Shown here in pieces: positions 1-64,000 of a DNA stretch of 64,000 nucleotides. Numbering within the stretch: position 1 is the first letter of the stretch; the number at the start of each line of letters is the position of its first letter. The position numbers and the translations under genes were made by a program. The notes under the pieces are model-generated. The model ran no database searches and was not told the origin of the DNA. It saw only the letters and a list, made by a program, of their open reading frames with translations. The DNA comes from Candidatus Multivoradales bacterium (GTDB taxonomy: Bacteria; Acidobacteriota; Thermoanaerobaculia; Multivoradales; J023), in contig CBDFLE010000005.1 in assembly GCA_965248925.1 (NCBI GenBank), positions 1,856,001 to 1,920,000 on the forward strand, read 5' to 3'.

Positions 1-2291
1 GTTGTCGCGATCGTGGCCGGTGGTCTGGCGAGCCTCTACTACGATTTCGGCGACTTTGTCTCGGCCGACAGATACATCCGGCAGGCCGTCGAGATCGCGG
101 AGACTCTCGACAGCCAGCTGCATCTGCTACCGATCTTCCTCAATACACTAGCGACAATTCAGAGCGAACGGCTGGAGTTCGCGGCCGCCGATACAACGTT
201 TGCGCGTGTCATTGCACTCTATGAGGAGCGCAGCCCCTCGAGCAGCGGCCTCGCCATAGCGCTCAACAACCGGGCCGTTGGCGCCCGTGCGAGCGGCGAT
301 CTCGATCGCGCCCTGGCGCTAGCACAGCGGGCGCAGGCGATGGCCTTCGACATCGCGCCTGAATCCCTGAACGCGGCCAACAGCCGGGTGATCCTGGCAC
401 ATATCCTCGCGAAGCGCGGCGATGTCGAGGGCGCGGTGCGAGAGACGTCCGCTGCCCTGGACTCCGTCCGGGAGCAGTTTGCCGAGAGTCCAAGAGTGGC
501 CCGGACGGTGGCGCTGCTCGGGACCTACCAAAGAGATCTCGGCAACCTCGATGCAGCCCGAGAGCTGTTCACGGAAGCGATCGAGACCTACCGGGGTCGC
601 TCGCCAGGAGTGGCTGATCACGCACGGGCCCTTCACGGCCTGGGACTCGTCGCTGCCGAGCAGGACCGGCAGTCCGAAGCGACAGAAAACCTCTGCGCTG
701 CGGTAGATGTCATCGACCAGCAGCGCATCGGCATGGGTACCGATCGTAGAAGCTCCGCCGGGTTCGCTCGTGAGTTCTCAGACTTCTACCACCACTGTTC
801 AGAGGCTCTGTTGGCGGCGGATCGGACAGCGGAGGCCTTCGCCATCGTCGAACGCTCTCGGGCGCGGGACTTGCTGATTCTCCTCGCGCAGCGTCATCCG
901 TCGCTCGACGCCCGCGTGCCCGAGGCTCTGCGACTAGGCCGCAGCCGACTGAACGCGAGCTACGATGCGCTCTACGAGCGTCTTGGGGGACCCAAAGGCA
1001 GCTCGCCAGACCAGGTGGAGACGCAGCGGGAGCTCGAAGTGTTGAGGCAAGAGCGGCTCGACCTGGAACGAGCTCTGCGGACGCAGGATTCCCGTCTTGC
1101 CGCGGTGCAGTTCCCCGTGCCGCTCGATTTCGACGCTGCCGTCGCAGCTCTCGAGCCAGGCACGGTGGCGCTCACCTACAGTCTCGGCGAGGCGTCTTCG
1201 CGCCTGTTCGTCGTGGGACGCTCGGTGGGCGAGCAACGCATCGCCACCTTTGCGATAGATCTCGAGCGAGATCGCCTCGAGGCTCTCGTCGCCGGACTGC
1301 GCCAGGCGATCATCGAGCAGAGCGAGTATCGATTCGCCGCTCGACGGCTGTGGGATGCTCTCCTCGCGCCGGCCGAGCCCTGGCTGGGCGACGCTGAACG
1401 ATTGCTGATCTCGGCCGACGGAGCGCTCAACAACCTCCCGTTTGGCGCCTTGGTCGACGCCGACGGCCGCTTCCTCGTTGAGCGCCTGCCTCTGCACGCC
1501 GTCGCCTCGGTGACCGTGCGCCAGGAGCTTCGCCGGCGCGCCAAAGCTAAGAGTCGAGCCGTCACTCGCGGATCGCTGGTGATCTTCGGTGACCCTGTAG
1601 TTGATGAGGGTCAGCGCTCGTTCCGGGTGAGAAGCGCGGTTCGCTCCGGCTTCGATCTCTCGGCGCTGCCGGAGAGCCGCCGCGAGGCGGAAGCGATTGC
1701 AGGCCTGTTCGAGGGCAGCGCGGTGAGTTTCCTCGGGTCGGCGGCGACGGAGTCCCGCTTCAAGGAAGTCGCTGCCAACGTCGACCGGCTGCACATCGCC
1801 ACCCACGGCTACGTCGACGACACCTCGCCCCTCGACTCCGGTCTCGTGTTTTCACACCAAGACGGCGATGGCGAGGGCACCAACGGCATTCTCCAAGCCT
1901 GGGAGATCTTTGATCAACTCGAGCTCAACGCCGACCTGTGGTGACCCTGTCGGCCTGCGAGACCGCGCTCGGCCAAGAGACCCCGGGCGAAGGCATGATC
2001 GGCCTGACCAGGGCGTTGCAGTACGCCGGGGCACGCTCGATCATCGCGTCGCTGTGGCGCGTGGGCGATGCCTCGACGGCCGATCTGATGATCGACTTCT
2101 ATCGCGGGCTGAAAGAAGGGCTGCCGAAGGACGAGGCGTTGCAGCAGGCCCAGCTCTCCGTGTTGTCGCGCTCAGACAGTGGCGAGGGATCGGCGGAGCG
2201 TGGCGTGGGTGGGCTTGCACCGCTGACCCAAGTGGATTCTCGGCATCCCTACCGGTGGGCAGCCTTCCAGTTGACCGGTGACTGGCGCTGA
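1..2291 (+). pseudogene. TPR + CHAT (caspase-like) protease, 5'-partial, frameshifted near 1939
   Basis: Frame is open from base 1. It has TPR-like helices and the CHAT motifs LLISADGALNNLPF and HIATHG in 13..1944. The motifs LSACET, GEGMIGL, SLWRV and HPYRWAAF follow in another frame (1938..2291). The break may be a sequencing error. Confidence 0.85.
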
Positions 2292-2487
2292 CCCCAACTT
2301 TCGCCAGTCCCAGGAAATAGGCCTCGGCGCCCGCCGAGGTAGCCCAGGAGAAGGTTGGGCAGGGGGTGGCGATCAAGGTCACGCGGTCGGTGCCACCAGG
2401 GAAGATGGCCTGGGGGCGTCGGTCGGCGTAGGCTGTCGCCGGTTGGGCGAGGAGAGCTGCAAGGCAGAGCAGCTAGGTCCAGGCCAT
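2292..2487 (-). pseudogene. Truncated N-terminal remnant paralogous to the 2620..4833 protein
   Basis: Reads MAWT*LLCLAALLAQPATAYADRRPQAIFPGGTDRVTLIATPCPTFSWATSAGAEAYFL, which matches VSPG...TTCPTFSWSLASGAVGYEL of the neighbour. In-frame TAG at 2473-2475. Confidence 0.55.
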
Positions 2488-2619
2488 CGTGGGTTCGCTT
2501 CTCTTCGCTGGGGGCGGGACGTTGGTGGGCACAGCCTGGTACAAGATTTGGAGAGAAAGTCGGGACGCAGGAGATCCTGTTCGGCTGGGGCAGCCCTTGC
2601 GAGGTGGAGTCCTGGGTGG

Positions 2620-4833
2620 TTAGGAGCAGCGCGCATTGGCGCAGTGTGCGACTTTGAGGTCGCCGTTGGATGAGTCGAAGTAGCTGACGACAGGCAAGCC
2701 ATCGCTGCCAATGGCGATCGATGTGTACTCCCCGACGAAGCCCAGGCTGTCAAGGGTTTCGAGACTGCTGGAAGTGCAGAGGTTGTCGGCACAGTGCGCG
2801 GTCTTGAGGTCGTTGTTGGACAAGTCGAAGTAGCTGATGATCGGCAGGCCGTCGCTGCCGATGGCGATCGATGTGTAGGCTCCGACGTCGTTTGAATTTA
2901 GACCCTCCAAAGTGCGGAGACTTATGGAAGTGCAGAGGTTGTCGGCACAGACCGCGACATTGAGGGTCTCGTGGTTGGAGTTGAAGAAACTGACGATGGG
3001 CAGTCCGTCGCTACCAATGGCGATCGATGAGAATTCCACGAAGCTGGTGTTTGGGATGATTTACTTCCTACTCGAAGTGCAGAGCACGTCAGCACAGTGG
3101 GCGATCTTGAGGGCGTTGTTGGACGAGTCGGAGTAGCTGATAATCGGCAAGCCGTCACTGCCAATGGCGATCGAGGTGTGCTGCCCGACGTCGCCCGTCG
3201 CGTCCAAGGTCTTCAGGGCTGCAGCAGAGCAGATCCGGTCATTGCAGTGGGCGATCTTGAGGTCCTGGTTGGACCCGTTTTGGTAGCTGATGATCGGCAG
3301 TCCGTCGCCGCCAATGGTGATCGAGGTGTAGAACCCGGTGTCTCCTAGGCTGTCGAGAGTATTCAGGACTGCGGACGAGCAGAGTAGGTCGTCGCAGTGC
3401 GCGACCCTGAGGTCGTCGTTGGTGTGGTCTCGATAGCTGATGATAGGCAGACCGTCGCTGCCGATGGCTATCGAAGTGTAGGACCCGACCCCACCTAGGC
3501 TGTCCAGGGTATTCAGGACTGCGGAGGAGCAGAGCAAATCGTTGCAGTGGGCTACCCTGAGGTCTTTGTTGATGTGGTCTCGGTAGCTGACGATAGGCAG
3601 GCCGTCGCTGCCGATGGCTATCGAGGTGAAGGTTCCGACCCCGCCCAGACTGTCGACCGTAGAGGTCGTCTCGGTTCCAATCGTGGAGTATCCACAAGCA
3701 ATGGAGCCATCGGCGTTGATGCCGATCAGCACCTGCCCAGCTGGGCAGGTCTGTCCGCCGGTCACGAAGACGCTCGCCTCCTTGCCGTCCAGGGTGTCGG
3801 CGTCGAGGCCGGAGCCGGGGCCGTCGTTGGCGAGGACGAGCGGCATGACTTCGACGTCGCGGGCTAAGAGGGGGTCGATGCGTGGCTCGGTGACGATGCC
3901 GGCGACGATGTCGGCGCCGGAGTGGGGGTGGAGCGTGGGGGCGAAGTCGGCGGCTTGCTGGCCGTTGACAGTGTCGGCGTCAATGCCGCTCAGGCCGGAG
4001 CCGTCGCCGGTGAGGGTGGCGGCCGCGAGGTTGCCGTCGGCGTCAACTGAGAAGACCTGACCGCCGGGACCGGTGCCGCGCAGGAGCTGGCCGCCGTTGG
4101 GAGCCTCGAGTAGCGCCGCGGTGCCTTGCGGGCTCTGCTGGGCGGCTCGGAGGCCGGCGACGTCGCCGCTAGCGGCGGTGGAGAAAGCGGAAACCCCTGC
4201 TGACCCGGCTTCGGCGCTGACCGAGGAGCCCCGCACGCCGATTGCCACGACGCCGGTGTCGGTGCTTCTGCCAGAGATGGCCAGGGCGGGGCCAGCCGTA
4301 CCTTTGTCGGTGTTTCCCTCCGGACGGCGGTATTCGACCTCGGGATCCTTGGCGGCGGCTTCGGCCGCTGCCGAACCGTTGGCGAGTTGCCAGGCTTGCA
4401 GCACTTCGAGCGCGCGTCTGAGCTCGATGGCGGTAGGCGCCGCTGGGGTGCGGAAGAAGAGCGGCTCAGAGAAGGCGCGGTTCTTCTCCCGGCCGAGGGC
4501 CCGGACCGCCCAGGCGAAGGAACCGCCTGGCGGTAGGCAGGTCTCGAGCGGGGGTGTCCAGGACGAGGTCGCGCCTGGGAGCTGTTTCTCGACAATTGCC
4601 GGCTCGTCGGGCCCAGCACCTTCGGCTCGGTAGACGATCAGCTCGTAGCCGACGGCGCCGGAGGCAAGACTCCAGGAGAAGGTCGGGCAAGTGGTAGCGG
4701 TCGTCGTGGCGCGGGCCGCAGCGCCGGGCGACACTGCCGCAGCGTCCCCGGCTGAGGCAGCAGAGCAGACGGTCAGCGAAGCGACGAGGGTGAGGCAGAT
4801 CTCGGGCAACAGGGCGGCAGCTGGTTGGGGCAT
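2620..4833 (-). pseudogene. Secreted adhesin-like protein with GSGLDADxLDG fibre motif and 7 Cys-containing ~50-aa propeller repeats; internal TAA at 3061-3063
   Basis: RBS and ATG at 4833 followed by a signal peptide. Repeats of [YF]TSIAIGSDGLPIISYxDxxNxDLKxAHCxDxxCS: 4 before and 3 after an in-frame TAA. ORFs 3061..4926 and 2620..3039 are in the same frame. Confidence 0.8.
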
Positions 4834-4850
4834 CAGTGGTACTCCCTCTC

Positions 4851-5351
4851 TCAGTCGACCGAGGAGCTCCAGGCGGAGGTGTCGCCGGTCTCGAACCCAT
4901 CGGAGAAAATCGTCTCGACCGAGCACGGCAGGCCGGTTTGGCGAACGACTTCGAGGCCGAGACCTTCGACCCGCGCGCCTTGGAGCGAGGTCAACGCCGC
5001 GCTCGCGCAGCCGTTCTCGACGACGAGGTCGACCAAGTCGACGACCGTGCTGCTACCCAAGGCCGTGAAACGGCCCTGAAGCACGGTGCCTCTGCCTACC
5101 GGCCCCGAGATCATCAGCGTCCTGGAGACTTGGACAGATTCCTCATAGGTCCCCGCTTCGAGCTCAACCTCCGTGCAGGTCGGGTCGTCCACCGCCTCTT
5201 GAATCGTCGGATGGCCGCCGGGTACGGAGCAGACGATCGCCTGGGCCGGCAGCGCCCAGAGGACAAGCCATCCGACAGCCATCCAGGGCAGGATGCAGTC
5301 GTGGTCGAGGATCCCTGGGGTCCGCACCGCAGTGTTCTTCAACTGTGACAT
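4851..5351 (-). CDS. Small secreted protein (PTIQEAVD beta-helix-cap-like start) with C-terminal IFSDGFETGDTSAWS tail
   Basis: GGAGGAG RBS before ATG 5351, hydrophobic signal ending AQA, C-terminal DGFE motif. Confidence 0.75.
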   Translation of the reverse strand: MSQLKNTAVRTPGILDHDCILPWMAVGWLVLWALPAQAIVCSVPGGHPTIQEAVDDPTCTEVELEAGTYEESVQVSRTLMISGPVGRGTVLQGRFTALGSSTVVDLVDLVVENGCASAALTSLQGARVEGLGLEVVRQTGLPCSVETIFSDGFETGDTSAWSSSVD

Positions 5352-5540
5352 CGGCACTCCTCCCACTGTGTGTTCTACGGCGTGCAACAGCGAGCACCAC
5401 GCCGCTTCATACAGAGAAACGCCGAAGCCTCCTGGACCGCACGCACGGTTTCTCTAACGTCGCCCTAAGTGGCTTGCGGCGGAAGATGTTGGGCAGGCGA
5501 GCGGCATGTGGCCGGCTCATCGGTGGACTTCCTTGCCCTA

Positions 5541-6323
5541 CTAATCGACCGTGGAGCTCCAGGCAGAGGTGTCGCCGGACTCAAAGCCATCACGGAAGAG
5601 CGGCGAGCAAGTTACATTCTCGCAGTGCGTGATCTCGAGATCCCTATTGGTGCTGTCGTAGTAGCTGATGATCGGCAGGCCGTCGATGCCGATGGCGATC
5701 GAGGTGAAAAAACCGACAGCGCCCGCACTGTCGAGAGTCTGGTTGCTGCTGGAGCTGCAGAGAAGGTCATCGCAGTGCGCGATCTTGAGATCTCCGTTGG
5801 TGAGGTCGTAGTGGCTGATAATGGGCAGACCGTCATCGCCGATGGTGATCGACGTATGTAATCCCACATTGCCGGCACTGTCGAGTGTCTGGTTGCTGTT
5901 GGAGCTGCAGAGAAGGTCATCGCAGTGCGCGATCTTGAGATCTCCGTTGGTGCTGTCGTAGTAGCTGATGATCGGCAGGCCGTCGATGCCGATGGCGATC
6001 GAGGTGTACAAACCGCCCACGCCCGCGCCCGCGAGGGTGGTGGTGGTCTCGACGTCAGTCGCCGAAGGCCCGCAGGCGGTAGCGCTGTCAAGGTTGATAC
6101 CGATGATCAACGCCTGGACCGCCGAACACGTCTGCTTCGTGCCGTTCACCGCCTGCTGGATCGTCGGCTGGCCCTCGGGCGCCGCGCTAACGACGGCGTA
6201 GGCGGGTGCCGCCCACAGCAATGGCGCGCACAGGGCCGGCCACGTAGAAGCCCACCCCGCAAAAACGGAAACTTGGCCACGACTTCTTCTAACTTGATCG
6301 GATTTGCAGCGCCCCATGACCAT
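5541..6323 (-). CDS. Secreted protein with 3 propeller-type repeats and C-terminal LFRDGFESGDTSAWS tail
   Basis: GAGGAGG RBS, signal peptide ending AYA, three TSIAIGIDGLPIISY repeats. Confidence 0.75.
   Translation of the reverse strand: MVMGRCKSDQVRRSRGQVSVFAGWASTWPALCAPLLWAAPAYAVVSAAPEGQPTIQQAVNGTKQTCSAVQALIIGINLDSATACGPSATDVETTTTLAGAGVGGLYTSIAIGIDGLPIISYYDSTNGDLKIAHCDDLLCSSNSNQTLDSAGNVGLHTSITIGDDGLPIISHYDLTNGDLKIAHCDDLLCSSSSNQTLDSAGAVGFFTSIAIGIDGLPIISYYDSTNRDLEITHCENVTCSPLFRDGFESGDTSAWSSTVD
5648..6006. repeat. Near-identical intragenic direct repeats with 150-bp period
   Basis: 5648-5706 matches 5948-6006, and 5730-5802 nearly matches 5880-5952. Confidence 0.8.
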
Positions 6324-6535
6324 CTCTGCCTCCTCTTCCAGAATTGTGAGACGCAGTTAGAGCACCGACCAACGCCTCAACTTCTAGAAACGCCGGCTGT
6401 CCCTCGACCGCACGGTCAGTGCGGCCTTCTTCATGGCCGAATATTGGAGAAGAAAGGCCCTTGTTGGGAAAAATCGCTGACCAGGCCGGGTGGTCGCGTG
6501 GCCCGGTCAGCTGCTCGGGGCAGGTCCGCGCCGCG

Positions 6536-6752
6536 ATGAGGCAGGTCACCGAATTTGAGAAAGAAAGCGCGTCCCTCCCAGCGCGGGCCCCGGTTCAGGC
6601 GGTCGTCGAAGCAGATGTCATCAAGCTGTCGGTGAAGCGAAAGCACTTCACTGACATTCTCAAGATGGTCGCTTACCAAGCGGAGAGTGATCTCCTACGG
6701 CTCCTATCACCCCACTACCGACGCACCGAGCGGGAGGGACGACTATTGGTTA
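6536..6752 (+). mobile_element. C-terminal fragment of a putative transposase
   Basis: KHFTDILKMVAYQAESDLLRLLSPHYRRTEREGR resembles the C-terminus of a widespread putative transposase family (recognised from memory). No catalytic domain or element ends are visible. Confidence 0.55.
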
Positions 6753-7805
6753 TTCGGTGGACGATCGATAGACCGAATCAAACTCCGGCGCATCTCTCTC
6801 GTCCTTCAGCAGAGGCTTGAAGGTCGGCGGATTGGTCAGCACCTCAAAGGTCAGACGTACATCTTCGCGAAGACGCGGTCGAGGTCCGGCCTCTCTGAGG
6901 ATGTCGGCGAGCTCTCGCCGGTCATTGCCCTGTTCACGGACATACTCGAGTTTGCCGGTCGTCGTCGACTCGGTGAGCGCCGTGCCGTCGTCGAAATCGG
7001 GCTCAGGATCCTGACCATTCCTGTCGCGATTGCTGCGCGTCTTCAACAGCAACTTGGATTTGGGCTTGTCGATCTCAATCGCGGGCGTGCTTTGATCGTC
7101 TGCGATGAAGTAGTTGTAATAGAGACGATACCGCATCTTGTCATTATGGCGGACGTCGCTCGAGTTAAACTTTGCTCCGTGCTTCACGTAGTCGAAGCTG
7201 ACGCAAGACTCGACCTTGACGTCGGGCGCATACTTCCCCTTGGGAGTGACGGAAGGGCTTCGCTTCTGGCATCGTGCGACCAGGCAGCCTTCCACCGTAA
7301 CGTTCTTCGAGCCGCGAATCAGCAGGCCGAAGCCGTGACGTTCCTTTTCGCTGTGGATCCAATCGCCGCCGGGCGTCTTGGGTTTGTCCAAGGCCTCCGA
7401 CACGATGCACTTGAGGACGCTAATATTTTTGCAACTGACAATCGCGAATGTCTCATCGGTGCCCCATGCCAAGTGACAGTTCTTCACGGTGACGTCTTCG
7501 CAATCTCTCAGCGACAGAGACTCGGCTTCATCCTTCTTCCCAAAGCCGATGGATCCTACCCGAATCGTCAGGTTCTTCAGCGTAACCCGCTTGCAATCCT
7601 CGAGTTCCAGGGCATGCCCGTAGATAGCGACACTGGCGCCGTCAAGGGTGAAATCCCGCGCACCCTGGATCTTGATCGCGTCTCTGTCGGAGGCTCTCCA
7701 GACCTCGCCGTGGGCGCTGGGACTGAGCGTGATGTTGGAATTGGACCAACGGTCGAATGACAGCAGCTCATCGATGGATCTCTTTGTTCGATTGGTGCGA
7801 CTCAT
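6750..7805 (-). CDS. Pectate lyase (PL1)-like right-handed beta-helix protein
   Basis: GGAGAG RBS before ATG 7805. Motifs LTIRVG, HLAWGTDE, CIVSEAL, HGFGLLI and RSP are typical of PL1-like proteins. Confidence 0.7.
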   Translation of the reverse strand: MSRTNRTKRSIDELLSFDRWSNSNITLSPSAHGEVWRASDRDAIKIQGARDFTLDGASVAIYGHALELEDCKRVTLKNLTIRVGSIGFGKKDEAESLSLRDCEDVTVKNCHLAWGTDETFAIVSCKNISVLKCIVSEALDKPKTPGGDWIHSEKERHGFGLLIRGSKNVTVEGCLVARCQKRSPSVTPKGKYAPDVKVESCVSFDYVKHGAKFNSSDVRHNDKMRYRLYYNYFIADDQSTPAIEIDKPKSKLLLKTRSNRDRNGQDPEPDFDDGTALTESTTTGKLEYVREQGNDRRELADILREAGPRPRLREDVRLTFEVLTNPPTFKPLLKDERDAPEFDSVYRSSTE

Positions 7806-8111
7806 GGCGACTCTCCATTTTTCCTTGGCGCGGTCCCACACCGCTGGTTCGTTTGCTTCGTTCGACCTTTCATCATGGGTTCCTTTCGGTTTGAGGTCTA
7901 AAACACGGTCAGTTCTGAGACGTTTTTCGTCTCGTGCCCTGAAGAGCGCACTCGTGCTGAGAAAAGGGACACGAGACTCTGAGACCCTTGCCAGCAGGGC
8001 CGCGCCCTGGCCAGCCAGAGCTCGCGGCCAGAAGGCGATCTGGCTGACGCCTGGTGCCTGGAGTTGTGCTAAATTAGGCTCAGAAACAAAAAACATAATG
8101 GCAAACGAACG

Positions 8112-8711
8112 ATGACAGAGCCTTCCACAGAGCTAACTGGTCTTCTCACCCGCTGGGCCGACGGTGAGTTCGCGGCTCGGGACGAGCTTTTCGTGGTGGT
8201 CCATGCCGAGCTGCGTCGGTTGGCGGGTGGCTACATGCGCCGCGAACGTGCCAACCACACTTTGCAGCCCTCGGCCGTGGTGAACGAGGCCTTTCTGCGC
8301 CTGACCGGCGGGGCGCGGGTGAGTTGGGCCAATCGCTCCCATTTCTTCCGCGTGGCCGCGCGCGCCATGCGTCGCGTCCTGGTAGATCATGGACGCGGCG
8401 TAGGTGCTGCAAAACGTGGGTTCGGGCTGAAGAACCAGCTCCTCGACGAAGAGGTAGTGATCCCAGGCATCGACGTCGAATTGCTGGCTCTCGATCAAGC
8501 GCTCAGCCGATTGGGCACCTTCGACGAGCGTCTGCTCCAAGTGGTTGAGTTGCGCTACTTCGCCGGTCTGGGGATCGACGAATTGGCAGAGCTCCTCGGT
8601 GTGTCGTCGAGAACCGTCAAACGTGATTGGCGCTCGGCGCGAGCCTGGCTGCTGGCTGAACTCGGGCCGGTTAATGAAGCTCGCCCAGACTGTGGGGGCG
8701 ATGGACGCTGA
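8112..8711 (+). CDS. ECF sigma factor, TIGR02999/ECF43-like (kinase-associated)
   Basis: HTLQPSAVVNEAFLRL, NRSHFFRVAARAMRRVLVD, VELRYFAGL, RTVKRDWRSARAWL. Overlaps the downstream kinase gene. Confidence 0.92.
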   Translation: MTEPSTELTGLLTRWADGEFAARDELFVVVHAELRRLAGGYMRRERANHTLQPSAVVNEAFLRLTGGARVSWANRSHFFRVAARAMRRVLVDHGRGVGAAKRGFGLKNQLLDEEVVIPGIDVELLALDQALSRLGTFDERLLQVVELRYFAGLGIDELAELLGVSSRTVKRDWRSARAWLLAELGPVNEARPDCGGDGR

Positions 8712-11382
8712 GCAATTCCGTCGGGTGATGGAGGCCTTCGCCGAGATCTGTGATCTGCCGCCGGACGAGCGTGAGGAGATTCTGGCCGGGTTGTCCACCG
8801 AAGACGCCGAGATCGGCAGTGAGGTGCAGAGGCTTCTGGAGGCCGAGCGGCAAGGAGCTGGGCGGCTCGATCCGCCGTCGTTCGCGGCTAGACTAGCCGA
8901 ACCAGGACCGGCGGTCGCAGAGACCAGCCGCTCCTTGAGCGACACCCGGATCGCCCAGTTCGAAGTCGGCGAGCGGATCGGCAGCGGTGGAATGGGGGAA
9001 GTCTACGCCGCCGTCGACACGGTCCTGCGTCGCCAGGTGGCGCTCAAGGCGATCCGCCACGACCAGAGGATGAGCGAAACGGCCCGCCGCCGATTCCTGC
9101 GCGAAGCGCGGATGCTGTCGAGTCTCGATCATCCCAACATCTGCCGCATCCACGACTATCTGCGGGGAGATGAAGAAGACTTTCTGGTTCTGGAGCGGAT
9201 CCAAGGTCGGAGCCTGCGGCAAGCATTGGCGGAAGGACTGGCGAAGGCTGCCGGCCTTTCGATTGTCGAGCAGATCGCCGACGCGCTGGCCGCCGCCCAC
9301 GCTGCGGGCGTCGTCCATCGCGACCTCAAGCTGTCGAACGTCATGCTGACCGACGACGGAAGGGCGAAAATCCTCGACTTCGGCCTGGCGCGACCGGTGG
9401 AACCCGAGGTGGTAGAAGGCAGCCTGGGAGCGGCAGAGGACCTCGCAATATCAGCGCCGGAGACGGCCGAACTCGACCGCTCCACTCACTTCCGAACTGC
9501 CACTGGCCTGGTGGCCGGCACCCCGTCGGCGATGAGCCCAGAGCAGATCGAGGGGCGGCCGGCCTCGGCCGCCAGCGACATGTATTCGTTCGGTCTGCTG
9601 GCGCAGGAGCTCTTCACCGGTGAGTCTCCTTACGATCCTGAACTGAAGCCGGGTGAGCTTGTAGACGCCGCGCGCCGCGGCGCCACCCGACCGGTGTCGG
9701 GAGTTGATCGTCATCTCGGGGTCCTCATCAGATCGCTGACCGCGACACGGGCCTGGACCCGGCCGACCGCCGCCGGGGTCGTCGATAGGCTGCGGTGGAT
9801 TCGAGACAAGCCGAAACGGCGGCTAAGACGTGCGGCGGCCACGGCACTCATCGCCCTCTCCATACTCCTAGGACTCAAATACACCCTCGATCTGCGACGC
9901 GAACGCACGCTTGCCGACCAGCGGCGCTCGCAGGCGGAAGGGTTGATCGGCTTCATGCTGGGCGATCTGAGGACGAAGCTCGAACCGCTGGGTCGGCTCG
10001 ACATTCTCGACGATGTCGGCGACAAGGCGGAGTCCTACTTCGCTGCGGTAGCTGAGGCCGAGCTGTCGGACGACGAACTTCTCAGCCGCACCAAAACACT
10101 GACCCAAATCGGCGAGGTACGGCTCTCCCAGAATCGCCATGGCGAGGCGCTGGCCTCGTTCGAGGAGGCCTACCGGCGAGCTGCCGCACTGGTCGTCCGC
10201 AACCCGAAAGAGGGTGTTTTCTTGTTCGGCCGCGGCCAGGCCGAGTATTGGGTCGGCTACGTTCACTGGCAGCGGCTCGAGGGGGAGCAGGCCCAGCAGT
10301 GGATGGGACGCTATCGCGACACCAGCAAGGCGCTGCTGGAGCGCGATGCCAGCCGTGACGACTGGGTCCTTGAAGCGGCCTACGCCCACCACAACCTCGC
10401 CGTGCTGGCGCTTGAGTTCGGCGATCTCGATGCGGCCGAGGAGGGGTTCAGCGACGAAGTCGAGGTCCTAAGGGACCTGATCGAACGCAACGCGGACGAT
10501 CCGAGCCTGGTTGAGGACCTGGCCGACGCCTATTCCTGGCTCGGCACTACGGCCCATCGCCGCGGTCTACTCGACCGCGCAGCCGGATTTTTCTCCGCCA
10601 GCACCACCCAACGCGCGGCGTTGGTAGAGCTGGAACCAGAGAATGTCCACTGGCGGTTTTGGTGGGCCCAGTCGAAGGTTTTTGCGGGCAAGGTCGCGGC
10701 GATTCGCGGACAACGCGAACAGAGTGTGGTGATTTTCGACCACGCCATTGCGATTCTCGAAGCGTTAGTGGATGGCGATCGCACCAATCGCGACTGGCTC
10801 CGCGCCCTGGCAACTGCTCGGACGGCGCGGGCGAAGCCCGGCGCGGCCGGGGGAAACTTCGCCCGTGCACTGGAGCAGTTGGCCACCAGCATTGAGGTTT
10901 TGCAGCAATTGGTAGCAGCTGAGCCTGGAGACCGTCAGTCCAGCCGCACGCTGGCTCTCGCCTACCGCGCCACCGCGCGGTTCGAGGGCTGGGCTGGACG
11001 CCTGCCCACGGCCACCGAGAAGGTAGCTCGCGCCGCGGAGCTCGGCGAAGAACTTCATAACGATGCTCCGCGTGACCTCGAGCTTCTCGCCGAACTGGCG
11101 AGCACTCGAGTGCTCGCTGGCGAGCTGCAGCAAGAGGCCGGCAACCGCGAAGAGGCGCTGATCAATTGGCATCGAGCGCTTGAGATCCTGGCCGGGCCAG
11201 TCGAGGGCTCGAGCTTTCCCATCCTCCTCGACCCTTGGGCGCGAGCCCTGGCCCATGTGGGTCGAAAGCAAGAGGCCACGGCGACCGTGATGGCCCTTTC
11301 TGCGGTCGGTTATCGCTCTCTCTGGCACTGGCCGGAATCCATTGGCCACCAGTCTGAAGAAAACCGTGTGGGCGCCAAATAA
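8701..11382 (+). CDS. Membrane Ser/Thr protein kinase with C-terminal TPR-like sensor
   Basis: GSGGMGEVY, VALK, HRDLKLSN, DFGLA, GTPSAMSPEQ, then a TM segment and a helical repeat region. Start could be 8674 or 8701. Confidence 0.93.
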   Translation: MDAEQFRRVMEAFAEICDLPPDEREEILAGLSTEDAEIGSEVQRLLEAERQGAGRLDPPSFAARLAEPGPAVAETSRSLSDTRIAQFEVGERIGSGGMGEVYAAVDTVLRRQVALKAIRHDQRMSETARRRFLREARMLSSLDHPNICRIHDYLRGDEEDFLVLERIQGRSLRQALAEGLAKAAGLSIVEQIADALAAAHAAGVVHRDLKLSNVMLTDDGRAKILDFGLARPVEPEVVEGSLGAAEDLAISAPETAELDRSTHFRTATGLVAGTPSAMSPEQIEGRPASAASDMYSFGLLAQELFTGESPYDPELKPGELVDAARRGATRPVSGVDRHLGVLIRSLTATRAWTRPTAAGVVDRLRWIRDKPKRRLRRAAATALIALSILLGLKYTLDLRRERTLADQRRSQAEGLIGFMLGDLRTKLEPLGRLDILDDVGDKAESYFAAVAEAELSDDELLSRTKTLTQIGEVRLSQNRHGEALASFEEAYRRAAALVVRNPKEGVFLFGRGQAEYWVGYVHWQRLEGEQAQQWMGRYRDTSKALLERDASRDDWVLEAAYAHHNLAVLALEFGDLDAAEEGFSDEVEVLRDLIERNADDPSLVEDLADAYSWLGTTAHRRGLLDRAAGFFSASTTQRAALVELEPENVHWRFWWAQSKVFAGKVAAIRGQREQSVVIFDHAIAILEALVDGDRTNRDWLRALATARTARAKPGAAGGNFARALEQLATSIEVLQQLVAAEPGDRQSSRTLALAYRATARFEGWAGRLPTATEKVARAAELGEELHNDAPRDLELLAELASTRVLAGELQQEAGNREEALINWHRALEILAGPVEGSSFPILLDPWARALAHVGRKQEATATVMALSAVGYRSLWHWPESIGHQSEENRVGAK

Positions 11383-11413
11383 AGAAAACTCACACTTTCT
11401 CAAGGAGAGCACA

Positions 11414-11950
11414 ATGTCAAAGATCGAGTGTTCGATCCCGACGATTGAGATCACGATCGACTTCAGTTTGTCTGGATCAGACCCCGGAGAAGTGCCGAAT
11501 CCCGCCGGGCCGAGTCCCAACGGGCCGAATCACCAGTGCGAATTTAGCTTCCTCAAACCCGTCCAGGTGAAGAGTAACTTCAGTCACCTCGGCCCTGACT
11601 CCTTGATTGAGGTGACGGCGCCTGAAACGAAACTCGTTTTCTCATTCGCGAATGCTCGAGAAGGAGCAGATCCGCAATTTACCGGATTCCGCTACTACAA
11701 CACCGGCGACAAATGGTGGGCCGGAGGGTGGTGGACTCCTGGCCATCCGGGCGCGAAAGAGTTCAAGGATCTCGAGATTGATAGCTGCCCGGCTGCTTCA
11801 ATGACAGTCATCGATAGGACTCACAACCACACTCTATATATCTACGTTGTCGAGTGGAGTGAAATAGGACCCGACGGCAATAGAGTCTGCTACTGTTGCG
11901 ACCCAAAGATCAAGAACCAGCCCTCGGGGGGCCCGCTGCTGAGGGAGTAG
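11414..11950 (+). CDS. Hypothetical protein with C-terminal DPKIKN motif (DP-EP-like)
   Basis: AAGGAGAG RBS, directly downstream of the kinase, ends CCDPKIKNQP. Confidence 0.65.
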   Translation: MSKIECSIPTIEITIDFSLSGSDPGEVPNPAGPSPNGPNHQCEFSFLKPVQVKSNFSHLGPDSLIEVTAPETKLVFSFANAREGADPQFTGFRYYNTGDKWWAGGWWTPGHPGAKEFKDLEIDSCPAASMTVIDRTHNHTLYIYVVEWSEIGPDGNRVCYCCDPKIKNQPSGGPLLRE

Positions 11951-12466
11951 CTTAATTCCTTCTGAACCCTCGACCTGTCCCAGTGGTCGGGTACCGTCAA
12001 GTTGGGTAAATTGGCACTCTCTAACTGGAGAGTGAGCCCTGGCATCATCGCAAGTCCGAGAATAAACTGGAGCCAGGAGCCTCGATTCAGCCCCGGAGGA
12101 GGCTCAAGAGCTGCGTGCTAGCCCAGGCGTGTTGCTCTACTTGACAGTACCCTTTCTCAGATTCCCGGAAAAATGCGGCGGTGATCGAAGTGGGCCCGCG
12201 CTCTGCTAAGATCCGCCTCAGCATTTGGGCAGCAAGATCGGTCGAGACGAGGAGCCCGCTCCAGCAGACATCTGTCCTGGGGGTCTTGGTGTCCTCGTTG
12301 GCTGCCTCTCGTTGAAGTGAAATTCTGTCGTTTACAGGAACGTCCTCCAGATGTCTGGCTGGGCGGACGGACGGAGGTCTTGTCTGGTCACTCGCGGCCA
12401 GGCGCAACTTTCGCCGCGGTCTGGCGAGCCTGACCAGGACGGCTCCTATCTCTACTTGGAGGTGAA

Positions 12467-14404
12467 ATGAAACTCAAACATCTCGTATCCGTCCCTCTTT
12501 ATCTGGCTCTCGCTGGCAGTCTGCTAGCGCAGGATCGATTGATTCCGAAACAGCTCGCCGGTCCGATCGAGGAACTGCAAACCGGCGTCATGGCAAAGTC
12601 GGACCCCATCGCAACCGCTGTCCACTCGAAGAGTTCCATGGTCCCAGTCCAGCTGGTGCTGGACAAGGACGGCGCCTGGAAGTGGCAAGGAGTCGTTGCC
12701 GCCGAAGGCGTGAACCTACGGCTAGTGCTTTTCTCGGGCGAAGAGAGCTGGGACCTCAGCTTGACCGAGCCGGGCGGCAAGAGTCCAGTGCCAGCTCGTG
12801 CCCTCGCCGGGTCTCTAGAGCGCTCGAGTCTGGACTTGGGAGGAGCTTCTTTCGCTGGCGACCAATACCAATTCCAGGCAATGGCTCCAGGCAACTGGAA
12901 GGTTTCTGTGGCGGCCTCCGCGCCCGCGAACGACCGCGGGTATCTCCTCGTCTCCAGCGACGGCCCCTATCGCCTGCTCTCTTTCAAGACCGCCGACGAA
13001 CAGCTGGTCGGCCACCAGATCGGCTTCGCTACCTATGGCTACGAGCAGCTGGCAGAACAGACCACGGCCGACATCCACATCGGTTTGGTAGAAACAGCGA
13101 CGCTGCGCGTCACGACACCCGCCGGCGAAGTGCAGCAATGGACCATGCGCGACGACGGCCTGCACGGCGATGGAAAGGCCGGTGACGGCATGTTCGGCGC
13201 TTCCTTCGTGCCTCGCCTCGAGGGCGACTATCTGGCTCAGGTAACGGCACGCGGCACGACGCCGCAAGGGCACCCCTTCGTCCGCAGCGCGCAACATATC
13301 GTACCGGTCATCACTCGCCGTCTCGAACTGATGCATGATTTCGTGACTGGCCGAGTTCAAGGCGAGAGCCGCCTGATGATAGATCTGCGCATTGAGAACA
13401 GCCTCTACGCTCCCGAGAAGTATCGAGTCTTCGCCGAGGTCTGGGGCGCTGATGCCCTGGGCGAGATGAAGGCCGTCTCTTGGATCGGCGGTATGTCCTA
13501 CGTCGACAACGGCCGACTTAGCCTCGGACTGGACTTGCGGTGGATCGGTCGCTCGCCAGCCCAGAACTCCTTCGAATTACGCAATCTGCGGATCGAAGAT
13601 CCGGACCACTTCATCACTGTCGCCCGCGTTGAGCGCTTGCCAATCGTCATGCCGACACTGCCCGCGGCCGCGCAAGAAACGGTCAAGTCGGTGGATGAGA
13701 CCATGCTCATGGGGCACCGCCCCACCGCCGCCGCGAACAAGGCGGGCAGCCGTCTACTTCTGGTCCATGGTTACTGCTCGGGCAACGTCTGGGGGCCGGT
13801 CGCCGGTCAGTTCACCAATGCTTCGATCTTCCTCGACACCAACAAGAACCGATCTCACGACCAGTTCGCCAATTTGATCGGTAGCTTCGGCAGCAGCTAT
13901 TCCTCCTACGGGATCGTTGCTCACAGCCAGGGTGGTGCAGCGGCACTCCACCTCTACACCTACTATTGGAGTGGCCTCGACTACGCTTCGGCCGGGCGCT
14001 TGATCCAGTCGGTCGGTACGCCCTATCAGGGTACTCCCTTGGCCGGCAACGCGGCGGTTCTGGGTCAGATCTTCGGCATCGGTTGCGGCGCCAACACCGA
14101 TCTCACCTATAGCGGCGCCGCCAGCTGGCTGTCGGGCGTCCCGACCTGGGCTCGCAACCAGGTGAACTACTTCACCACCTCCTTCACCGACAAATGGTGG
14201 CGCTATGACTACTGCCATCTGATCAGTGATCTGCTGCTGAGCGATCCGGACGACGGAACTACCGAGAAGGCCAAGGGCCAACTGGCGAGCGGCATCAACC
14301 GCGGCCACAAAACCGGCTGGTGCCACACCGACGGCATGAGAGATCCGAACCAGACTCGCGACAGCGGCCGCAATGGATCGATGAACAGCAACGCGGCACG
14401 CTGA
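12467..14404 (+). CDS. Secreted conditioned-medium-factor-like protein (choice-of-anchor X motif + alpha/beta hydrolase)
   Basis: GGAGG RBS, signal peptide, DDGLHGDGKAGDGMFG motif, LLLVHGYCS, nucleophile elbow AHSQGG, GWCH. Confidence 0.8.
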   Translation: MKLKHLVSVPLYLALAGSLLAQDRLIPKQLAGPIEELQTGVMAKSDPIATAVHSKSSMVPVQLVLDKDGAWKWQGVVAAEGVNLRLVLFSGEESWDLSLTEPGGKSPVPARALAGSLERSSLDLGGASFAGDQYQFQAMAPGNWKVSVAASAPANDRGYLLVSSDGPYRLLSFKTADEQLVGHQIGFATYGYEQLAEQTTADIHIGLVETATLRVTTPAGEVQQWTMRDDGLHGDGKAGDGMFGASFVPRLEGDYLAQVTARGTTPQGHPFVRSAQHIVPVITRRLELMHDFVTGRVQGESRLMIDLRIENSLYAPEKYRVFAEVWGADALGEMKAVSWIGGMSYVDNGRLSLGLDLRWIGRSPAQNSFELRNLRIEDPDHFITVARVERLPIVMPTLPAAAQETVKSVDETMLMGHRPTAAANKAGSRLLLVHGYCSGNVWGPVAGQFTNASIFLDTNKNRSHDQFANLIGSFGSSYSSYGIVAHSQGGAAALHLYTYYWSGLDYASAGRLIQSVGTPYQGTPLAGNAAVLGQIFGIGCGANTDLTYSGAASWLSGVPTWARNQVNYFTTSFTDKWWRYDYCHLISDLLLSDPDDGTTEKAKGQLASGINRGHKTGWCHTDGMRDPNQTRDSGRNGSMNSNAAR

Positions 14405-14444
14405 ACCCGCTTAGCCCCGAAGGCTAAGACCTGAATGCCGCCAA

Positions 14445-14482
14445 CCGGCAGTCCGCTGCTGGGCTGCCGGAGATCTCTTTTC
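14445..14482 (+). terminator. Possible intrinsic terminator
   Basis: Stem CCGGCAGTCC/GGGCTGCCGG followed by a weak T-rich tract. A second hairpin lies at 14410-14428. Confidence 0.4.
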
Positions 14483-14585
14483 AGAGGGGATTTCTGGCCC
14501 TCCTGGCCGGCAATCTGGATGCGCTCGATCGCGCGCCGCTTTGCGCTCTCGTCTCGGCGCAGAGTGCCAGCGATCTAGGGCGTTG

Positions 14586-14594
14586 TGCTAAAAT
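14586..14594 (+). promoter_or_regulatory. Extended -10 promoter (TGcTAAAAT), probably a leaderless transcript
   Basis: TGnTAAAAT ends 6 nt before ATG 14601 and there is no Shine-Dalgarno sequence. Confidence 0.5.
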
Positions 14595-14600
14595 AGCGAG

Positions 14601-15137
14601 ATGAGTCGCTACGTCGCTTTCCTGCGCGGGATGAACCTCGGCCGTCGCCGGATCCGAAACGACGAGCTGTGCGCCGAGTTCGTAGCCATCGGCTTCACCA
14701 ACGTCGCCGCGTTCCTCGCCAGTGGGAACATGGTCTTCGACACTGACGAGCGCTCACGGGTTGCGGTCGTGGCGATGATCGAGGATCGGTTGCGCGAGAG
14801 CCTCGGCTACGAGGTACCGACTCTGTTGCGGAGCGCCGACGAGGTCTCGGCGATCGCCAACGATGGCCCTTTTAAGGGGGAGTTTGGAGCGAACGGCGGG
14901 AAGCCGCAGGTGATGTTCTTGGCCAGAGCGCCGGACTCAAAGGTCCGTGCGCAGGTGCTTGGGCTGGCCACCGAGGCCGATCGGCTGGCCTTCGACGGCC
15001 GCGAGTTGTACTGGTTACCCGAGAGGGGACTCTCAACCTCCGAACTCAAACTCGCATTCATCGACAAGGCAATCGGACCCACAACGACCCGGACCCGCAA
15101 CACCCTCGAACGTCTGGTTGTGAAGTTCTTGGCTTAG
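14601..15137 (+). CDS. DUF1697 family protein
   Basis: YVAFLRGMNLG, FLASGN, RELYW, TTRTRNT. Confidence 0.9.
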   Translation: MSRYVAFLRGMNLGRRRIRNDELCAEFVAIGFTNVAAFLASGNMVFDTDERSRVAVVAMIEDRLRESLGYEVPTLLRSADEVSAIANDGPFKGEFGANGGKPQVMFLARAPDSKVRAQVLGLATEADRLAFDGRELYWLPERGLSTSELKLAFIDKAIGPTTTRTRNTLERLVVKFLA

Positions 15138-15454
15138 CAGAGGTTGGGTGGCTACCGGGACCTCACAACCGGCAATGTACGGCAATGTACTCTGTCAAGC
15201 TGGGCAAACTCGCACTTTCTGAACGATCGCCCTACCACCGACCGAGCTTCCGGGCCACGGAACTTGCACCATCGTCATCCTGGGTGCCATCGAATCCGGG
15301 CTTTGGCAGCATTAAGGGATCGACGGCAATCCCGACGACTTTCCAAGCAGAAAGCCAGGGCTGCTGGCGTTCGGGCTCTTCGGCCTACGTGAGTCGGCGA
15401 ACCGCTAGCGGCTGGGCGAGGGCCATCAAGCTCACGAAAAAGGAAACCAAATCC

Positions 15455-16189
15455 TCAACCGCGGGTTGCCACGTGACCACCAACGAAGCCGGGGACGCCT
15501 TCGTCTTCTGGCCATCGGTCGGCAACAACAAGATTCTTGTGGCGAAATCCACCAATGGCGGCGCGAGCTGGGGCGTCCCGGTGATGCTGGCGACGACTTT
15601 CGACAGCTTCAACATCGGCGTGCCGGCAATGGCCAGCCGTCGCGCCCTGATTTATCTCGCCGCGGGTGCCGATGCGAGTAGTGGGCTCGACAATGTATAT
15701 GTTTCATGGACCGATCTTTCGGGAGAAAGCGGCTGCACCGAGGCGGCCAATGAACCGGGCACCAACACCGCTTCGACATGCAAGACCCGAATCTGGTTCT
15801 CTCGCTCCGCCGATGGTGGCGCCACCTGGAGCGCGGCAGTGAGAATCCACCATCAGGCCTCGCTCAACGATCAGTTCAATCACTGGCTGGCTGTCGACCC
15901 CACTAATGGCAAGATCGGCGTCATGTACTACGACACCGTGGCCGATCCGGGAAGACATCAGACCCAGGTGTATTTCCAGTCTTCGGCCGACCGCGGGCTG
16001 AGCTGGGGCACTCCACTGCAAGTCACCACGGCACCCACCGATGAAACCGCTGCCGGTGCCAACACGGTGGACCAGTACGGCGACTACAACGGCATGGCGG
16101 CTTTTCTCACCAAATTCTTGCCGATCTGGACCGATCGCCGCGACGGCGGTGCCGAGGAAATCTGGACGGCGCGGGTGGACGACCCCTAG
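15455..16189 (+). pseudogene. 5'-truncated Asp-box (BNR) / sialidase-like propeller protein
   Basis: Asp-boxes STNGGASW, SADGGATW and SADRGLSW, plus QYGDYNG and WTDRR. The first ~90 codons of ORF 15185 look non-homologous and lack a signal peptide. Confidence 0.6.
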
Positions 16190-16250
16190 CCCACCCGCGC
16201 CCGAGCCCGCCACGAGCACAGCCAGGTCGACGGGGTCTTCGGCATGGCGC

Positions 16251-18986
<2,736 letters not shown>

Positions 18987-19213
18987 CCAATCTTTCTCGT
19001 CTTCAGGTTAGTCCGCCGCCCGTGCCGCGACGAGCACACGGCAGTGGACTCCTGCTCAGGTACCCCGTCGAAAAAACAGCACCCCTCTCATTCCGCTATC
19101 ACCACTTCTATTGTTGCCTGTTCTCTACAGGTCTTCCAACGTTGCCCCACCTCCAACGCGTCGACTGTCCGTCGCCAAGATAATACCGCTTTGTATTCTC
19201 AACGAATTACGGC

Positions 19214-21316
19214 TCATACGCCGGGCCGTAGTTCAATCAAAGGCGGTCGTACAGTCACTGTGCCCGGGGTGAGGCTGTGCAACACCAGGTCGACTTCGAA
19301 CTCGCCGTCAGCGTCGGCGGGATCGCTGATCAGGTCTGCGAGGGCTGGACGCAGGTCGAAGCTGAGATCATCAGCTTGGAGTTTGACTGGCACTCTGACG
19401 TTGGCGATGCTGAGCTCGATGTTCGGCTCGGCGTTCGGCGCTGGTCCCGGCGTCAGGAAGATGGCTGCCGGAGATGTTTCTCCTACCGATCCCAAGCAGC
19501 GCCACGGCCGGCGGCGGTCGGCGCGGTCGAAGCGCTGGGCTGGTTCGCCACCGCCGGCTGAGCCGGCGTGCCACAGGGCTGTGCCGCGGGCCGTGGTTAC
19601 CAGGATCCACGTCGGCTGGTCCAATAGCGCGGCCGGCCCAGCCACTGGCAGCCGCCGCCAGGCTAGCTCACCGGCGCTCTGTAGTTCGACCCTGCCGGCC
19701 GCCAAGCTGCGGCCAGCCGGCCGGCCATCGGCGTCGTGTTGCAACTCGAAGCGCACTTCCGCCGGAGCGGTGAGCGCCACCAGGGGCAGGAGGAGGGCTT
19801 CGACGAACAGCGCCGTCGACGGCCGTACTAACACGCCGACCCAGCGACCGGCACTGAACGCGGCGGCGCTGTTAGAGACCGCCTGATCAACGGCTGGGCT
19901 TGCCAGCCGCGCGCCGCCCGCGCCAAGACCGCTCACCAGGCTGAGTTCAGCACTTTGGACTCGGCCGGCCGCAGGAAGCCGCAGCCGGAGCTGGCGGCGC
20001 TCGTCCCCACGACCTGCGAAACGGAGCACCTGCTTGCCTTGGCCATCGGCGAAGGTGGTGAGGCGAGAGATCAGCGGCGCCGCGATGTCGCCGAGGGCAA
20101 AGCGGCAGGGGGCATCGGACTCGATGATCAAAGCCAGCTCGATGGCCCCCGAGGAGTCGACCTGGCGACCTGCAAGGTGGCGGCCCAGCGCATCGCCAAA
20201 GGCCGCTCCGGCATCGACCCGCCCATCGGCCACTTCACCGGCCAGCTGCCAGAAGGGAACCGCGGCCTCAAGGTCCATGGGGTCGGCCAGGGAAAGACGA
20301 GGGGTGGTGGGCGGCGAGGTCAGATGCAAGCGCTGCAAGTCGTTGATGGTCAGGGATTCGGCGGCGCGCAGCACGAATTGGCGATCGATGAACTGGGTCC
20401 GCGGGCGGAGCGAAGGTAGCTGGCTGAATGCCGGCGCGCGAACTACGGAGCCCTGGCTCGAATGGGGCGCGGCTTCGGAATGGGCCTCGGCCGGCGCCAG
20501 AATGGTTCGGGTGGATAGCAAAGCAATGCCAGCAGCAGAGCCAGCTCCGGCGACTAGCGCTGCGCCGCTGGCGAATTGCGGGTCAGCGAGCACGGCATGG
20601 CGCTGCGTCAACCGGGTCGTCGCCTGTTCGGCAACGGCCTCGCCATCAATGCGGTGCAGGGTGAACGGCGCCACCGCCGACCGGCGCAGCTCGGCACAGG
20701 CCAAACGCCGCGGTGCCGCCAGGGTGATCTCCAACCCACCATCCCGGACCGCCACGCTAGCAGCCGGCGGCGTCTGGGTGGCCAGGTACTCAACCTGCTC
20801 GGGGCGCAAAGTACCGGCGCCCAAACGGAGAGCGAAACGAGGCTCTTGAATGGCAGCAGAGAAACGTGCGAAGCCTTGTCGGAAAGGGATCTCTTGGCGC
20901 ACCACGCTGTCCACTGTGGCGCCAACGGCGGCTAGCACTTGAAGCACGCCCGACTCGGGGCTGGCCAGCTTCACCAGGTTCACCGGCGCCGACGACGAAC
21001 GACTGACCAGGACCGCCTGGCCGGCTTCTTCGGTCGCCTGCTCTTCGACTGTGACCTGTTCAACGACTGCCGGCAGCAGTGCCTGCGCGCTGGTTAAGGC
21101 GTCGGACTCTAAGGGCTGGAAGACGCCGCGGAGCACACAAGCAGCGAGGTCGACCCGCACTTCATCGGCTGGCCCCACCGCCGGCAAGCGGAGGTAGATC
21201 AGTCGCCGAAATCGACCGCTGCCGCTGCCCTCCACCGGCGCCAAGGGGCGCGCCGCATCGGCACCTCGGGTGGCTCCGCCTCGCAAGTCGGCCATCCGCA
21301 CGGCGACCATGCTCAA
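19214..21316 (-). CDS. CIS-associated hypothetical protein (700 aa, beta-rich; possible fibre tip or accessory)
   Basis: Last gene of the operon, with a 4-bp overlap to the upstream gene. No recognisable motif. Confidence 0.6.
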   Translation of the reverse strand: MSMVAVRMADLRGGATRGADAARPLAPVEGSGSGRFRRLIYLRLPAVGPADEVRVDLAACVLRGVFQPLESDALTSAQALLPAVVEQVTVEEQATEEAGQAVLVSRSSSAPVNLVKLASPESGVLQVLAAVGATVDSVVRQEIPFRQGFARFSAAIQEPRFALRLGAGTLRPEQVEYLATQTPPAASVAVRDGGLEITLAAPRRLACAELRRSAVAPFTLHRIDGEAVAEQATTRLTQRHAVLADPQFASGAALVAGAGSAAGIALLSTRTILAPAEAHSEAAPHSSQGSVVRAPAFSQLPSLRPRTQFIDRQFVLRAAESLTINDLQRLHLTSPPTTPRLSLADPMDLEAAVPFWQLAGEVADGRVDAGAAFGDALGRHLAGRQVDSSGAIELALIIESDAPCRFALGDIAAPLISRLTTFADGQGKQVLRFAGRGDERRQLRLRLPAAGRVQSAELSLVSGLGAGGARLASPAVDQAVSNSAAAFSAGRWVGVLVRPSTALFVEALLLPLVALTAPAEVRFELQHDADGRPAGRSLAAGRVELQSAGELAWRRLPVAGPAALLDQPTWILVTTARGTALWHAGSAGGGEPAQRFDRADRRRPWRCLGSVGETSPAAIFLTPGPAPNAEPNIELSIANVRVPVKLQADDLSFDLRPALADLISDPADADGEFEVDLVLHSLTPGTVTVRPPLIELRPGV

Positions 21317-23259
21317 TCACCCCCTCCAGACAAGCCACCACCGCGGGGAGTACCGCCGCGGGCTGGCTGGCGGCCAATCCGCGGTCGCACCCCGCCGCCA
21401 CCGGGAATCACCAAGCCACCACCGATCACCGGATCGATCACCACCGGGTTCGGCAACTCAAAAATTCGCGGGTCGAAGCCACTGACCCGCTGCTTGAGCG
21501 CCAACAGGTTTTCGCGCACGTTGCCCTGCAAGCTCTTCAAGGCCTTTGCATCGGCTTTGGCGGCCAGCGCTTGTTCGGTCGCGGCCTGCAATAGGTCGAG
21601 GTCGCCAACGCCCACTTTCTCCGCCAATGCCGCTGTCGTGGTCTCTCGCAGGTTGTCGAGCTGGGCGGTGTCTCGTTGCAAGCGGTTTTCAAAGGTGTCG
21701 ATCAACAGCCGGTGGCCGACCTGCTCCTCGATCCGGGCGAGCGCCGTGGAGTTGCTGAGACGGTCGCGCTCGACTCGCTGATCCAGAGCGGCTACTTGGG
21801 AGTCGGTGGCGCGATTGGCCACCAAGGCGAGGTTTTGCAGGGACGAATCGATGCCTGAGAAGCGACTGTCGATGCGGCCAAAACGGCTGTCGAGCTCGGC
21901 GGTGCGGCCCTCCACCACCGCCGTACGCTCGGTCAACCCGGTGGCTTGAGCAAGGGCTTCTCCAACCTGTTCCTCAAGCACCGTCAGCTCACCTTCGAGC
22001 TCCACCAGGCGGCTTTGTGAGCCGGCACCGCCGGTGGCGTCGGCGAGGGCGAATCGGGCCACCACATCGAGCCCGACCTGCTCCGACTCGCCAGCCAGGG
22101 CGCTGTCCTCGAGGCTGCGCTGCAAGTCCACCGAGCTACGCGCCGCGCCGACGATTTGCGCCACAAAGATAGGTGGGTCGGCGGCCGGCGCGAAACGGTC
22201 GAGAGCCAAGCGGTAGGCGAATAAGGCGCGCTGCTTGCCGGCCGCTCCCTGGTTGGCGATGAACCGCCGAATGCTGTCTTGGATGGCACCCAAACCGCTG
22301 GCGACGTTGGTGGCGGTGGCGGTTAGGGTGGTGATCTGCTGACCGGCCCGCTGCACTACATCGTCGATCGAGCCGAAGAAATCCTGCGCCAGCCACGGCG
22401 CCGTCCAATCGCGGAAGCTGACTTCGACGCTGGTGCCACCGTGGCTGAGATCGGCGGTTTGCGAGTCGGCATCCGTCTTGACGAAAGCCAGAACAGTGGT
22501 CCGGTAGTCACGCCAGCGGTGCAGCAAGCGGCCGGCGGCACGCAGCCGGAAACGCGGTTGGGCCTGGAAGTAGGTGTCCACGAAGTGCTGCACGCTGACC
22601 GCATCGGTGCGCAAATACTCCTGGGAAAGCACCTTGAAGGCGCCGCTATTCAGCGCCTCGGTGGGGGTCGCGGTAGCGAGCAGATGGCTGCGCAAACTAA
22701 GATTGTCGGCCTGCGGCAAGCGGGTGTCAAAAGCGGCGCTAACCTCGTCCTCGACCTGCCGTGACAGACCGTCACCCTGCTCGGCGAGCAAATGCACCCT
22801 CGCCACCCCTTGGGGATCGAGCCGCACCGCCATCGAGCGCCCGCCGCTGCCACCCCGGCTGGTGGTTCCCGGCATCGCGCGGAAGCGCCCCCAAACCGTG
22901 GCAAAGTCGATCCACGGCAGCTCCGGCAGTGCGCCGACGTCGATCGGCTGGCCCAACAAGTCGGTGACCCGAGCTTCGATCTCGGACCGCTCGCCGATCA
23001 GATAGCGCCGCCGAGTGGTGGTCAGGGTGATCCGCAAACGGCCCCGAGTCAAAGTGTCGACGGTCTGACCCAAACCAGCGAGGGTGTCTTCGAAGGTGCC
23101 GAAGCGCTGGTCCAGGTCGCCGACTTGAGTGGCGACTTGGAGCAAGCCATCGCTGAGGGCGGTTTGCAGCTGGCCCACATGGCTCACCAGGTCGTTCCAA
23201 TCTTCATGTTTGATCAGCTGCCCGGCGGATTTATCGCTGAGTTCAATCAGTGTTTTCAT
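21313..23259 (-). CDS. Putative CIS tail fibre / coiled-coil protein
   Basis: N-terminal AGQLIKHEDWNDL resembles the GDLIxAEDWN fibre-attachment motif. Long heptad stretches (LDSRFGRIDSRFSGIDS). Located after the wedge genes. Confidence 0.6.
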   Translation of the reverse strand: MKTLIELSDKSAGQLIKHEDWNDLVSHVGQLQTALSDGLLQVATQVGDLDQRFGTFEDTLAGLGQTVDTLTRGRLRITLTTTRRRYLIGERSEIEARVTDLLGQPIDVGALPELPWIDFATVWGRFRAMPGTTSRGGSGGRSMAVRLDPQGVARVHLLAEQGDGLSRQVEDEVSAAFDTRLPQADNLSLRSHLLATATPTEALNSGAFKVLSQEYLRTDAVSVQHFVDTYFQAQPRFRLRAAGRLLHRWRDYRTTVLAFVKTDADSQTADLSHGGTSVEVSFRDWTAPWLAQDFFGSIDDVVQRAGQQITTLTATATNVASGLGAIQDSIRRFIANQGAAGKQRALFAYRLALDRFAPAADPPIFVAQIVGAARSSVDLQRSLEDSALAGESEQVGLDVVARFALADATGGAGSQSRLVELEGELTVLEEQVGEALAQATGLTERTAVVEGRTAELDSRFGRIDSRFSGIDSSLQNLALVANRATDSQVAALDQRVERDRLSNSTALARIEEQVGHRLLIDTFENRLQRDTAQLDNLRETTTAALAEKVGVGDLDLLQAATEQALAAKADAKALKSLQGNVRENLLALKQRVSGFDPRIFELPNPVVIDPVIGGGLVIPGGGGVRPRIGRQPARGGTPRGGGLSGGGD

Positions 23260-26095
23260 CGTTATTACCTCTCAAAATTCTGCCTTCTAGCGCCAGCCGC
23301 ACCCGCACTCCCGCCGGCCGCGCCTGTTCGATGGCTTGCCACGCCCAATCGATCAACGCCGGATCGAGGGCTGTTTCTTGCTGTCTCAGCTTGAGCCGCA
23401 CGGTGACGCTGAGTGGCCCTGCTGGACGCCAGCTCATCGACACCCGGGCGGCCGGGCAGTACGAAAAGACGGCGCGGTCGAAGAGACTCGAATCCGGCGG
23501 CGCCGGCAGGCTGTGCCGCCCGGGCAAAGGATCGGCGGCCACAGGCGGCGCCAACAATCGCCCTTCGGCGGTCCAAGCCGGGCGCTCGGCGGGTTCGTCC
23601 GGATTCTCGCCCTCGACCCTCAAGAAACGCCACTCCGAGTCGCCGCGAGGCAACTCGGGAAGCGCCGCCCAACCGCCCGCAACGATGCGCTCGGGGGTCG
23701 GCTTGAGACGCATGACCAACCGTTCCGCGCCGACCGAACTCTGCTGCGTGAACACCTCGCCATCCCAAGCGCCAAGATCGGCCACCGCCTGCTGGGTGAA
23801 GATCAACGCCCGCACTTCGATGGCCCGCCGACCGCGCAAGTCCAAGCTCTTGGCCTGCCATCCGGCGGCGCGAGAGAGCTGCTGCCAGGCGCCGGTGGCA
23901 CGGTCGAATCGCCAAGCACCGCGGTCGACGCCAGCCAGATCCTCGCCCAACAGCGTGTCGACCCGACCCAAATGAAGCAAGGCGCTACCTTGACGTTGCC
24001 AAGCGTCACGGCCATCAAAGCCCACCAAGCCACGGTCGGTGGCATGCCACACCAGGCCGCGGCGGTCGCTCAAGGTACGGTTCACGGCGCCGTCAGCAAG
24101 GTCCGGAAAGGCTTCGAGGCGAGTCTCGAAGGTAGCGCCACGGCCGGCGGTGGCCAGGTAGCGAGCCGGGCCCTGATCGGTGCCGATCCACAAGGATCCA
24201 TCAGCGGCGCGGTGCAGAGTGCGCACCGCCGGTAGGAACACCGCCGTGGCATCGGGCAAGGCTGCCGGCCGACCCTCGCCATCGAGCTCGAACGGGCGCC
24301 AATCGTCACCCGGCTCACCACCGGCGTACCACCACCAGGAGGCGGCCTCGCTTGGGGACTCACCACCTTGGCGCAGAAACAAGCCGAGCTCGCCGCCGCA
24401 GTAGAGATCCCCAACCCCATCGACGATGACCGCCGACAACGGGGTGCCGGCCAAGGCGATCGGCCGCACCGTGCCGTCGGCACCGAGGCGTTCGACACCG
24501 TTCGCGGTGGCCAGCCAATAGCCGCCGCCGTTCGCCGCCGCCAAATCGCGAACGTCGCTGTCGGATCCAGCCACCGGCGACACTGCAAAAGGCTCTCCTG
24601 ACGGCGGGTAGAGGGCCACCGTGCGCAACCCTTCGGCGGTGGCGAGTAACAGCCGGTTGCCGAGTTCGGCCAAGCGGCGAGGGGTCGGCAAGTCGGCAAG
24701 AACCCGCTGCCAACCGTCCGGAGTACCGCGCCACAGCTCGCCTCCAGCCCCCACCTCGAGGGCCGCCCACAGCACGCGATCGTGGCTCTGATAGAGGTCG
24801 ACCACCATGCCGACTGGGGAGCCGTCCGGACGTCGCCAACGGCCCGTGGAGACGGTTGGGTCGGCGTCCTCGACGTCGGTCGGCAGCGAACGCGCCGAGC
24901 GAATGCCGTCGCCGACGGCAACCCAAGAGACGAATCCTGGGCGTACTCGCAAAGTCTCGCCGGGGGCCAAGTCACCGCCGAAACCGAGGCCCACGGGCGG
25001 CCGCCCAGCGCCACCGTCGTAAAGCTCGATCATCGGCCTCACCGTCGCGTCGACCTCGCCGGGACGAGCCTCGACCCCTTCGATGTAGAGAGTTGCAGGC
25101 ACCGGGTTCAAGCCGTCATTGGTGAGCCGCCAGCGCATCAGCGGCGCCACCAGATCCTGGCTGGCGAGACGCCCTTGGGCAGCTTGGCGATGGCGGCTCC
25201 CTGGGCTGTGCTCCTCGACAAAGAACGGTCGCTCACGGCGCGACGGCGGCAGCTCGGGGTCGGCCGGCAACGCCGCCTCGACAGCGCCGCGCAACGCCGC
25301 CAGGGTGCCGAGGCCGTGGCGGTAGAGATCGACCGTCCGCTGGGTGCGGCGGCGGAAGCCCTCGGCGCTGTCGCGCCAAGCAGCCGGCTGCAGGCGGGGT
25401 CGCAAACCGAGCAAGGAGGCGAGTCGCGACAGGTTTTGGAAGTATGGGTGGTCGAGATCGGCGCGGGTCAACTGGCCGCTGAAGGTCTCCACCAACAGCC
25501 GGCGGTTGAGCCGCTCGAGCTCGGCACCCGCCAAGCCGCTACCGGCCAGGCTGAGGTCGGCCAGGGCACGGGTTTCGACGCTGAGCTCGACGGCTGCATA
25601 GCGCGCCGGGTCAAAGATCGACGGACCGCTTAGGAGGTCATCAAGCTCGCCGATCAACGCCCGTTGCAGGCGGGCCGGGAGGGGCTCTCCTGGCCCGAGC
25701 CCATCGAGCGCGGCGCGGGTCTGCGCCGTCAACCGAGCGCGCAGATCGGTGGTCACCGGATCCAGACCGCCGGCACCAGCAGCGCGCAGGCGATTGTTGA
25801 AGCCGGTGGCATCGACCAGCGCCAGCCGGTCGTTGCTCTGCGGTACCGCTTGGCCGCGCAGCTGGCGACGCCGTGCCAGGGCAGGGTGATAGAGGCCGCG
25901 GTCGGCCTGCGGCCACCAATGGGTGTTGGCAACCTCGGCGGCGGAACGATCGAGCCGATCGAGCTCCTGGCCGAGGCCGTCCAGGAAGCGGGCCAGCAGG
26001 TCATCGACCCCGGCAATGGCCAGCGCTTCTGATGCCGGCCGCGGCCGGTAGAGGCTCGGCAGCAGGGTTCTCAAGCGTGCCGCTCTAGCTCCCAT
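23243..26095 (-). CDS. Baseplate wedge (tail protein I/gp7-like) fused to a beta-propeller
   Basis: N-terminal LLPSLYRP and GLGTLAAL, C-terminal EQARPAGVRV. Central DGSLWIGTDQG and GLVWHATDRGL propeller repeats. Confidence 0.7.
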   Translation of the reverse strand: MGARAARLRTLLPSLYRPRPASEALAIAGVDDLLARFLDGLGQELDRLDRSAAEVANTHWWPQADRGLYHPALARRRQLRGQAVPQSNDRLALVDATGFNNRLRAAGAGGLDPVTTDLRARLTAQTRAALDGLGPGEPLPARLQRALIGELDDLLSGPSIFDPARYAAVELSVETRALADLSLAGSGLAGAELERLNRRLLVETFSGQLTRADLDHPYFQNLSRLASLLGLRPRLQPAAWRDSAEGFRRRTQRTVDLYRHGLGTLAALRGAVEAALPADPELPPSRRERPFFVEEHSPGSRHRQAAQGRLASQDLVAPLMRWRLTNDGLNPVPATLYIEGVEARPGEVDATVRPMIELYDGGAGRPPVGLGFGGDLAPGETLRVRPGFVSWVAVGDGIRSARSLPTDVEDADPTVSTGRWRRPDGSPVGMVVDLYQSHDRVLWAALEVGAGGELWRGTPDGWQRVLADLPTPRRLAELGNRLLLATAEGLRTVALYPPSGEPFAVSPVAGSDSDVRDLAAANGGGYWLATANGVERLGADGTVRPIALAGTPLSAVIVDGVGDLYCGGELGLFLRQGGESPSEAASWWWYAGGEPGDDWRPFELDGEGRPAALPDATAVFLPAVRTLHRAADGSLWIGTDQGPARYLATAGRGATFETRLEAFPDLADGAVNRTLSDRRGLVWHATDRGLVGFDGRDAWQRQGSALLHLGRVDTLLGEDLAGVDRGAWRFDRATGAWQQLSRAAGWQAKSLDLRGRRAIEVRALIFTQQAVADLGAWDGEVFTQQSSVGAERLVMRLKPTPERIVAGGWAALPELPRGDSEWRFLRVEGENPDEPAERPAWTAEGRLLAPPVAADPLPGRHSLPAPPDSSLFDRAVFSYCPAARVSMSWRPAGPLSVTVRLKLRQQETALDPALIDWAWQAIEQARPAGVRVRLALEGRILRGNNDENTD

Positions 26096-27875
26096 CGCCA
26101 AGCTCCTGCAACACCACGTCGCCAACATCGAGCCGTTCAAAAGGAGTCAACTGTAGAACGTCGTCATCGGCCGCCAAGCGTTCGGCGGCGCCGGTGGAGC
26201 GCAACACGGCGAAGCTGATCTCAAGGGGTGCAAAATCGGCCGCCCGTGGCGCCTGCGGTGGATCCGGCGGATCGAACTCGTCGAGGCTGCCGGGCGAGCG
26301 GCCTGCCAGAGGCAGCACATGCAGCAGCTGGCGGTAGATCAAGCTGCGGCGCTGCTCCTCGGCAGGGTCGGGAGAGGCGGGCAGCGGAGCGGCGTTGCGA
26401 GCGCTCAACAAGCTCAGGGCAGCGCCGAAGGCGGTCCTCAAGACGGCGCGATCGGGGGCCGGGCCGGCGCTCGGGAAACGCACCACCAACTCGATCCGGG
26501 TGGCCAGGGCCGGGTCGGCCAAGGTGAGCTCGCCGAGGCGGGTGGCGAAACCCGCCAGCGGCAGCTCGCCAGTGGTGACAGTGAGACTTTGGCGAACACC
26601 CTCGACCTGCCAGCTGGCAGCCAGCAAGCGAAAGTCCTCGACCCCGTCGACCGCCAGCACCTCGCCGGCCAGGCGTTGCAAGCTGGCGCCGCCAGCTTGG
26701 GGTAGAAGGTCAAAGAAGGTCGCCAAACGCTGGCGTACTGCACGGTGAGCGGCCTCGACTTGTGCTTCGAGCAAGCCCTCGGCGGTGCGCAACAAGAGCT
26801 CCAAGTCCACCGCCCGCGGCTCCTGCGATGCCAGCAGGAGCAGCTTCACCCCGGCCGGCCGCGCCGCTTCCAAGGCTTGCAATAGGCGCTGCCGAACGGC
26901 GGGATCGAGGCGCCCCGAGCGCGGGGTGACCGCGACCACTCCCGGACGGTCCGCGGGCTCGTCGATCTCCACCCGAATGCCCTGCCGCGCCGCCGCCTCC
27001 TCAAGGCCAGCCACCGTCGCCCGGGCGCTGCCGGCCAGGGCGCGCTTGGCCAGGCGACGGAGCTCGTCGTCGCTCTGCGGCCCCTCCCCCACCGTCGTGG
27101 GTTGGGGGTTGCTGACCTCGGCCAGCCCAGCGATCGGCACCGGCAACACTTGCAGGGCGCCGGCCGGTAGAGGCTCGCCGGGCTCCAAGCCACGCACCGT
27201 CACCCGCACCGCGCTCTGTCCTTCGGCCAAGGTGGCGTCGGCGGTGGTGGCGTATTCAATAGCGCCATCGCCGGTCATCACCCGCGTGCCGATGGGCACG
27301 AAGATAGCACCACCGCCACCGCGCACCCGACGGAGCTCAATCTCGCCACTCGGCAAGCCAGCGGGCAAGCGCTCGACGCCGACCAAGGCGATGACCTTCT
27401 CCAGCGCGCTGCCGCTGGCGGTGTCGACGAAGCCAGCGTCGTGGACCACCTCGAGTTGGGCATCGAGGCGGGCCATCTCGAGGGCCGCGGCGGAGCAGAG
27501 GGTGTGCAACACGCTGCCCGGACGGATGTCGTCCACCGGCAAAGGCGGCGCCGCTGGGCGGTAGCTCAAAGACAGCAAGCTGCCGGCATCGGGCAGCTCG
27601 CCGCTGCTCCGCCAGACCACTGATCGACCGTCTGGCGACAGGGCATAGTCGCCGCCTTCGCCGGCCGCGTCGGGACCGCGGAATTGGTGCGGCCGGCCAC
27701 CCCGGCTGCCATAGACCGAGACGATCTGCGCCGCCGGCGGCCGCAGCAGGTGAAGACGCAAGCCGCCGCCACCAGAGTCGGGCAAAAAGGGGTGAGTCTC
27801 CCCTGCCACCCCGCCGGTGACCGAGGTCAACAAGTGATCCAACACTTCAGGAAAAGTGGCACGGCGGAAGCTCAT
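26085..27875 (-). CDS. Baseplate J/gp47-like protein
   Basis: PGSVLHTL, GFVDTASGSALEKVIALVGVER, VPIGTRV, QSDDELRRLAK, ARPAGV. Confidence 0.88.
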   Translation of the reverse strand: MSFRRATFPEVLDHLLTSVTGGVAGETHPFLPDSGGGGLRLHLLRPPAAQIVSVYGSRGGRPHQFRGPDAAGEGGDYALSPDGRSVVWRSSGELPDAGSLLSLSYRPAAPPLPVDDIRPGSVLHTLCSAAALEMARLDAQLEVVHDAGFVDTASGSALEKVIALVGVERLPAGLPSGEIELRRVRGGGGAIFVPIGTRVMTGDGAIEYATTADATLAEGQSAVRVTVRGLEPGEPLPAGALQVLPVPIAGLAEVSNPQPTTVGEGPQSDDELRRLAKRALAGSARATVAGLEEAAARQGIRVEIDEPADRPGVVAVTPRSGRLDPAVRQRLLQALEAARPAGVKLLLLASQEPRAVDLELLLRTAEGLLEAQVEAAHRAVRQRLATFFDLLPQAGGASLQRLAGEVLAVDGVEDFRLLAASWQVEGVRQSLTVTTGELPLAGFATRLGELTLADPALATRIELVVRFPSAGPAPDRAVLRTAFGAALSLLSARNAAPLPASPDPAEEQRRSLIYRQLLHVLPLAGRSPGSLDEFDPPDPPQAPRAADFAPLEISFAVLRSTGAAERLAADDDVLQLTPFERLDVGDVVLQELGDGS

Positions 27876-27930
27876 GGTGGGAACCTCATGATCGGAACCT
27901 CATGATCGAAACTTCATGATCAAAACTTCA
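27867..27930. repeat. Degenerate 14-bp tandem repeat (~4.5 units) at the gp25/baseplate J junction
   Basis: GAAGCTCATGGTGG, GAACCTCATGATCG x2, AAACTTCATGATCA, AAACTTCA. Confidence 0.85.
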
Positions 27931-28414
27931 AAGTGAAAGGGCCGATGGAGACGATGTCGGCCGCCGCCACCGGCCGCACCGCGAGAGAGATGTCGACGCG
28001 GTCGCGTTGTAGCGGGTGGGGCTCGACGCTGATCCGCTCGACCGCCTCTATGCGCGGCTCTGCGGCCAGGCTCTCAAGAATGTAGAGCCGCGCCAGGTCG
28101 CGAACGGTGGCGCTGTTGGGCTGGCCGACCAACTCGGCCAATCGACTGCCATAACCGGGCTGGCCGAGAGGGGCGAGTTCGCCGCGTGGAGTCAGCAGGC
28201 GCAGCAGCACCGCTTGACCGAGATTGTCGCGGCCGCCGAGGGTCGCAAAGTCGTTGCGCGCCGCGCTACCTTGGCCAGCCGGCCGTGGGGCTCGGCGAAG
28301 CTGTTCCGCCAGCCGAAACCGCGGTCGCCAACGCTGATCGACCAACTGCAAACGGAGGTCGCGCAGCAGGTTTTGTTGCTCGGCCATCAAGTCATCCTCC
28401 AACAGGTCATCCAC
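27920..28414 (-). CDS. GPW/gp25 family baseplate protein
   Basis: GRDNLGQAVLLRLLTPRGEL, YGSRLAELVG, LAAEPRIEAV. Confidence 0.9.
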   Translation of the reverse strand: MDDLLEDDLMAEQQNLLRDLRLQLVDQRWRPRFRLAEQLRRAPRPAGQGSAARNDFATLGGRDNLGQAVLLRLLTPRGELAPLGQPGYGSRLAELVGQPNSATVRDLARLYILESLAAEPRIEAVERISVEPHPLQRDRVDISLAVRPVAAADIVSIGPFTLKF

Positions 28415-28802
28415 CGACCAAGACGGTGCCGACGGCGATCACCGTGCCCACCGGCAGGTCGGCCGGGTCGTTGCAGGTCAGGGCAATATCGCCGTGGCGA
28501 GCCATCCCCTTGCCGTTGACCAGCACCGTGGCGCTCCCGACCTGCACCGTGGCGGAGTTCTTCGGCGGTGCTTGAAAGGGCCCACCTTGGGGCAGGTGCG
28601 GCGGCGTGTTGGTGGCGGTGGAACCGACCACCGCCGCCGGCAAGCCCTGGACCTTGACGTCGCTGCTCAAACTGCCATCGAGCACGCCGCTGAACGGATG
28701 CGGCAACGGGGTCGGCACCGGTCCGCCCGGCGACGGGATCATCACCACATGAGTGTCGGTGGCTAGCACTTGGTCTCCTTGTTTGGCTGCTGGCTGTCCC
28801 AT
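28407..28802 (-). CDS. PAAR-domain spike tip
   Basis: GQPAAKQGD, GLPAAVVG, GSATVLVNGKGMARHGD, TVLVGG. Confidence 0.92.
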   Translation of the reverse strand: MGQPAAKQGDQVLATDTHVVMIPSPGGPVPTPLPHPFSGVLDGSLSSDVKVQGLPAAVVGSTATNTPPHLPQGGPFQAPPKNSATVQVGSATVLVNGKGMARHGDIALTCNDPADLPVGTVIAVGTVLVGG

Positions 28803-28838
28803 TTCGGATATCCGTAAGAAGCGGCAAGAAACCGCTTT

Positions 28839-29486
28839 TCAATTAAGGTTGACGGTAGCTCCCTTGAGGTTGAGCTGACCTTGGGCTTCCAGGGTGATCT
28901 CACGGCCTTTAACCTCGATGGCGCCCGCCTCCAGCGCCAGATCCCCCTTGCTGGTGACGCTGAGGGAGCCATCGCGGGCAATCTCCACCACCGCCTTGCC
29001 ACCGGCAACGTCGAGGCGTACCACTGGATCGTCGTCCTGCAAGGTGACGCTCAACGCCGCGCCGATATCGAGCTGCACTTGGCGTTGATCGGCGCTCGAC
29101 ACCACCAGTCGCAGGGCATCGGCCGGAGCGGCACCCTGGGGCAAGTGCATCACCGCCTGGCCATCCTCGTTCAGCGGTGGGCGTTGCTCATCGTTATACA
29201 AGCTGCCCACCACCACCGGCGCTTGGACGTCGCCACCGATGAACTGCACCAACACCAAATCCCCTACCGCCGGCAGGCTGGCGACGCCGAGCCGCGCCGT
29301 CGCCAGGGGCACCCGGCGCAGCAGCAGACCGCTGTCGCGCAGCTTGACGGTGCAGGCGTAATTGTCGCGATCACCATCGCTAGCGTGAGGATGCTGCTCC
29401 TCGACCAGCGCCAACTCGGCGCCGCGCACCGACCCGAGCTCGTCGCGCACGATCTGGCGCAAGGTCTGGTAGAGGGTGTCGCTCAC
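28839..29486 (-). CDS. Baseplate assembly protein V / gp5-like spike
   Basis: OB-fold motif LPAVGDLVLVQFIGGDVQAPVVVGSLY and a C-terminal beta-helix ending LKGATVNLN. Confidence 0.9.
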   Translation of the reverse strand: MSDTLYQTLRQIVRDELGSVRGAELALVEEQHPHASDGDRDNYACTVKLRDSGLLLRRVPLATARLGVASLPAVGDLVLVQFIGGDVQAPVVVGSLYNDEQRPPLNEDGQAVMHLPQGAAPADALRLVVSSADQRQVQLDIGAALSVTLQDDDPVVRLDVAGGKAVVEIARDGSLSVTSKGDLALEAGAIEVKGREITLEAQGQLNLKGATVNLN

Positions 29487-30634
29487 AGCAAACCCCCCAG
29501 CAACCCCAGCAGGCCACCCGAGTCGGGCGGCGCCGGGCGCTCGACGGTCAACAAGGTGGTGAAGCCACTTGCCTTGGTGTAGCGATGGCGGACCCGGCGG
29601 ACGGTGAAGCTGCCATCGAGAGCAGCCTCAGGAGTGCCCTCGACGGTGATCGCCGCCGCGGGGAATACGGCCGCGGCGCCGGGCACCCGCAGCACCGCCC
29701 GCCAGCCGGCCGCTCCTTGGCGCCCTTGGTGAGCCGCAGCGGCGGTGCGTACCGCGTCGGCACTGCGCAGGGACGCATCCGACATCACACGAGCAGCGCC
29801 GGCGGCAGCGGCGGTTAGCGGCGCCGGATCTTTCACCAACCAGGCCCAAGCATCGCCTCCTGAGCTACCCGCGGCACCCTCTCCGACCCAAGTCAACGGC
29901 GCTGCCGAGGTCGCCTCGATGGCATCGATGGCCAGCAAGTCCTGACCGTAGGTGAAAGTGCGGACAGGCTCGCCGCCTCCCGGCACCGCCATCGTCAACT
30001 CACCCCCAGCGCTGATCCAGGCAGCTAACCCGCTACGCGCCGCCAGTTCGGCGATCTGCGACCAAGCGCTGCGCCGATCGTCGACGACAATGAACGGCAG
30101 CTCGACGCCATCGTCGATCTGGCCCGTGGCAACCCCCGCTTCGGCAGCTAGGTCCTGCACCACGTCGCCGGCCCGCTGATCCTCGAAGCTGCGGTTCAAG
30201 CGCAGCGCCGCAAGGTCGGCGGCGGCGTTGACCGCGACCGCTTGCATCGCCCCATCGAGGCCGCGATGCAAGCTCTCCAGGCGACCCCTGAAAACCACTT
30301 CCAGGCCGCTGTCGTCGTAGCCGAGTTCCACCGTGCCGGCATCGGCAAGGGCCGGCCGCGGCAAGTCTGCGGCCTTCCCAGCCAAGGCTGCCACCGCCGA
30401 GGCCGCGCCACCGACAGCGCCGAGCAAAGCGGGGGCGCCTGCCCCAGGCCGCGGTGCGCCACCGCGCAGGGTGGTGCGCAGCTCGTCGACCGTCGGCGCC
30501 AAGCCGAGGTCGGCGTCGATGCTCAGCACCGCGCCAGCCCAAGCCTCGGCGGTGGCGTCGCCAAAGCGCAGGGCGAAGGCCGGCCGCCGCACTGCGGGGG
30601 CTTGATCGGGGCTAGGAAACAGACTCGGCAACAC
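29483..30634 (-). CDS. Baseplate hub (late control D / gp27, VgrG-N-like)
   Basis: VELGYDDSGLEVVFRG, SFEDQRAGDVVQDLA, FTYGQDLL, GSFTVRRVRHRYTKASGFTT. Confidence 0.85.
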   Translation of the reverse strand: MLPSLFPSPDQAPAVRRPAFALRFGDATAEAWAGAVLSIDADLGLAPTVDELRTTLRGGAPRPGAGAPALLGAVGGAASAVAALAGKAADLPRPALADAGTVELGYDDSGLEVVFRGRLESLHRGLDGAMQAVAVNAAADLAALRLNRSFEDQRAGDVVQDLAAEAGVATGQIDDGVELPFIVVDDRRSAWSQIAELAARSGLAAWISAGGELTMAVPGGGEPVRTFTYGQDLLAIDAIEATSAAPLTWVGEGAAGSSGGDAWAWLVKDPAPLTAAAAGAARVMSDASLRSADAVRTAAAAHQGRQGAAGWRAVLRVPGAAAVFPAAAITVEGTPEAALDGSFTVRRVRHRYTKASGFTTLLTVERPAPPDSGGLLGLLGGLL

Positions 30635-30646
30635 GGCTCAGGCTCC

Positions 30647-31741
30647 TCAGTAAGATTCGAAGGGTTTGCTGCAATCGCGCTGAAACACCACCGGACGTTG
30701 ATCAATTCCCTCTTGCAAGGTCAGCGCTTGGCGGGTCGGGGGCTTTTGGATATTGCCGGCGCAATTGACGAAGGCCAACATCGAAGCGCGGTGCAAGTCG
30801 AAAGTGGGTTGGATCTCCCTCTGCGGCAACTGAAAGGCTCGGGGATCATTGAAGGCTGGTTCGAGTTCAACGGTGATCGCCACCGCCTGAGGGATCTGCT
30901 CGACCACATAATCCATCATCGAGCCCGGAATCCGGCCTTCTTGGGCGGTCAGAGGAGGCCGGCCGCGCCGACGAAAGAGTTCCGGATAAAAGCCCTTGGC
31001 TTCAAAGCGCTCGTAGTCGTTGCCTTTGCTGTCGATGACGCGCTCCAACATTTGGGCCATGGCCTGTTGAAACCGCGGCGGCCGGCCCAACTTGCCGGCC
31101 CAAGGATGCAATACGAAACGCCCGAAGGCGTGATAGTCGAGGCTGTTGCGAAATCTCTGCGCTCGCACCAGCTGCTGGACGTTGCGGACTTCTTTGGCAT
31201 AGGCCGCGCTCGGACCCTTGTAGTCGTCATCCCCGGCAGCCGTGCTGAACCGGCCCACCGTGATGTTCCACTGGCTGGTGGCGTAGTTGCGGTTCGGGTC
31301 CACCGCCTCGCGGCTGCCGCTCGGCCGAGTCTTGCGCCAACCGCGGTTGTTCAACACGGTGTGCTCGTGGCCGTCGGGATTGAGCATCGGCACGATCCAG
31401 ATGTCACGGTGATCGACCAGCCGTTTGATTTTCGAGTCACTGGCGTAGTTATCGAGCAGGTATTTGCCAAACAGATAGGGGACCTCCACTGAAATCCACT
31501 CGCGGGCATGGTGACAACCGGCGATCAAAACCTTGCGCGCCGAGCGGTTGCCCAACCTGAGGAGATGAATGTCCTTGCCGCGCTCGCTCTGGCCAATCTT
31601 GGTCCGGCTGGTGTCCACCAAGCCGGTCGGCGCGGCAGCCCGCAAAGCAGCCAGGTCGTCCTTCAAGCTAGCGAAGGTTTGGCGGCGGCGAATAGCGGTC
31701 ATCACTCGGCCGGCGGTGTCGTTCCTGTGAAAATGCGGCAT
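30647..31741 (-). CDS. M14 zinc carboxypeptidase (carboxypeptidase T/A-like), candidate CIS cargo
   Basis: HHAREWIS, PMLNPDG, WRKTR, VDPNRNY, LDYHAFG, TVEL. No signal peptide. Confidence 0.9.
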   Translation of the reverse strand: MPHFHRNDTAGRVMTAIRRRQTFASLKDDLAALRAAAPTGLVDTSRTKIGQSERGKDIHLLRLGNRSARKVLIAGCHHAREWISVEVPYLFGKYLLDNYASDSKIKRLVDHRDIWIVPMLNPDGHEHTVLNNRGWRKTRPSGSREAVDPNRNYATSQWNITVGRFSTAAGDDDYKGPSAAYAKEVRNVQQLVRAQRFRNSLDYHAFGRFVLHPWAGKLGRPPRFQQAMAQMLERVIDSKGNDYERFEAKGFYPELFRRRGRPPLTAQEGRIPGSMMDYVVEQIPQAVAITVELEPAFNDPRAFQLPQREIQPTFDLHRASMLAFVNCAGNIQKPPTRQALTLQEGIDQRPVVFQRDCSKPFESY

Positions 31742-31756
31742 AGAGACTCCAGCGGT

Positions 31757-32047
31757 TCAAGCAATGCCGAATTTGGCTTTGTCCGAGGTGGAGAGGAGGG
31801 CGAAAGCACGGTCTTGATCGCCGTCGACCGTCGCCACGGCTTGCTCGGCACTGAGGTCGAAAACCGCTGAGCAGTAGTCGTTATAAGACTCGTAGAGCTG
31901 CGCTACGGCAACGTCTAGAGCCCGCAAGGCGGCAATCTCGGCGGCGGTGGCCGGGATCACCAGACCTCGGGCGGTGGTGAACAAGACATCGACTTGAAAG
32001 CCCTCCGGCAAGCGGTCGACGAGGACGATTTTGGGTGATTCATCCAT
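31757..32047 (-). CDS. Small acidic hypothetical protein
   Basis: GAGGA RBS. Fills the gap in the operon. Confidence 0.65.
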   Translation of the reverse strand: MDESPKIVLVDRLPEGFQVDVLFTTARGLVIPATAAEIAALRALDVAVAQLYESYNDYCSAVFDLSAEQAVATVDGDQDRAFALLSTSDKAKFGIA

Positions 32048-32059
32048 CGCGGTCCTCGC

Positions 32060-32965
32060 TCAAATTGCCAATCCCTGGTGATCCCGGACCACCAGCTGGT
32101 AGACCTGGCCGGCGGGCAACACTTGGCTGTAGTCACCCTGAGCACCGAGGGTGCCGGTCGCCGCCACGGTGCCGTCGAGACGGCGGATTTCATAAGCGGT
32201 TCCGGCGGCCATCGGCAGCTGACTCGCCGCCACTCCGGGGCGGTCGGGAACCACACTGCGATCGATCACTTTGCCGCTAAATTGCACCGCAAATTTGTAC
32301 ACCGCAACCCGCGCTGGACCGCCTCCCTGGGGCTTGAAATGGACTCCCACCAGGCGCTGGTTGCGATAGGCTTTGGCGGGCCGCAGCGCCTGCAACCGCA
32401 CGCTGTCGCTGGTCTTGCTACCGACGATGCGCAAGGCTCCTGGGCGGATGGTGAGCCAGTTGTAGGTGCCGACGGCGGCGGTCGACAACACCGCCTTGAG
32501 CCGTAGTTGGTCACCGGGCTTGATCGCCGCTGGCGGCGCCGCGTTACCGGCTTGATCTCTGATGTCGAGGCGCCCGGAGGAGCCCTGCACCGCCAGCCGC
32601 CCGGCAGAGTTGCGCTCGCCGTCAATGTCGACCAGCAGATCGACATCCGGTGCCGCGCCGGTGGTCGCCGTTTGGCCGTACAACTTGACCACCCGGTAAA
32701 CACTGCGGTTCGAAGGAAAAATCAACGCCGATGGACCGTCCGCCCGAGCAAAACGGATGTCACCCGACCCACCGTCGCGAGCCTTCAACAACACGGTGAG
32801 CTTGGCGTCCTTGATCTCGCCGCGCCAATCCACTCTCAACAACATCTCGGCAACGCCTTGGGGTGGCACTTGGCCAGGGGCCATCAACCGCACGTCGACC
32901 CGCGACGACTTCTTGAAGCACCAGGTGCTGCGGGTGACTTCGGTGCGTTTGTTGAAATATGCCAT
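32060..32965 (-). CDS. Basic, beta-rich hypothetical protein (301 aa)
   Basis: GGAGA RBS before ATG 32965. Fills the gap in the operon. Confidence 0.65.
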   Translation of the reverse strand: MAYFNKRTEVTRSTWCFKKSSRVDVRLMAPGQVPPQGVAEMLLRVDWRGEIKDAKLTVLLKARDGGSGDIRFARADGPSALIFPSNRSVYRVVKLYGQTATTGAAPDVDLLVDIDGERNSAGRLAVQGSSGRLDIRDQAGNAAPPAAIKPGDQLRLKAVLSTAAVGTYNWLTIRPGALRIVGSKTSDSVRLQALRPAKAYRNQRLVGVHFKPQGGGPARVAVYKFAVQFSGKVIDRSVVPDRPGVAASQLPMAAGTAYEIRRLDGTVAATGTLGAQGDYSQVLPAGQVYQLVVRDHQGLAI

Positions 32966-32988
32966 GACTTGAATCTCCGGCTCCGGGC

Positions 32989-35900
32989 CTAGGAAATACG
33001 GATCTCCAGCTGTCGTTTCACAGTGGCGCCCTCGGCCGGAAACTGCCGGCTCAACGCCGCCAAATAGAGCTTCTCCAAGGTGGTCTGCCAAGAGTCAGTG
33101 GGCAACGGCGGCGCCAACACGGCATCGCTGCTCAGGTCAGAAGTGGTGCTGAGGGTCAAGCGTGCGCTGCCAGTCGCGGCACCGGCCTTGAGAGTGAAGG
33201 GCACCAGACCGCCGGCATTGGTGGCACGGGCTTTGATGTTGCCGAATTCGAAGCTACGCAGCCCCAAGCCGTGACGGGCCTCAGGCCCGGAGCCCGCCCG
33301 CAGCTCCACCGCTGCGGCTGTCTCAGGATCGACCTCGAAACGGATCTGGTACCCCCGCAAGGGTCGATCGAGGGCGTCGCGCAAACCCACCGCCAGCTCG
33401 AGTTCGGCGCCGGTGGCGAGCTCGATGGAACCGTCGACGCTGGCTCCCATCGCACTGTCCGTGCCGTGCTGGCCCAAAGTCATCCGCGGCAACAGCAAGT
33501 TGTTGGCCTCGAGGATGAAACGCACCGCCTCCAGTCGTTCGGGAAGCTCGGCGCGCACCAGGTCGAGCAGCCGACGCCAAAACGATGAGCTACCGATGCC
33601 TGCTTGTCCCGCAGTGGAGAACGTCCGCAAAGCGCGGCGCAGCAGGGCAAAGCGCTGCTGCTGCCCAGCGCTGGCGGCGTGGTTGTGAGGATGCCAATAG
33701 GACGGCGAGTCGGCAAATCCCACCGCGGGGTTGACCAGCAAATGGTGGATCTGCCACAGAGCGTTGGCGAACAGGGCTTCACTTTCGAGGCCAAGCTCAG
33801 GACTGTCATAACGCCCAACGCTGTGCCGCCGCCCGTCGATGCGGCGAAACAACGACCTCAGATTGGCGAAGCCGGCGAAACGCTCGGCGCCACCCCAAAA
33901 CAGCTGGACATACTCGGCGAAGCCCTCGGTCAAGGCGATGTCCTGGGAGATCAGTTGGCGGCGGTAGTGCTCACCGCCGCTGTCCAAGACTTGAAGCTGC
34001 TCGCGAGGCAGGGAGCGGGCGAAGATGAAATGGGCCATCTCGTGGGCCACTACTTCATCATCCCAAGCGTCAGCACCTCGCCCGCTAGCATCTTGGGCCA
34101 GCGCCAGGACATCACTGAACCAGTGCGCGTGGCTGCGGCTGATGCCGTCGCGCAGGTCGACGAAGAGGTCGAGATTCTGGCCTCCCCAGCGCTGATCGGC
34201 TGAGTCGGCGGCGCTCAGATGCACCAGCCAACGCTGAGTTTGACGCAGCACCTTGAGCACATTGACGGCGTCGTTGACCTTGCTGCCGACCCCCAACAGC
34301 CGGCTTTCGACAAGCTCGTCGCCGGCAAAGTCATCCCGGGTTGGCGGCCCTTCGCGATAAGCCTCGCCGAAGGCGTCGATGTTGTCCCCCACCGCGGCTC
34401 GCAGGCCGAGCTGCTGGCGCCAATCAGCCCGCGAGCGCCAGCGCAGAGCGATATCGGGCAGCTCGTTGAACAAGCCGCGGCCGAGGCTGAAAAGGTTGAA
34501 GGCCAGCTCGCCTCTGGTGCGCACCAGGCGGACCCGGTGGAGATCGCCATCGGCCATCGCCAGCAAGCCGCGATCATCCATCGCCACCGACGACGGCGCG
34601 GCGAAGAGCTGCAAGCGGGCGAGCTCGACCTGGCGGAGCTCCAAGGCCGGCACCACCGCCAGCTCACTGTCTTCTTGCACCTGCTCGCCATCCTCGACCA
34701 GCACCAAGGAGTCCACCGGCAGGTCTTCTGTTTGAGAGTTGCCATCGGCTGAAGTTACCGTCACCCGACCGGCGACCTCGACCCGCCGCGCCAAGCCACC
34801 AAGGTAGGCCTCAGGGGTGGCGAGGCGTGGCACGTTCAAGCTCACGGTGCCCTTTAGGCTGGCCCTGATCGAACCGGCAAGGCTCAGGTCGGGCAGGTTT
34901 TGCAGATCCCAAAAGCCGGTCAACAAGCCATCGCGGGCAAAGGCCAGCAGGCGGTGGGCGCCGCGGTCGGCGACCAAGAGACTGCCGGCCGAATCGACCG
35001 CCAGACCGCTCGGCTCCACCAGACCGAAGCCGACGGCGGCGGGGGTGAAAATCATCGGCCCGGTCTCCACATCGATATCTTCGTCGTCCACCTCCCCGGC
35101 GTCGCCGGGGGCCGGCAGCCGCAGCACTCGCGCGTTGCCGGTGTCGGCCACCAAGAGCTCGCCAGCGGCGCCGAAGGCAACGTCTTCGGGAGCTGCGAAG
35201 TCGCTGCCGGCATGGCCGCTCAAGTCTTCGATCAAGGTGCCATCGAGGCGCAGCAGGCGCACCCGGTTATTGCCGCTGTCGGCCACCGCCAGGACTTCCT
35301 GCTCACCTCGTTGGCCGATCGCCAAGCCGCGAGGCTGGTTGAAGCCCTCGCCGACCTCACCTACCGCGTTCAAAGAAGGGTCAAAACGCCGCACCGTGCT
35401 GTCGCCGAACGACGCCACGAAGACCGATCCATCAGCCGCCGTGGCCACCCCATGGGGCTGGCTCAACCCGGCGTCGATGCTGGCTTGCAACAGCAGACGA
35501 CCGTCGCCGTCGCGCTCGAAGAGCTGCACCCGGTCGTTGCCGGTGTCGCTGACCCACAGGGCACCTTGGGGGTCGAAGAAGACGTAGCCCGGACCCACCA
35601 TGTGTTGGGCCGCGGTGGCCGGCTGCCAAGCCTCCCCCACCATCGAGGGCACGGTTTGGTCGCCGCGGCGCGCGCCGGCAGGGTTGTAGGGACTCAGTCG
35701 GCGAACCGTGGCCGGCTGGCGGTCGGCGACGTAGAGCTCACCGCGGTTGTCCACCGCCAGGGAGCGCGGGTCGCTGCTGGGGGTCAAGCGCAAATGCAAA
35801 GTGCCATCAGCGGTATTCAGGCGCAGGATCTCAGCCGAGTCCTGGCGTAACACGTAGAGATAGCCGTGCTTGGCGTCGAGGGCCAACTCCAGCGGCGCCG

Positions 35901-37329
35901 ATTCGATGCTGCGCTGCCAGACCAGCACGGCATTCTGACCCTCTATACGCCAGCACGACAGGCGGGAACTCGGCGCATCGGCAACATAGACTCGGTGCTC
36001 GCCATCGACGGCCACGGCGTTGGGTCCTTGGAACGGATCCATCGCCGGCTCGCCGGTGATCCGCAGCACATGCCTGAGGCGGTGACCACCGAAACTGCCG
36101 TAGCCGAGGGTGAAGACCTCCACGCTTCGCCGGCCGAGATCCGCCACCGCCATCAAATCGCTGGCGGTGGAGCGCTGGCGGGCGATCGCCAAATCGGCAG
36201 GCTGGCGCAACGTTTGTGGCAAGGTCGTGGACAGGGGATCGAAGCCAGCCGTTTGCGGATCGAGGCGACTGGCCAAGCGATACTGGCCAGCACTGCCGTA
36301 GGGATCGTCGGCCGAGCTGTCGAGGGCATACACCGCCAGATCACCATTCAAGCCGCCGCGGGCGACCCACAGATCGCGACGGCTGTCCGTCGCCAAGCCT
36401 TCGACCCCCAAGAACGAGCTTTGGAAGTCGGCGAATTTTTGGCTTTGGCATAGGGTGCCATCGGGATAGAAGCGGCGTAGAGTCTCGCCGTCGAGCAACA
36501 GCACGAAGCCATGATCGTCGGTGGTCAGCGGCCCCGTGGCGGTGAAGCTGCCGCCACCGAGGCTGGCCACCGGCGCCCCCGGCGGGTCGAGCCAAGCGCG
36601 AGGCTCGGCGAGCCACCAGCGCGAGTTCGGCGCGGCCGCGGCGGCGGTTGCCAGGTCGTCGGCCAGAGCGGCGCGGGCCACTGGCCAGCGATCGATGAAG
36701 GGGTAGGAGCCGAAGGGGTGGTCGCCATCCTCGCCGGCTGCACCGCCCGCCGGCCGGATCACCAGCCGGCGGCTACCATCGGCGGCGATCTCCTCACCGG
36801 CACCGACACCGCTCAAGGCATCGTCGAAACACAGATCTTCGTCGAGCAGCACCACTTCCAAGCTCTGCTCGGGCGGTGCCACCGGGTTGCGCAGCCCCGA
36901 GGCATGAAAATCGCTGTAGGCCACTTGCAGCCGGGCCGGCAAGCCGATCAACAAAGGCATCTCCGGCAGCGGCTCGGCGGCACTCAACAAGCGCCGGGCA
37001 GAGCCGTTGGCAGCGTGCCGAGTGACCCACTCAGCAGGTAGCTCGAAACGCCGCTCGGCCGGTGCGCCAGCCGGTACCTGGCGCGCCGCGGCGTCGAGGG
37101 TGAGGGTGAAAAACGGCAAAAGGTCGCCGATCTCATCGTCGTCAAAGCTGATCTCGACTTCGAGACGCCCATCAGCGCCGCTCGGCGAAGTCGACTCCCC
37201 AAGGTCGGGGTCGCTCCAAAAGCCATCGTGCTCGACCTTCACCCTGGCCCCAGGCACCGGCATCAGCTCGGCCGACAACGGGTCGAGGGTCAGCACCCGG
37301 AAGCGGGCGCGGCGGCTGACGGTGGCCAT
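32989..37329 (-). CDS. 1446-aa NHL-repeat beta-propeller + gluzincin-type metalloprotease, candidate CIS cargo
   Basis: Many PxGxAxDxxGxLxVADxGNxRV repeats. HEMAH at 34030-34044 with downstream ALTEGFAEY. Confidence 0.82.
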   Translation of the reverse strand: MATVSRRARFRVLTLDPLSAELMPVPGARVKVEHDGFWSDPDLGESTSPSGADGRLEVEISFDDDEIGDLLPFFTLTLDAAARQVPAGAPAERRFELPAEWVTRHAANGSARRLLSAAEPLPEMPLLIGLPARLQVAYSDFHASGLRNPVAPPEQSLEVVLLDEDLCFDDALSGVGAGEEIAADGSRRLVIRPAGGAAGEDGDHPFGSYPFIDRWPVARAALADDLATAAAAAPNSRWWLAEPRAWLDPPGAPVASLGGGSFTATGPLTTDDHGFVLLLDGETLRRFYPDGTLCQSQKFADFQSSFLGVEGLATDSRRDLWVARGGLNGDLAVYALDSSADDPYGSAGQYRLASRLDPQTAGFDPLSTTLPQTLRQPADLAIARQRSTASDLMAVADLGRRSVEVFTLGYGSFGGHRLRHVLRITGEPAMDPFQGPNAVAVDGEHRVYVADAPSSRLSCWRIEGQNAVLVWQRSIESAPLELALDAKHGYLYVLRQDSAEILRLNTADGTLHLRLTPSSDPRSLAVDNRGELYVADRQPATVRRLSPYNPAGARRGDQTVPSMVGEAWQPATAAQHMVGPGYVFFDPQGALWVSDTGNDRVQLFERDGDGRLLLQASIDAGLSQPHGVATAADGSVFVASFGDSTVRRFDPSLNAVGEVGEGFNQPRGLAIGQRGEQEVLAVADSGNNRVRLLRLDGTLIEDLSGHAGSDFAAPEDVAFGAAGELLVADTGNARVLRLPAPGDAGEVDDEDIDVETGPMIFTPAAVGFGLVEPSGLAVDSAGSLLVADRGAHRLLAFARDGLLTGFWDLQNLPDLSLAGSIRASLKGTVSLNVPRLATPEAYLGGLARRVEVAGRVTVTSADGNSQTEDLPVDSLVLVEDGEQVQEDSELAVVPALELRQVELARLQLFAAPSSVAMDDRGLLAMADGDLHRVRLVRTRGELAFNLFSLGRGLFNELPDIALRWRSRADWRQQLGLRAAVGDNIDAFGEAYREGPPTRDDFAGDELVESRLLGVGSKVNDAVNVLKVLRQTQRWLVHLSAADSADQRWGGQNLDLFVDLRDGISRSHAHWFSDVLALAQDASGRGADAWDDEVVAHEMAHFIFARSLPREQLQVLDSGGEHYRRQLISQDIALTEGFAEYVQLFWGGAERFAGFANLRSLFRRIDGRRHSVGRYDSPELGLESEALFANALWQIHHLLVNPAVGFADSPSYWHPHNHAASAGQQQRFALLRRALRTFSTAGQAGIGSSSFWRRLLDLVRAELPERLEAVRFILEANNLLLPRMTLGQHGTDSAMGASVDGSIELATGAELELAVGLRDALDRPLRGYQIRFEVDPETAAAVELRAGSGPEARHGLGLRSFEFGNIKARATNAGGLVPFTLKAGAATGSARLTLSTTSDLSSDAVLAPPLPTDSWQTTLEKLYLAALSRQFPAEGATVKRQLEIRIS

Positions 37330-40300
37330 CAGAGGCTGCCTCCAACGCTGGCGCTCGCACCCGCGTTGGCACCGGCGCCAAGGGCACCTCGGGCCGAGGA
37401 CAACATGCCGTCGAAGGCGTCCTCGGAGCGCTTCAAGCCCAACACCAGCTCGGCCTCGAGCTCATCGAGCTTGGCCACCAACGGCGCCAACACGAGGCGA
37501 AAGTCGATCTCCGCCAGGGTCTCCTCGACCGCCTCCCAAGCCAGCCGGGCCGGCGCCAAGACCGCTTCCGGATCGAGGCTTTCGACCAGCCCCCGGACCC
37601 TCTCGAACGGCCCACCGATATCGCTCAGCAAGGTCGACGGCACGGTCTGCTCCGCCGCCGCCAACAAGGCCGAGCGCAGCCCGTCGAGCAAGGCCGCCAA
37701 GCGGGCCGGATCGGCGGCTTCGACCACCGCCCGCAAATTGCCGATGGCGGCATCGATATCAGCCGCCACGAAATCCACTCGCAGCTCGCCGACCAAGGCT
37801 TGCAAGCGGCTGAGAGAGTCGCGCAATGCCGCCACCGCAACGCTCGGGTCGAGGGCCTCTACTTTGGCCAAGACCCGCTCATAAACCGCGTCGAGCTCGC
37901 CGCCGATCTCCGCGGGCCGGAGCGGCAACAACTTGGCTTTGATGGTCTCGAAACGGGCATCGAGCTGATCGACAAAACGCAAGGGGCTGGCCAAGCGCAT
38001 CACCCGGCGAAAGGTGTCGACATCGAGGGCTTGGCGGGCGAAGGGGGGCAGCAGCCCCAGCAGGCGTTGCCGGAACTCGCCATAGTCCTCGGCGAGGGCG
38101 CTCAAGTCGAGGTGGCCGCGAATTCCTTCGGCGCTGCCGACGATCTCACCGTAAGCCGCCATCAGGCTGCCCAATTGAACCTCGGGCTCGAGAGCGGCGG
38201 TCACCTTGACCCGACCCGCGAAGCTCGCCCCAGAAGATGCTCCAGATCCCGGCGCCACCGAGAGCGCCGCGTCGAGGTCGAAATAAACCCCTTTGAGCCG
38301 GCGGAAGCGACCCGCCAGATCGAGTCCGCGCGCGAGCTCGAGACCGCTGTCGATCTGCCGCAAAAAAGCCTCGGCGAGGACCGCCGGATCGAGCCGATCT
38401 AGGTCCGCCAAGGGCTGGCGAAAGAGTTCGAACAAGGCGGTTACCAGATCCTGTTGCACGGTGTCCAAGAAGCTCAGCAAGGGCGCCGCCAGATCGACCA
38501 CCGGCGCCATCACCAAGGAGGGCTTGAAGCGATCGAACTCGGCTTCGAGGCGGCTCAGATCATCGGCCACCGGCGCCAGCAAGGCGGAGGGTCGGGCGCC
38601 GCGCAAGTCTTGTTTGAGCTCGGTCACCACCGCCAACAAGCGATCGAGAGGGGCTGCCAAATCGAGCCCCTCGACCACAGCCCGAAGCTGGTCGAGGCGG
38701 TCCACCAAGGGGGCGATCAAGGCCGCTCCGGAGAGGCCGTCGAAAGCGCTCATGCGACCGTCGAAGGCGGCCGCCAACGGCGCCAACAGAGAAGCGGGGT
38801 CGAGAGCCGCTAGAGGCCGCAGCAGGAGGCGCTCATGGATCTCGTCCAAGGGCTGCAATAGCTTGTTTGGGTCGAGCCGTTCGAGTGCCTCATGCACCGT
38901 ACCGAGAGCCTCCACCAGGCCCTGTAGAAGGGCCTCCGGGCTGAGCGCTCGAAGCTCCTGCAGAGCGCTCTCGAAACTCTCCTGGAGAGTGGCGATGGCG
39001 CCCGCTGGAAGGGCTTTGACCTGCGCCATCTGGTCTCCCAAAGGGGCCGAAACCGCCACCGTGAAGTCGATCTTGATCACCGCGTCGAGGGCGGTGGCCA
39101 GAGCGGCGCGCAGCAGATCGTTGAGCTGCTCGGGATCGATCTCCGCCAGCTTGCGACCATTCTCTGCGAAGGCCTCTACCACCGGATCGACCACCGGGCT
39201 GAAATCGATCGGCGCCAAGGCGTCGAGCACCGCCTCGATCTTGCCTCGCAACTCGGCCATCAGGCCAGGCACGTCGAGGCCATCGAGGAAAGTGGTGAAA
39301 TCTTCGATGCCGCCGAGCGCCGCCGCGGTGACCCCGGCGGCGGCACTCTCCACCGGCTGCAGCAAGCTGCCGAGGCCAGCCAACACCGCGCTGAGACCAT
39401 CGCGCAGATCGTTCAACGTAGCACTGACACTGGCCGCTTCGGGATGGTCCGGATCACCGCTGATGGCTCGTTGGGCACCACCCAATACCTTTCTCAAATC
39501 GGCTTCGAGATGGAAGGTGAACGAGCCGTCTGGAGCAAACTGACCGAGGTTTTCGAACAGACCCCGCTGGGCGGTCACCAAGGTATCGAAATGCTCGCCA
39601 ATCTGCCGGCTGAGATCGTCGACACCGCTCTCCAAGCCGCTCAATGCCGACTCGACCTCCGCCAACCGCTGCTCCAAACCGCGGGTCAAGGCGTCGGGAT
39701 CGAGCCCCTCGAGGCGGCTCTCGAGGTCGGCGAAGAAAGCCAAGACACCCTCGCTGACGAAGCTCAAGTCGATCGCCTCGACGGCCTGATCGAGGCGGTC
39801 GAGCAAGTCCTTGAAGGGATCGTCGATCTGTTGCAACTCGGTGACCTGCACCGCCAATGCTTGATCGAGGAAGCGGCGCAGGAAGAGCTCCAGGCCGCGC
39901 GGCCGGGCGAAGGGATGGTGGGCTGAGCGGCGCAGGGCGGCCAACACTGGCCGCAGCACCACTTTGAGTTCGGCCACGGCGTCCACCGCCGCGCCGACCC
40001 GGACGCCGAGCTGCGCCGTTCCAACCGCCGCTTGGACCTCGCCGTAGGCATCGATCACCGCGTCGAAACGACCGCCGACCGCCGCCAACAGGGACGCCGG
40101 CAGAGTCTGCGCGACTCCGCCTTCGAGAAAATCGAACAGGCCGCGCAAGCTGCCATAGCCAAAGGCCGCCAACAATTGATCGAGGGTGCGGCGGAAGACC
40201 TGCAACACCAACGCCGGCACGTCGGCGGTCGCGGCGGCGGCCTCGAACAACGGTCGCAGCTCCCGGACCTGGGCTTCAAGAGCGCGGATCCACGCTTGGA

Positions 40301-40787
40301 TCTTCTCGGCGGCATCGCCGTCCAGGCTGCCGAGCACCCCGAGCAGCTGATTTATCAGCGGTTCCAGGGCACCACCGGCACTTGCCGGCGCGCCGCCGGT
40401 GAGGCCGCTCAAAGTGTCGATGAGCTTCTGCAAGTCGCCTAGGAAGTCGCCGGCGAGACTTCCTTTGAGGCCCTCGATCCGTTGCACAAAGCCCCAGAGA
40501 GCGGCTTGTGGGTTGAGATCCAGGTCGAGATCGACCTGCGCCAAGGCTCGCGCAACGCGCTCCACTTGGGCCTGGGGATCGAGCTTGAACACAGCACCGA
40601 GTTGAGCTTCGAAGCTCAGGGCGAAGCCATCCCCCGACAGCACCGGTGCCGAGCCGCTGAGCGCCGCCGCGCCGGCCAAGCCAGTCGCCGGCTCACCGTC
40701 GCCACCTGCCTTGCCGAGCAGGCCGAGCAAACCAGACAGAGCCTCCCCCAAGCCGCTGATCTCGAGTTGTAGGGTTCCTTCGGGCAT
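37329..40787 (-). CDS. 1152-aa amphipathic helical repeat protein (tape-measure-like or membrane-active)
   Basis: Leu/Ala/Asp-rich, with recurring LDPxxLLxPL units. Confidence 0.65.
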   Translation of the reverse strand: MPEGTLQLEISGLGEALSGLLGLLGKAGGDGEPATGLAGAAALSGSAPVLSGDGFALSFEAQLGAVFKLDPQAQVERVARALAQVDLDLDLNPQAALWGFVQRIEGLKGSLAGDFLGDLQKLIDTLSGLTGGAPASAGGALEPLINQLLGVLGSLDGDAAEKIQAWIRALEAQVRELRPLFEAAAATADVPALVLQVFRRTLDQLLAAFGYGSLRGLFDFLEGGVAQTLPASLLAAVGGRFDAVIDAYGEVQAAVGTAQLGVRVGAAVDAVAELKVVLRPVLAALRRSAHHPFARPRGLELFLRRFLDQALAVQVTELQQIDDPFKDLLDRLDQAVEAIDLSFVSEGVLAFFADLESRLEGLDPDALTRGLEQRLAEVESALSGLESGVDDLSRQIGEHFDTLVTAQRGLFENLGQFAPDGSFTFHLEADLRKVLGGAQRAISGDPDHPEAASVSATLNDLRDGLSAVLAGLGSLLQPVESAAAGVTAAALGGIEDFTTFLDGLDVPGLMAELRGKIEAVLDALAPIDFSPVVDPVVEAFAENGRKLAEIDPEQLNDLLRAALATALDAVIKIDFTVAVSAPLGDQMAQVKALPAGAIATLQESFESALQELRALSPEALLQGLVEALGTVHEALERLDPNKLLQPLDEIHERLLLRPLAALDPASLLAPLAAAFDGRMSAFDGLSGAALIAPLVDRLDQLRAVVEGLDLAAPLDRLLAVVTELKQDLRGARPSALLAPVADDLSRLEAEFDRFKPSLVMAPVVDLAAPLLSFLDTVQQDLVTALFELFRQPLADLDRLDPAVLAEAFLRQIDSGLELARGLDLAGRFRRLKGVYFDLDAALSVAPGSGASSGASFAGRVKVTAALEPEVQLGSLMAAYGEIVGSAEGIRGHLDLSALAEDYGEFRQRLLGLLPPFARQALDVDTFRRVMRLASPLRFVDQLDARFETIKAKLLPLRPAEIGGELDAVYERVLAKVEALDPSVAVAALRDSLSRLQALVGELRVDFVAADIDAAIGNLRAVVEAADPARLAALLDGLRSALLAAAEQTVPSTLLSDIGGPFERVRGLVESLDPEAVLAPARLAWEAVEETLAEIDFRLVLAPLVAKLDELEAELVLGLKRSEDAFDGMLSSARGALGAGANAGASASVGGSL

Positions 40788-40804
40788 AGTTGCTCAGACC
40801 ACCT

Positions 40805-41404
40805 TCAATCGTCGCTGCCGAGCAGGCCGACCAGCGGACCGAGGGCTGCCTCGACACTGGCGGTAGCGGTGGTGACGCCATCGATCAACGAGCGCAACGG
40901 CGGCGTCGGATCGGCGATGTCAGGAATGGAGCCCAGGCCATCGATCAAGTCGACGGCGTTGCTGACCGTGTCCAAAAAATCACCGGCTTGATCGAGCAAG
41001 CCGCTGTCGAGACCAGCGAAAGGATCCGCTGGTGGTGGCGGTGGCGGGCTCTCGCGCAAGCGGATGCGGTAGGCCAGTTGGTCGGGACGGCGGCCACTCT
41101 CGCCCAGCCAAAGCTCCTCGATCACCACATATTGAACCTCGGTGGCGGTGGTGATGTCGGCGACGAAAGTCACCGGCTCGCCGTCCTGAAAGCGGGCTCG
41201 CAGCTGGTCGAAGAGCGTGCTCTTATCCTCCTCACCGTGCAAGCTGCCATGGATCTCCAACAGCGTCGGCTCACTGTTCAAGTCTTGAAACAGACTGCCG
41301 ACCCGACCCGGCACCGCAAGCTCGACAAACGCCCGCCGTTCGAGGGTCTCGATAGCGGCGATACGGGGGATCTCCCAGCCACCGAGCACCGGCTTGACGT
41401 TCAT
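40805..41404 (-). CDS. Tail tube initiator-like protein (DNA-circularization N-terminal / Mu gp43-like)
   Basis: ERRAFVELAVPGRVGSLFQDLNSEPTLLEIHG ... YRIRLRE. Position downstream of the tube fits this role. Confidence 0.65.
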   Translation of the reverse strand: MNVKPVLGGWEIPRIAAIETLERRAFVELAVPGRVGSLFQDLNSEPTLLEIHGSLHGEEDKSTLFDQLRARFQDGEPVTFVADITTATEVQYVVIEELWLGESGRRPDQLAYRIRLRESPPPPPPADPFAGLDSGLLDQAGDFLDTVSNAVDLIDGLGSIPDIADPTPPLRSLIDGVTTATASVEAALGPLVGLLGSDD

Positions 41405-42609
41405 GACAGATCCACCCCATGGCGCCGGGCTTGACCGACCAGAACGCCGTTGATCAAATCGCTGAGCTCGGTGGCATCGGGGCGAGCGGGAGGCGAGTCC
41501 GGTTGGGCCAGGGGTTCGGTGCCTGCCACCGTCGAGGATAGGACGGCAACCGCCGAAGCCTGAGCCGCAGCCCCTGCTTGCTCCTCGGCCTGCTCCGCGG
41601 CCTCCTCCTCGGGTAACCGCTCAGATCGAGCTACCGCGGTCGTGGAGGTGGGCGCGGCCGGCGCGGCCGGCGCGGTCGACGCGGTCGACGCGGCCGCTGG
41701 CCATACCGGCGTCAACCTTGATGCAGGGCTCGACGACGGCGCGGTCGCGGCCGGAGACACTCGCCGCACCGCGGCGCCCGAAGACGGCGACGTAGCTGGG
41801 CGATCGAGCAGAACACTCGCCAGCCTGTCGAGGCGACCCCAGACTTCTGCCGCGGCCCCCACCTCTGAGCTGGTGGCAATCGGTGGCAAGACTTGGCGCC
41901 CGGCCCCGCCCCTCGGCGGCACGAATCCGGCAGGGCGAGGAGCGCTCGCAACCGGCTGCTCGGATCTCGGGCCAGCGGCAGCGGCGGAAGCTGCGGGACC
42001 CCTGCCGGCGGCCGTGTTCTGCTCTGCCGACAGAATCTCGGAGCTCTGGCTGCCCAGCGAATCCCAAGCCGCCGCCAGAGCACCTAGAGCCGTCCCTGGG
42101 GTGATGGGGGTAGAGACTGTCGTCCGCACCTCCCGCGATACCGTGGCGGCGGTGCTGCTCGCCGATCCAGAGTTTTTCTTCTTCGACGCCCGACCCACCA
42201 CTTGGCGAGTCAGCTGGGCCACGGGTGCCGAAGGCTGTAGCGATCGGTCCGAGCGGGGCGATGGCTGCGACCGCGCTTTGGCGACGGGCGCCGCGTCGAG
42301 GGTGCCGAGCTCGCTCGACGCCGTGGGTTCAGTAAATCGCGCAGCGGACGCAGCGAGGGTCGCAGGGCGCTGATCGCCGGGGCCGGAGGTCGGCCCAGCC
42401 CCCCGCCCCACCCTCGGCAGCTCCTCAGCCGCGACCGGTGGGCCGGCGAAGACCAGCTCGTCCACCAGGGGCAGCGTACCGTCGGCCAAGCGTTCCCCGC
42501 ATGCGGCGAGTAGCCGCAACGGCCGCAGCTCGGGGACGGCGGTGGTCAACGCCAAGGCCACCCCACGAAAGGCGGCAACCGCCAAGCGCTGGCCGCGGTC
42601 GTCACTCAT
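41401..42609 (-). CDS. Low-complexity Ala/Pro/Ser-rich CIS protein with conserved-looking termini
   Basis: ATGA overlaps on both sides. Disordered middle, helical C-terminus LSDLINGVLVGQARRHGVDL. Confidence 0.65.
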   Translation of the reverse strand: MSDDRGQRLAVAAFRGVALALTTAVPELRPLRLLAACGERLADGTLPLVDELVFAGPPVAAEELPRVGRGAGPTSGPGDQRPATLAASAARFTEPTASSELGTLDAAPVAKARSQPSPRSDRSLQPSAPVAQLTRQVVGRASKKKNSGSASSTAATVSREVRTTVSTPITPGTALGALAAAWDSLGSQSSEILSAEQNTAAGRGPAASAAAAGPRSEQPVASAPRPAGFVPPRGGAGRQVLPPIATSSEVGAAAEVWGRLDRLASVLLDRPATSPSSGAAVRRVSPAATAPSSSPASRLTPVWPAAASTASTAPAAPAAPTSTTAVARSERLPEEEAAEQAEEQAGAAAQASAVAVLSSTVAGTEPLAQPDSPPARPDATELSDLINGVLVGQARRHGVDLS

Positions 42610-43076
42610 GCCACCGCCGATCCTTGGCGCAGGAGCTGTAAATGAAGCAAGATCTGCCCCAAGGTCAAGGCGTGGATCTCTTCCGGCGTCCAGCCAAGCT
42701 GCCGCGAGAGCACAAAAGCGGCCTTCACCAACGGTGCTTCCATGGCCGCTGTCAAATGCTCCTGACTGGCGGTGATGCCGCTGATCTCGTTGACCCTATC
42801 GACCAGGAACTGCGCCAGTCCGGCGCTCAAGCCGGCGACTTGGGCAATGCTGAGCGCTGGCGCTTCGATGGCGGCGTGGACCAACAAGGTGGCGGTGAGC
42901 TGATCGTCTTGCTTGGCGGCCCGGGAGACGCGCTGCAAGTCGTCCACCGTCAGCGGCCGCAAGCAGACACTTGCCGCCCCCTCTTCCCCGACCCCGGCGC
43001 CGAGCAGCTCTGGCGGCACCACCACATCGTGGCTCAGTCGGCTGCCCGCCAGCAGCTCTTCGGCGGTCAGGGTCAT
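42606..43076 (-). CDS. Tail assembly chaperone-like protein
   Basis: VCLRPLTVDDL (TAC-type motif), C-terminal LGWTPEEIHALT. Directly after the tube gene. Confidence 0.65.
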   Translation of the reverse strand: MTLTAEELLAGSRLSHDVVVPPELLGAGVGEEGAASVCLRPLTVDDLQRVSRAAKQDDQLTATLLVHAAIEAPALSIAQVAGLSAGLAQFLVDRVNEISGITASQEHLTAAMEAPLVKAAFVLSRQLGWTPEEIHALTLGQILLHLQLLRQGSAVA

Positions 43077-43567
43077 GGCTCGTCCTGGGTCGACAAATAA
43101 AGGGCCTGGAAGCCGGTGGACTCAATCACGAAATCGTCTTCCGGCATGTCATAGACCCAGCTGTCGATCTTGACGTTGTGCAACGTCACCGTGCTGCGCA
43201 GATCAGGGGTAGCGGGGTTTTGCAACATCAAAGTGATGTTGAACTCAGGTTGGGTCCAACCACCGGCCGGACGGCTAGAAGCGGCCTCACCGAGCAGCAG
43301 GCCGAGCAAGGCACCATTCAAATAGGCGCGATCGAAGGTGCCGCGGATGGTGATGTTGCCGGGTCGCAGCTCCGTGGCATAACGTTGGCCAATCTCGTGG
43401 AAGGGTTTGACATCCGAGCGCACTTCGACCCGCACCCCGCGCACCCGGCCGACGGATAGCAGCTCGTGCTTCTCGAGCACCTCCTTCGCCGCCTCGCCTT
43501 GAGGCGTGGCTGGCGCTGCTAAGGTGATCGAGCCGTCGGCTCCGGTAAAGACACTGGTATTTGGCAT
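43073..43567 (-). CDS. Tail tube protein (XkdM-like)
   Basis: VGRVRGVRVEV, FHEIGQR, GNITIRGT, VTLHNVKIDSW. Follows the sheath gene, with a GGAGG RBS. Confidence 0.8.
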   Translation of the reverse strand: MPNTSVFTGADGSITLAAPATPQGEAAKEVLEKHELLSVGRVRGVRVEVRSDVKPFHEIGQRYATELRPGNITIRGTFDRAYLNGALLGLLLGEAASSRPAGGWTQPEFNITLMLQNPATPDLRSTVTLHNVKIDSWVYDMPEDDFVIESTGFQALYLSTQDEP

Positions 43568-43583
43568 GTTGAATCCTCCGGAT

Positions 43584-44678
43584 CTACTGCAGGGTCAAAG
43601 TAACGGCGACAAAGTCGATACTGAAGGTGGGCTGCAGCAAGGCATTGACAATCGCCCGGCCGGCAATCTCATCTTGACGACTGGCGGTAACCTCGAGGCG
43701 GTAGTCGGTCAAAGCCTCGTCAGCCACCATAGTGTCGAAGAAACCGGCGATCGTGCTATGTAAAGCGGCTCGTACTCGGGCGTTGTTGAGCTTGCCAATG
43801 AACGGATCGGCGGCGGCGCGGGCGCCCCGCTTCGCCAAGTCGACAATGCGCCGGGTAGTGATTTGTGAAAACGCACCCACGTCGGTGGTGACTCCGCGCA
43901 CCACCCGCACGCCGCCCCGCTCCTCGAGAGTTAGCACCGCGCCGTGATCATCGTCGTTGGCCAACAGGCTCTCGAGTTCAGCGTAGGAAAAACGGCGCGA
44001 TAGCTTGGTGATCCCCGGCAGACTCTTGTTGGTCGGACTGCTCTGCACGGCCAGGGTGCTGATCAATCCGGCAACGGCGGCGGCGCCATAGGTGCCAGGT
44101 AGGTCGACTTCCTCGCCAGCGGCGGCATCGAAGGCCCGATAGCCCGGCGTCGTCATCACCACCCGGTCGTTGGTCGGCGCCTGGTCGCGAATAGCCGTTG
44201 CCGCGGCATCGTTGGCGGCGTCGGAACCGATGATCGCCACCATGTCGCGGCCATTGTTCTCACCGCTTTCGAGCACTGGCCCGAGGGCCGCCAAAGCATC
44301 GGCGGTGGACAGCTCAGGCAACACCAAGATGTTGATGTCGTCCTTGACCAGCTCGGCAAGCTCGGCCTCGAAAGCGGCGCGATTGGCAGCCGCCGGCAGG
44401 GCCCGAGCAAACACTGTGCGCGCTCCACCGCGAAACAGTTGCTCGAGCCCGCGAGTCAGATTGAGGGTGCCGTCGCTGAGCGGGTCGTAGGCACCAAACA
44501 GCGCTTGTGCCGAGGCGTAGTCGGAAACCAAGTGGGTTTCGCCGCCTCCGAGTTCGGCGGTGCCGACGATACCGATGTTGCCTGTCGACAGGCCTCCGAC
44601 CCCGATCAGGCCCTCCGCCCGTACTTGTACGAAAGTGCCCGGAACCACGAATTCCGATAGGTTGAATGTCTCGGTCAT
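43584..44678 (-). CDS. Contractile tail sheath protein (364 aa, minimal)
   Basis: VPGTFVQV, IGIVGTA, SSPTNK, RVVRGVTT, ITTRRIVD, FIGKLNNARVR, LQPTFSIDFVAVT. Confidence 0.92.
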   Translation of the reverse strand: MTETFNLSEFVVPGTFVQVRAEGLIGVGGLSTGNIGIVGTAELGGGETHLVSDYASAQALFGAYDPLSDGTLNLTRGLEQLFRGGARTVFARALPAAANRAAFEAELAELVKDDINILVLPELSTADALAALGPVLESGENNGRDMVAIIGSDAANDAAATAIRDQAPTNDRVVMTTPGYRAFDAAAGEEVDLPGTYGAAAVAGLISTLAVQSSPTNKSLPGITKLSRRFSYAELESLLANDDDHGAVLTLEERGGVRVVRGVTTDVGAFSQITTRRIVDLAKRGARAAADPFIGKLNNARVRAALHSTIAGFFDTMVADEALTDYRLEVTASRQDEIAGRAIVNALLQPTFSIDFVAVTLTLQ

Positions 44679-44720
44679 GTGGCGTTCCTCCTGCGTTCGT
44701 CGATGAGCTTGGCCGTCGGG

Positions 44721-45200
44721 TCAGCCGTCGGCGGCAACCAGCTCGATGGGAATGTTGGCAATGACCTCGTCGCCCTCGAGCGGGCTCGAAACCAATTCGT
44801 AATGCGCCACGAAGTGCAACTCCTGGCTCGCTTCAGTGCTTTGCGGCCGGGCTGCTGCAGGCGGCCCGACCCGTTCTAACTCGAGTCGCAGCAAACCCAC
44901 GTCGTCGAGCGCCGCCCGGCCTATGCCGAGCAGCGATTCGAGAGCGGTTGCCACCGCTCCGGGCAGCTCGGCGGTCGTCGGTGCTCGCACCGCCACCGCC
45001 ACGGTGGCCTCGGCGCGGCGGCCGAAAAGCTCCGCAGATTGATCGTCATTAAGACCCACCAATCCGCCCACTCCGGCCGGCTTGAGGGTCAACGTATAGA
45101 GGCTCACCCGTGGCTGTGGCAGGGTTCCCATGCCGGTGGCCAAAAGGGTTTCGAAAGCGGCAAAAAGCCCCGCGATCGTGGCACTACTGGTTGGCTCCAC
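44721..45200 (-). CDS. First CIS gene; putative tail terminator/cap protein
   Basis: GAGGTG RBS before GTG 45200. Its size and position before the sheath fit a terminator, but no firm motif is visible. Confidence 0.5.
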   Translation of the reverse strand: MEPTSSATIAGLFAAFETLLATGMGTLPQPRVSLYTLTLKPAGVGGLVGLNDDQSAELFGRRAEATVAVAVRAPTTAELPGAVATALESLLGIGRAALDDVGLLRLELERVGPPAAARPQSTEASQELHFVAHYELVSSPLEGDEVIANIPIELVAADG

Positions 45201-46544
45201 GGCTTCACCTCTAAAGCGAATGGTCTTGTTGTCGGCGCCCCAAATCACCACATCGGTGTCCGCCAGCTGCCGATCAATCGCAACAACAAACAAAGGCTGA
45301 GAACTAGACACCGCAAGCCGCATGCCAAGTATCGAAACCCCTCAACACCAAGTTTCTATCGCCCCACCCTGCCGGTAACGCCCATTTTTTAGGCACCCAA
45401 CAGCATCACCCGCCCACCTTTTGGGCGGAGATTCACAATAAAGTGGGCGTAGATGCATGGACGGTGGATCCTGTGCGCCTGACCTACCGGACATTCCCGG
45501 ACCGGGAGGGGGCAGGTCAGGAGGTCTAGACTCGGAGGCGGACCGCCTGCTGTAGAATCTTGACCGAGTGAAGAGCAGCCCGTCGCCAGCAGCACCGACT
45601 AGACTGGGGTAACGGACGGGACTCGCGCAGCGCCGCAGGCTGCACAGAGGTGCTTCGCCTGCGCGCTTGATTTTCAGCGAAAACTCTATACACTGCGACG
45701 GTGCGCAAGAGGGGGGGACGTAAGGCAGAAGGGTATACGCAAACAGGTATAAGTAGAGTCGAACCCGCAGGTACTCACTATGAGTAAAACTGAATCTTCG
45801 GGCGCTAGTTCAGACAATTCACAAGAGTTGACGCCTTCTGAGGGCGGCGATCTTTCTTCCTTTCCTACGCCTCCTCCTCTGCCCCGCGAACGCGCAGCGC
45901 GGGTAAAACCGAGGCCTGAGCCACCTCCCCCTCTACCCCCTCGGACCCCTGTAGCAAAGACTCCTACGCCCAAGGACGAGCTGAAGTCCTTGATCACCGA
46001 ATCGCGGGTGCATATTCCCGCTGATGATGCGGCCTCCACCTCTTTCCCCGCACCCCCACCCCTCCCCCCCAAGCTCACGCCACGCCCCCAAACGCCAACC
46101 CCGGCGCTAGCTCCTTCAGTTGCTGAGGCACCAGCACCGCCGCGGACGCGGAAAGCTCCGCCGCCGCCAGTTGCCCCGACCCCAGCGAGCAGCCAGCGTG
46201 GTGCAGCCGAATCACCTCCTCCTCTCACACCCAAAGGGCCATTACAGCGCCCTTGGACCGCGAAAAAACTTTGGCCTATATACGGCCTTGTGGCCCTAAT
46301 AGTGCTCGGCGTCGGTTTTTACTTCTCCACCAACCGGCCCGAGGATTCTCTTGCAGAAGTGGAGGCAGAACCGCAACAAGCGACAGCGTACCCTACGACC
46401 AGCCTCGTTGGTGGGGGACGGCTCCTTGTAGATGCCAGGCCCTGGGGCGAGGTGACATCCCTCCTCAACAGTGACGGTGAAGAGATTCAACTACCCCTGG
46501 ACCGCCAGACGCCGTTGGTCCTCGATCCCTCTGTGCCAATGTAG

Positions 46545-47009
46545 GTGAGACACTCCCGTACCGATAAATTAGTGAGGGCGTGGAGAGCAAACACCATGGC
46601 GAGTCCAAGCCACGAGCTGCGAGATATGAGTGCTGACCGACCAGATCCCGAGGTAACTGAGAAGGCGAAGCGGCGGCGGTACAGCGCGTCGTACAAGCTG
46701 AGCATCGTCCAGGCCGCCGACGCCTGTAGCAAAGCCGGCGAGATTGGCGCCCTGCTTCGCCGGGAGGGTCTGTATTCCTCACTCCTATCGAAGTGGCGCC
46801 AGCAACGCGATGCCAGTGCTCTGGCCGGTCTGTCGAAGAAGCGCGGTCGCAAGCGTCGACCGGTCTCTGCCGAGGCCCGCCGCGTCGCGGAGCTTGAGCG
46901 TGAGAATGCCCGGCTCAAGCATCAGCTGTACAAAGCCGAGACGATCATCGATGTCCAAAAAAAACTTTCCCGGCTGCTAGGGATCGAGCCGAGCGAGAGC
47001 CAGCCATGA
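46545..47009 (+). CDS. IS3 transposase OrfA (HTH)
   Basis: RRRYSASYKLSIV, LLRREGLYSSLLSKWR, coiled coil. A8 slippery site at 46957-46964. Start uncertain. Confidence 0.9.
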   Translation: MRHSRTDKLVRAWRANTMASPSHELRDMSADRPDPEVTEKAKRRRYSASYKLSIVQAADACSKAGEIGALLRREGLYSSLLSKWRQQRDASALAGLSKKRGRKRRPVSAEARRVAELERENARLKHQLYKAETIIDVQKKLSRLLGIEPSESQP

Positions 47010-48127
47010 GCGCTGTGGCGCCGCTGGCCGAGACGGTGGGGGTGCAAGCAGCCTGCGTCGCCTTGGCGGTCCCCAGAGCCACTTTCTATCGCCGCCGTCG
47101 GCAGCAGAGCGCAGGGCCGCAGCTATCAACGCGGCCTCGACCGCCGCTGGCATTGACGCCCGCTGAACGCCAGGAGGTCCTCGATGTGTTGCACTCGGAG
47201 CGCTTCGTCGACCGCTCGCCGCGTCAAGTCTGGGCGGCGCTGCTGGACGAGGATCAGCGCCATATCTGCTCGGTGCGCACCATGTACCGGGTCCTGGAGT
47301 CTGAGGGCGAGCTGCGCGAGCGACGCCGTCAGCGGCGTCATCCCAACTACACCAAGCCCGAACTGCTGGCCACAGGGCCGAACGAGGTGTGGTCGTGGGA
47401 CATCACCAAGCTCAAGGGCCCGGTGAAGTGGACCCACTACTACCTTTACGTAATTCTGGACGTCTTCAGCCGCTACATCGTCGGCTGGATGCTCGCCTGC
47501 CGCGAGTCCGGAGGGCTCGCGAAGCGGTTGATCGCCGACAGTGTTGAGAAGCAAGGTGTTGAGCGAGATCGACTTACCTTGCACTCGGACCGCGGTTCGA
47601 GCATGACATCCAAGCCAGTGGCTCTACTGCTGGCCGATCTCGGGATGACACGGTCGCTGAACCGGCCCTACACGAGCAACGACAATCCGTTCTCTGAGGC
47701 CCAGTTCAAGACGCTCAAGTACCATCCGAGCTTTCCCGACCGCTTCGGATCACTGGAAGATGCACGAGCATTCTGCCGCTCGTTCATCGGCTGGTACAAC
47801 ACGCAGCACTACCACACAGGACTCGGCTTGTTGACGCCAGAGACCGTCCACTACGGCCTCACGGCCTCAGTACTGGAGCAACGTCGAGAAGTCCTCGCCG
47901 CCGCCTCAGCCGCTCATCCAAGCCGCTTCAAGCGGCGAGCGCCGGCTTTGCCGGAGCCCAGTGACAAGGTCTGGATCAACCCGCCGACCACCGCCGCCAG
48001 CACTGACCCAGTCGATACCGAGAACGTAGTGACACACCGCGTACACAACGACGCACCAGGCGAGACCCCTGGCTGCGCGCCCTCGCTGAAAGCGATGGTG
48101 CCGGAGCCACTACCGATTCCGTACTAA
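47006..48127 (+). CDS. IS3 transposase OrfB (DDE integrase core)
   Basis: WSWDITKL, LDVFSRY, HSDRGS, DNPFSEAQFKTLK. It is in the -1 frame relative to OrfA and open back to the A8 run. Confidence 0.95.
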   Translation: MSAVAPLAETVGVQAACVALAVPRATFYRRRRQQSAGPQLSTRPRPPLALTPAERQEVLDVLHSERFVDRSPRQVWAALLDEDQRHICSVRTMYRVLESEGELRERRRQRRHPNYTKPELLATGPNEVWSWDITKLKGPVKWTHYYLYVILDVFSRYIVGWMLACRESGGLAKRLIADSVEKQGVERDRLTLHSDRGSSMTSKPVALLLADLGMTRSLNRPYTSNDNPFSEAQFKTLKYHPSFPDRFGSLEDARAFCRSFIGWYNTQHYHTGLGLLTPETVHYGLTASVLEQRREVLAAASAAHPSRFKRRAPALPEPSDKVWINPPTTAASTDPVDTENVVTHRVHNDAPGETPGCAPSLKAMVPEPLPIPY

Positions 48128-48322
48128 TTCCCAGAAGAAAGTGTCTCACTTTCATTGACACATTCCGGATCTCACTCCGGGTCGCTATACGGTCTACTTG
48201 ACCCATCCGGAACTTCTCGAACAGAGTCGCTCTTGCGAAGTGCAGGTCTCGGCCAATGTCGGAGGTCTTTGCCGATTGGACCTCCTGTCGGTCACTGCGG
48301 AAGACTATTGGGAGGACGCGGG

Positions 48323-49408
48323 ATGGTGGCGTTGAGAATCTGGCGAAGTTCGACCGCCTTACTGCTTCTTGGATGGCTCCTTGTCCCATCGTTGCTCGGT
48401 GCTGCTGATGATTTCTTGGGCGCCTACAAGCAGGGGCTCAAGGCTATAGAGAGCCGGCAATGGGATCTTGCTGCGGAGAAAATGCGCGAGGCGTTAGCAG
48501 GACGCGCAGAGGAGAGCCGCAGACTCATCAAGAAGGGCTATCGCCGCAGATACCTACCGCATTATTTCCTCGGCGTCGCTCATTTTGAACTCGACGACTG
48601 CGAAAGTGCGCTTGAATCTTGGACGGAATCGGAACGCCAAGGCGTGGTCACCCGGCACAAGAACTACTATGAGAACCTCGCCCACTCCCGTGAACAATGC
48701 CAGGCCCGCAGTCGCGTCACTGATCAGATCGCCCCCCTCCAGCGGCAGCTCACCAAGTTGAGTTCGAAAGTATCCCGAGCATCGAGCCTGAAACGGGACC
48801 CGGAGCTCCAGGCCACTTGGGACACGGGATCACCTTCGCTGGCGGAGCGGCAGGCCAGAGCCCAGGAAAAGCTGCGACAAGCGCGCACTCGACTTGAGCA
48901 AGCCCAGTCGCAAGCAGATCTCGATTTGTTACCAGGGGTCGAGGACTTGCTCGCTGATGCAGGTCGAGAATGGAGAACTTTCGAGCAACAAGCCGAGGCT
49001 CAGCGCGCGAAAGTACGACCGACACACATTGCAAGGAAGCACGAGAACCAGGAAGGGAACACTTTGCAACAGCTGGATCCATCGATCCTGGGGATCGACC
49101 CTCCTCCCGCCGAGCTGGATGCCGCTGGGAGAGCTTTTCTGCACGGTGACTATCCACAGGTGATCGAGATTCTCGAGGGTTTTTCTGCCGAAGACAAGCG
49201 CGCCATGGCCCATGTCCACTTGCTGCGCTCAGCGGCTCTCTTCGCTTTGCATCGCATCCGAGGCGATGGCGTAATGCTGACCCTAGCTCGTGGGGAGGCC
49301 CGCGCGGCCCGTGCGGCCGACCCAGAGCTGGTATTGCCCGAGCGCTTCTTCTCAGCCCGTTTCCGTGAGCTGTTTCATCCTATAGAAGAATCTGACCAGG
49401 AGGATTGA
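48323..49408 (+). CDS. Secreted TPR/coiled-coil protein
   Basis: GGAGG RBS, ATG 48323, signal peptide, YLPHYFLGVAHFELDDC TPR. Confidence 0.75.
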   Translation: MVALRIWRSSTALLLLGWLLVPSLLGAADDFLGAYKQGLKAIESRQWDLAAEKMREALAGRAEESRRLIKKGYRRRYLPHYFLGVAHFELDDCESALESWTESERQGVVTRHKNYYENLAHSREQCQARSRVTDQIAPLQRQLTKLSSKVSRASSLKRDPELQATWDTGSPSLAERQARAQEKLRQARTRLEQAQSQADLDLLPGVEDLLADAGREWRTFEQQAEAQRAKVRPTHIARKHENQEGNTLQQLDPSILGIDPPPAELDAAGRAFLHGDYPQVIEILEGFSAEDKRAMAHVHLLRSAALFALHRIRGDGVMLTLARGEARAARAADPELVLPERFFSARFRELFHPIEESDQED

Positions 49409-50983
49409 ATGGACTCAGACCTTTGGTATTACTCTCGCGACGGAGAAGAAAAAATAGGCCCGACTCCTGGAGACGATCTCCGGCATTGGATCGGCACCGG
49501 CCAATTGTCCCTCGAGACCCTGGTCTGGCGTCCGGACATGGACGATTGGATACCGATCCTGAACGTCGAGGAGTTCCAAGGCGCCGCCCCGCCCCTCGGC
49601 ATCAAGCAGGCCGCTGCGGAAGCGCACGGCCCGGATACCAGGCGTCTCTTCATGGTACTCAAGCAGGTTAGAGACGCTTTACCTTTGAGTCCCAAGTCCC
49701 TCCTCAACTTCTTCAGCTCAAAGTTTTTCTGGTTCGGGGTGGCGGCTCCGATCATCGTTTTCAAGATGCTCGTCGTGCCATCCATCGTCTCTCGCGCCGC
49801 GTCTTTCTTGGCCGACAGGTACGGCGTCGAGATGTCGGTCGAAGACTGGAGCGCAAACCTTCTCGATCTGAGCGCTACGGCGCACAACGCGGTCATCTCC
49901 ATTCCTGGACCCTACGCGGAGTCGGAGTTCTTGAGCGCTGAGGCGATCGAGATCGACCTCTCCCTATGGCATCGTATCGATCACAAAAAGTGGGTTCGCG
50001 ATATCCGGATCAAGGAGCCCAAAATCTATGCCGAGCGCCTGCTCTCAGGCCGTTGGAACTACCATGATCTGATGAGTGCACCGATCTCTCCACAGGTCAA
50101 TCCAGGGCCCCGGAAGAAGCTGGAGAAGGGTGAGATACAGGATCCGGAAGGGAAGTATTCTTTCTCGTTGGCGGGTGTGAGCGTCGAGCAGATGGGGCTG
50201 GAGTGGGTCGAAAATCTGCCCGGAAACTCCAAGAGTGGGATGATCCAGGAGTTGAAAACGACACTTTTCATCGACGACATTGAGGTGACCACGAAGAATC
50301 TCGTCGGCCTGGTGGACTTGAATTCTGATCGAAGAAGTCTGCTGAACCTGGAAGCCCGTACTGGCAGTGGTAAGATTTCTTTTACCGGCAGCGCCAATCT
50401 TTTCTTTTGGAAAACCTCCCAAGAGACGGCCGATGAAGTGGATTGGATGCCTGCCTTGAAAGGCGAGATCTATCTCGAGAATGTCGGCACCAATGCCTTT
50501 ACGCGCCTGATGCCAGATGCCGCGATTCTGCCCAAGGGAGGCACCCTCTCCGGTACTATTGAACTTGAATTGGAGGAGGGACAGGTCGAGTGCTATGCAC
50601 GCCTCAACCTACGCGATGCGACCTTCACCGCCAACCAAGCGTCCCGGTTTGTGTCTAACAACGCTTCCGCGATCAATGCGGACCTTTCCGGCTATCGGGC
50701 AAACGGGCAGTATCAGTTCAACTGTGGAGGTCGGCTGGGTGAAGAGACCTACCGCCCCTTCCAAGCTTTCCAGACCAACATGATCCTCCACGGTGTCGGC
50801 CAAGCCCCGAAATCGGTCCGGGTTCTGGCCGCCGTCGAACACGTTCGCTACAGTGAGGATCCGATCGATTCCAGCCTCGAGAGCGAGGTGAACAGGATCT
50901 TAGGAAACGAAGAACCAGAATGGCTCAGATGGGCCGGGCTAGCGTCTAAGGCGAGAAACTTTGGTCGCGGTAGGAGGCACTAG
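49409..50983 (+). CDS. GYF_2 (DUF4339) + TM + AsmA/DUF748-like protein
   Basis: WYYSRDGEEKIGP...TLVWRPDMDDW, a TM helix, then a beta-rich region with GRWNY. Confidence 0.72.
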   Translation: MDSDLWYYSRDGEEKIGPTPGDDLRHWIGTGQLSLETLVWRPDMDDWIPILNVEEFQGAAPPLGIKQAAAEAHGPDTRRLFMVLKQVRDALPLSPKSLLNFFSSKFFWFGVAAPIIVFKMLVVPSIVSRAASFLADRYGVEMSVEDWSANLLDLSATAHNAVISIPGPYAESEFLSAEAIEIDLSLWHRIDHKKWVRDIRIKEPKIYAERLLSGRWNYHDLMSAPISPQVNPGPRKKLEKGEIQDPEGKYSFSLAGVSVEQMGLEWVENLPGNSKSGMIQELKTTLFIDDIEVTTKNLVGLVDLNSDRRSLLNLEARTGSGKISFTGSANLFFWKTSQETADEVDWMPALKGEIYLENVGTNAFTRLMPDAAILPKGGTLSGTIELELEEGQVECYARLNLRDATFTANQASRFVSNNASAINADLSGYRANGQYQFNCGGRLGEETYRPFQAFQTNMILHGVGQAPKSVRVLAAVEHVRYSEDPIDSSLESEVNRILGNEEPEWLRWAGLASKARNFGRGRRH

Positions 50984-51134
50984 GATTGGGCAGGGCCTGG
51001 GGTTGCGATACTGCCCATCTTAGAACAGGACCGTTCGATGGCCTGGTGTTCATCAGCAATCGCGCGCACAAGAGAGCAAAAGGGCGATCCCTATCGAGCC
51101 GTATGCTCGGCGCCGCTGGAGTACAATGGGCGGC

Positions 51135-51809
51135 ATGATCAAACCCGAACTGATCCGCAGTCGCCTGGGAGTGCTGATCGCGCTGCTGCTTCTTGGCCTG
51201 TCTTTGGCTGGCGGGGTTTTCGCCGACGATACGCCACCGTCGCGTCCCGCCGCCGCCCCCACCTGAAGCGGCTGACCCGGTGAAGGAGCGCCGCTCCGGG
51301 GGAGCGGCATCGACTACGACTTCAGTTTTTCCCTGCGTTTCGTCGACACCGAGCTCGACCGACCGCGCTGGCGCTCGACGTTCCACTACCGCTTGCATCC
51401 GCGGTTGCAGCTCGGCGTCGAGGTCAACCCAGCGGCCGACGAGGTCGGGCCGCTGCTCACCTGGTTCTTGCTCACCGAGGGCGAGAGGCGGCCAGCGATG
51501 TTTCTCGGCACCAGTTCCGATCGCATCGGCTCGCCTGCCGGTGAGCAGTCGTACTTTCTGACCGTCGCCAAGCATCATCCACGGTTGCCAGTGTCAGCTT
51601 ACGCGAGCCTCAACTACTCGGAATGGGACGACGGCTTCAACGCGCCCTTCGGCGTTGAGGTCGAGTTCGGCGAGCGCTTTTCCCTGCGCCAGATGTACGA
51701 TGGTCAGCGGACTCACCTGATGCTCAACTACGCCGACCGCAGCTACGGTGTCTCGCTGCTCTGGGTCTGGCTCGAGCGCATCGGTATCGCCTTCTCGAAA
51801 CGGTTCTGA
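51135..51809 (+). CDS. Putative selenoprotein (UxxU) with signal peptide and outer-membrane beta-barrel-like domain
   Basis: One frame from ATG 51135 (or 51126) to TGA 51809, interrupted only by TGA 51264-51266 and TGA 51273-51275 (T-U-S-G-U-P). Amphipathic strands and a C-terminal Phe. Confidence 0.7.
51290..51308 (+). promoter_or_regulatory. Candidate bacterial SECIS hairpin
   Basis: GCCGCTCC-GGG-GGAGCGGC. The G-containing loop lies ~22 nt after the second TGA and ~31 nt after the first. Confidence 0.55.
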
Positions 51810-51823
51810 CTTGAGGTTCTGAG

Positions 51824-52525
51824 ATGAAGATCATCAGCAACACCTGGATCGCCCTGGCCTTCGCTGCCGTCACCGCCACCACCGCGGCGGTGGCCGAAGA
51901 AGCAATCACCGCCACCACGGCGAGCACGGCGCCCGCGGTGTGCCCAGTCTGCCGGGTGCATGAAGGAGAGACCGAAGCCGAGCCGGTCGTCGCTTCTGCC
52001 GAGCACGACGGCCATACCTACGGTTTCTGCTCGATCAAATGCCGCGACACATTCCTCGAGGCACCCGTGAGCTACCTGCCGCCGGTCTTCCCTCGACCAG
52101 CGCCTGCATTTGTTGTCCACGACCTGAACGGTGCCGAGGTCTCCTCCGACACGTTCCGCGGCAAAACGGTGCTGCTCGACTTCTGGGCTACCTGGTGCCA
52201 GCCCTGCCTCGACGACCTGCCGAAGCTGACCCGTCTGCACAACCGCTATGCCGAAGACGGTCTAGTGGTCCTCAGCCTGTCGATCGATGAGGGAGAGAAG
52301 GCAGCCCGCAAGGTCAAACGCACAATCAAACGTCGCGGCGCCAAGCATCCCGTCTACCACGATGCCACCGGCACGCCGGCCTGGGAGTCATACCAGGTAC
52401 GGGTGGTGCCGACTCAGTTCCTGGTCGACAGCAAGGGTCGGATCGTCGCCCAGTGGTCGGGGCAAACCGATCTCGCCGCGGTCGAAGCTGAGATTGCCCG
52501 CCTGCTCGCCGCCGGCACCGACTGA
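51824..52525 (+). CDS. Exported YHS-domain + TlpA-family thiol:disulfide oxidoreductase
   Basis: Signal peptide, CPVC...YGFCSIKC (YHS), LDFWATWCQPC, VPTQFLVD. Confidence 0.9.
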   Translation: MKIISNTWIALAFAAVTATTAAVAEEAITATTASTAPAVCPVCRVHEGETEAEPVVASAEHDGHTYGFCSIKCRDTFLEAPVSYLPPVFPRPAPAFVVHDLNGAEVSSDTFRGKTVLLDFWATWCQPCLDDLPKLTRLHNRYAEDGLVVLSLSIDEGEKAARKVKRTIKRRGAKHPVYHDATGTPAWESYQVRVVPTQFLVDSKGRIVAQWSGQTDLAAVEAEIARLLAAGTD

Positions 52526-52542
52526 CCAATGAGACTTGGCCG

Positions 52543-52582
52543 AAGAAAAACTACGGCGGCGAAAACCCGTGTTTCGCCGCCG
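52543..52582 (-). terminator. Intrinsic terminator of katG (possibly bidirectional)
   Basis: Stem CGGCGGCGAAA/TTTCGCCGCCG (52554-52582) followed on the minus strand by TAGTTTTTCTT. Confidence 0.75.
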
Positions 52583-52591
52583 CCGTTGCGA

Positions 52592-54901
<2,310 letters not shown>

Positions 54902-54911
54902 TCAGACAGCT

Positions 54912-55355
54912 CTACTCTCCTCCATCTGGCGCCGCTTTCTGGCACGCCGGGCAGCGCCCCCAGTAGATGACCTCCGCTTCGTCGATCTCGAAACCGTGAT
55001 CATCGTCGGCGATCAGGCAGGGCGCCACCCCGTGCGCGCAGTCGATGTCAAACGTCGTGTCGCAGCCGCGGCAGATCAGGTGATGATGATTGTCACCCAC
55101 TCGATCCTCGTACCGGGCCGCAGATCCCGCCGGTTGGATACGGCGCACCAAGTTCTTCTCGACCAGGACACCGAGGGTGTCATAGACCGCCTGGCGGGAA
55201 ATCGACCCGATCACCGCCCGGACGACATCGATCAACTCGTCGGCCCGAGCATGGGGATGAGACGACACCGCTCGCAGGATGGCCAACCGTTGAGCCGTCA
55301 CCTGCAGACCGTGCTGACGCAGGAGCTGCTCGACATCGTCTTGCATGGCGGGCAT
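54912..55355 (-). CDS. furA: Fur-family peroxide-responsive regulator (FurA/PerR-like)
   Basis: [49 protein letters not shown]. Directly upstream of katG. Confidence 0.9.
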
Positions 55356-55366
55356 ATGATCACGGA

Positions 55367-55385
55367 TTCTGGACTGAGTCAAGTA
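55367..55385 (-). promoter_or_regulatory. FurA-box-like operator overlapping a TTGACT -35 element
   Basis: Imperfect palindrome CTTGACT-C-AGTCCAG on the minus strand just upstream of the start, similar to the mycobacterial furA operator. Confidence 0.65.
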
Positions 55386-55685
55386 TTTGATTGAGCCTAG
55401 AATCTGGCTCGGTCTTAGCCCCGGCTCTGGGGCGCTCTGTTGGCAGCGTGGCTGTGAGCAGCGTGCGAGACGCCTAGCAGTTGCCGCGGGATTCCTCAAC
55501 GTCCCGACAACCTTTTCAGCAACGCCGAGTCTCCCCTTCCAGAGGACATTCGAGATTCACCCTGTGCTTTTCATTGCACAGGTGTCATTTCCCGAACGGC
55601 ACGACTGGACCCTAAACTATGGGATGGAGTCCAACCGATGACGTGGCAGGACCTCGACCACTGAGAACCAATAAGGAGAACCGCC

Positions 55686-56012
55686 GTGAGCGCGAAATTC
55701 GAGATCTTCAAGGGGAACGACCAGAAACACTATTTCCGCTACCTTGGCAATTCCGGATCTCAGATCTTGCGCAGCGAGGCCTACGAAGAGCGGGCAGGAG
55801 CTGTCAACGGGATCAACTCGGTCAAGGCAAACTCGCAGCGCGACTCTGCATTTCAGCGCCACACCAATCAGGCAGGGCGCTTCTACTTCAACTTGGTTGC
55901 CGGCAACCACCAGATCATTGCCACGAGCAACCCCTACCGCAATACCAGTGAAAGGACAAAGGCGATCAGCGACGTCAAGAGTCACGCCGCCAACGCCCCG
56001 ACCGAAGATTGA
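55686..56012 (+). CDS. YegP/DUF1508 tandem-domain protein
   Basis: KFEIFK...ILRSEAY...NGINSVKAN, then FYFNLVAGNHQIIATS. TAAGGAG RBS. Confidence 0.9.
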   Translation: MSAKFEIFKGNDQKHYFRYLGNSGSQILRSEAYEERAGAVNGINSVKANSQRDSAFQRHTNQAGRFYFNLVAGNHQIIATSNPYRNTSERTKAISDVKSHAANAPTED

Positions 56013-56034
56013 CCGCCGACTACGAATTCTAGGC

Positions 56035-56730
56035 ATGGGAGGTGACTTGCAAGCGCCACTGAATTCGCAAGTAGCAACCGAGTTGCTATCATCTCAAGCC
56101 TGGACTCGGGAAAAATCGTCCGAGACCACTTCGAGAAAGGGAAAGAATATCCGCTCAAGCTCGCAAGTCATCTCCGGGCAACAGCAAGTCGAGGTTCTTT
56201 TCCGGCAATACTATGGCCGGGTCAAGGGTTTTTTCCGCCGTCGCGGGTGCGATGAGGAAGAAGCCAAAGAACTTGTTCAGACGGTTTTCCTGAGAGCCTC
56301 CCGCGGGCATTCGCGACTCCGCGATCCGACGGCGGAAGCGGGTTGGATGTTCACCATCGCCGGCAACGTGTGGCGCTCTCATATTCGCGATCGGAGAGCC
56401 GAAAAACGCGACGCTACCGAAGTCGCGCTCCAGGGCATGGACGACCAGGGCGAGGGGTTGATCGCCGAGCAAGGCCTAACCACTCTTGATGAGGGCCCAT
56501 TGCACGCCTTGCTGGGCAAGGAACGTCAGCTAGAGCTGCACCGGGCGATCTCCGAGCTACCACCGCAGATGCGAGCTTGCTTGGAACTCCGGGTCGGCCA
56601 AGATCGCAAGTATCGCGAGATTGCTCAGATCCTCGGAGTCAGCGAGAGCACGGTTAAAACCCAGATCTTTCACGCCAAATTCAAGCTAAAAAAGTACCTC
56701 GTACAGGTTTTCGGCGGCAATCAAGCATGA
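56035..56730 (+). CDS. ECF sigma-70 factor
   Basis: EEAKELVQTVF, GWMFTIAGN, LPPQMRACLEL, YREIAQILGVSESTVK. Start uncertain. Confidence 0.88.
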   Translation: MGGDLQAPLNSQVATELLSSQAWTREKSSETTSRKGKNIRSSSQVISGQQQVEVLFRQYYGRVKGFFRRRGCDEEEAKELVQTVFLRASRGHSRLRDPTAEAGWMFTIAGNVWRSHIRDRRAEKRDATEVALQGMDDQGEGLIAEQGLTTLDEGPLHALLGKERQLELHRAISELPPQMRACLELRVGQDRKYREIAQILGVSESTVKTQIFHAKFKLKKYLVQVFGGNQA

Positions 56731-57530
56731 TCGACCTCAACCCGCTCCAGGCTCTATTGGCCTCGCTCTCGGAAGGCGAAAAGCGCCAGGGAAAAGCCGC
56801 GACGATCACCCTGGAGGATCTGGTTGCCTATCGTCAAGGCCAGCTCACACCGGCCAAGGCCAGAGCTGTGGAAAGAGCAATGGCGATGGATCGTCGATGG
56901 GCGGATTTGATGCTCGAGCTGGCCCACTTCGAAGAAGAGCAGACGGGCCTCCCCGAGCCCTTTCTCGGCACCGACGAGGTCGACCGGGAGTGGCGAACTC
57001 TGGAAGCCCGACTAGAGAACGCTCCCCGGCTCGACACCCGTGTTCACCGGTTCGTCAATCGCCGGCCGCTATTGTCGCTCGCCGCATCGCTGGCTGCCGG
57101 GGCCGGCCTGATGTGGCTGGTGCTGTGGAGTACGGCGGCGATCTCTCCTCTGCGGTCTGACCACCGAACCAGTGTCATCACGCTGTCACCGAGCGTCCAA
57201 GCAGAGCCATCGAAGCGCTCCACTCGCCCCGAGATCGAAAGGATCAGTCTGCCGGCAGACACCACTCAGCTTTTCTTTGAAGTCCGCCCCTCGCGGTTGA
57301 TCCGTAACGCCATCTTTAGCTACCAGATCACCCTCGGCGACAAAGTCATCCGGTACGGCGACGCCTGGAGCGAAGGCAGCCATTTCATCACCTTCTTGAT
57401 CGACCGTCGCGGCCTGGTCAATGGGGCGCGGTACCGCTTGCGGATCACCACCATGCGCGGCGAGCCGATGGTCGAAACCGAATTCGTGCTCGGGCCCAAG
57501 ACGACCTCCCACCGGGCCGACGAGAGGTAA
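56727..57530 (+). CDS. Putative anti-sigma factor (single TM, C-terminal Ig-like domain)
   Basis: ATGA overlap with the sigma gene, LVAYRQGQL anti-sigma-like N-terminus, LAASLAAG TM segment. Confidence 0.75.
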   Translation: MIDLNPLQALLASLSEGEKRQGKAATITLEDLVAYRQGQLTPAKARAVERAMAMDRRWADLMLELAHFEEEQTGLPEPFLGTDEVDREWRTLEARLENAPRLDTRVHRFVNRRPLLSLAASLAAGAGLMWLVLWSTAAISPLRSDHRTSVITLSPSVQAEPSKRSTRPEIERISLPADTTQLFFEVRPSRLIRNAIFSYQITLGDKVIRYGDAWSEGSHFITFLIDRRGLVNGARYRLRITTMRGEPMVETEFVLGPKTTSHRADER

Positions 57531-57533
57531 GAA

Positions 57534-60149
57534 GTGGCCACCCGGCAGCGATTCGGTCGATGGGCGGCACTCTCAGGACTGCTCACCCTCGGTCTGACCC
57601 TCGCCTGCGACCCACCCCGAACCGGCTACCCACCGATTCCGCCGGCAAAAGCCGCGGCACAGCCACGAGAAAACCTGCTCATCGAGCTGACGAAGGGCTT
57701 CAAGCCCTGCCGGCCGGGCAGCGTCGAGGCGCTGAAGATCCATCGCGACGCCAGGAGTGCGGGAGACGATCTACACCACCTCGCCTACCACCACGAAGCA
57801 GCCGCGGAGCGGTTGCAGGCCCTCGGCTTTCCCTGCTTGGCAGTCGACAACTTGAATCGTCAAGGTCAAGCGCTGCGAAAGCTACGAAAGGTAGATCAAG
57901 CGCGCCATCTCTACTTGCGCCAGGCCTTGCCAGAGGCCCGTTCGGCCGGATTCGTTCGCGGCGCCGCTCAGACCTTGAACAATCTAGCTGTGCTCGAGCG
58001 TGGGGGACGCAACCTGCGCCAAGCATTGGACTATTTTCAGGCTGCCTCATATCTCTTCGCTTACTTGGACGACCGCCGGCAATGGACTCTGGTGCAGCTC
58101 AACCTGGGCGAAATGGAGTTCCGGCTCGGGCGTTTAGCAGCGGCTCACGCTCGGCTCGAGTCCGCCGCCGAGCGTTTTCGCCAAGCAGCTGACGACCGCT
58201 ACCTGGCCGCGGCCCTAACCTGGCTCGGCCGCACAGAGATCGCCCTGGGGCTGACCGACTCGGATGACCGCTATCGCCGTTTGGCTATAACCCGGCTGCG
58301 CGAAGCGGTTGGGTTGCGCCGTCGAGCCGACAGCGGACCGCTAGCCCTCGGCACTTCTCTGGACGGGTTGGGAAGAGCTTTCCTGGAGGATCGTCAGTAC
58401 CGCGAGGCGGAAAGTGCTTTGCAAGAAGCTGAGCTGTTGTTCAGCTCCCTGCAGGCCGACTTCTCTACCGCCAACGTGCAGGTCAATCTGGCGGCAGTGC
58501 GGCTGGGCCAAGCACTCCCGGCCGAGGCTCTGGCGCTGGTCGACGGAGTACTCGGCCAACCGGCGCCGACGCGGCTCGGCCTGGCGGAATGGAATGTTCG
58601 CAACGAAGCCCTGCTGATCAATGCCAGGGCACAGCTCTCCCTGGGCAACCGGGACCTCGCCAGCGTGGCGCTCGGGCAGGCGATCGCCCTCTTCGAGGTC
58701 CTGCGCACTGACAACGGGAGCTTGATGGACTCAGCTCTGGCGCTTCGCAAGCCCGCTGTCGATCTCTACCTCGAATTGTTGATCGACGATCGACGGTGGC
58801 CGGAAGCCTTTGACCTCATTGAGCTTCATCGTGCCCGCAGCCTGTTGGATCGCCTGCTGTTCTCTCCCCGCGAAGTGCTGCTCAGGTCTGGTGCGCCCCA
58901 GCTGCTGGCGCAATACGAAGAACTGCGAGCCGACCTGCTCCAGCTGGCAGCGACCTTGCCGGAGCCTCGCAGCGACCCTGTGCAACACCTCGACCTTGAG
59001 CTACGACAGTTACTCCACCGGCTACTGGCAATTGAAGAAGAGATCCGCGAGAAAGCCCAGATGCGCTCAGCGACACCGCTGCGTCGTCATCAGGCTGAGG
59101 ATCTGCTCGTGCCGGGGAGCTTGTTCGTTGGCTACTGGCTGGGCGCTCAACGCAGCTGGGTCTTTATCCTTGAGCATGGGCGAGAAGATCAAGTGCTGGA
59201 ACTGTCGGTTTCCCGCAGCCTGATCGAGTCTTCTGTCGAGGAGCTGCGGCGCGAACTCGCACGCGGCAACGGCTCCTCACGGCGGGCGAAGAACGAAGCT
59301 AGCTTTCTATCTTCACGGCTCCTGGAACCAATCGCCGAACGCTTAATAGGGGCCGAGAGACTGGTGCTGCTGGTCGACGGCCCGCTCATGGCACTTCCAT
59401 ATGCGGCCCTTCCATCGCCACTCAAAGGCGACACTCTCCTGGTCGATTCGCTACCGTTGGTGAAGATCTCCTCGGTCTCGACCTTGATGGTGCTGCGCCA
59501 ACGGCAGGCGGCCCGACGGCACGAGCAGAAACACCACCTGACGATCTTCTCCGACCCGAGTTACGACCTCGAAAACTCCTGGCCGCGGATCGAGGGAACT
59601 CGCCAGGAGGCCGAGTCCATTCGCCGCTTCTTCCCCACCGACCGGGTCTATCTGGGAAGTGCTGCCAGCCGCGAGAATCTGCTGGCCGGAGTCGCCAGCG
59701 ATAGTCGGTGGATCCATATCGCCAGCCACGGCACCCTTGACGTCAACCACCCTGAGCTTTCTCGTCTGCGTTTGGCGACTCTCGACGAGCATGGCCACGC
59801 TATCGATGGCAGGCTGCACTTGACGGATCTGAACCAACTCCGGCTCTCGGCCTCGCTGGTGGTGCTTTCGGGCTGCGAAACGGCCATCGGTCAACCTCTC
59901 AGAGGCAGCGGGCCGCTGGCCTTCCCGAGTGCTTTTCTCTACGCCGGCGCGGCGGGCGTGATCGCCAGTCTGTGGCCGGTCGACGATCAGGCGACCGTCG
60001 CTCTAATGACAGAGCTCTACCGTGGCCTGGGCGCAGGTCTCGATCCACCGCGGGCTCTGCAACAAGCGCAGCGGTCGATGTCGCGGGGCAAATACTACGA
60101 CCCGGCCTACTGGGCTGCCTGGGCCTTCGTTGGTGATTGGCAAGGTTGA
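57534..60149 (+). CDS. TPR + CHAT protease, predicted lipoprotein
   Basis: Lipobox LTLAC, TPRs, DGPLMALPYAAL, HIASHG, LSGCET, SLWPVDD, YWAAW. Confidence 0.9.
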   Translation: MATRQRFGRWAALSGLLTLGLTLACDPPRTGYPPIPPAKAAAQPRENLLIELTKGFKPCRPGSVEALKIHRDARSAGDDLHHLAYHHEAAAERLQALGFPCLAVDNLNRQGQALRKLRKVDQARHLYLRQALPEARSAGFVRGAAQTLNNLAVLERGGRNLRQALDYFQAASYLFAYLDDRRQWTLVQLNLGEMEFRLGRLAAAHARLESAAERFRQAADDRYLAAALTWLGRTEIALGLTDSDDRYRRLAITRLREAVGLRRRADSGPLALGTSLDGLGRAFLEDRQYREAESALQEAELLFSSLQADFSTANVQVNLAAVRLGQALPAEALALVDGVLGQPAPTRLGLAEWNVRNEALLINARAQLSLGNRDLASVALGQAIALFEVLRTDNGSLMDSALALRKPAVDLYLELLIDDRRWPEAFDLIELHRARSLLDRLLFSPREVLLRSGAPQLLAQYEELRADLLQLAATLPEPRSDPVQHLDLELRQLLHRLLAIEEEIREKAQMRSATPLRRHQAEDLLVPGSLFVGYWLGAQRSWVFILEHGREDQVLELSVSRSLIESSVEELRRELARGNGSSRRAKNEASFLSSRLLEPIAERLIGAERLVLLVDGPLMALPYAALPSPLKGDTLLVDSLPLVKISSVSTLMVLRQRQAARRHEQKHHLTIFSDPSYDLENSWPRIEGTRQEAESIRRFFPTDRVYLGSAASRENLLAGVASDSRWIHIASHGTLDVNHPELSRLRLATLDEHGHAIDGRLHLTDLNQLRLSASLVVLSGCETAIGQPLRGSGPLAFPSAFLYAGAAGVIASLWPVDDQATVALMTELYRGLGAGLDPPRALQQAQRSMSRGKYYDPAYWAAWAFVGDWQG

Positions 60150-60263
60150 ACAACCTTTTTACCGCCGCCGCGTCTTCCCTTCATTGCACTTCGACAAGTT
60201 ACCAAGATAGACCAGCGCTAGCTCGGGCCTAGTCGGCCCATGCCAAGCCAAAGGGAGACTTCA

Positions 60264-60410
60264 ATGAGTCACGCGAAAGAATTCTGGCCGCTCTGCGACA
60301 ACCTGGGGAATTCGCCACCTGACACCGGCTCGGGTGATCCCGACGACGATGGTGGCGGAACCGACATTGCGGACGACCCCAAAGCCGGAAGCTTTGAAGG
60401 CGAGGAGTGA
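60264..60410 (+). CDS. 48-aa acidic Gly/Asp-rich peptide (not in the ORF track)
   Basis: AAGGGAG RBS, then MSHAKEFWPLCDNLGNSPPDTGSGDPDDDGGGTDIADDPKAGSFEGEE*. Confidence 0.55.
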   Translation: MSHAKEFWPLCDNLGNSPPDTGSGDPDDDGGGTDIADDPKAGSFEGEE

Positions 60411-60466
60411 ATGAAACCTGCCCCACTATCCACGGCGGATGGCGGGGTGCTGCCTCCCACTGATGC

Positions 60467-61849
60467 ATGAACCGCCGGCTGCATTTTCTCGGCCTGGACG
60501 TCGACACCGGCCAGCCTTTCTTTACCGGACTCAACAGCCACGGACTGCCCAATTCCCGGCTTTCTCTAGCGGCCCAACCAAGACCTCTGCGCTACGGTGT
60601 AGACAGTCGATTCCTTGCCACTGCGGGCTGGGGAATCGTCTTTTGCCCAGGTGTGGATCCAGCGATCAAGCGGGCACTCCGGCCGCTGATCGAACGTCGG
60701 CGGCAGCAGGCTGGCAAGCTGTTCAAAGAACTCACCTACAAGGTCCGCAGAAGCGCGGGCAGCTTTCTCTCATCCTTGCGTGCCGGCCCCGGGCCGGTCG
60801 ACCCTAACCGGGTTCCCTACTACTTGTTGCTGATCGGCCACCCGCGCGAGTTACCGTACGGTTTCGAAATCGAACTCGGCTGCCAGCATGCCGTCGGCCG
60901 CCTTGCCTTTCACCAACCAGCGGCTTACGAGAGCTACGTTCGAGCCCTATTGAGCGCCGAAAGCGAGCAGCTCCATCGCGGCGCGGCGATCAAACTTTTC
61001 GCACCGAGCCATCCCCATGACGAGGCGACCCGAGCCTGCCGTCGCCAGCTGATCGATCCCCTACGGCAAGCTCTGCGACAACGTCGACCGAACCTACTCA
61101 GGCGGAGCTTTCTTGGCCGGCACGCGAGCCGTGGACAGCTAGTCAAGGTGCTGGCCGACCGCGCCACCAACCTGGTGCTGGTCGCCGGCCATGCCTCGAT
61201 GATTCGCACCGATGCTGACCGCCAGCGAGCACGCCAGGGCTCTCTGGTGTGCTCCGATTGGCCGGGCCATGGCACCAGAGTCCTGCCCGAGCACACCGTA
61301 GGTGCAGACGCTCTGTCAGCGGCCGCCGACCTCAGCGGCACCGTTTTCGTGTTGTTCGGCTGCTTCACCGCTGGCACGCCCAGTCACGACAGTTTCTCCC
61401 ATCTCGACCGCGACCCCGGCAGGCGGCGGCGCCTCACCGAGCATCCCTTCGTTGCCCGGTTGCCACAGGCCTTGCTCAGCCATCGGCCGGGTGCCGCCCT
61501 GGCGGTGATCGGTCACGTCGATCGCGCCTGGCCGAGCTCTTTCGAGTGGCAGGGGATCGCTCAGGCAAATGCTTTCGAAGACTTCCTGCTGGCAGCCGCC
61601 GATGGTCGCCGCATCGGCTTCGCGATGCAGGGGTTCAAGCAGCGTTATGTCGATCTGGCGCGGCGGCTGGCGACCGCGACCCACCGCCCCGGCGACAGTA
61701 CCGAACTCGATCTACCCGCTCCGCGGGAACTCTGGCTAGCCTACAATGACGCTCGCTCCTTTGTCTTGCTCGGCGATCCAGCAGCACGATTGTCGATCTC
61801 TGCTGCCACAGCCGGCGAGCGGGCAATGCGCAACCCGACGTCGGAGTAG
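60467..61849 (+). CDS. C25 (gingipain)-like cysteine peptidase, caspase-hemoglobinase fold
   Basis: VPYYLLLIG, VGRL, VAGHA (His), FGCFTAG (Cys), VIGHVDRAW, VLLGDPA. Confidence 0.75.
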   Translation: MNRRLHFLGLDVDTGQPFFTGLNSHGLPNSRLSLAAQPRPLRYGVDSRFLATAGWGIVFCPGVDPAIKRALRPLIERRRQQAGKLFKELTYKVRRSAGSFLSSLRAGPGPVDPNRVPYYLLLIGHPRELPYGFEIELGCQHAVGRLAFHQPAAYESYVRALLSAESEQLHRGAAIKLFAPSHPHDEATRACRRQLIDPLRQALRQRRPNLLRRSFLGRHASRGQLVKVLADRATNLVLVAGHASMIRTDADRQRARQGSLVCSDWPGHGTRVLPEHTVGADALSAAADLSGTVFVLFGCFTAGTPSHDSFSHLDRDPGRRRRLTEHPFVARLPQALLSHRPGAALAVIGHVDRAWPSSFEWQGIAQANAFEDFLLAAADGRRIGFAMQGFKQRYVDLARRLATATHRPGDSTELDLPAPRELWLAYNDARSFVLLGDPAARLSISAATAGERAMRNPTSE

Positions 61850-63777
61850 TGGGTCGTCAGAGATCGCCGAGATCGGCTCGCAGCGCGGCAGTTCCGCTGG
61901 CTGGACCTAAAGCCACCACCGCGCAACATCGGCCTCGACGGGCCCTCGTCGCCTCGCTCCAATGCCCACTCCCAAAGGTTACCGCGCAAGTCGAAAAAGC
62001 CCAGCGGCCCAGGCTTGAAGCTGGCCACCGGCGCCACACGCTCGAAGCCATCCTCGCCACTGAGGGAGCGGCAGTTGGCATGCTTCTCAAGCCACTCGGG
62101 CTCTTTCTCGAGGACCACGTCGAGACCACCAGCGGCCCCGGCGGCCCATTCCAGCTCGGCCTCGCTGGGGATCCGAAATGGCTCCCCGTCGACCCTTTCG
62201 TTCAACCGTTTGACGAAGGCCAGAACCTCGGCCCAGTTGACGCTGCTAACGGGTCGCTCGCCGGGCGCAGTGACCGGATCACCGGGCTCGCCGCTCATGA
62301 CTACCTTCCATTGGCGCTCCAGGAGCTCGGTGCGTGCCAAGCAAAAGCCCTCCAACACCTTCCCCTGTGCCGGATCAGCGGGGACAAAGATGAATTCGAG
62401 CCCGATCTCCAGCATCGTAGGGCAACGAGGGTCCTCCGCAGCTGCGCTAGGCGGCGGTTGCCCGGCGTTGGCTATCAAGCCCAGTTGCACAGTGTCAGAT
62501 CCAACTTCGAAGACTGTCAGATAGGACCACAGCAGAAGCCCAACCGCGGTCAAGACAGCCGCTGACCAGCGCGTCGGCGAGGCATGCAAGAAGCGGCCGA
62601 GAACAGAGAATCTGCGCCCATTGGAGGCGATACTCCGAGGTCGTCCGAGAGCCGTCTCGAAGTCCAATGCAACCGCACCCTGGTAGAGAATCGGCAACGC
62701 CCAGGCCCGGTCGGCGACCCTTGAGAAATAACGCCCTCGAGCCTCCGCTACCGCAGCTTCGATCGACCGAGTCGATGCCAGAGACTGATAGAACTGCGAC
62801 GAGAACTCCAGCGCCGCCCGGTCCTGGATCACCGAACGAATTGCCAGCACCGCGGGAACGCCCTGTCGTAGAAGACTCTGTGCCAGGCCGGAGAAAGTAT
62901 CCGAGTCCGATTGCCTACCTGCTTCGCAAGCATTGAGATAGAGCAGCCGGATGGAAGGATGGCGGTCCAACACGGCACCGAGACGCTCCGCACCGACCGC
63001 GTCTCTCTTTCCCGAGCGGGATTCGAACAGCAGACAACCACTGCGGTCGGTGATCGAGAACGAGCCATGACCTATGAAGTGCAAGAGGTAGTAACTCTTG
63101 CTCGTCAGACGCTCGGCCAAGTTGTCGATCGACGCATGGTTGAGCAGATCTAGCTCAACCTGCCCGGTCTCGCACAAAGGCGCCAAGGCCTCCTCGATTC
63201 GCCGCGTCTCACATTCCACGTTGAGCTCCGGCACCCCTTCTGGGCTGGCGCTGATCACCAAGATTCGCAAGGGGGGCTCGGACTGCAGCCGCGGCCGTCG
63301 CTTCGACACCTCCAGGTGGCGGACGATCGAGATCCCGTCTTGAACTGCCAAGAACTGTCCATGGTCCGAGTCGAAAAGCGCTTCCCAGGGCCAATCCCCC
63401 ATCTGCGGAACGTCGGTCATCCGCAGCCGTAGGCGGATACCAATCTTCATCCGCCGCTCCGCGGAGCGCTCGGCGGCAATCCGCCGGCTGATCTCGAAAT
63501 GGACCCGAACCTTGCCGCGCAGAACCCGCTCGTACAATCTCTCGCCCGCTTGGCGAAAAGGCAGTCGACGATGTCGACTCGGCCGTAGTACGTCTCTTGA
63601 TGTTGCTTCGACAATTGGTGGCGAACGGTCATGCTCCCCCGGCTCATTGGCAAGCAAAACGAGTTCAGGAGCATCGAACTAGACCATCGCCCCCTGGCCA
63701 GCCGGCGAGTCGAGTACGCGCGCCCGGTAACGATCTTGATGCCGATCGATCAGCAGGTCGAAGTCTAAATAGCGCAT
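61741..63777 (-). pseudogene. CHAT protease + TM + FGE-sulfatase (SUMF1) domain protein with in-frame TAG at 63679-63681
   Basis: MRYLDFDLLI...RVLDSPAG is a typical CHAT N-terminus and is in frame with ORF 61741..63657. Motifs WPWEAL, LHFIGHG, LNACE, RIPSEAELEWA, DLRGNLWEW, RGGGF, VGLRIAR. Confidence 0.82.
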
Positions 63778-63779
63778 GA

Positions 63780-63884
63780 TTAGGGCGGGTCCTGAACTGC
63801 ACCAGCCAGCGGCCGCCACTCCCACGGCGGAACCGGCTTCGCTCGGCGCCGCAGGCGGAGCAGCTTCCTCGCAGCAATTCTCAT
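63780..63884 (-). CDS. 34-aa Arg-rich small ORF
   Basis: GGAGG RBS 5 nt before the ATG, MRIAARKLLRLRRRAKPVPPWEWRPLAGAVQDPP*. The stop lies 2 nt before the CHAT gene start. Confidence 0.35.
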   Translation of the reverse strand: MRIAARKLLRLRRRAKPVPPWEWRPLAGAVQDPP

Positions 63885-64000
63885 CCAAACCTCCATCGAC
63901 GTTGTGGTTGACCGGGGGAAGACCCGAGCCCAGGCAAATTGTTGAGCGTTGGACAACCTTTTCTCACTAGCCGAGTCTCTAGAAGTGATTGCCCAGGACT

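What the first reader, a model, noticed from the sequence alone, without database searches (positions are those of the whole stretch)
19214..45200. Atypical contractile injection system with no AAA+ ATPase, head, lysis or T6SS membrane genes
Seen in the sequence: a tightly coupled 19-gene operon with a minimal 364-aa sheath, one XkdM-like tube, chaperone, tube initiator, split hub and spike, PAAR, gp25, one baseplate J, a wedge-propeller fusion and a fibre. Established knowledge: canonical eCIS (Afp/PVC/MAC) carry an Afp15 AAA+ ATPase and gp19-type tubes. R-tailocins lack protein cargo and carry lysis cassettes. T6SS need TssJLM and ClpV. This locus matches none of these, yet it has ~10 kb of extra genes in its middle. 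Inference: a distinct cargo-carrying CIS lineage.
Basis: partly seen in the sequence, partly recalled or inferred. Interest (0 to 1): 0.85.

Follow-up and report, generated by a model that had tools for sequence, protein, structure and literature searches.

The report
Widespread headless phage-tail injection machine
This is an intact operon for a headless, contractile phage-tail-like particle of a widespread but undescribed lineage that does without the helper ATPase and cap of the well-studied injection systems, so it is a new variant worth studying rather than a new kind of machine.

Summary
The operon is real: 19 tightly packed minus-strand genes (19214-45323). They encode sheath, tube, chaperone, tube initiator, split hub and spike, PAAR, gp25, baseplate J, wedge and fibre proteins. 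There is no ATPase, head, membrane or lysis gene in or beside it.

It is not a one-off. The gene order recurs in at least 319 species genomes, and the 80 loci kept span 11 phyla. Sheath identity is 52-65% and dN/dS is 0.02-0.40.

It fails the membership test for Afp/PVC-type eCIS: the tube is not gp19-type, and there is no DUF4255 cap, LysM or AAA+ ATPase. It also fails for R-tailocins (no lysis cassette, no phage relative above 34% identity) and for T6SS.

One correction. The same genome holds a separate, complete, canonical eCIS locus with its own ATPase and cap about 150 kb away. 36 of 50 other carriers lack that cap, so the two look independent.

"Cargo-carrying" is not shown. Of the ~10 kb of middle genes, the 1152-aa helical protein is conserved in all five full-length loci examined and is probably the tape measure. 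The 1446-aa NHL protein keeps an HExxH zinc-peptidase motif in 10 of 10 loci. Only the last three genes, including an M14 carboxypeptidase, are specific to this locus.

The parts
45313..45327 (-). Sigma-54-type promoter-like site (TGGCAT-N5-TTGC), about 113 nt upstream of the likely g01 start
   Evidence: Read from the sequence. One mismatch to the recalled consensus TGGCAC-N5-TTGC. rpoN is present in the genome. Such sites occur in 9 of 77 related loci against about 5 expected by chance, so this is a lead only.
44721..45200 (-). g01: conserved ~160-aa protein directly upstream of the sheath; candidate cap or terminator. The listed ORF extends to ATG 45323.
   Evidence: tblastn homologue in 62 of 80 loci. 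Homologues begin at the residue aligned with GTG 45200, which is preceded by AGAGGTG. No Pfam, PHROG or NCBIfam hit. No profile similarity to Pvc16_N. Its role is inferred from position only.
43584..44678 (-). g02: tail sheath, 364 aa (minimal form)
   Evidence: PF04984 and PF17482. phrog_279, E 2e-27. 2282 homologues at E<=1e-5 among 8000 candidates scored.
43073..43567 (-). g03: tail tube, 164 aa, not gp19-type
   Evidence: No family hit. Weak tube/Hcp fold matches. Ten of 10 distant relatives match PF18906. Homologue in 79 of 80 loci.
42606..43076 (-). g04: tail assembly chaperone, 156 aa
   Evidence: PF10109 at E 0.004, below cut-off. Position after the tube. Homologue in 76 of 80 loci.
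41401..42609 (-). g05: 402-aa proline/alanine-rich, low-complexity protein in the usual tape-measure slot, with a conserved C-terminal ~20-aa motif
   Evidence: Alignment of 6 orthologues: only the C-terminal motif is conserved, and length ranges from 310 to 402 aa. The C-terminus was found by tblastn in 3 of 5 full loci. No conserved frameshift with g04.
40805..41404 (-). g06: tube initiator without LysM, 199 aa (tube-fold N-domain, polyproline linker, C-terminal helices)
   Evidence: AF2 model pLDDT 66, with residues 11-120 at 75-83 apart from one ten-residue block at 58. Foldseek gave 40 matches at E<=1e-3, the top ones being baseplate and tube-initiator chains. Homologue in 66 of 80 loci.
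37329..40787 (-). g07: 1152-aa acidic all-helical protein; tape-measure candidate
   Evidence: Weak PHROG tape-measure hits, E 1.7e-5 and 1.6e-3. Present in 5 of 5 full loci; its ORF is 1134-1180 aa in the 4 where my ORF call recovered it whole. dN/dS 0.10-0.40. A related locus, L101, has a 1125-aa protein in the classical slot and none after the initiator.
32989..37329 (-). g08: 1446-aa NHL beta-propeller plus HExxH zinc-peptidase protein; particle-associated enzyme or effector candidate
   Evidence: PF01436 NHL, E 6.5e-35. PDB NHL propellers match residues ~565-800. HExxH plus a downstream E-G-aromatic motif is kept in 10 of 10 distinct loci. tblastn hit in 14 of 80 loci. dN/dS 0.05-0.15.
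32060..32965 (-). g09: basic ~301-aa protein of unknown function. The listed ORF starts at TTG 33091.
   Evidence: Homologues in 2 of 5 full loci, aligning from residue 43 or 49. No family hit.
31757..32047 (-). g10: 96-aa acidic protein, locus-specific
   Evidence: No family hit. Found in 0 of 5 full loci and 0 of 80 loci.
30647..31741 (-). g11: M14 zinc carboxypeptidase, 364 aa, no TM segment; locus-specific passenger or effector candidate
   Evidence: PF00246, E 5.6e-46. Nearest solved structures are carboxypeptidases A4, B and T, E 1e-20 to 1e-17. Found in 0 of 80 related loci.
29483..30634 (-). g12: baseplate hub (gpD or VgrG N-terminal part), 383 aa
   Evidence: PF05954, E 3.5e-4. phrog_52, E 1.7e-9. 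NF033848, E 2e-11.
28839..29486 (-). g13: spike (gpV or VgrG C-terminal OB part), 215 aa
   Evidence: PF04717, E 3.4e-8. TIGR03361, NF033848 and TIGR01644.
28407..28802 (-). g14: PAAR spike tip, 131 aa
   Evidence: PF05488, E 5.7e-11. 68-77% identity in 5 of 5 full loci.
27920..28414 (-). g15: gp25-type sheath initiator, 164 aa
   Evidence: PF10934 and PF04965, both below cut-off. phrog_975, E 1.4e-15.
26085..27875 (-). g16: baseplate J wedge protein, 596 aa
   Evidence: PF04865, E 2.9e-13. phrog_6, E 1e-32. Nearest solved structures are phage Bas63 wedge protein 2 and diffocin TRI-2, both at E 1e-4.
23243..26140 (-). g17: 965-aa second wedge protein with a propeller-like middle
   Evidence: PF07494 Reg_prop, E 1.7e-4. 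32-43% identity in 5 of 5 full loci from residue ~226 on. Its role is inferred from its position after J.
21313..23259 (-). g18: 648-aa coiled-coil fibre-like protein
   Evidence: N-terminal 300-460 residues conserved in 5 of 5 full loci, C-terminus variable. No family above threshold.
19214..21316 (-). g19: 700-aa distal fibre or receptor-binding candidate
   Evidence: Partial homologues in 4 of 5 full loci, not found in the Thauera locus. No family hit.

Best explanation
The operon encodes a complete, headless, contractile phage-tail-like particle of a distinct, horizontally spread lineage.

Shown:
- The operon encodes the recognisable core of a contractile tail: sheath, tube, chaperone, tube initiator, hub, spike, PAAR tip, gp25 sheath initiator, and J plus a second wedge protein. 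The fibre and terminator roles (g18, g19, g01) are assigned from position only.
- The set is conserved in order in full-length loci from five phyla or proteobacterial classes, and the 80 kept loci span 11 phyla.
- The genes are under purifying selection.
- The lineage does not travel with an Afp15-type ATPase, a DUF4255 cap, head genes or membrane proteins.

Inferred mechanism:
- The particle self-assembles in the cytoplasm on the baseplate, as a myophage tail does. The 1152-aa helical protein g07 serves as the length ruler, with g05 as the rival candidate.
- The particle binds a target through g17-g19, contracts, and drives the PAAR-tipped spike and tube through an envelope.
- The large protein between initiator and hub is the zinc peptidase g08 here. 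In many other loci it is an ~750-1040-aa protein with a weak M23-like C-terminus. I read it as an enzyme carried by the particle that acts on the target surface or wall.
- The most likely target is therefore another bacterium, as for a tailocin.
- g09-g11, including the M14 carboxypeptidase, are locus-specific add-ons.

How the particle leaves the producer is unknown.
For: Parts.

Conservation:
- 319 species genomes encode a relative of the sheath.
- Among the 80 loci kept, tblastn hits were: tube 79, chaperone 76, g06 66, g01 62, g07 50. The 10-kb flanks and contig ends limit these counts.
- 5 of 5 full-length loci keep the order g01-g04, g06, g07, g12-g18.

Selection: dN/dS is 0.02-0.40 for every gene measurable in 8 locus pairs; one g07 pair had saturated dS.

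Independence from the eCIS ATPase and cap:
- No AAA hit lies inside the window.
- Of 20 ORFs flanking or inside the Thauera and Sulfitobacter loci, none carries an ATPase, head or lysis family.
- Pvc16_N is found in 0 of 5 and 14 of 45 other carrier genomes.
- The second locus's ATPase finds only generic AAA cores in 3 of 5 genomes and nothing in 2 of 5.

Not a phage tail:
- 18 of 50,697 phage records match the sheath, all at 34% identity or less and over half its length or less.
- No plasmid matches.
- The genome's two capsid-plus-portal modules lie on other contigs, beside their own long tail-type ORFs.

Peptidase: HExxH is kept in 10 of 10 loci.

Horizontal acquisition:
- Only 4 of 40 relatives have any sheath match, at 45-48% identity, lower than the 52-65% seen across phyla.
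- An rve transposase lies next to the operon.
Against: - No particle, expression or activity data exist, and no RNA run was listed.
- The target is not known. NHL propellers and M14 carboxypeptidases are not classic wall hydrolases.
- The M23 hits in the alternative proteins are below Pfam's cut-off: 17.8 and 19.7 bits against 28.7, in 2 of 3 proteins scanned.
- There is no lysis cassette, so extracellular release is unexplained.
- The tape-measure assignment is unsettled. g05 sits in the classical slot. g07 has only weak PHROG hits, and profile comparison to the 1125-aa slot protein of L101 gave 4% probability.
- The tube model is of low confidence.
- This genome does hold an eCIS ATPase and cap in trans, so help from them here cannot be excluded.
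Confidence: 0.6

Rival explanations
1. One reading: an eCIS-like toxin-delivery particle. The mid-operon proteins g08-g11 are cargo packed into the particle and injected into a target cell, possibly a eukaryote, with loading that needs no ATPase.
For: - g08 keeps its catalytic motif in 10 of 10 loci.
- g11 is an intact M14 peptidase without an export signal or TM segment.
- The slot between initiator and hub holds alternative large proteins in different loci: g08-type in 12-14 loci and the ~830-aa type in about 28 of 80. This resembles an exchangeable effector slot.
- The PAAR tip is typical of effector-delivering systems.
Against: - In the known eCIS, cargo genes lie at the 3' end of the operon, and loading uses Afp15/Pvc15 plus N-terminal signals (passages of PMC8213781 seen; preprint abstract in the listing). 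Neither feature is present here.
- A folded 1446-aa propeller protein cannot sit in a tube lumen (my inference).
- g07 is not variable cargo: it is found in 5 of 5 full loci.
- No immunity-like partner is evident apart from the 96-aa g10, which was not tested.
Confidence: 0.2
2. A cytoplasmic contractile system like that of Streptomyces. It is never released and fires inside the producer to bring about stress-induced or developmental cell death.
For: - There are no lysis, holin or membrane-anchor genes in the operon.
- The carriers include Chloroflexota, cyanobacteria such as Nodosilinea and Phormidium, and Actinomycetota. That many of these are filamentous is my recollection.
- The abstract of PMC10066040, seen in the listing, describes such a system.
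Against: - Carriers also include Thauera, Paracoccus, Sulfitobacter and Marinobacter. That these grow as single cells is my recollection.
- The operon keeps long, variable fibre-like proteins (g17-g19) whose distal parts diverge between loci, as expected for outside targets.
- The Streptomyces-type system belongs to the ATPase- and cap-bearing eCIS lineage. This rests on my recollection and on the earlier AI note e1-4609587, which I did not test.
Confidence: 0.15
3. The locus depends in trans on the Afp15-like ATPase and the Pvc16-like cap of the second eCIS locus in the same genome. It would then be an ordinary ATPase-assisted system split over two sites.
For: A complete eCIS locus with a WHD+AAA ATPase (605 aa) and a Pvc16_N cap (431 aa) lies at C5:2051798-2081601, on the same contig about 150 kb away.
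Against: - That locus has its own sheath, gp19 tube, hub and spike, with further long ORFs downstream that were not scanned.
- 36 of 50 other carriers of this lineage have no Pvc16_N hit anywhere. Many of those are incomplete bins.
- No full-length orthologue of the ATPase was found in 5 of 5 carriers.
Confidence: 0.04
4. The tail module of a prophage, active or decaying, whose head genes lie elsewhere.
For: - All core parts are phage-tail homologues.
- Two capsid-plus-portal modules exist in the genome.
- Three IMG/VR 'viral' contigs carry distant relatives with the same gene order, at 41-44% sheath identity.
Against: - No head genes were found in the window.
- None were found among the 20 ORFs scanned in two of the related full loci.
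- The genome's head modules are on contigs C6 and C2, followed by their own tail-sized ORFs of 1929 aa and 708/956 aa. This is inferred from ORF sizes only.
- There is strong purifying selection and cross-phylum synteny.
- No deposited phage has this sheath.
Confidence: 0.03

Closest known systems
Afp/PVC-type extracellular contractile injection systems (eCIS subtypes Ia-IId of Chen et al. 2019, PMC6899500)
   Same: A free-standing headless contractile tail operon that spreads horizontally across many phyla. It has a short sheath with PF04984 and PF17482, a VgrG-like hub and spike, PAAR, gp25, baseplate J and fibres. An Afp7/Pvc7/Cis7-like tube-initiator fold is present.
   Different: - The tube is not gp19-type.
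- There is no LysM on the initiator, no DUF4255 cap and no AAA+ ATPase.
- VgrG is split into two genes.
- Large conserved proteins sit between the initiator and the hub.
- The sheath profile matches Afp3, Pvc3 and the tCIS sheath only at E 3e-7 to 3e-5, no better than it matches pyocin or diffocin sheaths.
- The J protein finds no Afp11-type chain.
R-type tailocins (R2 pyocin, diffocin)
   Same: A headless myophage-tail derivative with a minimal sheath (364 aa here; 386 and 354 aa for the solved pyocin and diffocin sheaths). No ATPase is needed. The tube belongs to the non-gp19 phage tube group. The J protein's best solved matches include diffocin TRI-2. The initiator matches diffocin and pyocin baseplate chains.
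   Different: - There is no holin, lysin or spanin cassette (features as described in PMC10598620, passages seen).
- There is no close phage ancestor.
- The range spans many phyla rather than one genus.
- It has a PAAR tip.
- It carries a conserved 1152-aa helical protein and a peptidase module after the initiator.
Mu-type and Milano/7-7-1-type myophage tails
   Same: The gene order is sheath, tube, chaperone, [tape measure], tube initiator, hub (gpD/P family), spike V, gp25, J, second wedge, fibre. The Mu order is recalled from memory. The g06 model's three best fold matches are baseplate chains of phages Milano, Mu and 7-7-1.
   Different: There are no head, replication or lysis genes. The classical tape-measure slot holds a disordered 310-402-aa protein, and the long helical protein follows the initiator. 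Sequence identity to any deposited phage sheath is 34% or less.
Streptomyces-type cytoplasmic CIS
   Same: There are no lysis or membrane genes. It occurs in Chloroflexota, Actinomycetota and cyanobacteria. The initiator model matches the S. coelicolor CIS baseplate chain 9gtp_M at E 1.3e-4.
   Different: That system belongs to the ATPase- and cap-bearing eCIS lineage (recalled). Here both are missing and the tube type differs.
Type VI secretion systems
   Same: Contractile sheath and tube, VgrG-like spike, PAAR and gp25/TssE-like sheath initiator.
   Different: No TssC-type sheath or TssM was found anywhere in the genome, which is 96.9% complete. The locus has no ClpV. It has baseplate J and fibres. 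No TM-like segment occurs in 18 of the 19 operon proteins; g19 has a marginal one.

Membership tests
Afp/PVC-type eCIS (eight core subunits in >85% of loci; Chen et al. 2019, PMC6899500, passages seen) | Afp2/3/4-type sheath (PF04984/PF17482) | tested here: met
   PF04984 at 38.7 bits and PF17482 at 42.2 bits, both above cut-off.
Afp/PVC-type eCIS | Afp1/5 tube of the T4 gp19 family (PF06841) | tested here: not met
   g03 has no Pfam hit even at E<=1. Its distant relatives match PF18906. The same PF06841 model found two genes elsewhere in this genome, so the search works here.
Afp/PVC-type eCIS | Afp7: LysM-bearing tube initiator | tested here: inconclusive
   g06 has the tube-initiator fold. 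Its matches include chains of about 224 aa in the AFP, PVC and Streptomyces CIS baseplate entries, which I take to be Afp7, Pvc7 and Cis7. No LysM or any other Pfam domain was detected.
Afp/PVC-type eCIS | Afp8 VgrG-like spike, Afp9 gp25 and Afp11 baseplate J | tested here: met
   g12 and g13 cover the two halves of the VgrG-related model NF033848. g15 hits PF10934/PF04965 and phrog_975. g16 hits PF04865. VgrG is split into two genes.
Afp/PVC-type eCIS | Afp15 AAA+ ATPase in the locus | tested here: not met
   - No AAA family in any of the 19 proteins.
- None of the genome's 60 AAA hits lies in the window.
- None among 20 ORFs of two related loci.
- The genome's one Afp15-like gene belongs to another locus.
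Afp/PVC-type eCIS | Afp16 cap (DUF4255, Pvc16_N, PF14065) | tested here: not met
   No hit in the operon. The only genomic hit is at C5:2062653 in the second locus. hhalign of g01 and of g06 against that protein gives probability of about 0.1%.
R-type tailocin | Headless contractile phage-tail gene set | tested here: met
   The recognisable core tail set is present. No capsid, portal or terminase was found in the window.
R-type tailocin | Lysis cassette (holin, endolysin, spanin) in the cluster (as described in PMC10598620, passages seen) | tested here: not met
   No TM-like segment in g01-g18; g19 has a marginal one. No lysozyme, amidase or holin family. Small ORFs under 60 aa were not examined.
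R-type tailocin | Recognisable kinship to a phage lineage, and distribution within one genus or family | tested here: not met
   The best phage sheath match is 33% identity over 41% of the query. Relatives occur in 11 phyla.
R-type tailocin | Kills related bacteria by membrane puncture without cargo | not testable with these tools
   This needs purified particles and killing assays.
Type VI secretion system | TssB/TssC sheath, TssJLM membrane complex and ClpV recycling | tested here: not met
   PF05943 (TssC) and PF06761 (TssM/IcmF) both gave 0 matches in the 96.9%-complete genome, and both rang in the E. coli control. TssJ and TssL were not searched.
Prophage (functional myophage) | Head, packaging and lysis modules contiguous with the tail | tested here: not met
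   Window flanks encode kinases, sigma factors, CHAT proteins, KatG and a transposase. Capsid and portal genes occur only on C6 and C2.

The most novel reading that the evidence does not exclude
This is a third major class of free contractile injection particle, alongside Afp/PVC-type eCIS and genus-level R-tailocins. It would be an ancient, cross-phylum, ATPase-free lineage. A conserved module between tube initiator and hub, made of a giant helical protein plus a swappable peptidase, would be a new way of arming the particle: the enzyme is built in during assembly and delivered on contraction, with no loading ATPase and no signal peptide.
Probability: 0.3. Interest if true: 0.8.

Novelty: new variant of a known kind. 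Interest (0 to 1): 0.62.

Why it matters
Surveys of injection systems define eCIS by Afp-type profiles. Chen 2019 lists Afp15 and Afp16 among its eight core subunits. Geller 2021 requires at least one of Afp12, 13, 14 or 16. By those definitions, this lineage would have been filtered out.

It is nevertheless present in at least 319 of 185,579 species genomes, a lower bound from a two-pattern scan. These include cultured Thauera, Paracoccus, Sulfitobacter, Teichococcus and Nodosilinea strains.

It offers a natural test of whether a headless injection particle with an enzyme module needs an ATPase at all. It is also a compact ~21-26 kb scaffold with a PAAR tip, and it adds a poorly charted branch to the evolution of phage tails into cellular tools.

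If it turns out to be only a tailocin without a lysis cassette, it still widens the known range of tailocins from single genera to many phyla.

Tried and rejected
- A single-protein scan of genome contigs found nothing. The alignment-based scan worked.
- Earlier-findings look-ups gave nothing that bears on this locus. One search failed on a word limit and was re-sent.
- hhalign of g01 and of g06 against the genome's own Pvc16_N cap showed no similarity. The same was true of tube against g06.
- BLASTP of g08 against two of the alternative ~750-980-aa proteins showed no similarity. A shared adaptor domain is therefore not supported.
- A programmed frameshift joining the chaperone g04 to g05 is rejected. 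Frame relations differ among the 6 loci (2, 2, 1, 2, 0, 1) and there is no slippery heptamer.
- g07 family against the 1125-aa tape-measure-slot protein of L101: hhalign probability 4%. This is inconclusive.
- Protein Atlas look-ups for g07 and g01 returned only unnamed clusters scoring 0.76-0.88.
- Sigma-54 sites as a lineage-wide feature: 9 of 77 loci against about 5 expected. This is not convincing. A sigma-54 activator gene lies upstream in 6 loci only.
- No RNA holder was listed for the operon, so nothing can be said about expression.
- The promoter and terminator scan of the g19/kinase gap found nothing.
- The complex-prediction job was not used, because no binding claim rests on it.
- Five literature searches, plus passages of PMC6899500, PMC8213781, PMC10598620 and the PhageTAILor preprint, found no description of this lineage. 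Supplementary locus tables of Chen 2019 and Geller 2021 could not be seen and might list some members.
- My first ORF clustering used a crude longest-ORF caller that often picked antisense ORFs in this high-GC DNA. It called only 42 of 80 sheaths, so its family counts are rough.

Full report
**What is there.** Nineteen ORFs lie head to tail on the minus strand from 45323 to 19214. Gaps between them range from -103 to +44 nt. In transcription order they are:

| Gene | Size | Identification |
|---|---|---|
| g01 | ~160 aa | conserved protein, unknown family |
| g02 | 364 aa | sheath (PF04984 + PF17482; PHROG tail sheath, E 2e-27) |
| g03 | 164 aa | tube |
| g04 | 156 aa | chaperone (PF10109, below cut-off) |
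| g05 | 402 aa | proline/alanine-rich, low complexity |
| g06 | 199 aa | tube initiator |
| g07 | 1152 aa | acidic, all-helical |
| g08 | 1446 aa | NHL repeats (PF01436, E 6.5e-35) plus an HEMAH motif |
| g09, g10 | 343, 96 aa (as listed) | unknown |
| g11 | 364 aa | M14 carboxypeptidase (PF00246, E 5.6e-46) |
| g12, g13 | 383, 215 aa | split VgrG-like hub and spike |
| g14 | 131 aa | PAAR |
| g15 | 164 aa | gp25 |
| g16 | 596 aa | baseplate J |
| g17 | 965 aa | second wedge protein with a weak propeller signal |
| g18, g19 | 648, 700 aa | fibre-like proteins |

These identifications rest. No TM-like segment occurs in 18 of the 19 proteins; g19 has a marginal one. The flanks encode Ser/Thr kinases with TPR repeats, ECF sigma factors, CHAT proteins, KatG and an rve transposase. 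They contain no phage head, lysis or ATPase genes.

**Parts that had no family.**
- Tube (g03): it has no hit in Pfam, PHROGs, NCBIfam or the PDB by sequence or profile. Its model is weak (pLDDT 62). The best fold matches are T4, PVC and Hcp tube chains, all with E above 1e-3.
- A profile of 30 tube orthologues found only 268 representatives at E<=1e-3 among 1.84 billion. I scanned 10 of the full-length distant ones. All 10 match PF18906 Phage_tube_2, four above cut-off, and one also touches XkdM-type PF09393. The tube is therefore of the phage type, not the gp19/Afp1 type. 'XkdM-like' is only loosely right.
- g06: the model (pLDDT 66, with the N-domain mostly at 75-83) has a tube fold followed by a polyproline linker and two helices. 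Foldseek gave 40 matches at E<=1e-3. The top ones are baseplate chains of phages Milano, Mu and 7-7-1, then diffocin, monocin and pyocin R2. Chains of the Streptomyces CIS, PVC and AFP baseplates follow. It is a tube initiator without LysM.
- g01 shows no similarity to the DUF4255 cap. I call it a cap or terminator candidate from its position only. Alignment with 24 homologues, and a Shine-Dalgarno-like AGAGGTG, place its start at GTG 45200 rather than ATG 45323.

**It is a lineage, not a one-off.**
- The sheath has 2282 homologues at E<=1e-5 among the 8000 candidates scored. The best 120 are 58-65% identical and the same length.
- A two-pattern scan of one genome per species found 319 genomes encoding a relative.
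- Among the 80 loci kept, tblastn finds the tube in 79, the chaperone in 76, g06 in 66, g01 in 62 and g07 in 50. Genes further downstream are cut off by the 10-kb flanks.
- I fetched five full loci, from Gemmatimonas, Chloroflexia, Bryobacterales, Sulfitobacter and Thauera. All five keep the order g01-g04, g06, g07, g12-g18.
- In those five loci, g19 is found in 4, the g05 C-terminus in 3, g08 in 2, g09 in 2, and g10 and g11 in none.
- dN/dS is 0.02-0.40 for every gene measurable in 8 locus pairs. That includes g07 (0.10-0.40, with one pair saturated) and g08 (0.05-0.15).
- A sheath tree of 81 rows spans 11 phyla and needs 21 changes of phylum label. The minimum is 10 and the shuffled mean is 47.6. 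The pattern is partly vertical and partly transferred.
- In this genome the locus looks acquired. Only 4 of 40 relatives (4 of 23 in the same family, 0 of 17 in other families of the order) have any match, at 45-48% identity. That is lower than the 52-65% seen across phyla. A transposase gene lies next to it.

**The ATPase question.**
- None of the 60 AAA hits in the genome lies in the window.
- The genome does contain a gp19-type tube at C5:2054919, a Pvc16_N cap at C5:2062653 and a 605-aa WHD+AAA ATPase at C5:2064083-2065900.
- These belong to a second, plus-strand operon. It has its own 1012-aa sheath (PF17482 only, which is why the PF04984 search missed it). It also has a T4_baseplate protein, a 2138-aa protein, a gpD-like hub and a gpV-like spike, followed by further long ORFs.
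- This is a complete canonical eCIS locus about 150 kb from the operon.
- Comparison argues against dependence. PF14065 finds nothing in the 5 genomes with full loci and hits 14 of 45 further carriers. So 36 of 50 carriers lack the cap, although many are incomplete bins. The ATPase finds only generic AAA cores in 3 of 5 genomes and nothing in 2.
- Twenty ORFs inside and beside the Thauera and Sulfitobacter loci have no ATPase, head or lysis family. Only 2 of the 20 had any Pfam hit.

**Not a phage, plasmid or T6SS.**
- Eighteen of 50,697 phage records match the sheath. Those listed are 27-33% identical and cover 51% of the query or less.
- No plasmid matches at 1e-10.
- Four IMG/VR contigs match. 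Three of them are more distant relatives (41-44%) with the same gene order, not phages with heads in view.
- The genome's two capsid-plus-portal modules are on contigs C6 and C2. They are followed by their own long tail-type ORFs (the last point is inferred from ORF sizes).
- TssC and TssM were not found in the 96.9%-complete genome.

**The 'extra' 10 kb (30647-40787).**
- g07 is present in 5 of 5 full loci. Its ORF is 1134-1180 aa in the 4 loci where my ORF call recovered it whole.
- It follows the initiator, whereas tape measures normally precede it. The classical slot holds g05. g05 is disordered, 310-402 aa in the six loci aligned, and conserved only in a C-terminal ~20-residue motif. There is no conserved frameshift linking it to the chaperone.
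- A more distant relative, L101, has a 1125-aa protein in the classical slot and nothing after the initiator. Another, L099, has the 413 + 1206-aa arrangement seen here. The size match favours g07 as the relocated ruler, but profile comparison gives no homology.
- My odds are g07 60%, g05 25%, neither 15%.
- The next slot holds alternatives. A g08-type protein gives a tblastn hit in 14 of 80 loci. An unrelated ~750-1040-aa protein occupies the slot in about 28 loci by my rough clustering. Its C-terminus matches M23 peptidase below threshold in 2 of the 3 proteins scanned.
- g08 keeps HExxH and a downstream E-G-aromatic motif in 10 of 10 distinct loci. It is probably an active zinc peptidase.
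- g11 is nearest to carboxypeptidases A, B and T, not to murein peptidases. It occurs only in this locus.

**How it most likely works.**
- Shown: a set of contractile-tail parts with the recognisable core complete, under selection, that travels without ATPase, cap, head or membrane genes.
- Inferred: the tail assembles on the baseplate as a phage tail does. It binds a target through the variable distal proteins, contracts, and drives in the PAAR-tipped spike.
- The peptidase module is carried by the particle and acts on the target's surface or wall. A bacterial target is therefore the most likely. Release is unexplained.
- The rivals are true cargo injection (0.2), a cytoplasmic Streptomyces-like role (0.15), dependence on the second locus (0.04) and a prophage tail (0.03).

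**Comparison with what is known.**
- It works like an R-tailocin or eCIS but is a member of neither by their defining features.
- Chen et al. 2019 list eight core subunits in more than 85% of eCIS loci (passages read). Here the gp19 tube, Afp15 and Afp16 are tested and not met, and the LysM initiator is only half met.
- Geller et al. 2021 kept only operons with at least one of Afp12, 13, 14 or 16 (passages read). That filter would probably drop this lineage.
- R-tailocins carry lysis cassettes (Heiman et al. 2023, passages read) and sit close to known phages. Neither holds here.
- The sheath profile is about equally far from PVC, Afp, pyocin, tCIS, XkdK-like and diffocin sheaths, at E 1e-7 to 1e-4.
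- Five literature searches found no description.

**Verdict.** 'Distinct lineage' is supported. 'Cargo-carrying' is unproven, and 'no ATPase in the genome' is wrong in the letter but probably right in substance. This is a new variant of a known kind, of solid but not startling interest.

Noticed in passing
outside the window: G000:C5:2051798-2081601 (L097:7798 to L098:17601, plus strand): A second, canonical eCIS-type operon in the same genome. It has a 1012-aa sheath (PF17482 only), a gp19 tube, a T4_baseplate protein, a 2138-aa protein, a Pvc16_N cap, a WHD+AAA ATPase, a gpD hub and a gpV spike. Further ORFs of 866-1260 aa follow.
   Followed up: partly
outside the window: G000:C6:2740344-2740778: A further gp19-type tail-tube gene (PF06841, E 3.8e-22; 188-aa ORF) far from both CIS loci. 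Its neighbours were not looked at.
   Followed up: no
window 45313-45327 (minus strand): A sigma-54-type promoter-like site, TGGCAT-N5-TTGC, overlaps the annotated ATG of g01 and lies about 113 nt upstream of the likelier GTG start at 45200. rpoN is present at C5:808454. Perfect-match sites occur upstream of two Desulfobacterales loci (L034, L035), and a sigma-54 activator gene lies upstream of the sheath in 6 related loci.
   Followed up: partly
window 47006-48127 (plus strand): An rve-family integrase/transposase lies 1.7 kb from the start of the operon. Together with the patchy presence in relatives (4 of 40), this suggests the locus sits in an acquired island. No repeats or att sites were sought.
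   Followed up: no
window 16251-18986, 8545-11382, 1-1944, 57534-60149: The surroundings are dense in signalling proteins: two Ser/Thr kinases fused to TPR repeats, one of them 227 nt downstream of the operon on the same strand, and two TPR-CHAT proteins. The kinase is not conserved beside related loci.
   Followed up: partly
L051 (uncultured Anaerolineaceae), 4913-21010: A rearranged version of the operon. The g06-g07 pair is inverted upstream of the sheath, and the chaperone plus a ~1.2-kb gene is followed directly by hub, spike, PAAR, gp25, J and wedge. This shows that g06 and g07 move as a unit.
   Followed up: no
L088:13592-14680, L089:1177-2253, L093:2907-3995: In 3 of 5 full loci the g01 homologue is ~360 aa. 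It carries a C-terminal concanavalin-like domain (PF06439, E 1e-6 in the one scanned) that the window's g01 lacks.
   Followed up: partly
outside the window: G000:C6:~929000-950000 and contig C2 (41.5 kb): Two phage-like regions with HK97-type capsid and portal genes, followed by long tail-type ORFs. C2 may be a whole phage or prophage contig.
   Followed up: partly

Follow-up and report, generated by a model that had tools for sequence, protein, structure and literature searches.

The standard list of open reading frames for the 64,000-nucleotide stretch of Candidatus Multivoradales DNA analysed here (the window) splits one locus into a 46-aa frame, ending at a TGA codon, and a frame of 138 aa at 51393-51809 with a TTG start. 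The question raised by this arrangement is whether the two frames are separate, or parts of one gene in which two in-frame TGA codons are read as selenocysteine (Sec). An earlier note on this DNA favoured the latter and described a candidate hidden gene for an outer-membrane beta-barrel protein with a UxxU pair of selenocysteines. The proposal is supported by comparison with homologues and by structure prediction, and the locus is confirmed as a real but mis-annotated gene, whose predicted product is a secreted outer-membrane barrel protein with two Sec residues.

The complete gene (51135..51809) lies on the forward strand, as do all of the features described below, and consists of 224 codons and a stop, including the two TGA codons read as Sec; homologues align across these codons in a single frame. 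Its ATG at 51135 opens a signal peptide (residues 1-30, 51135..51224), read from the sequence, with a basic start, a 20-residue hydrophobic core and the residues G-V-F-A followed by D-D; in the structural model a helix spans residues 4-27. In the same frame follow a Pro/Ala linker, the segment T-U-S-G-U-P-G-E-G and a run of 177 sense codons ending in R-F, after which the true stop codon, also TGA, is read at 51807..51809. The mature product would comprise about 194 residues. The first TGA (51264..51266) corresponds to Sec44 and the second (51273..51275) to Sec47, a pair at the spacing of a CxxC motif. The hidden frame, its clean signal peptide, the linker and the paired codons were thus all present as the earlier note had described them, and its estimate of about 175 sense codons ending in Phe was close to the actual count.

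Comparison with homologues, one of the checks that had been suggested, showed that the pair of TGA codons goes far beyond chance. Both are invariant in all 112 distinct homologous genes, which come from many phyla and reach down to 32% identity. This set is what is left once seven duplicates are removed, and its species-representative part consists of the best 80 of at least 496 relatives; some rows (L044 = G088) derive from an unpublished genome, and no conclusion rests on such rows alone. The individual searches agree, with two TGA codons in 15 of 15 strong matches among relatives, in all 32 matches covering the motif in a phylum sample of 401 genomes, and in 79 of the best 80 loci from species-representative genomes, the 80th ending before the motif. 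Across the 112 genes, nucleotide diversity peaks at the third codon position in the same frame on either side of the pair (0.67 upstream and 0.48 downstream), and the 81 nt around the TGA codons contain no further in-frame stop. The open frame of 22 genes begins at a signal peptide and takes in, one after the other, a redoxin domain, the UxxU motif and the barrel. The stop codon of the genes themselves is TGA in 28 of 40 homologues, so this codon is not reassigned genome-wide.

A single Cys form was found. In the homologue P0155, C-A-L-C is aligned to U-P-L-U at 42% identity (E 3e-65), so that Cys stands at both Sec positions; this protein is degenerate both around the motif and in the barrel, having P-S-P-T instead of P-G-E-G and an insertion of 37 residues. 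Two other proteins, P0044 and P0050, at first sight carried Trp and could have been taken for homologues with a sense codon other than Cys, but they are read as gene calls made with genetic code 4. In its N-terminus P0050 agrees without a difference with the translated locus L104, whose DNA has TGA at both positions, and in the 90% cluster of P0050 versions of 141-158 aa lie on long contigs, while those of 227-233 aa occur only on contigs of up to 1.7 kb. This reading of the Trp forms rests on the pair P0050/L104, P0044 being covered as a protein only. A search for longer uninterrupted forms with the window protein as query returned one protein, P0122, which does not represent a Cys form and looks like a chimeric piece, on a contig of 1.7 kb. 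These cases call for caution, since the choice of code 4 by gene finders on short contigs can generate artefactual 'Trp' forms of selenoproteins.

A search for Sec machinery in the host, likewise suggested earlier, was positive. The genome of the window encodes selA (515.6 bits), selB (352.9), selD (282.3) and tRNA-Sec (70.8 bits), all four over curated cut-offs, and ARAGORN identified one tRNA-SeC with the anticodon TCA; the model of tRNA-Sec also matches ordinary tRNAs, most of them tRNA-Ser, but their anticodons differ. In the phylum sample selA is present in all 31 carrier genomes, against a background of 297 of 401 genomes over cut-off, and it is found in 38 of 41 relatives. Because selA is this common in the group, its co-occurrence with the family is only weakly informative. 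Taken with the conservation of the codons, the predicted decoding of both in-frame UGAs, three codons apart, as Sec by SelA, SelB, SelC and SelD is strongly supported at the genomic level. Since no Sec-type formate dehydrogenase over cut-off was detected in the window genome, the UxxU gene is a possible reason for this genome to keep the Sec machinery.

Three explanations would dispense with selenocysteine. If the TGA codons were real stops, the locus would be a broken gene, or a short secreted peptide followed by a separate barrel gene. This is how all gene callers read it, and proteins in the databases either end at ...V-P-S right before the first TGA or begin right after the second, as pieces of 138-173 aa. 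However, constraint at the level of codons has preserved both TGAs, the residues beside them and the frame in every one of the 112 genes, across phyla, as would not happen in a pseudogene, and a whole redoxin domain lies upstream in the same frame in the 22 genes mentioned above. A separate barrel gene, in turn, would have neither a signal peptide nor a conserved start: the called barrels differ in their starts (138, 142, 151, 155, 158, 161 and 166 aa), all of which fall within the conserved region, and in the window the first canonical start past the TGA codons is 39 codons further on, where its use would drop the first strand and three invariant Arg. Genuine termination is accordingly regarded as highly improbable. 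Sequencing or assembly errors are more improbable again, to the point of being negligible; nearby homopolymer runs (C5, G5) could suggest frameshifts, and otherwise this is a general possibility only. The comparative data refute this explanation, since the same two codons occur in 111 other genomes. Contigs assembled from four sequencing runs of one sample, at depths of 8.5-31, matched positions 51000-52600 with 0 differences; this sample may be the source of the window DNA.

The codons might also be read through as Cys, Ser or Trp by a suppressor tRNA, such as the allo-tRNAs of Acidobacteria or a selC*-type tRNA-Cys. [quoted passage not shown] Among the matches to the Rfam tRNA-Sec model in the window genome, tRNA-Sec is the only tRNA with a UCA anticodon, and selA and selD accompany it. 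General suppression would moreover read through these genes' own TGA stops, and the TGA-TGA pair and the hairpin described below are kept in many phyla, with selA in every one of the 31 carriers checked. Suppression is therefore judged very unlikely, and decoding as selenocysteine is retained as the preferred reading.

The earlier note had pointed to a perfect 8-bp hairpin with a G-rich loop behind the TGA codons. It is present at 51290..51308 (GCCGCTCC-GGG-GGAGCGGC, an 8-bp stem with a GGG loop), beginning 23 nt past the first TGA and 14 nt past the second, with its loop about 31 nt past the first UGA and about 22 nt past the second. Its SECIS-like character is backed by covariation: in the alignment 90% of cells are paired and compensatory changes occur in five of the eight pairs, values that none of 500 shuffles reached, and slid controls were 24-64% paired. 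Over 40 loci the same form was found in 34, and another, weaker hairpin 4 nt earlier in the remaining six. The folding energy of the region alone is not significant (z = -1.22), and an Rfam scan covering 51100-51500 with an E limit of 10 returned four chance-level matches and no SECIS family. It is strongly supported that the only conserved RNA structure found here is this single SECIS-like hairpin in the coding sequence, 14 nt past the second UGA. In fdhF of E. coli the spacing between UGA and SECIS is strict. The service of two UGAs nine bases apart by one hairpin is at odds with such spacing, and how a pair of this kind is decoded is one of the questions that the family raises.

Structure prediction, also among the suggested checks, gave a confident 12-stranded barrel. 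In the AlphaFold2 model of the window protein (mean pLDDT 87.4, pTM 0.79), the approximately 160 C-terminal residues form an outer-membrane beta-barrel domain of 12 strands (residues 63-224, 51321..51806) that ends in Phe. Structure comparison matched it to FapF (5o65, Z 16.3), the COG4313 channel (4rl8, 16.1) and the small porins KdgM (4pr7, 15.9) and NanC (2wjr, 13.5), and to the autotransporter translocators NalP (1uyo), AIDA-I (4mee) and EstA (3kvn) at Z 13.8-14.4, with rmsd of 2.4-3.0 A over 150-168 residues and sequence identities of 4-18%. Foldseek gives the same class, and the best fold matches are without exception barrels of the outer membrane; further matches are the outer-membrane enzymes LpxR (Z 14.2) and OMPLA (Z 9.5). 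The last residue is Phe in 36 of 39 aligned sequences and Trp in two, while L039 has five extra residues past the Phe. A signal peptide, an even number of antiparallel strands (12) and an aromatic C-terminus are the marks of an outer-membrane beta-barrel, and the model predicts the protein to be one. The likeness is one of fold only, as the window protein does not belong by sequence to the KdgM/NanC porins, FapF, COG4313 or the autotransporters, and the whole protein has no match in Pfam or NCBIfam at E up to 1.

The conserved segment P-[TS]-U-x-x-U-P-G-E-G-x-x-x-R-G runs straight into the barrel. Invariant polar residues of the latter include R68, R76, R80, E96, N98, E115, D129, R130 and K146, of which D129 and R130 are part of a G-T-S-S-D-R-I-G motif; Ser127 and Asp129 are invariant, and His194 nearly so. 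The UxxU motif lies about 16 residues ahead of the first strand and is modelled at a pLDDT of about 85. Judging from this model, the motif may be packed against or into the barrel, and not carried on a free flexible arm. The earlier picture of a barrel carrying a diselenide on a flexible periplasmic arm thus holds for the barrel, and perhaps not for the arm. The alignments with FapF, COG4313 and the autotransporters begin at model residues 37-47, which is the UxxU segment, and in these proteins a plug or pore-filling helix is found at the corresponding segment. FapF, COG4313, NalP/AIDA-I/EstA, KdgM and NanC share fold and strand number with the window protein, but, unlike the window family, none of them is a selenoprotein and none is linked to a redoxin. 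A fold in common with known barrels does not show a common function.

The earlier note had overlooked the next gene (51824..52525). It encodes a protein with a signal-like N-terminus read from the sequence, a YHS/TRASH-like Cys motif and a TlpA/ResA-like thioredoxin-fold domain with the motif W-C-Q-P-C. Profile matches to AhpC-TSA (71.6 bits), Redoxin (63.9) and Thioredoxin_8 (52.8) are all over cut-off, whereas the YHS match (25 bits) is below the Pfam cut-off of 30.3. The ResA subfamily model scores 96.3 bits, below cut-off, and the rhizobial TlpA equivalog 64 bits against a cut-off of 230; as both NCBIfam equivalogs remain under their cut-offs, the protein is assigned to the TlpA/ResA-like family at the family level only. 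A redoxin is adjacent or fused to the barrel gene in 96 of the 112 distinct loci, as the downstream gene in 69, as the upstream gene in five and as a fusion in 22. The fused forms are distant homologues in which the redoxin lies in frame upstream of UxxU. No TlpA-like neighbour was found in the other 16 loci, a few of which end early, whereas several Poribacteria- and Cytophagia-labelled loci do not.

In ORF clustering over 113 loci, only the barrel and the redoxin are conserved, and other neighbours recur in at most about six loci. Three further large clusters, of 98, 34 and 21 loci, seem, judging by representative members, to consist of shadow frames of the barrel gene or the redoxin gene. 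It is strongly supported that the functional partner of the barrel protein is a periplasmic TlpA/ResA-like thiol-disulfide oxidoreductase.

The explanation that joins these observations, and which is considered highly probable as a whole, is that the locus encodes a secreted selenoprotein with both UGAs decoded as Sec, a 12-stranded outer-membrane barrel and a TlpA/ResA-like partner. Periplasmic TlpA keeps the metal-binding Cys pair of its clients ScoI and CoxB reduced, so that these clients can take up copper for delivery to cytochrome oxidase. That system, like the window locus with its TlpA-like domain tied to the Sec pair by fusion and synteny, combines a reductase with a client pair; the clients of TlpA have Cys pairs, whereas in the window locus the client would be a Sec-containing barrel of the outer membrane. 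By analogy, the redoxin would hold the U-x-x-U pair in the reduced, diselenol form, as TlpA does for the Cys pairs of its clients, and the working site would be a diselenol at the periplasmic mouth of the barrel or within its lumen, where it could bind a soft metal such as Cu(I), or pass it across or at the outer membrane. Binding or transfer of a soft metal at or across the outer membrane is the preferred use, held tentatively and at somewhat less than an even chance. It is preferred because every architecture has one extra putative metal module, namely a YHS/TRASH Cys motif, a Cys-rich N-domain or a His-rich linker. At least four His occur in the 50 residues ahead of the first Sec in nine of the 22 fused forms, and at least three in 10 of the 12 forms without a Cys-rich N-domain versus one of the 10 with it. 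The basis of the metal reading is thus hints from domains and composition, the YHS scores being below cut-off (25 vs 30.3 bits).

The same protein with the same two Sec residues could instead serve redox chemistry, electrons passing from the TlpA-like domain to the diselenide, and the diselenol then either acting as a redox switch that opens and closes the channel, or reducing an oxidant at the outer membrane, such as peroxides or disulfides. The partner is a thioredoxin-fold reductase, and most selenoproteins in the available text of the recent catalogue are redox proteins (PMC13188914). The enzymes LpxR and OMPLA among the fold matches are in keeping with this use, for which an active site could be made up of Ser127 and Asp129, both invariant, and His194, which is nearly so. 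A katG gene and a Fur-like regulator adjoin the locus in the window genome and in L009, but katG is adjacent in just two of 120 loci searched. No conserved neighbour points to an oxidant substrate, and the YHS/TRASH motif, Cys-rich domain or His-rich linker of each architecture would be left unexplained. Redox chemistry instead of metal handling is the main alternative, held at well below an even chance. A more specific and doubtful proposal is that a hairpin tipped by U-x-x-U-P-G-E-G plugs the 12-stranded channel, and that its diselenide or diselenol state, set by the tethered periplasmic thioredoxin, either gates the pore or moves electrons or a soft metal from one side of the outer membrane to the other. 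If true, this would be the first known coupling of periplasmic reducing power to an outer-membrane channel via selenocysteine, and also a natural example of two UGAs, three codons apart, being decoded with a single SECIS hairpin.

The earlier note had recognised no described family in this protein, and this was borne out. The family has no entry among the Pfam and NCBIfam models and is absent from the available text of a 2026 catalogue of 119 prokaryotic selenoprotein families (PMC13188914). The note's statement that UxxU is rare and known from eukaryotic SelL stands as regards SelL, though not as regards a confinement to it, since the available text of the catalogue gives three bacterial UxxU families, the Prx-like PF00578, the metal-binding NF041115 and FmdB TIGR02605 (PMC13188914 Table 1). 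As in the window family, these have two Sec at CxxC-like spacing and presumably a nearby SECIS, and the metal-binding family NF041115 offers the closest analogy for what a diselenol may be capable of. In the window family, unlike in these, UxxU lies outside any thioredoxin or HMA fold and directly ahead of an outer-membrane barrel. The window protein and five fused homologues have no match to NF041115 or TIGR02605, and PF00578 matches in the fused homologues span only the redoxin domain, which has Cys, so that these proteins fall outside the known UxxU families.

SelL (listed as reference 40 of PMC2398784) is the UxxU selenoprotein of eukaryotes and contains a diselenide; it shares with the window family UxxU in place of CxxC and the predicted ability to form a diselenide. 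The NCBIfam model SelL_rel_redox gave weak matches to the redoxin part, at E 0.00016 to 0.18 and below cut-off. SelL carries its UxxU within a thioredoxin-like fold. In the window system, by contrast, the thioredoxin fold keeps an ordinary W-C-x-P-C and UxxU is a separate element.

Outer-membrane selenoproteins in the available text of the catalogue are the MtrB/PioB-type barrel of the GSU2204 family (NF041027) and a TonB-dependent receptor of the FCYXU type (NF049945) (PMC13188914 Table 1). Both have Sec in an outer-membrane beta-barrel, as the window family does, but they have one Sec each, against two, and much larger, unrelated barrels; an NCBIfam search of the window protein and the fused homologues returned no match to either.

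Relatives occur in at least 496 species-representative genomes, with phylum labels that include Acidobacteriota/Thermoanaerobaculia, Gemmatimonadota, Latescibacterota, Eisenbacteria, Poribacteria, Krumholzibacteriia, Calditrichia, Planctomycetota, Methylomirabilota and Cytophagia. Public records show the gene only as a shortened 'hypothetical protein', which constitutes an annotation gap. Its recognition adds to the selenoproteome a near-obligate double-Sec family, with one Cys form, and places selenocysteine in a small outer-membrane barrel. It also raises the question of whether a thioredoxin-serviced diselenol at the outer membrane takes part in metal uptake or detoxification, or in surface redox chemistry.

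A minor observation concerns the start of the gene. A sigma-70 promoter scan of 50950-52700 found no promoter. The -10-like hexamer TACAAT, which the earlier note had placed just upstream of the start, was read from the sequence at 51122..51127, 7 nt 5' of the ATG, and its closeness to the ATG suggests a leaderless or near-leaderless mRNA, which is a hint only in view of the empty scan. Among 12 close relatives, a TAnnnT hexamer lies 5-7 nt before the ATG in all but L006 and L008, the latter having only 8 nt of upstream sequence.

Translation of the window with TGA shown as U revealed a frame running from the ATG at 51135 to a TGA stop at 51807-51809 on the forward strand, which, as the earlier note had described, begins with a classical signal peptide followed by a Pro/Ala-rich linker and then T-U-S-G-U-P-G-E-G. 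The two TGA codons (51264-51266 and 51273-51275, Sec44 and Sec47) stand at the claimed CxxC spacing and are followed by 177 sense codons (about 175 had been given), the last two encoding R-F. Also found as reported were the perfect 8-bp hairpin (GCCGCTCC-GGG-GGAGCGGC, 51290-51308) and the -10-like hexamer TACAAT at 51122-51127, 7 bases 5' of the ATG. The gap noticed in the ORF track is real, since the standard ORF list holds only one ORF of 46 codons, which stops at the first TGA, and one of 138 codons starting at TTG 51393. In the window, no canonical start occurs until 39 codons past the TGAs, and a protein begun there would lack strand 1 and three invariant arginines; gene-caller starts differ between family members, giving products of 138 to 173 residues. 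TGA is still used as a terminator, being the stop codon in 28 of 40 homologous UxxU genes. As a check of the TGAs in sequencing data, contigs from four runs were compared over 51000-52600 and gave no differences; all four are of a single sample, from which the window DNA may derive.

Of 12 close relatives (loci L001-L012), 10 have a TAnnnT hexamer (TACAAT, TAGGAT, TAGATT, TAAATT and similar) 5-7 nt upstream of the ATG, the exceptions being L006 and L008. Because of this hexamer, and since no Shine-Dalgarno sequence was visible by eye upstream of the ATG in the window and these loci, the sequence suggests that the gene may be transcribed as a leaderless mRNA.

Comparison of the read-through protein with 40 related genomes, a check proposed with the original claim, showed exactly two TGA codons in all 15 strong matches; in 401 genomes sampled evenly across the phylum, all 32 motif-covering matches had two TGA codons, at identities down to 32%. 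A species-level scan with one genome per species gave at least 496 relatives, and among the best 80, which were kept, TGA occupied both positions in 79, the 80th ending before the motif. Both TGAs are invariant across the comparative set of 112 distinct genes (7 duplicates taken out), with no further in-frame stop within the 81 bases surrounding them. Nucleotide diversity at codon positions 1, 2 and 3 is 0.46, 0.44 and 0.67 upstream of the TGAs and 0.25, 0.17 and 0.48 downstream, so that the maximum falls on position 3 on both flanks, with the frame unchanged. Near the TGAs, P42, U44, U47, P48, G49, E50, G51 and G56 are invariant or almost so in the alignment. The alignments and the Cys comparison include rows of locus L044 from an unpublished genome (G088), and no conclusion hangs on those rows alone.

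One homologue with Cys at both positions was recovered, P0155 from a 10.6-kb NCBI contig (42% identity, E 3e-65). Two database proteins, P0044 and P0050, show Trp at both Sec positions, and such non-Cys sense codons were considered as a refutation. This was rejected: the N-terminus of P0050 is the translation of L104, a locus whose DNA reads TGA-TGA, and in the P0050 cluster the full-length form is confined to contigs of at most 1.7 kb, long contigs giving fragments of 141-158 aa. The Trp residues apparently come from gene calls made under genetic code 4. Two further barrel homologues, P0181 and P0216, have a different N-terminal region with neither UxxU nor CxxC, and the barrel therefore exists without the Sec pair too.

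A search for Sec machinery in the genome of the window detected selA (515.6 bits), selB (352.9), selD (282.3) and a tRNA-Sec (70.8 bits), which ARAGORN calls as tRNA-SeC with anticodon TCA; those of the weaker matches to the tRNA-Sec model that were examined have other anticodons and are ordinary tRNAs, mostly tRNA-Ser. The selA gene is present in all 31 other carriers from the 401-genome sample, against a high background of 297 of 401 genomes over the cut-off. No Sec-type formate dehydrogenase alpha subunit exceeds the model cut-off in the genome of the window (best 58 bits vs 814); therefore the complete machinery must serve other selenoproteins, the UxxU barrel protein among them.

In 34 of 40 aligned loci a stem of 8 bp, capped by a GGG or GUG loop, occupies a fixed place 3' of the TGAs, and six have a different, shorter hairpin 4 bases further 5'. 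The loop lies about 31 nt past the first UGA and about 22 nt past the second; bSECISearch allows 16-37 nt. Across the alignment 90% of cells are paired, with two-sided changes at five of the eight pairs (40 cells against 12.3 expected); none of 500 shuffles reaches the observed values, and sliding the partner by 1-3 columns as a control lowers pairing to 24-64%. These compensatory changes also alter the residues encoded by both arms, for example A-V-R-G-T-A to A-I-R-G-I-A, and the RNA structure is therefore maintained at the protein's expense.

Structure prediction with AlphaFold2 from a 39-sequence alignment (mean pLDDT 87.4, pTM 0.79) yielded the expected beta-barrel, with twelve strands modelled between residues 63 and 223. 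The leading structural matches are outer-membrane barrels throughout, namely FapF (Z 16.3, rmsd 2.4 Å over 168 residues), the COG4313 channel (Z 16.1), KdgM (Z 15.9), autotransporter translocators (Z 13.8-14.4), LpxR (Z 14.2) and NanC (Z 13.5), and Foldseek agrees. The UxxU segment has a pLDDT of about 85. Alignments of FapF, COG4313 and the autotransporters to the model start at model residues 37-47, where those proteins have a plug or pore helix; as a lead only, the UxxU segment may sit within the barrel lumen. Judged from strand order, the invariant polar residues R76, R80, E96, N98, D129, R130, D189 and H194 probably lie in or near loops facing outward or folding into the pore.

The partner gene, next in line after the barrel gene (51824-52525, forward strand), encodes a protein with a signal-like N-terminus, a YHS/TRASH-like motif (C-x-x-C ... 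C-x-x-x-C; YHS 25 bits, below its cut-off of 30.3) and a thioredoxin fold containing W-C-Q-P-C (AhpC-TSA 71.6 bits, Redoxin 63.9 bits). A same-strand relative of this redoxin occurs at 96 of the 112 distinct loci, directly 3' of the barrel gene in 69, directly 5' in 5 and as an in-frame fusion in 22, and no other neighbour is conserved around the barrel gene in the loci compared. No redoxin relative was found at the other 16 loci, a few of which end early, while several Poribacteria and Cytophagia-labelled loci are truly without one nearby.

In the 22 fused genes, which are more distant homologues, the frame 5' of UxxU is open over 200-500 codons and specifies a signal peptide, a Cys-rich domain in some of them, a TlpA/ResA-like redoxin (W-A-T-[WY]-C-x-P-C) and a linker leading to UxxU. 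The matches of these proteins to Pfam and NCBIfam models were confined to the redoxin or, weakly, YHS; UxxU and the 185 C-terminal residues matched nothing. Among 1.84 billion library representatives, the top-ranking relatives of one such fused protein stop at ...V-P-S, directly 5' of the first TGA, or start just past the second, which is the product expected when gene callers meet a selenoprotein gene. The redoxin and the UxxU barrel are linked by fusion as well as by synteny. TlpA-type reductases reduce client pairs, and by analogy the redoxin would reduce the Sec pair. The Cys-rich domain is conserved over the N-terminal ~130 residues of ten fused proteins (L040, L043, L047, L050-L052, L054, L055, L057 and L058), with the pattern G-Q-[VI]-[VA]-C-x-x-C-W-x-E-A-D-R ... 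C-x-x-x-C ... T-L-Y-x-L-E; three members scanned gave no Pfam or NCBIfam match.

The conserved TGA pair, the covarying hairpin, the Sec machinery and the barrel model support the hidden double-Sec outer-membrane protein proposed in the earlier note, and this is very probably a genuine gene of that kind overlooked by annotation. It belongs to a large family, hitherto undescribed, whose partner is thioredoxin-like. A 2026 review (PMC13188914), in its available text, catalogues 119 prokaryotic selenoprotein families or subfamilies and enters UxxU for three bacterial ones, Prx-like PF00578, metal-binding NF041115 and FmdB TIGR02605; the term also appears, 23 times, in a 2026 study of group 4 hydrogenases. 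The barrel protein corresponds to none of these UxxU entries and no Pfam or NCBIfam release 20 model matches it, in line with the suspicion that the family had not been described. Literature searches on selenoprotein outer-membrane barrels or TlpA and on Acidobacteria selenoproteomes gave no such family; paper supplements could hold unlisted candidates.

Regarding the use of the diselenol, every architecture brings one additional element of metal-binding type. The YHS/TRASH motif is found on the unfused partner and on a class-level clade of barrel genes, the Cys-rich domain on ten fused forms, and the fused forms without that domain have a His-rich linker: 10 of 12 such forms have at least three His among the 50 residues N-terminal to the first Sec, vs 1 of 10 with the domain, and truncated library proteins carry extreme H-D-H-A-H-D-H linkers. 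These elements, and the fact that one catalogued UxxU selenoprotein is classed as 'metal-binding', make the handling of soft metals at the outer membrane tentatively the preferred reading, at somewhat under even odds. Redox chemistry or redox gating by the diselenol comes second, as a less likely reading. The mechanism of the protein is in either case one that we infer.

The product of the gene upstream of the barrel gene (49409-50983, forward strand) has a GYF_2 domain and, C-terminal to it, a DUF748/AsmA-like region, and the preceding ORF (48155-49408) matched no family; neither gene is conserved beside the barrel gene at other loci. Convergent with the redoxin gene is a gene that by sequence is katG-like, for a catalase-peroxidase (52592-54844, reverse strand), with a terminator-like hairpin (52583-52553) between the two and a Fur-family-like regulator gene (54912-55499, reverse strand) upstream of it. 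Among 120 loci searched, this katG-like and Fur-like pair stands beside the barrel gene only in the window and at L009. Past the Fur-like gene, three ORFs in a row (55744-60149, forward strand) resemble, by eye, a sigma factor of ECF type, perhaps an anti-sigma protein, and a large protein rich in repeats.
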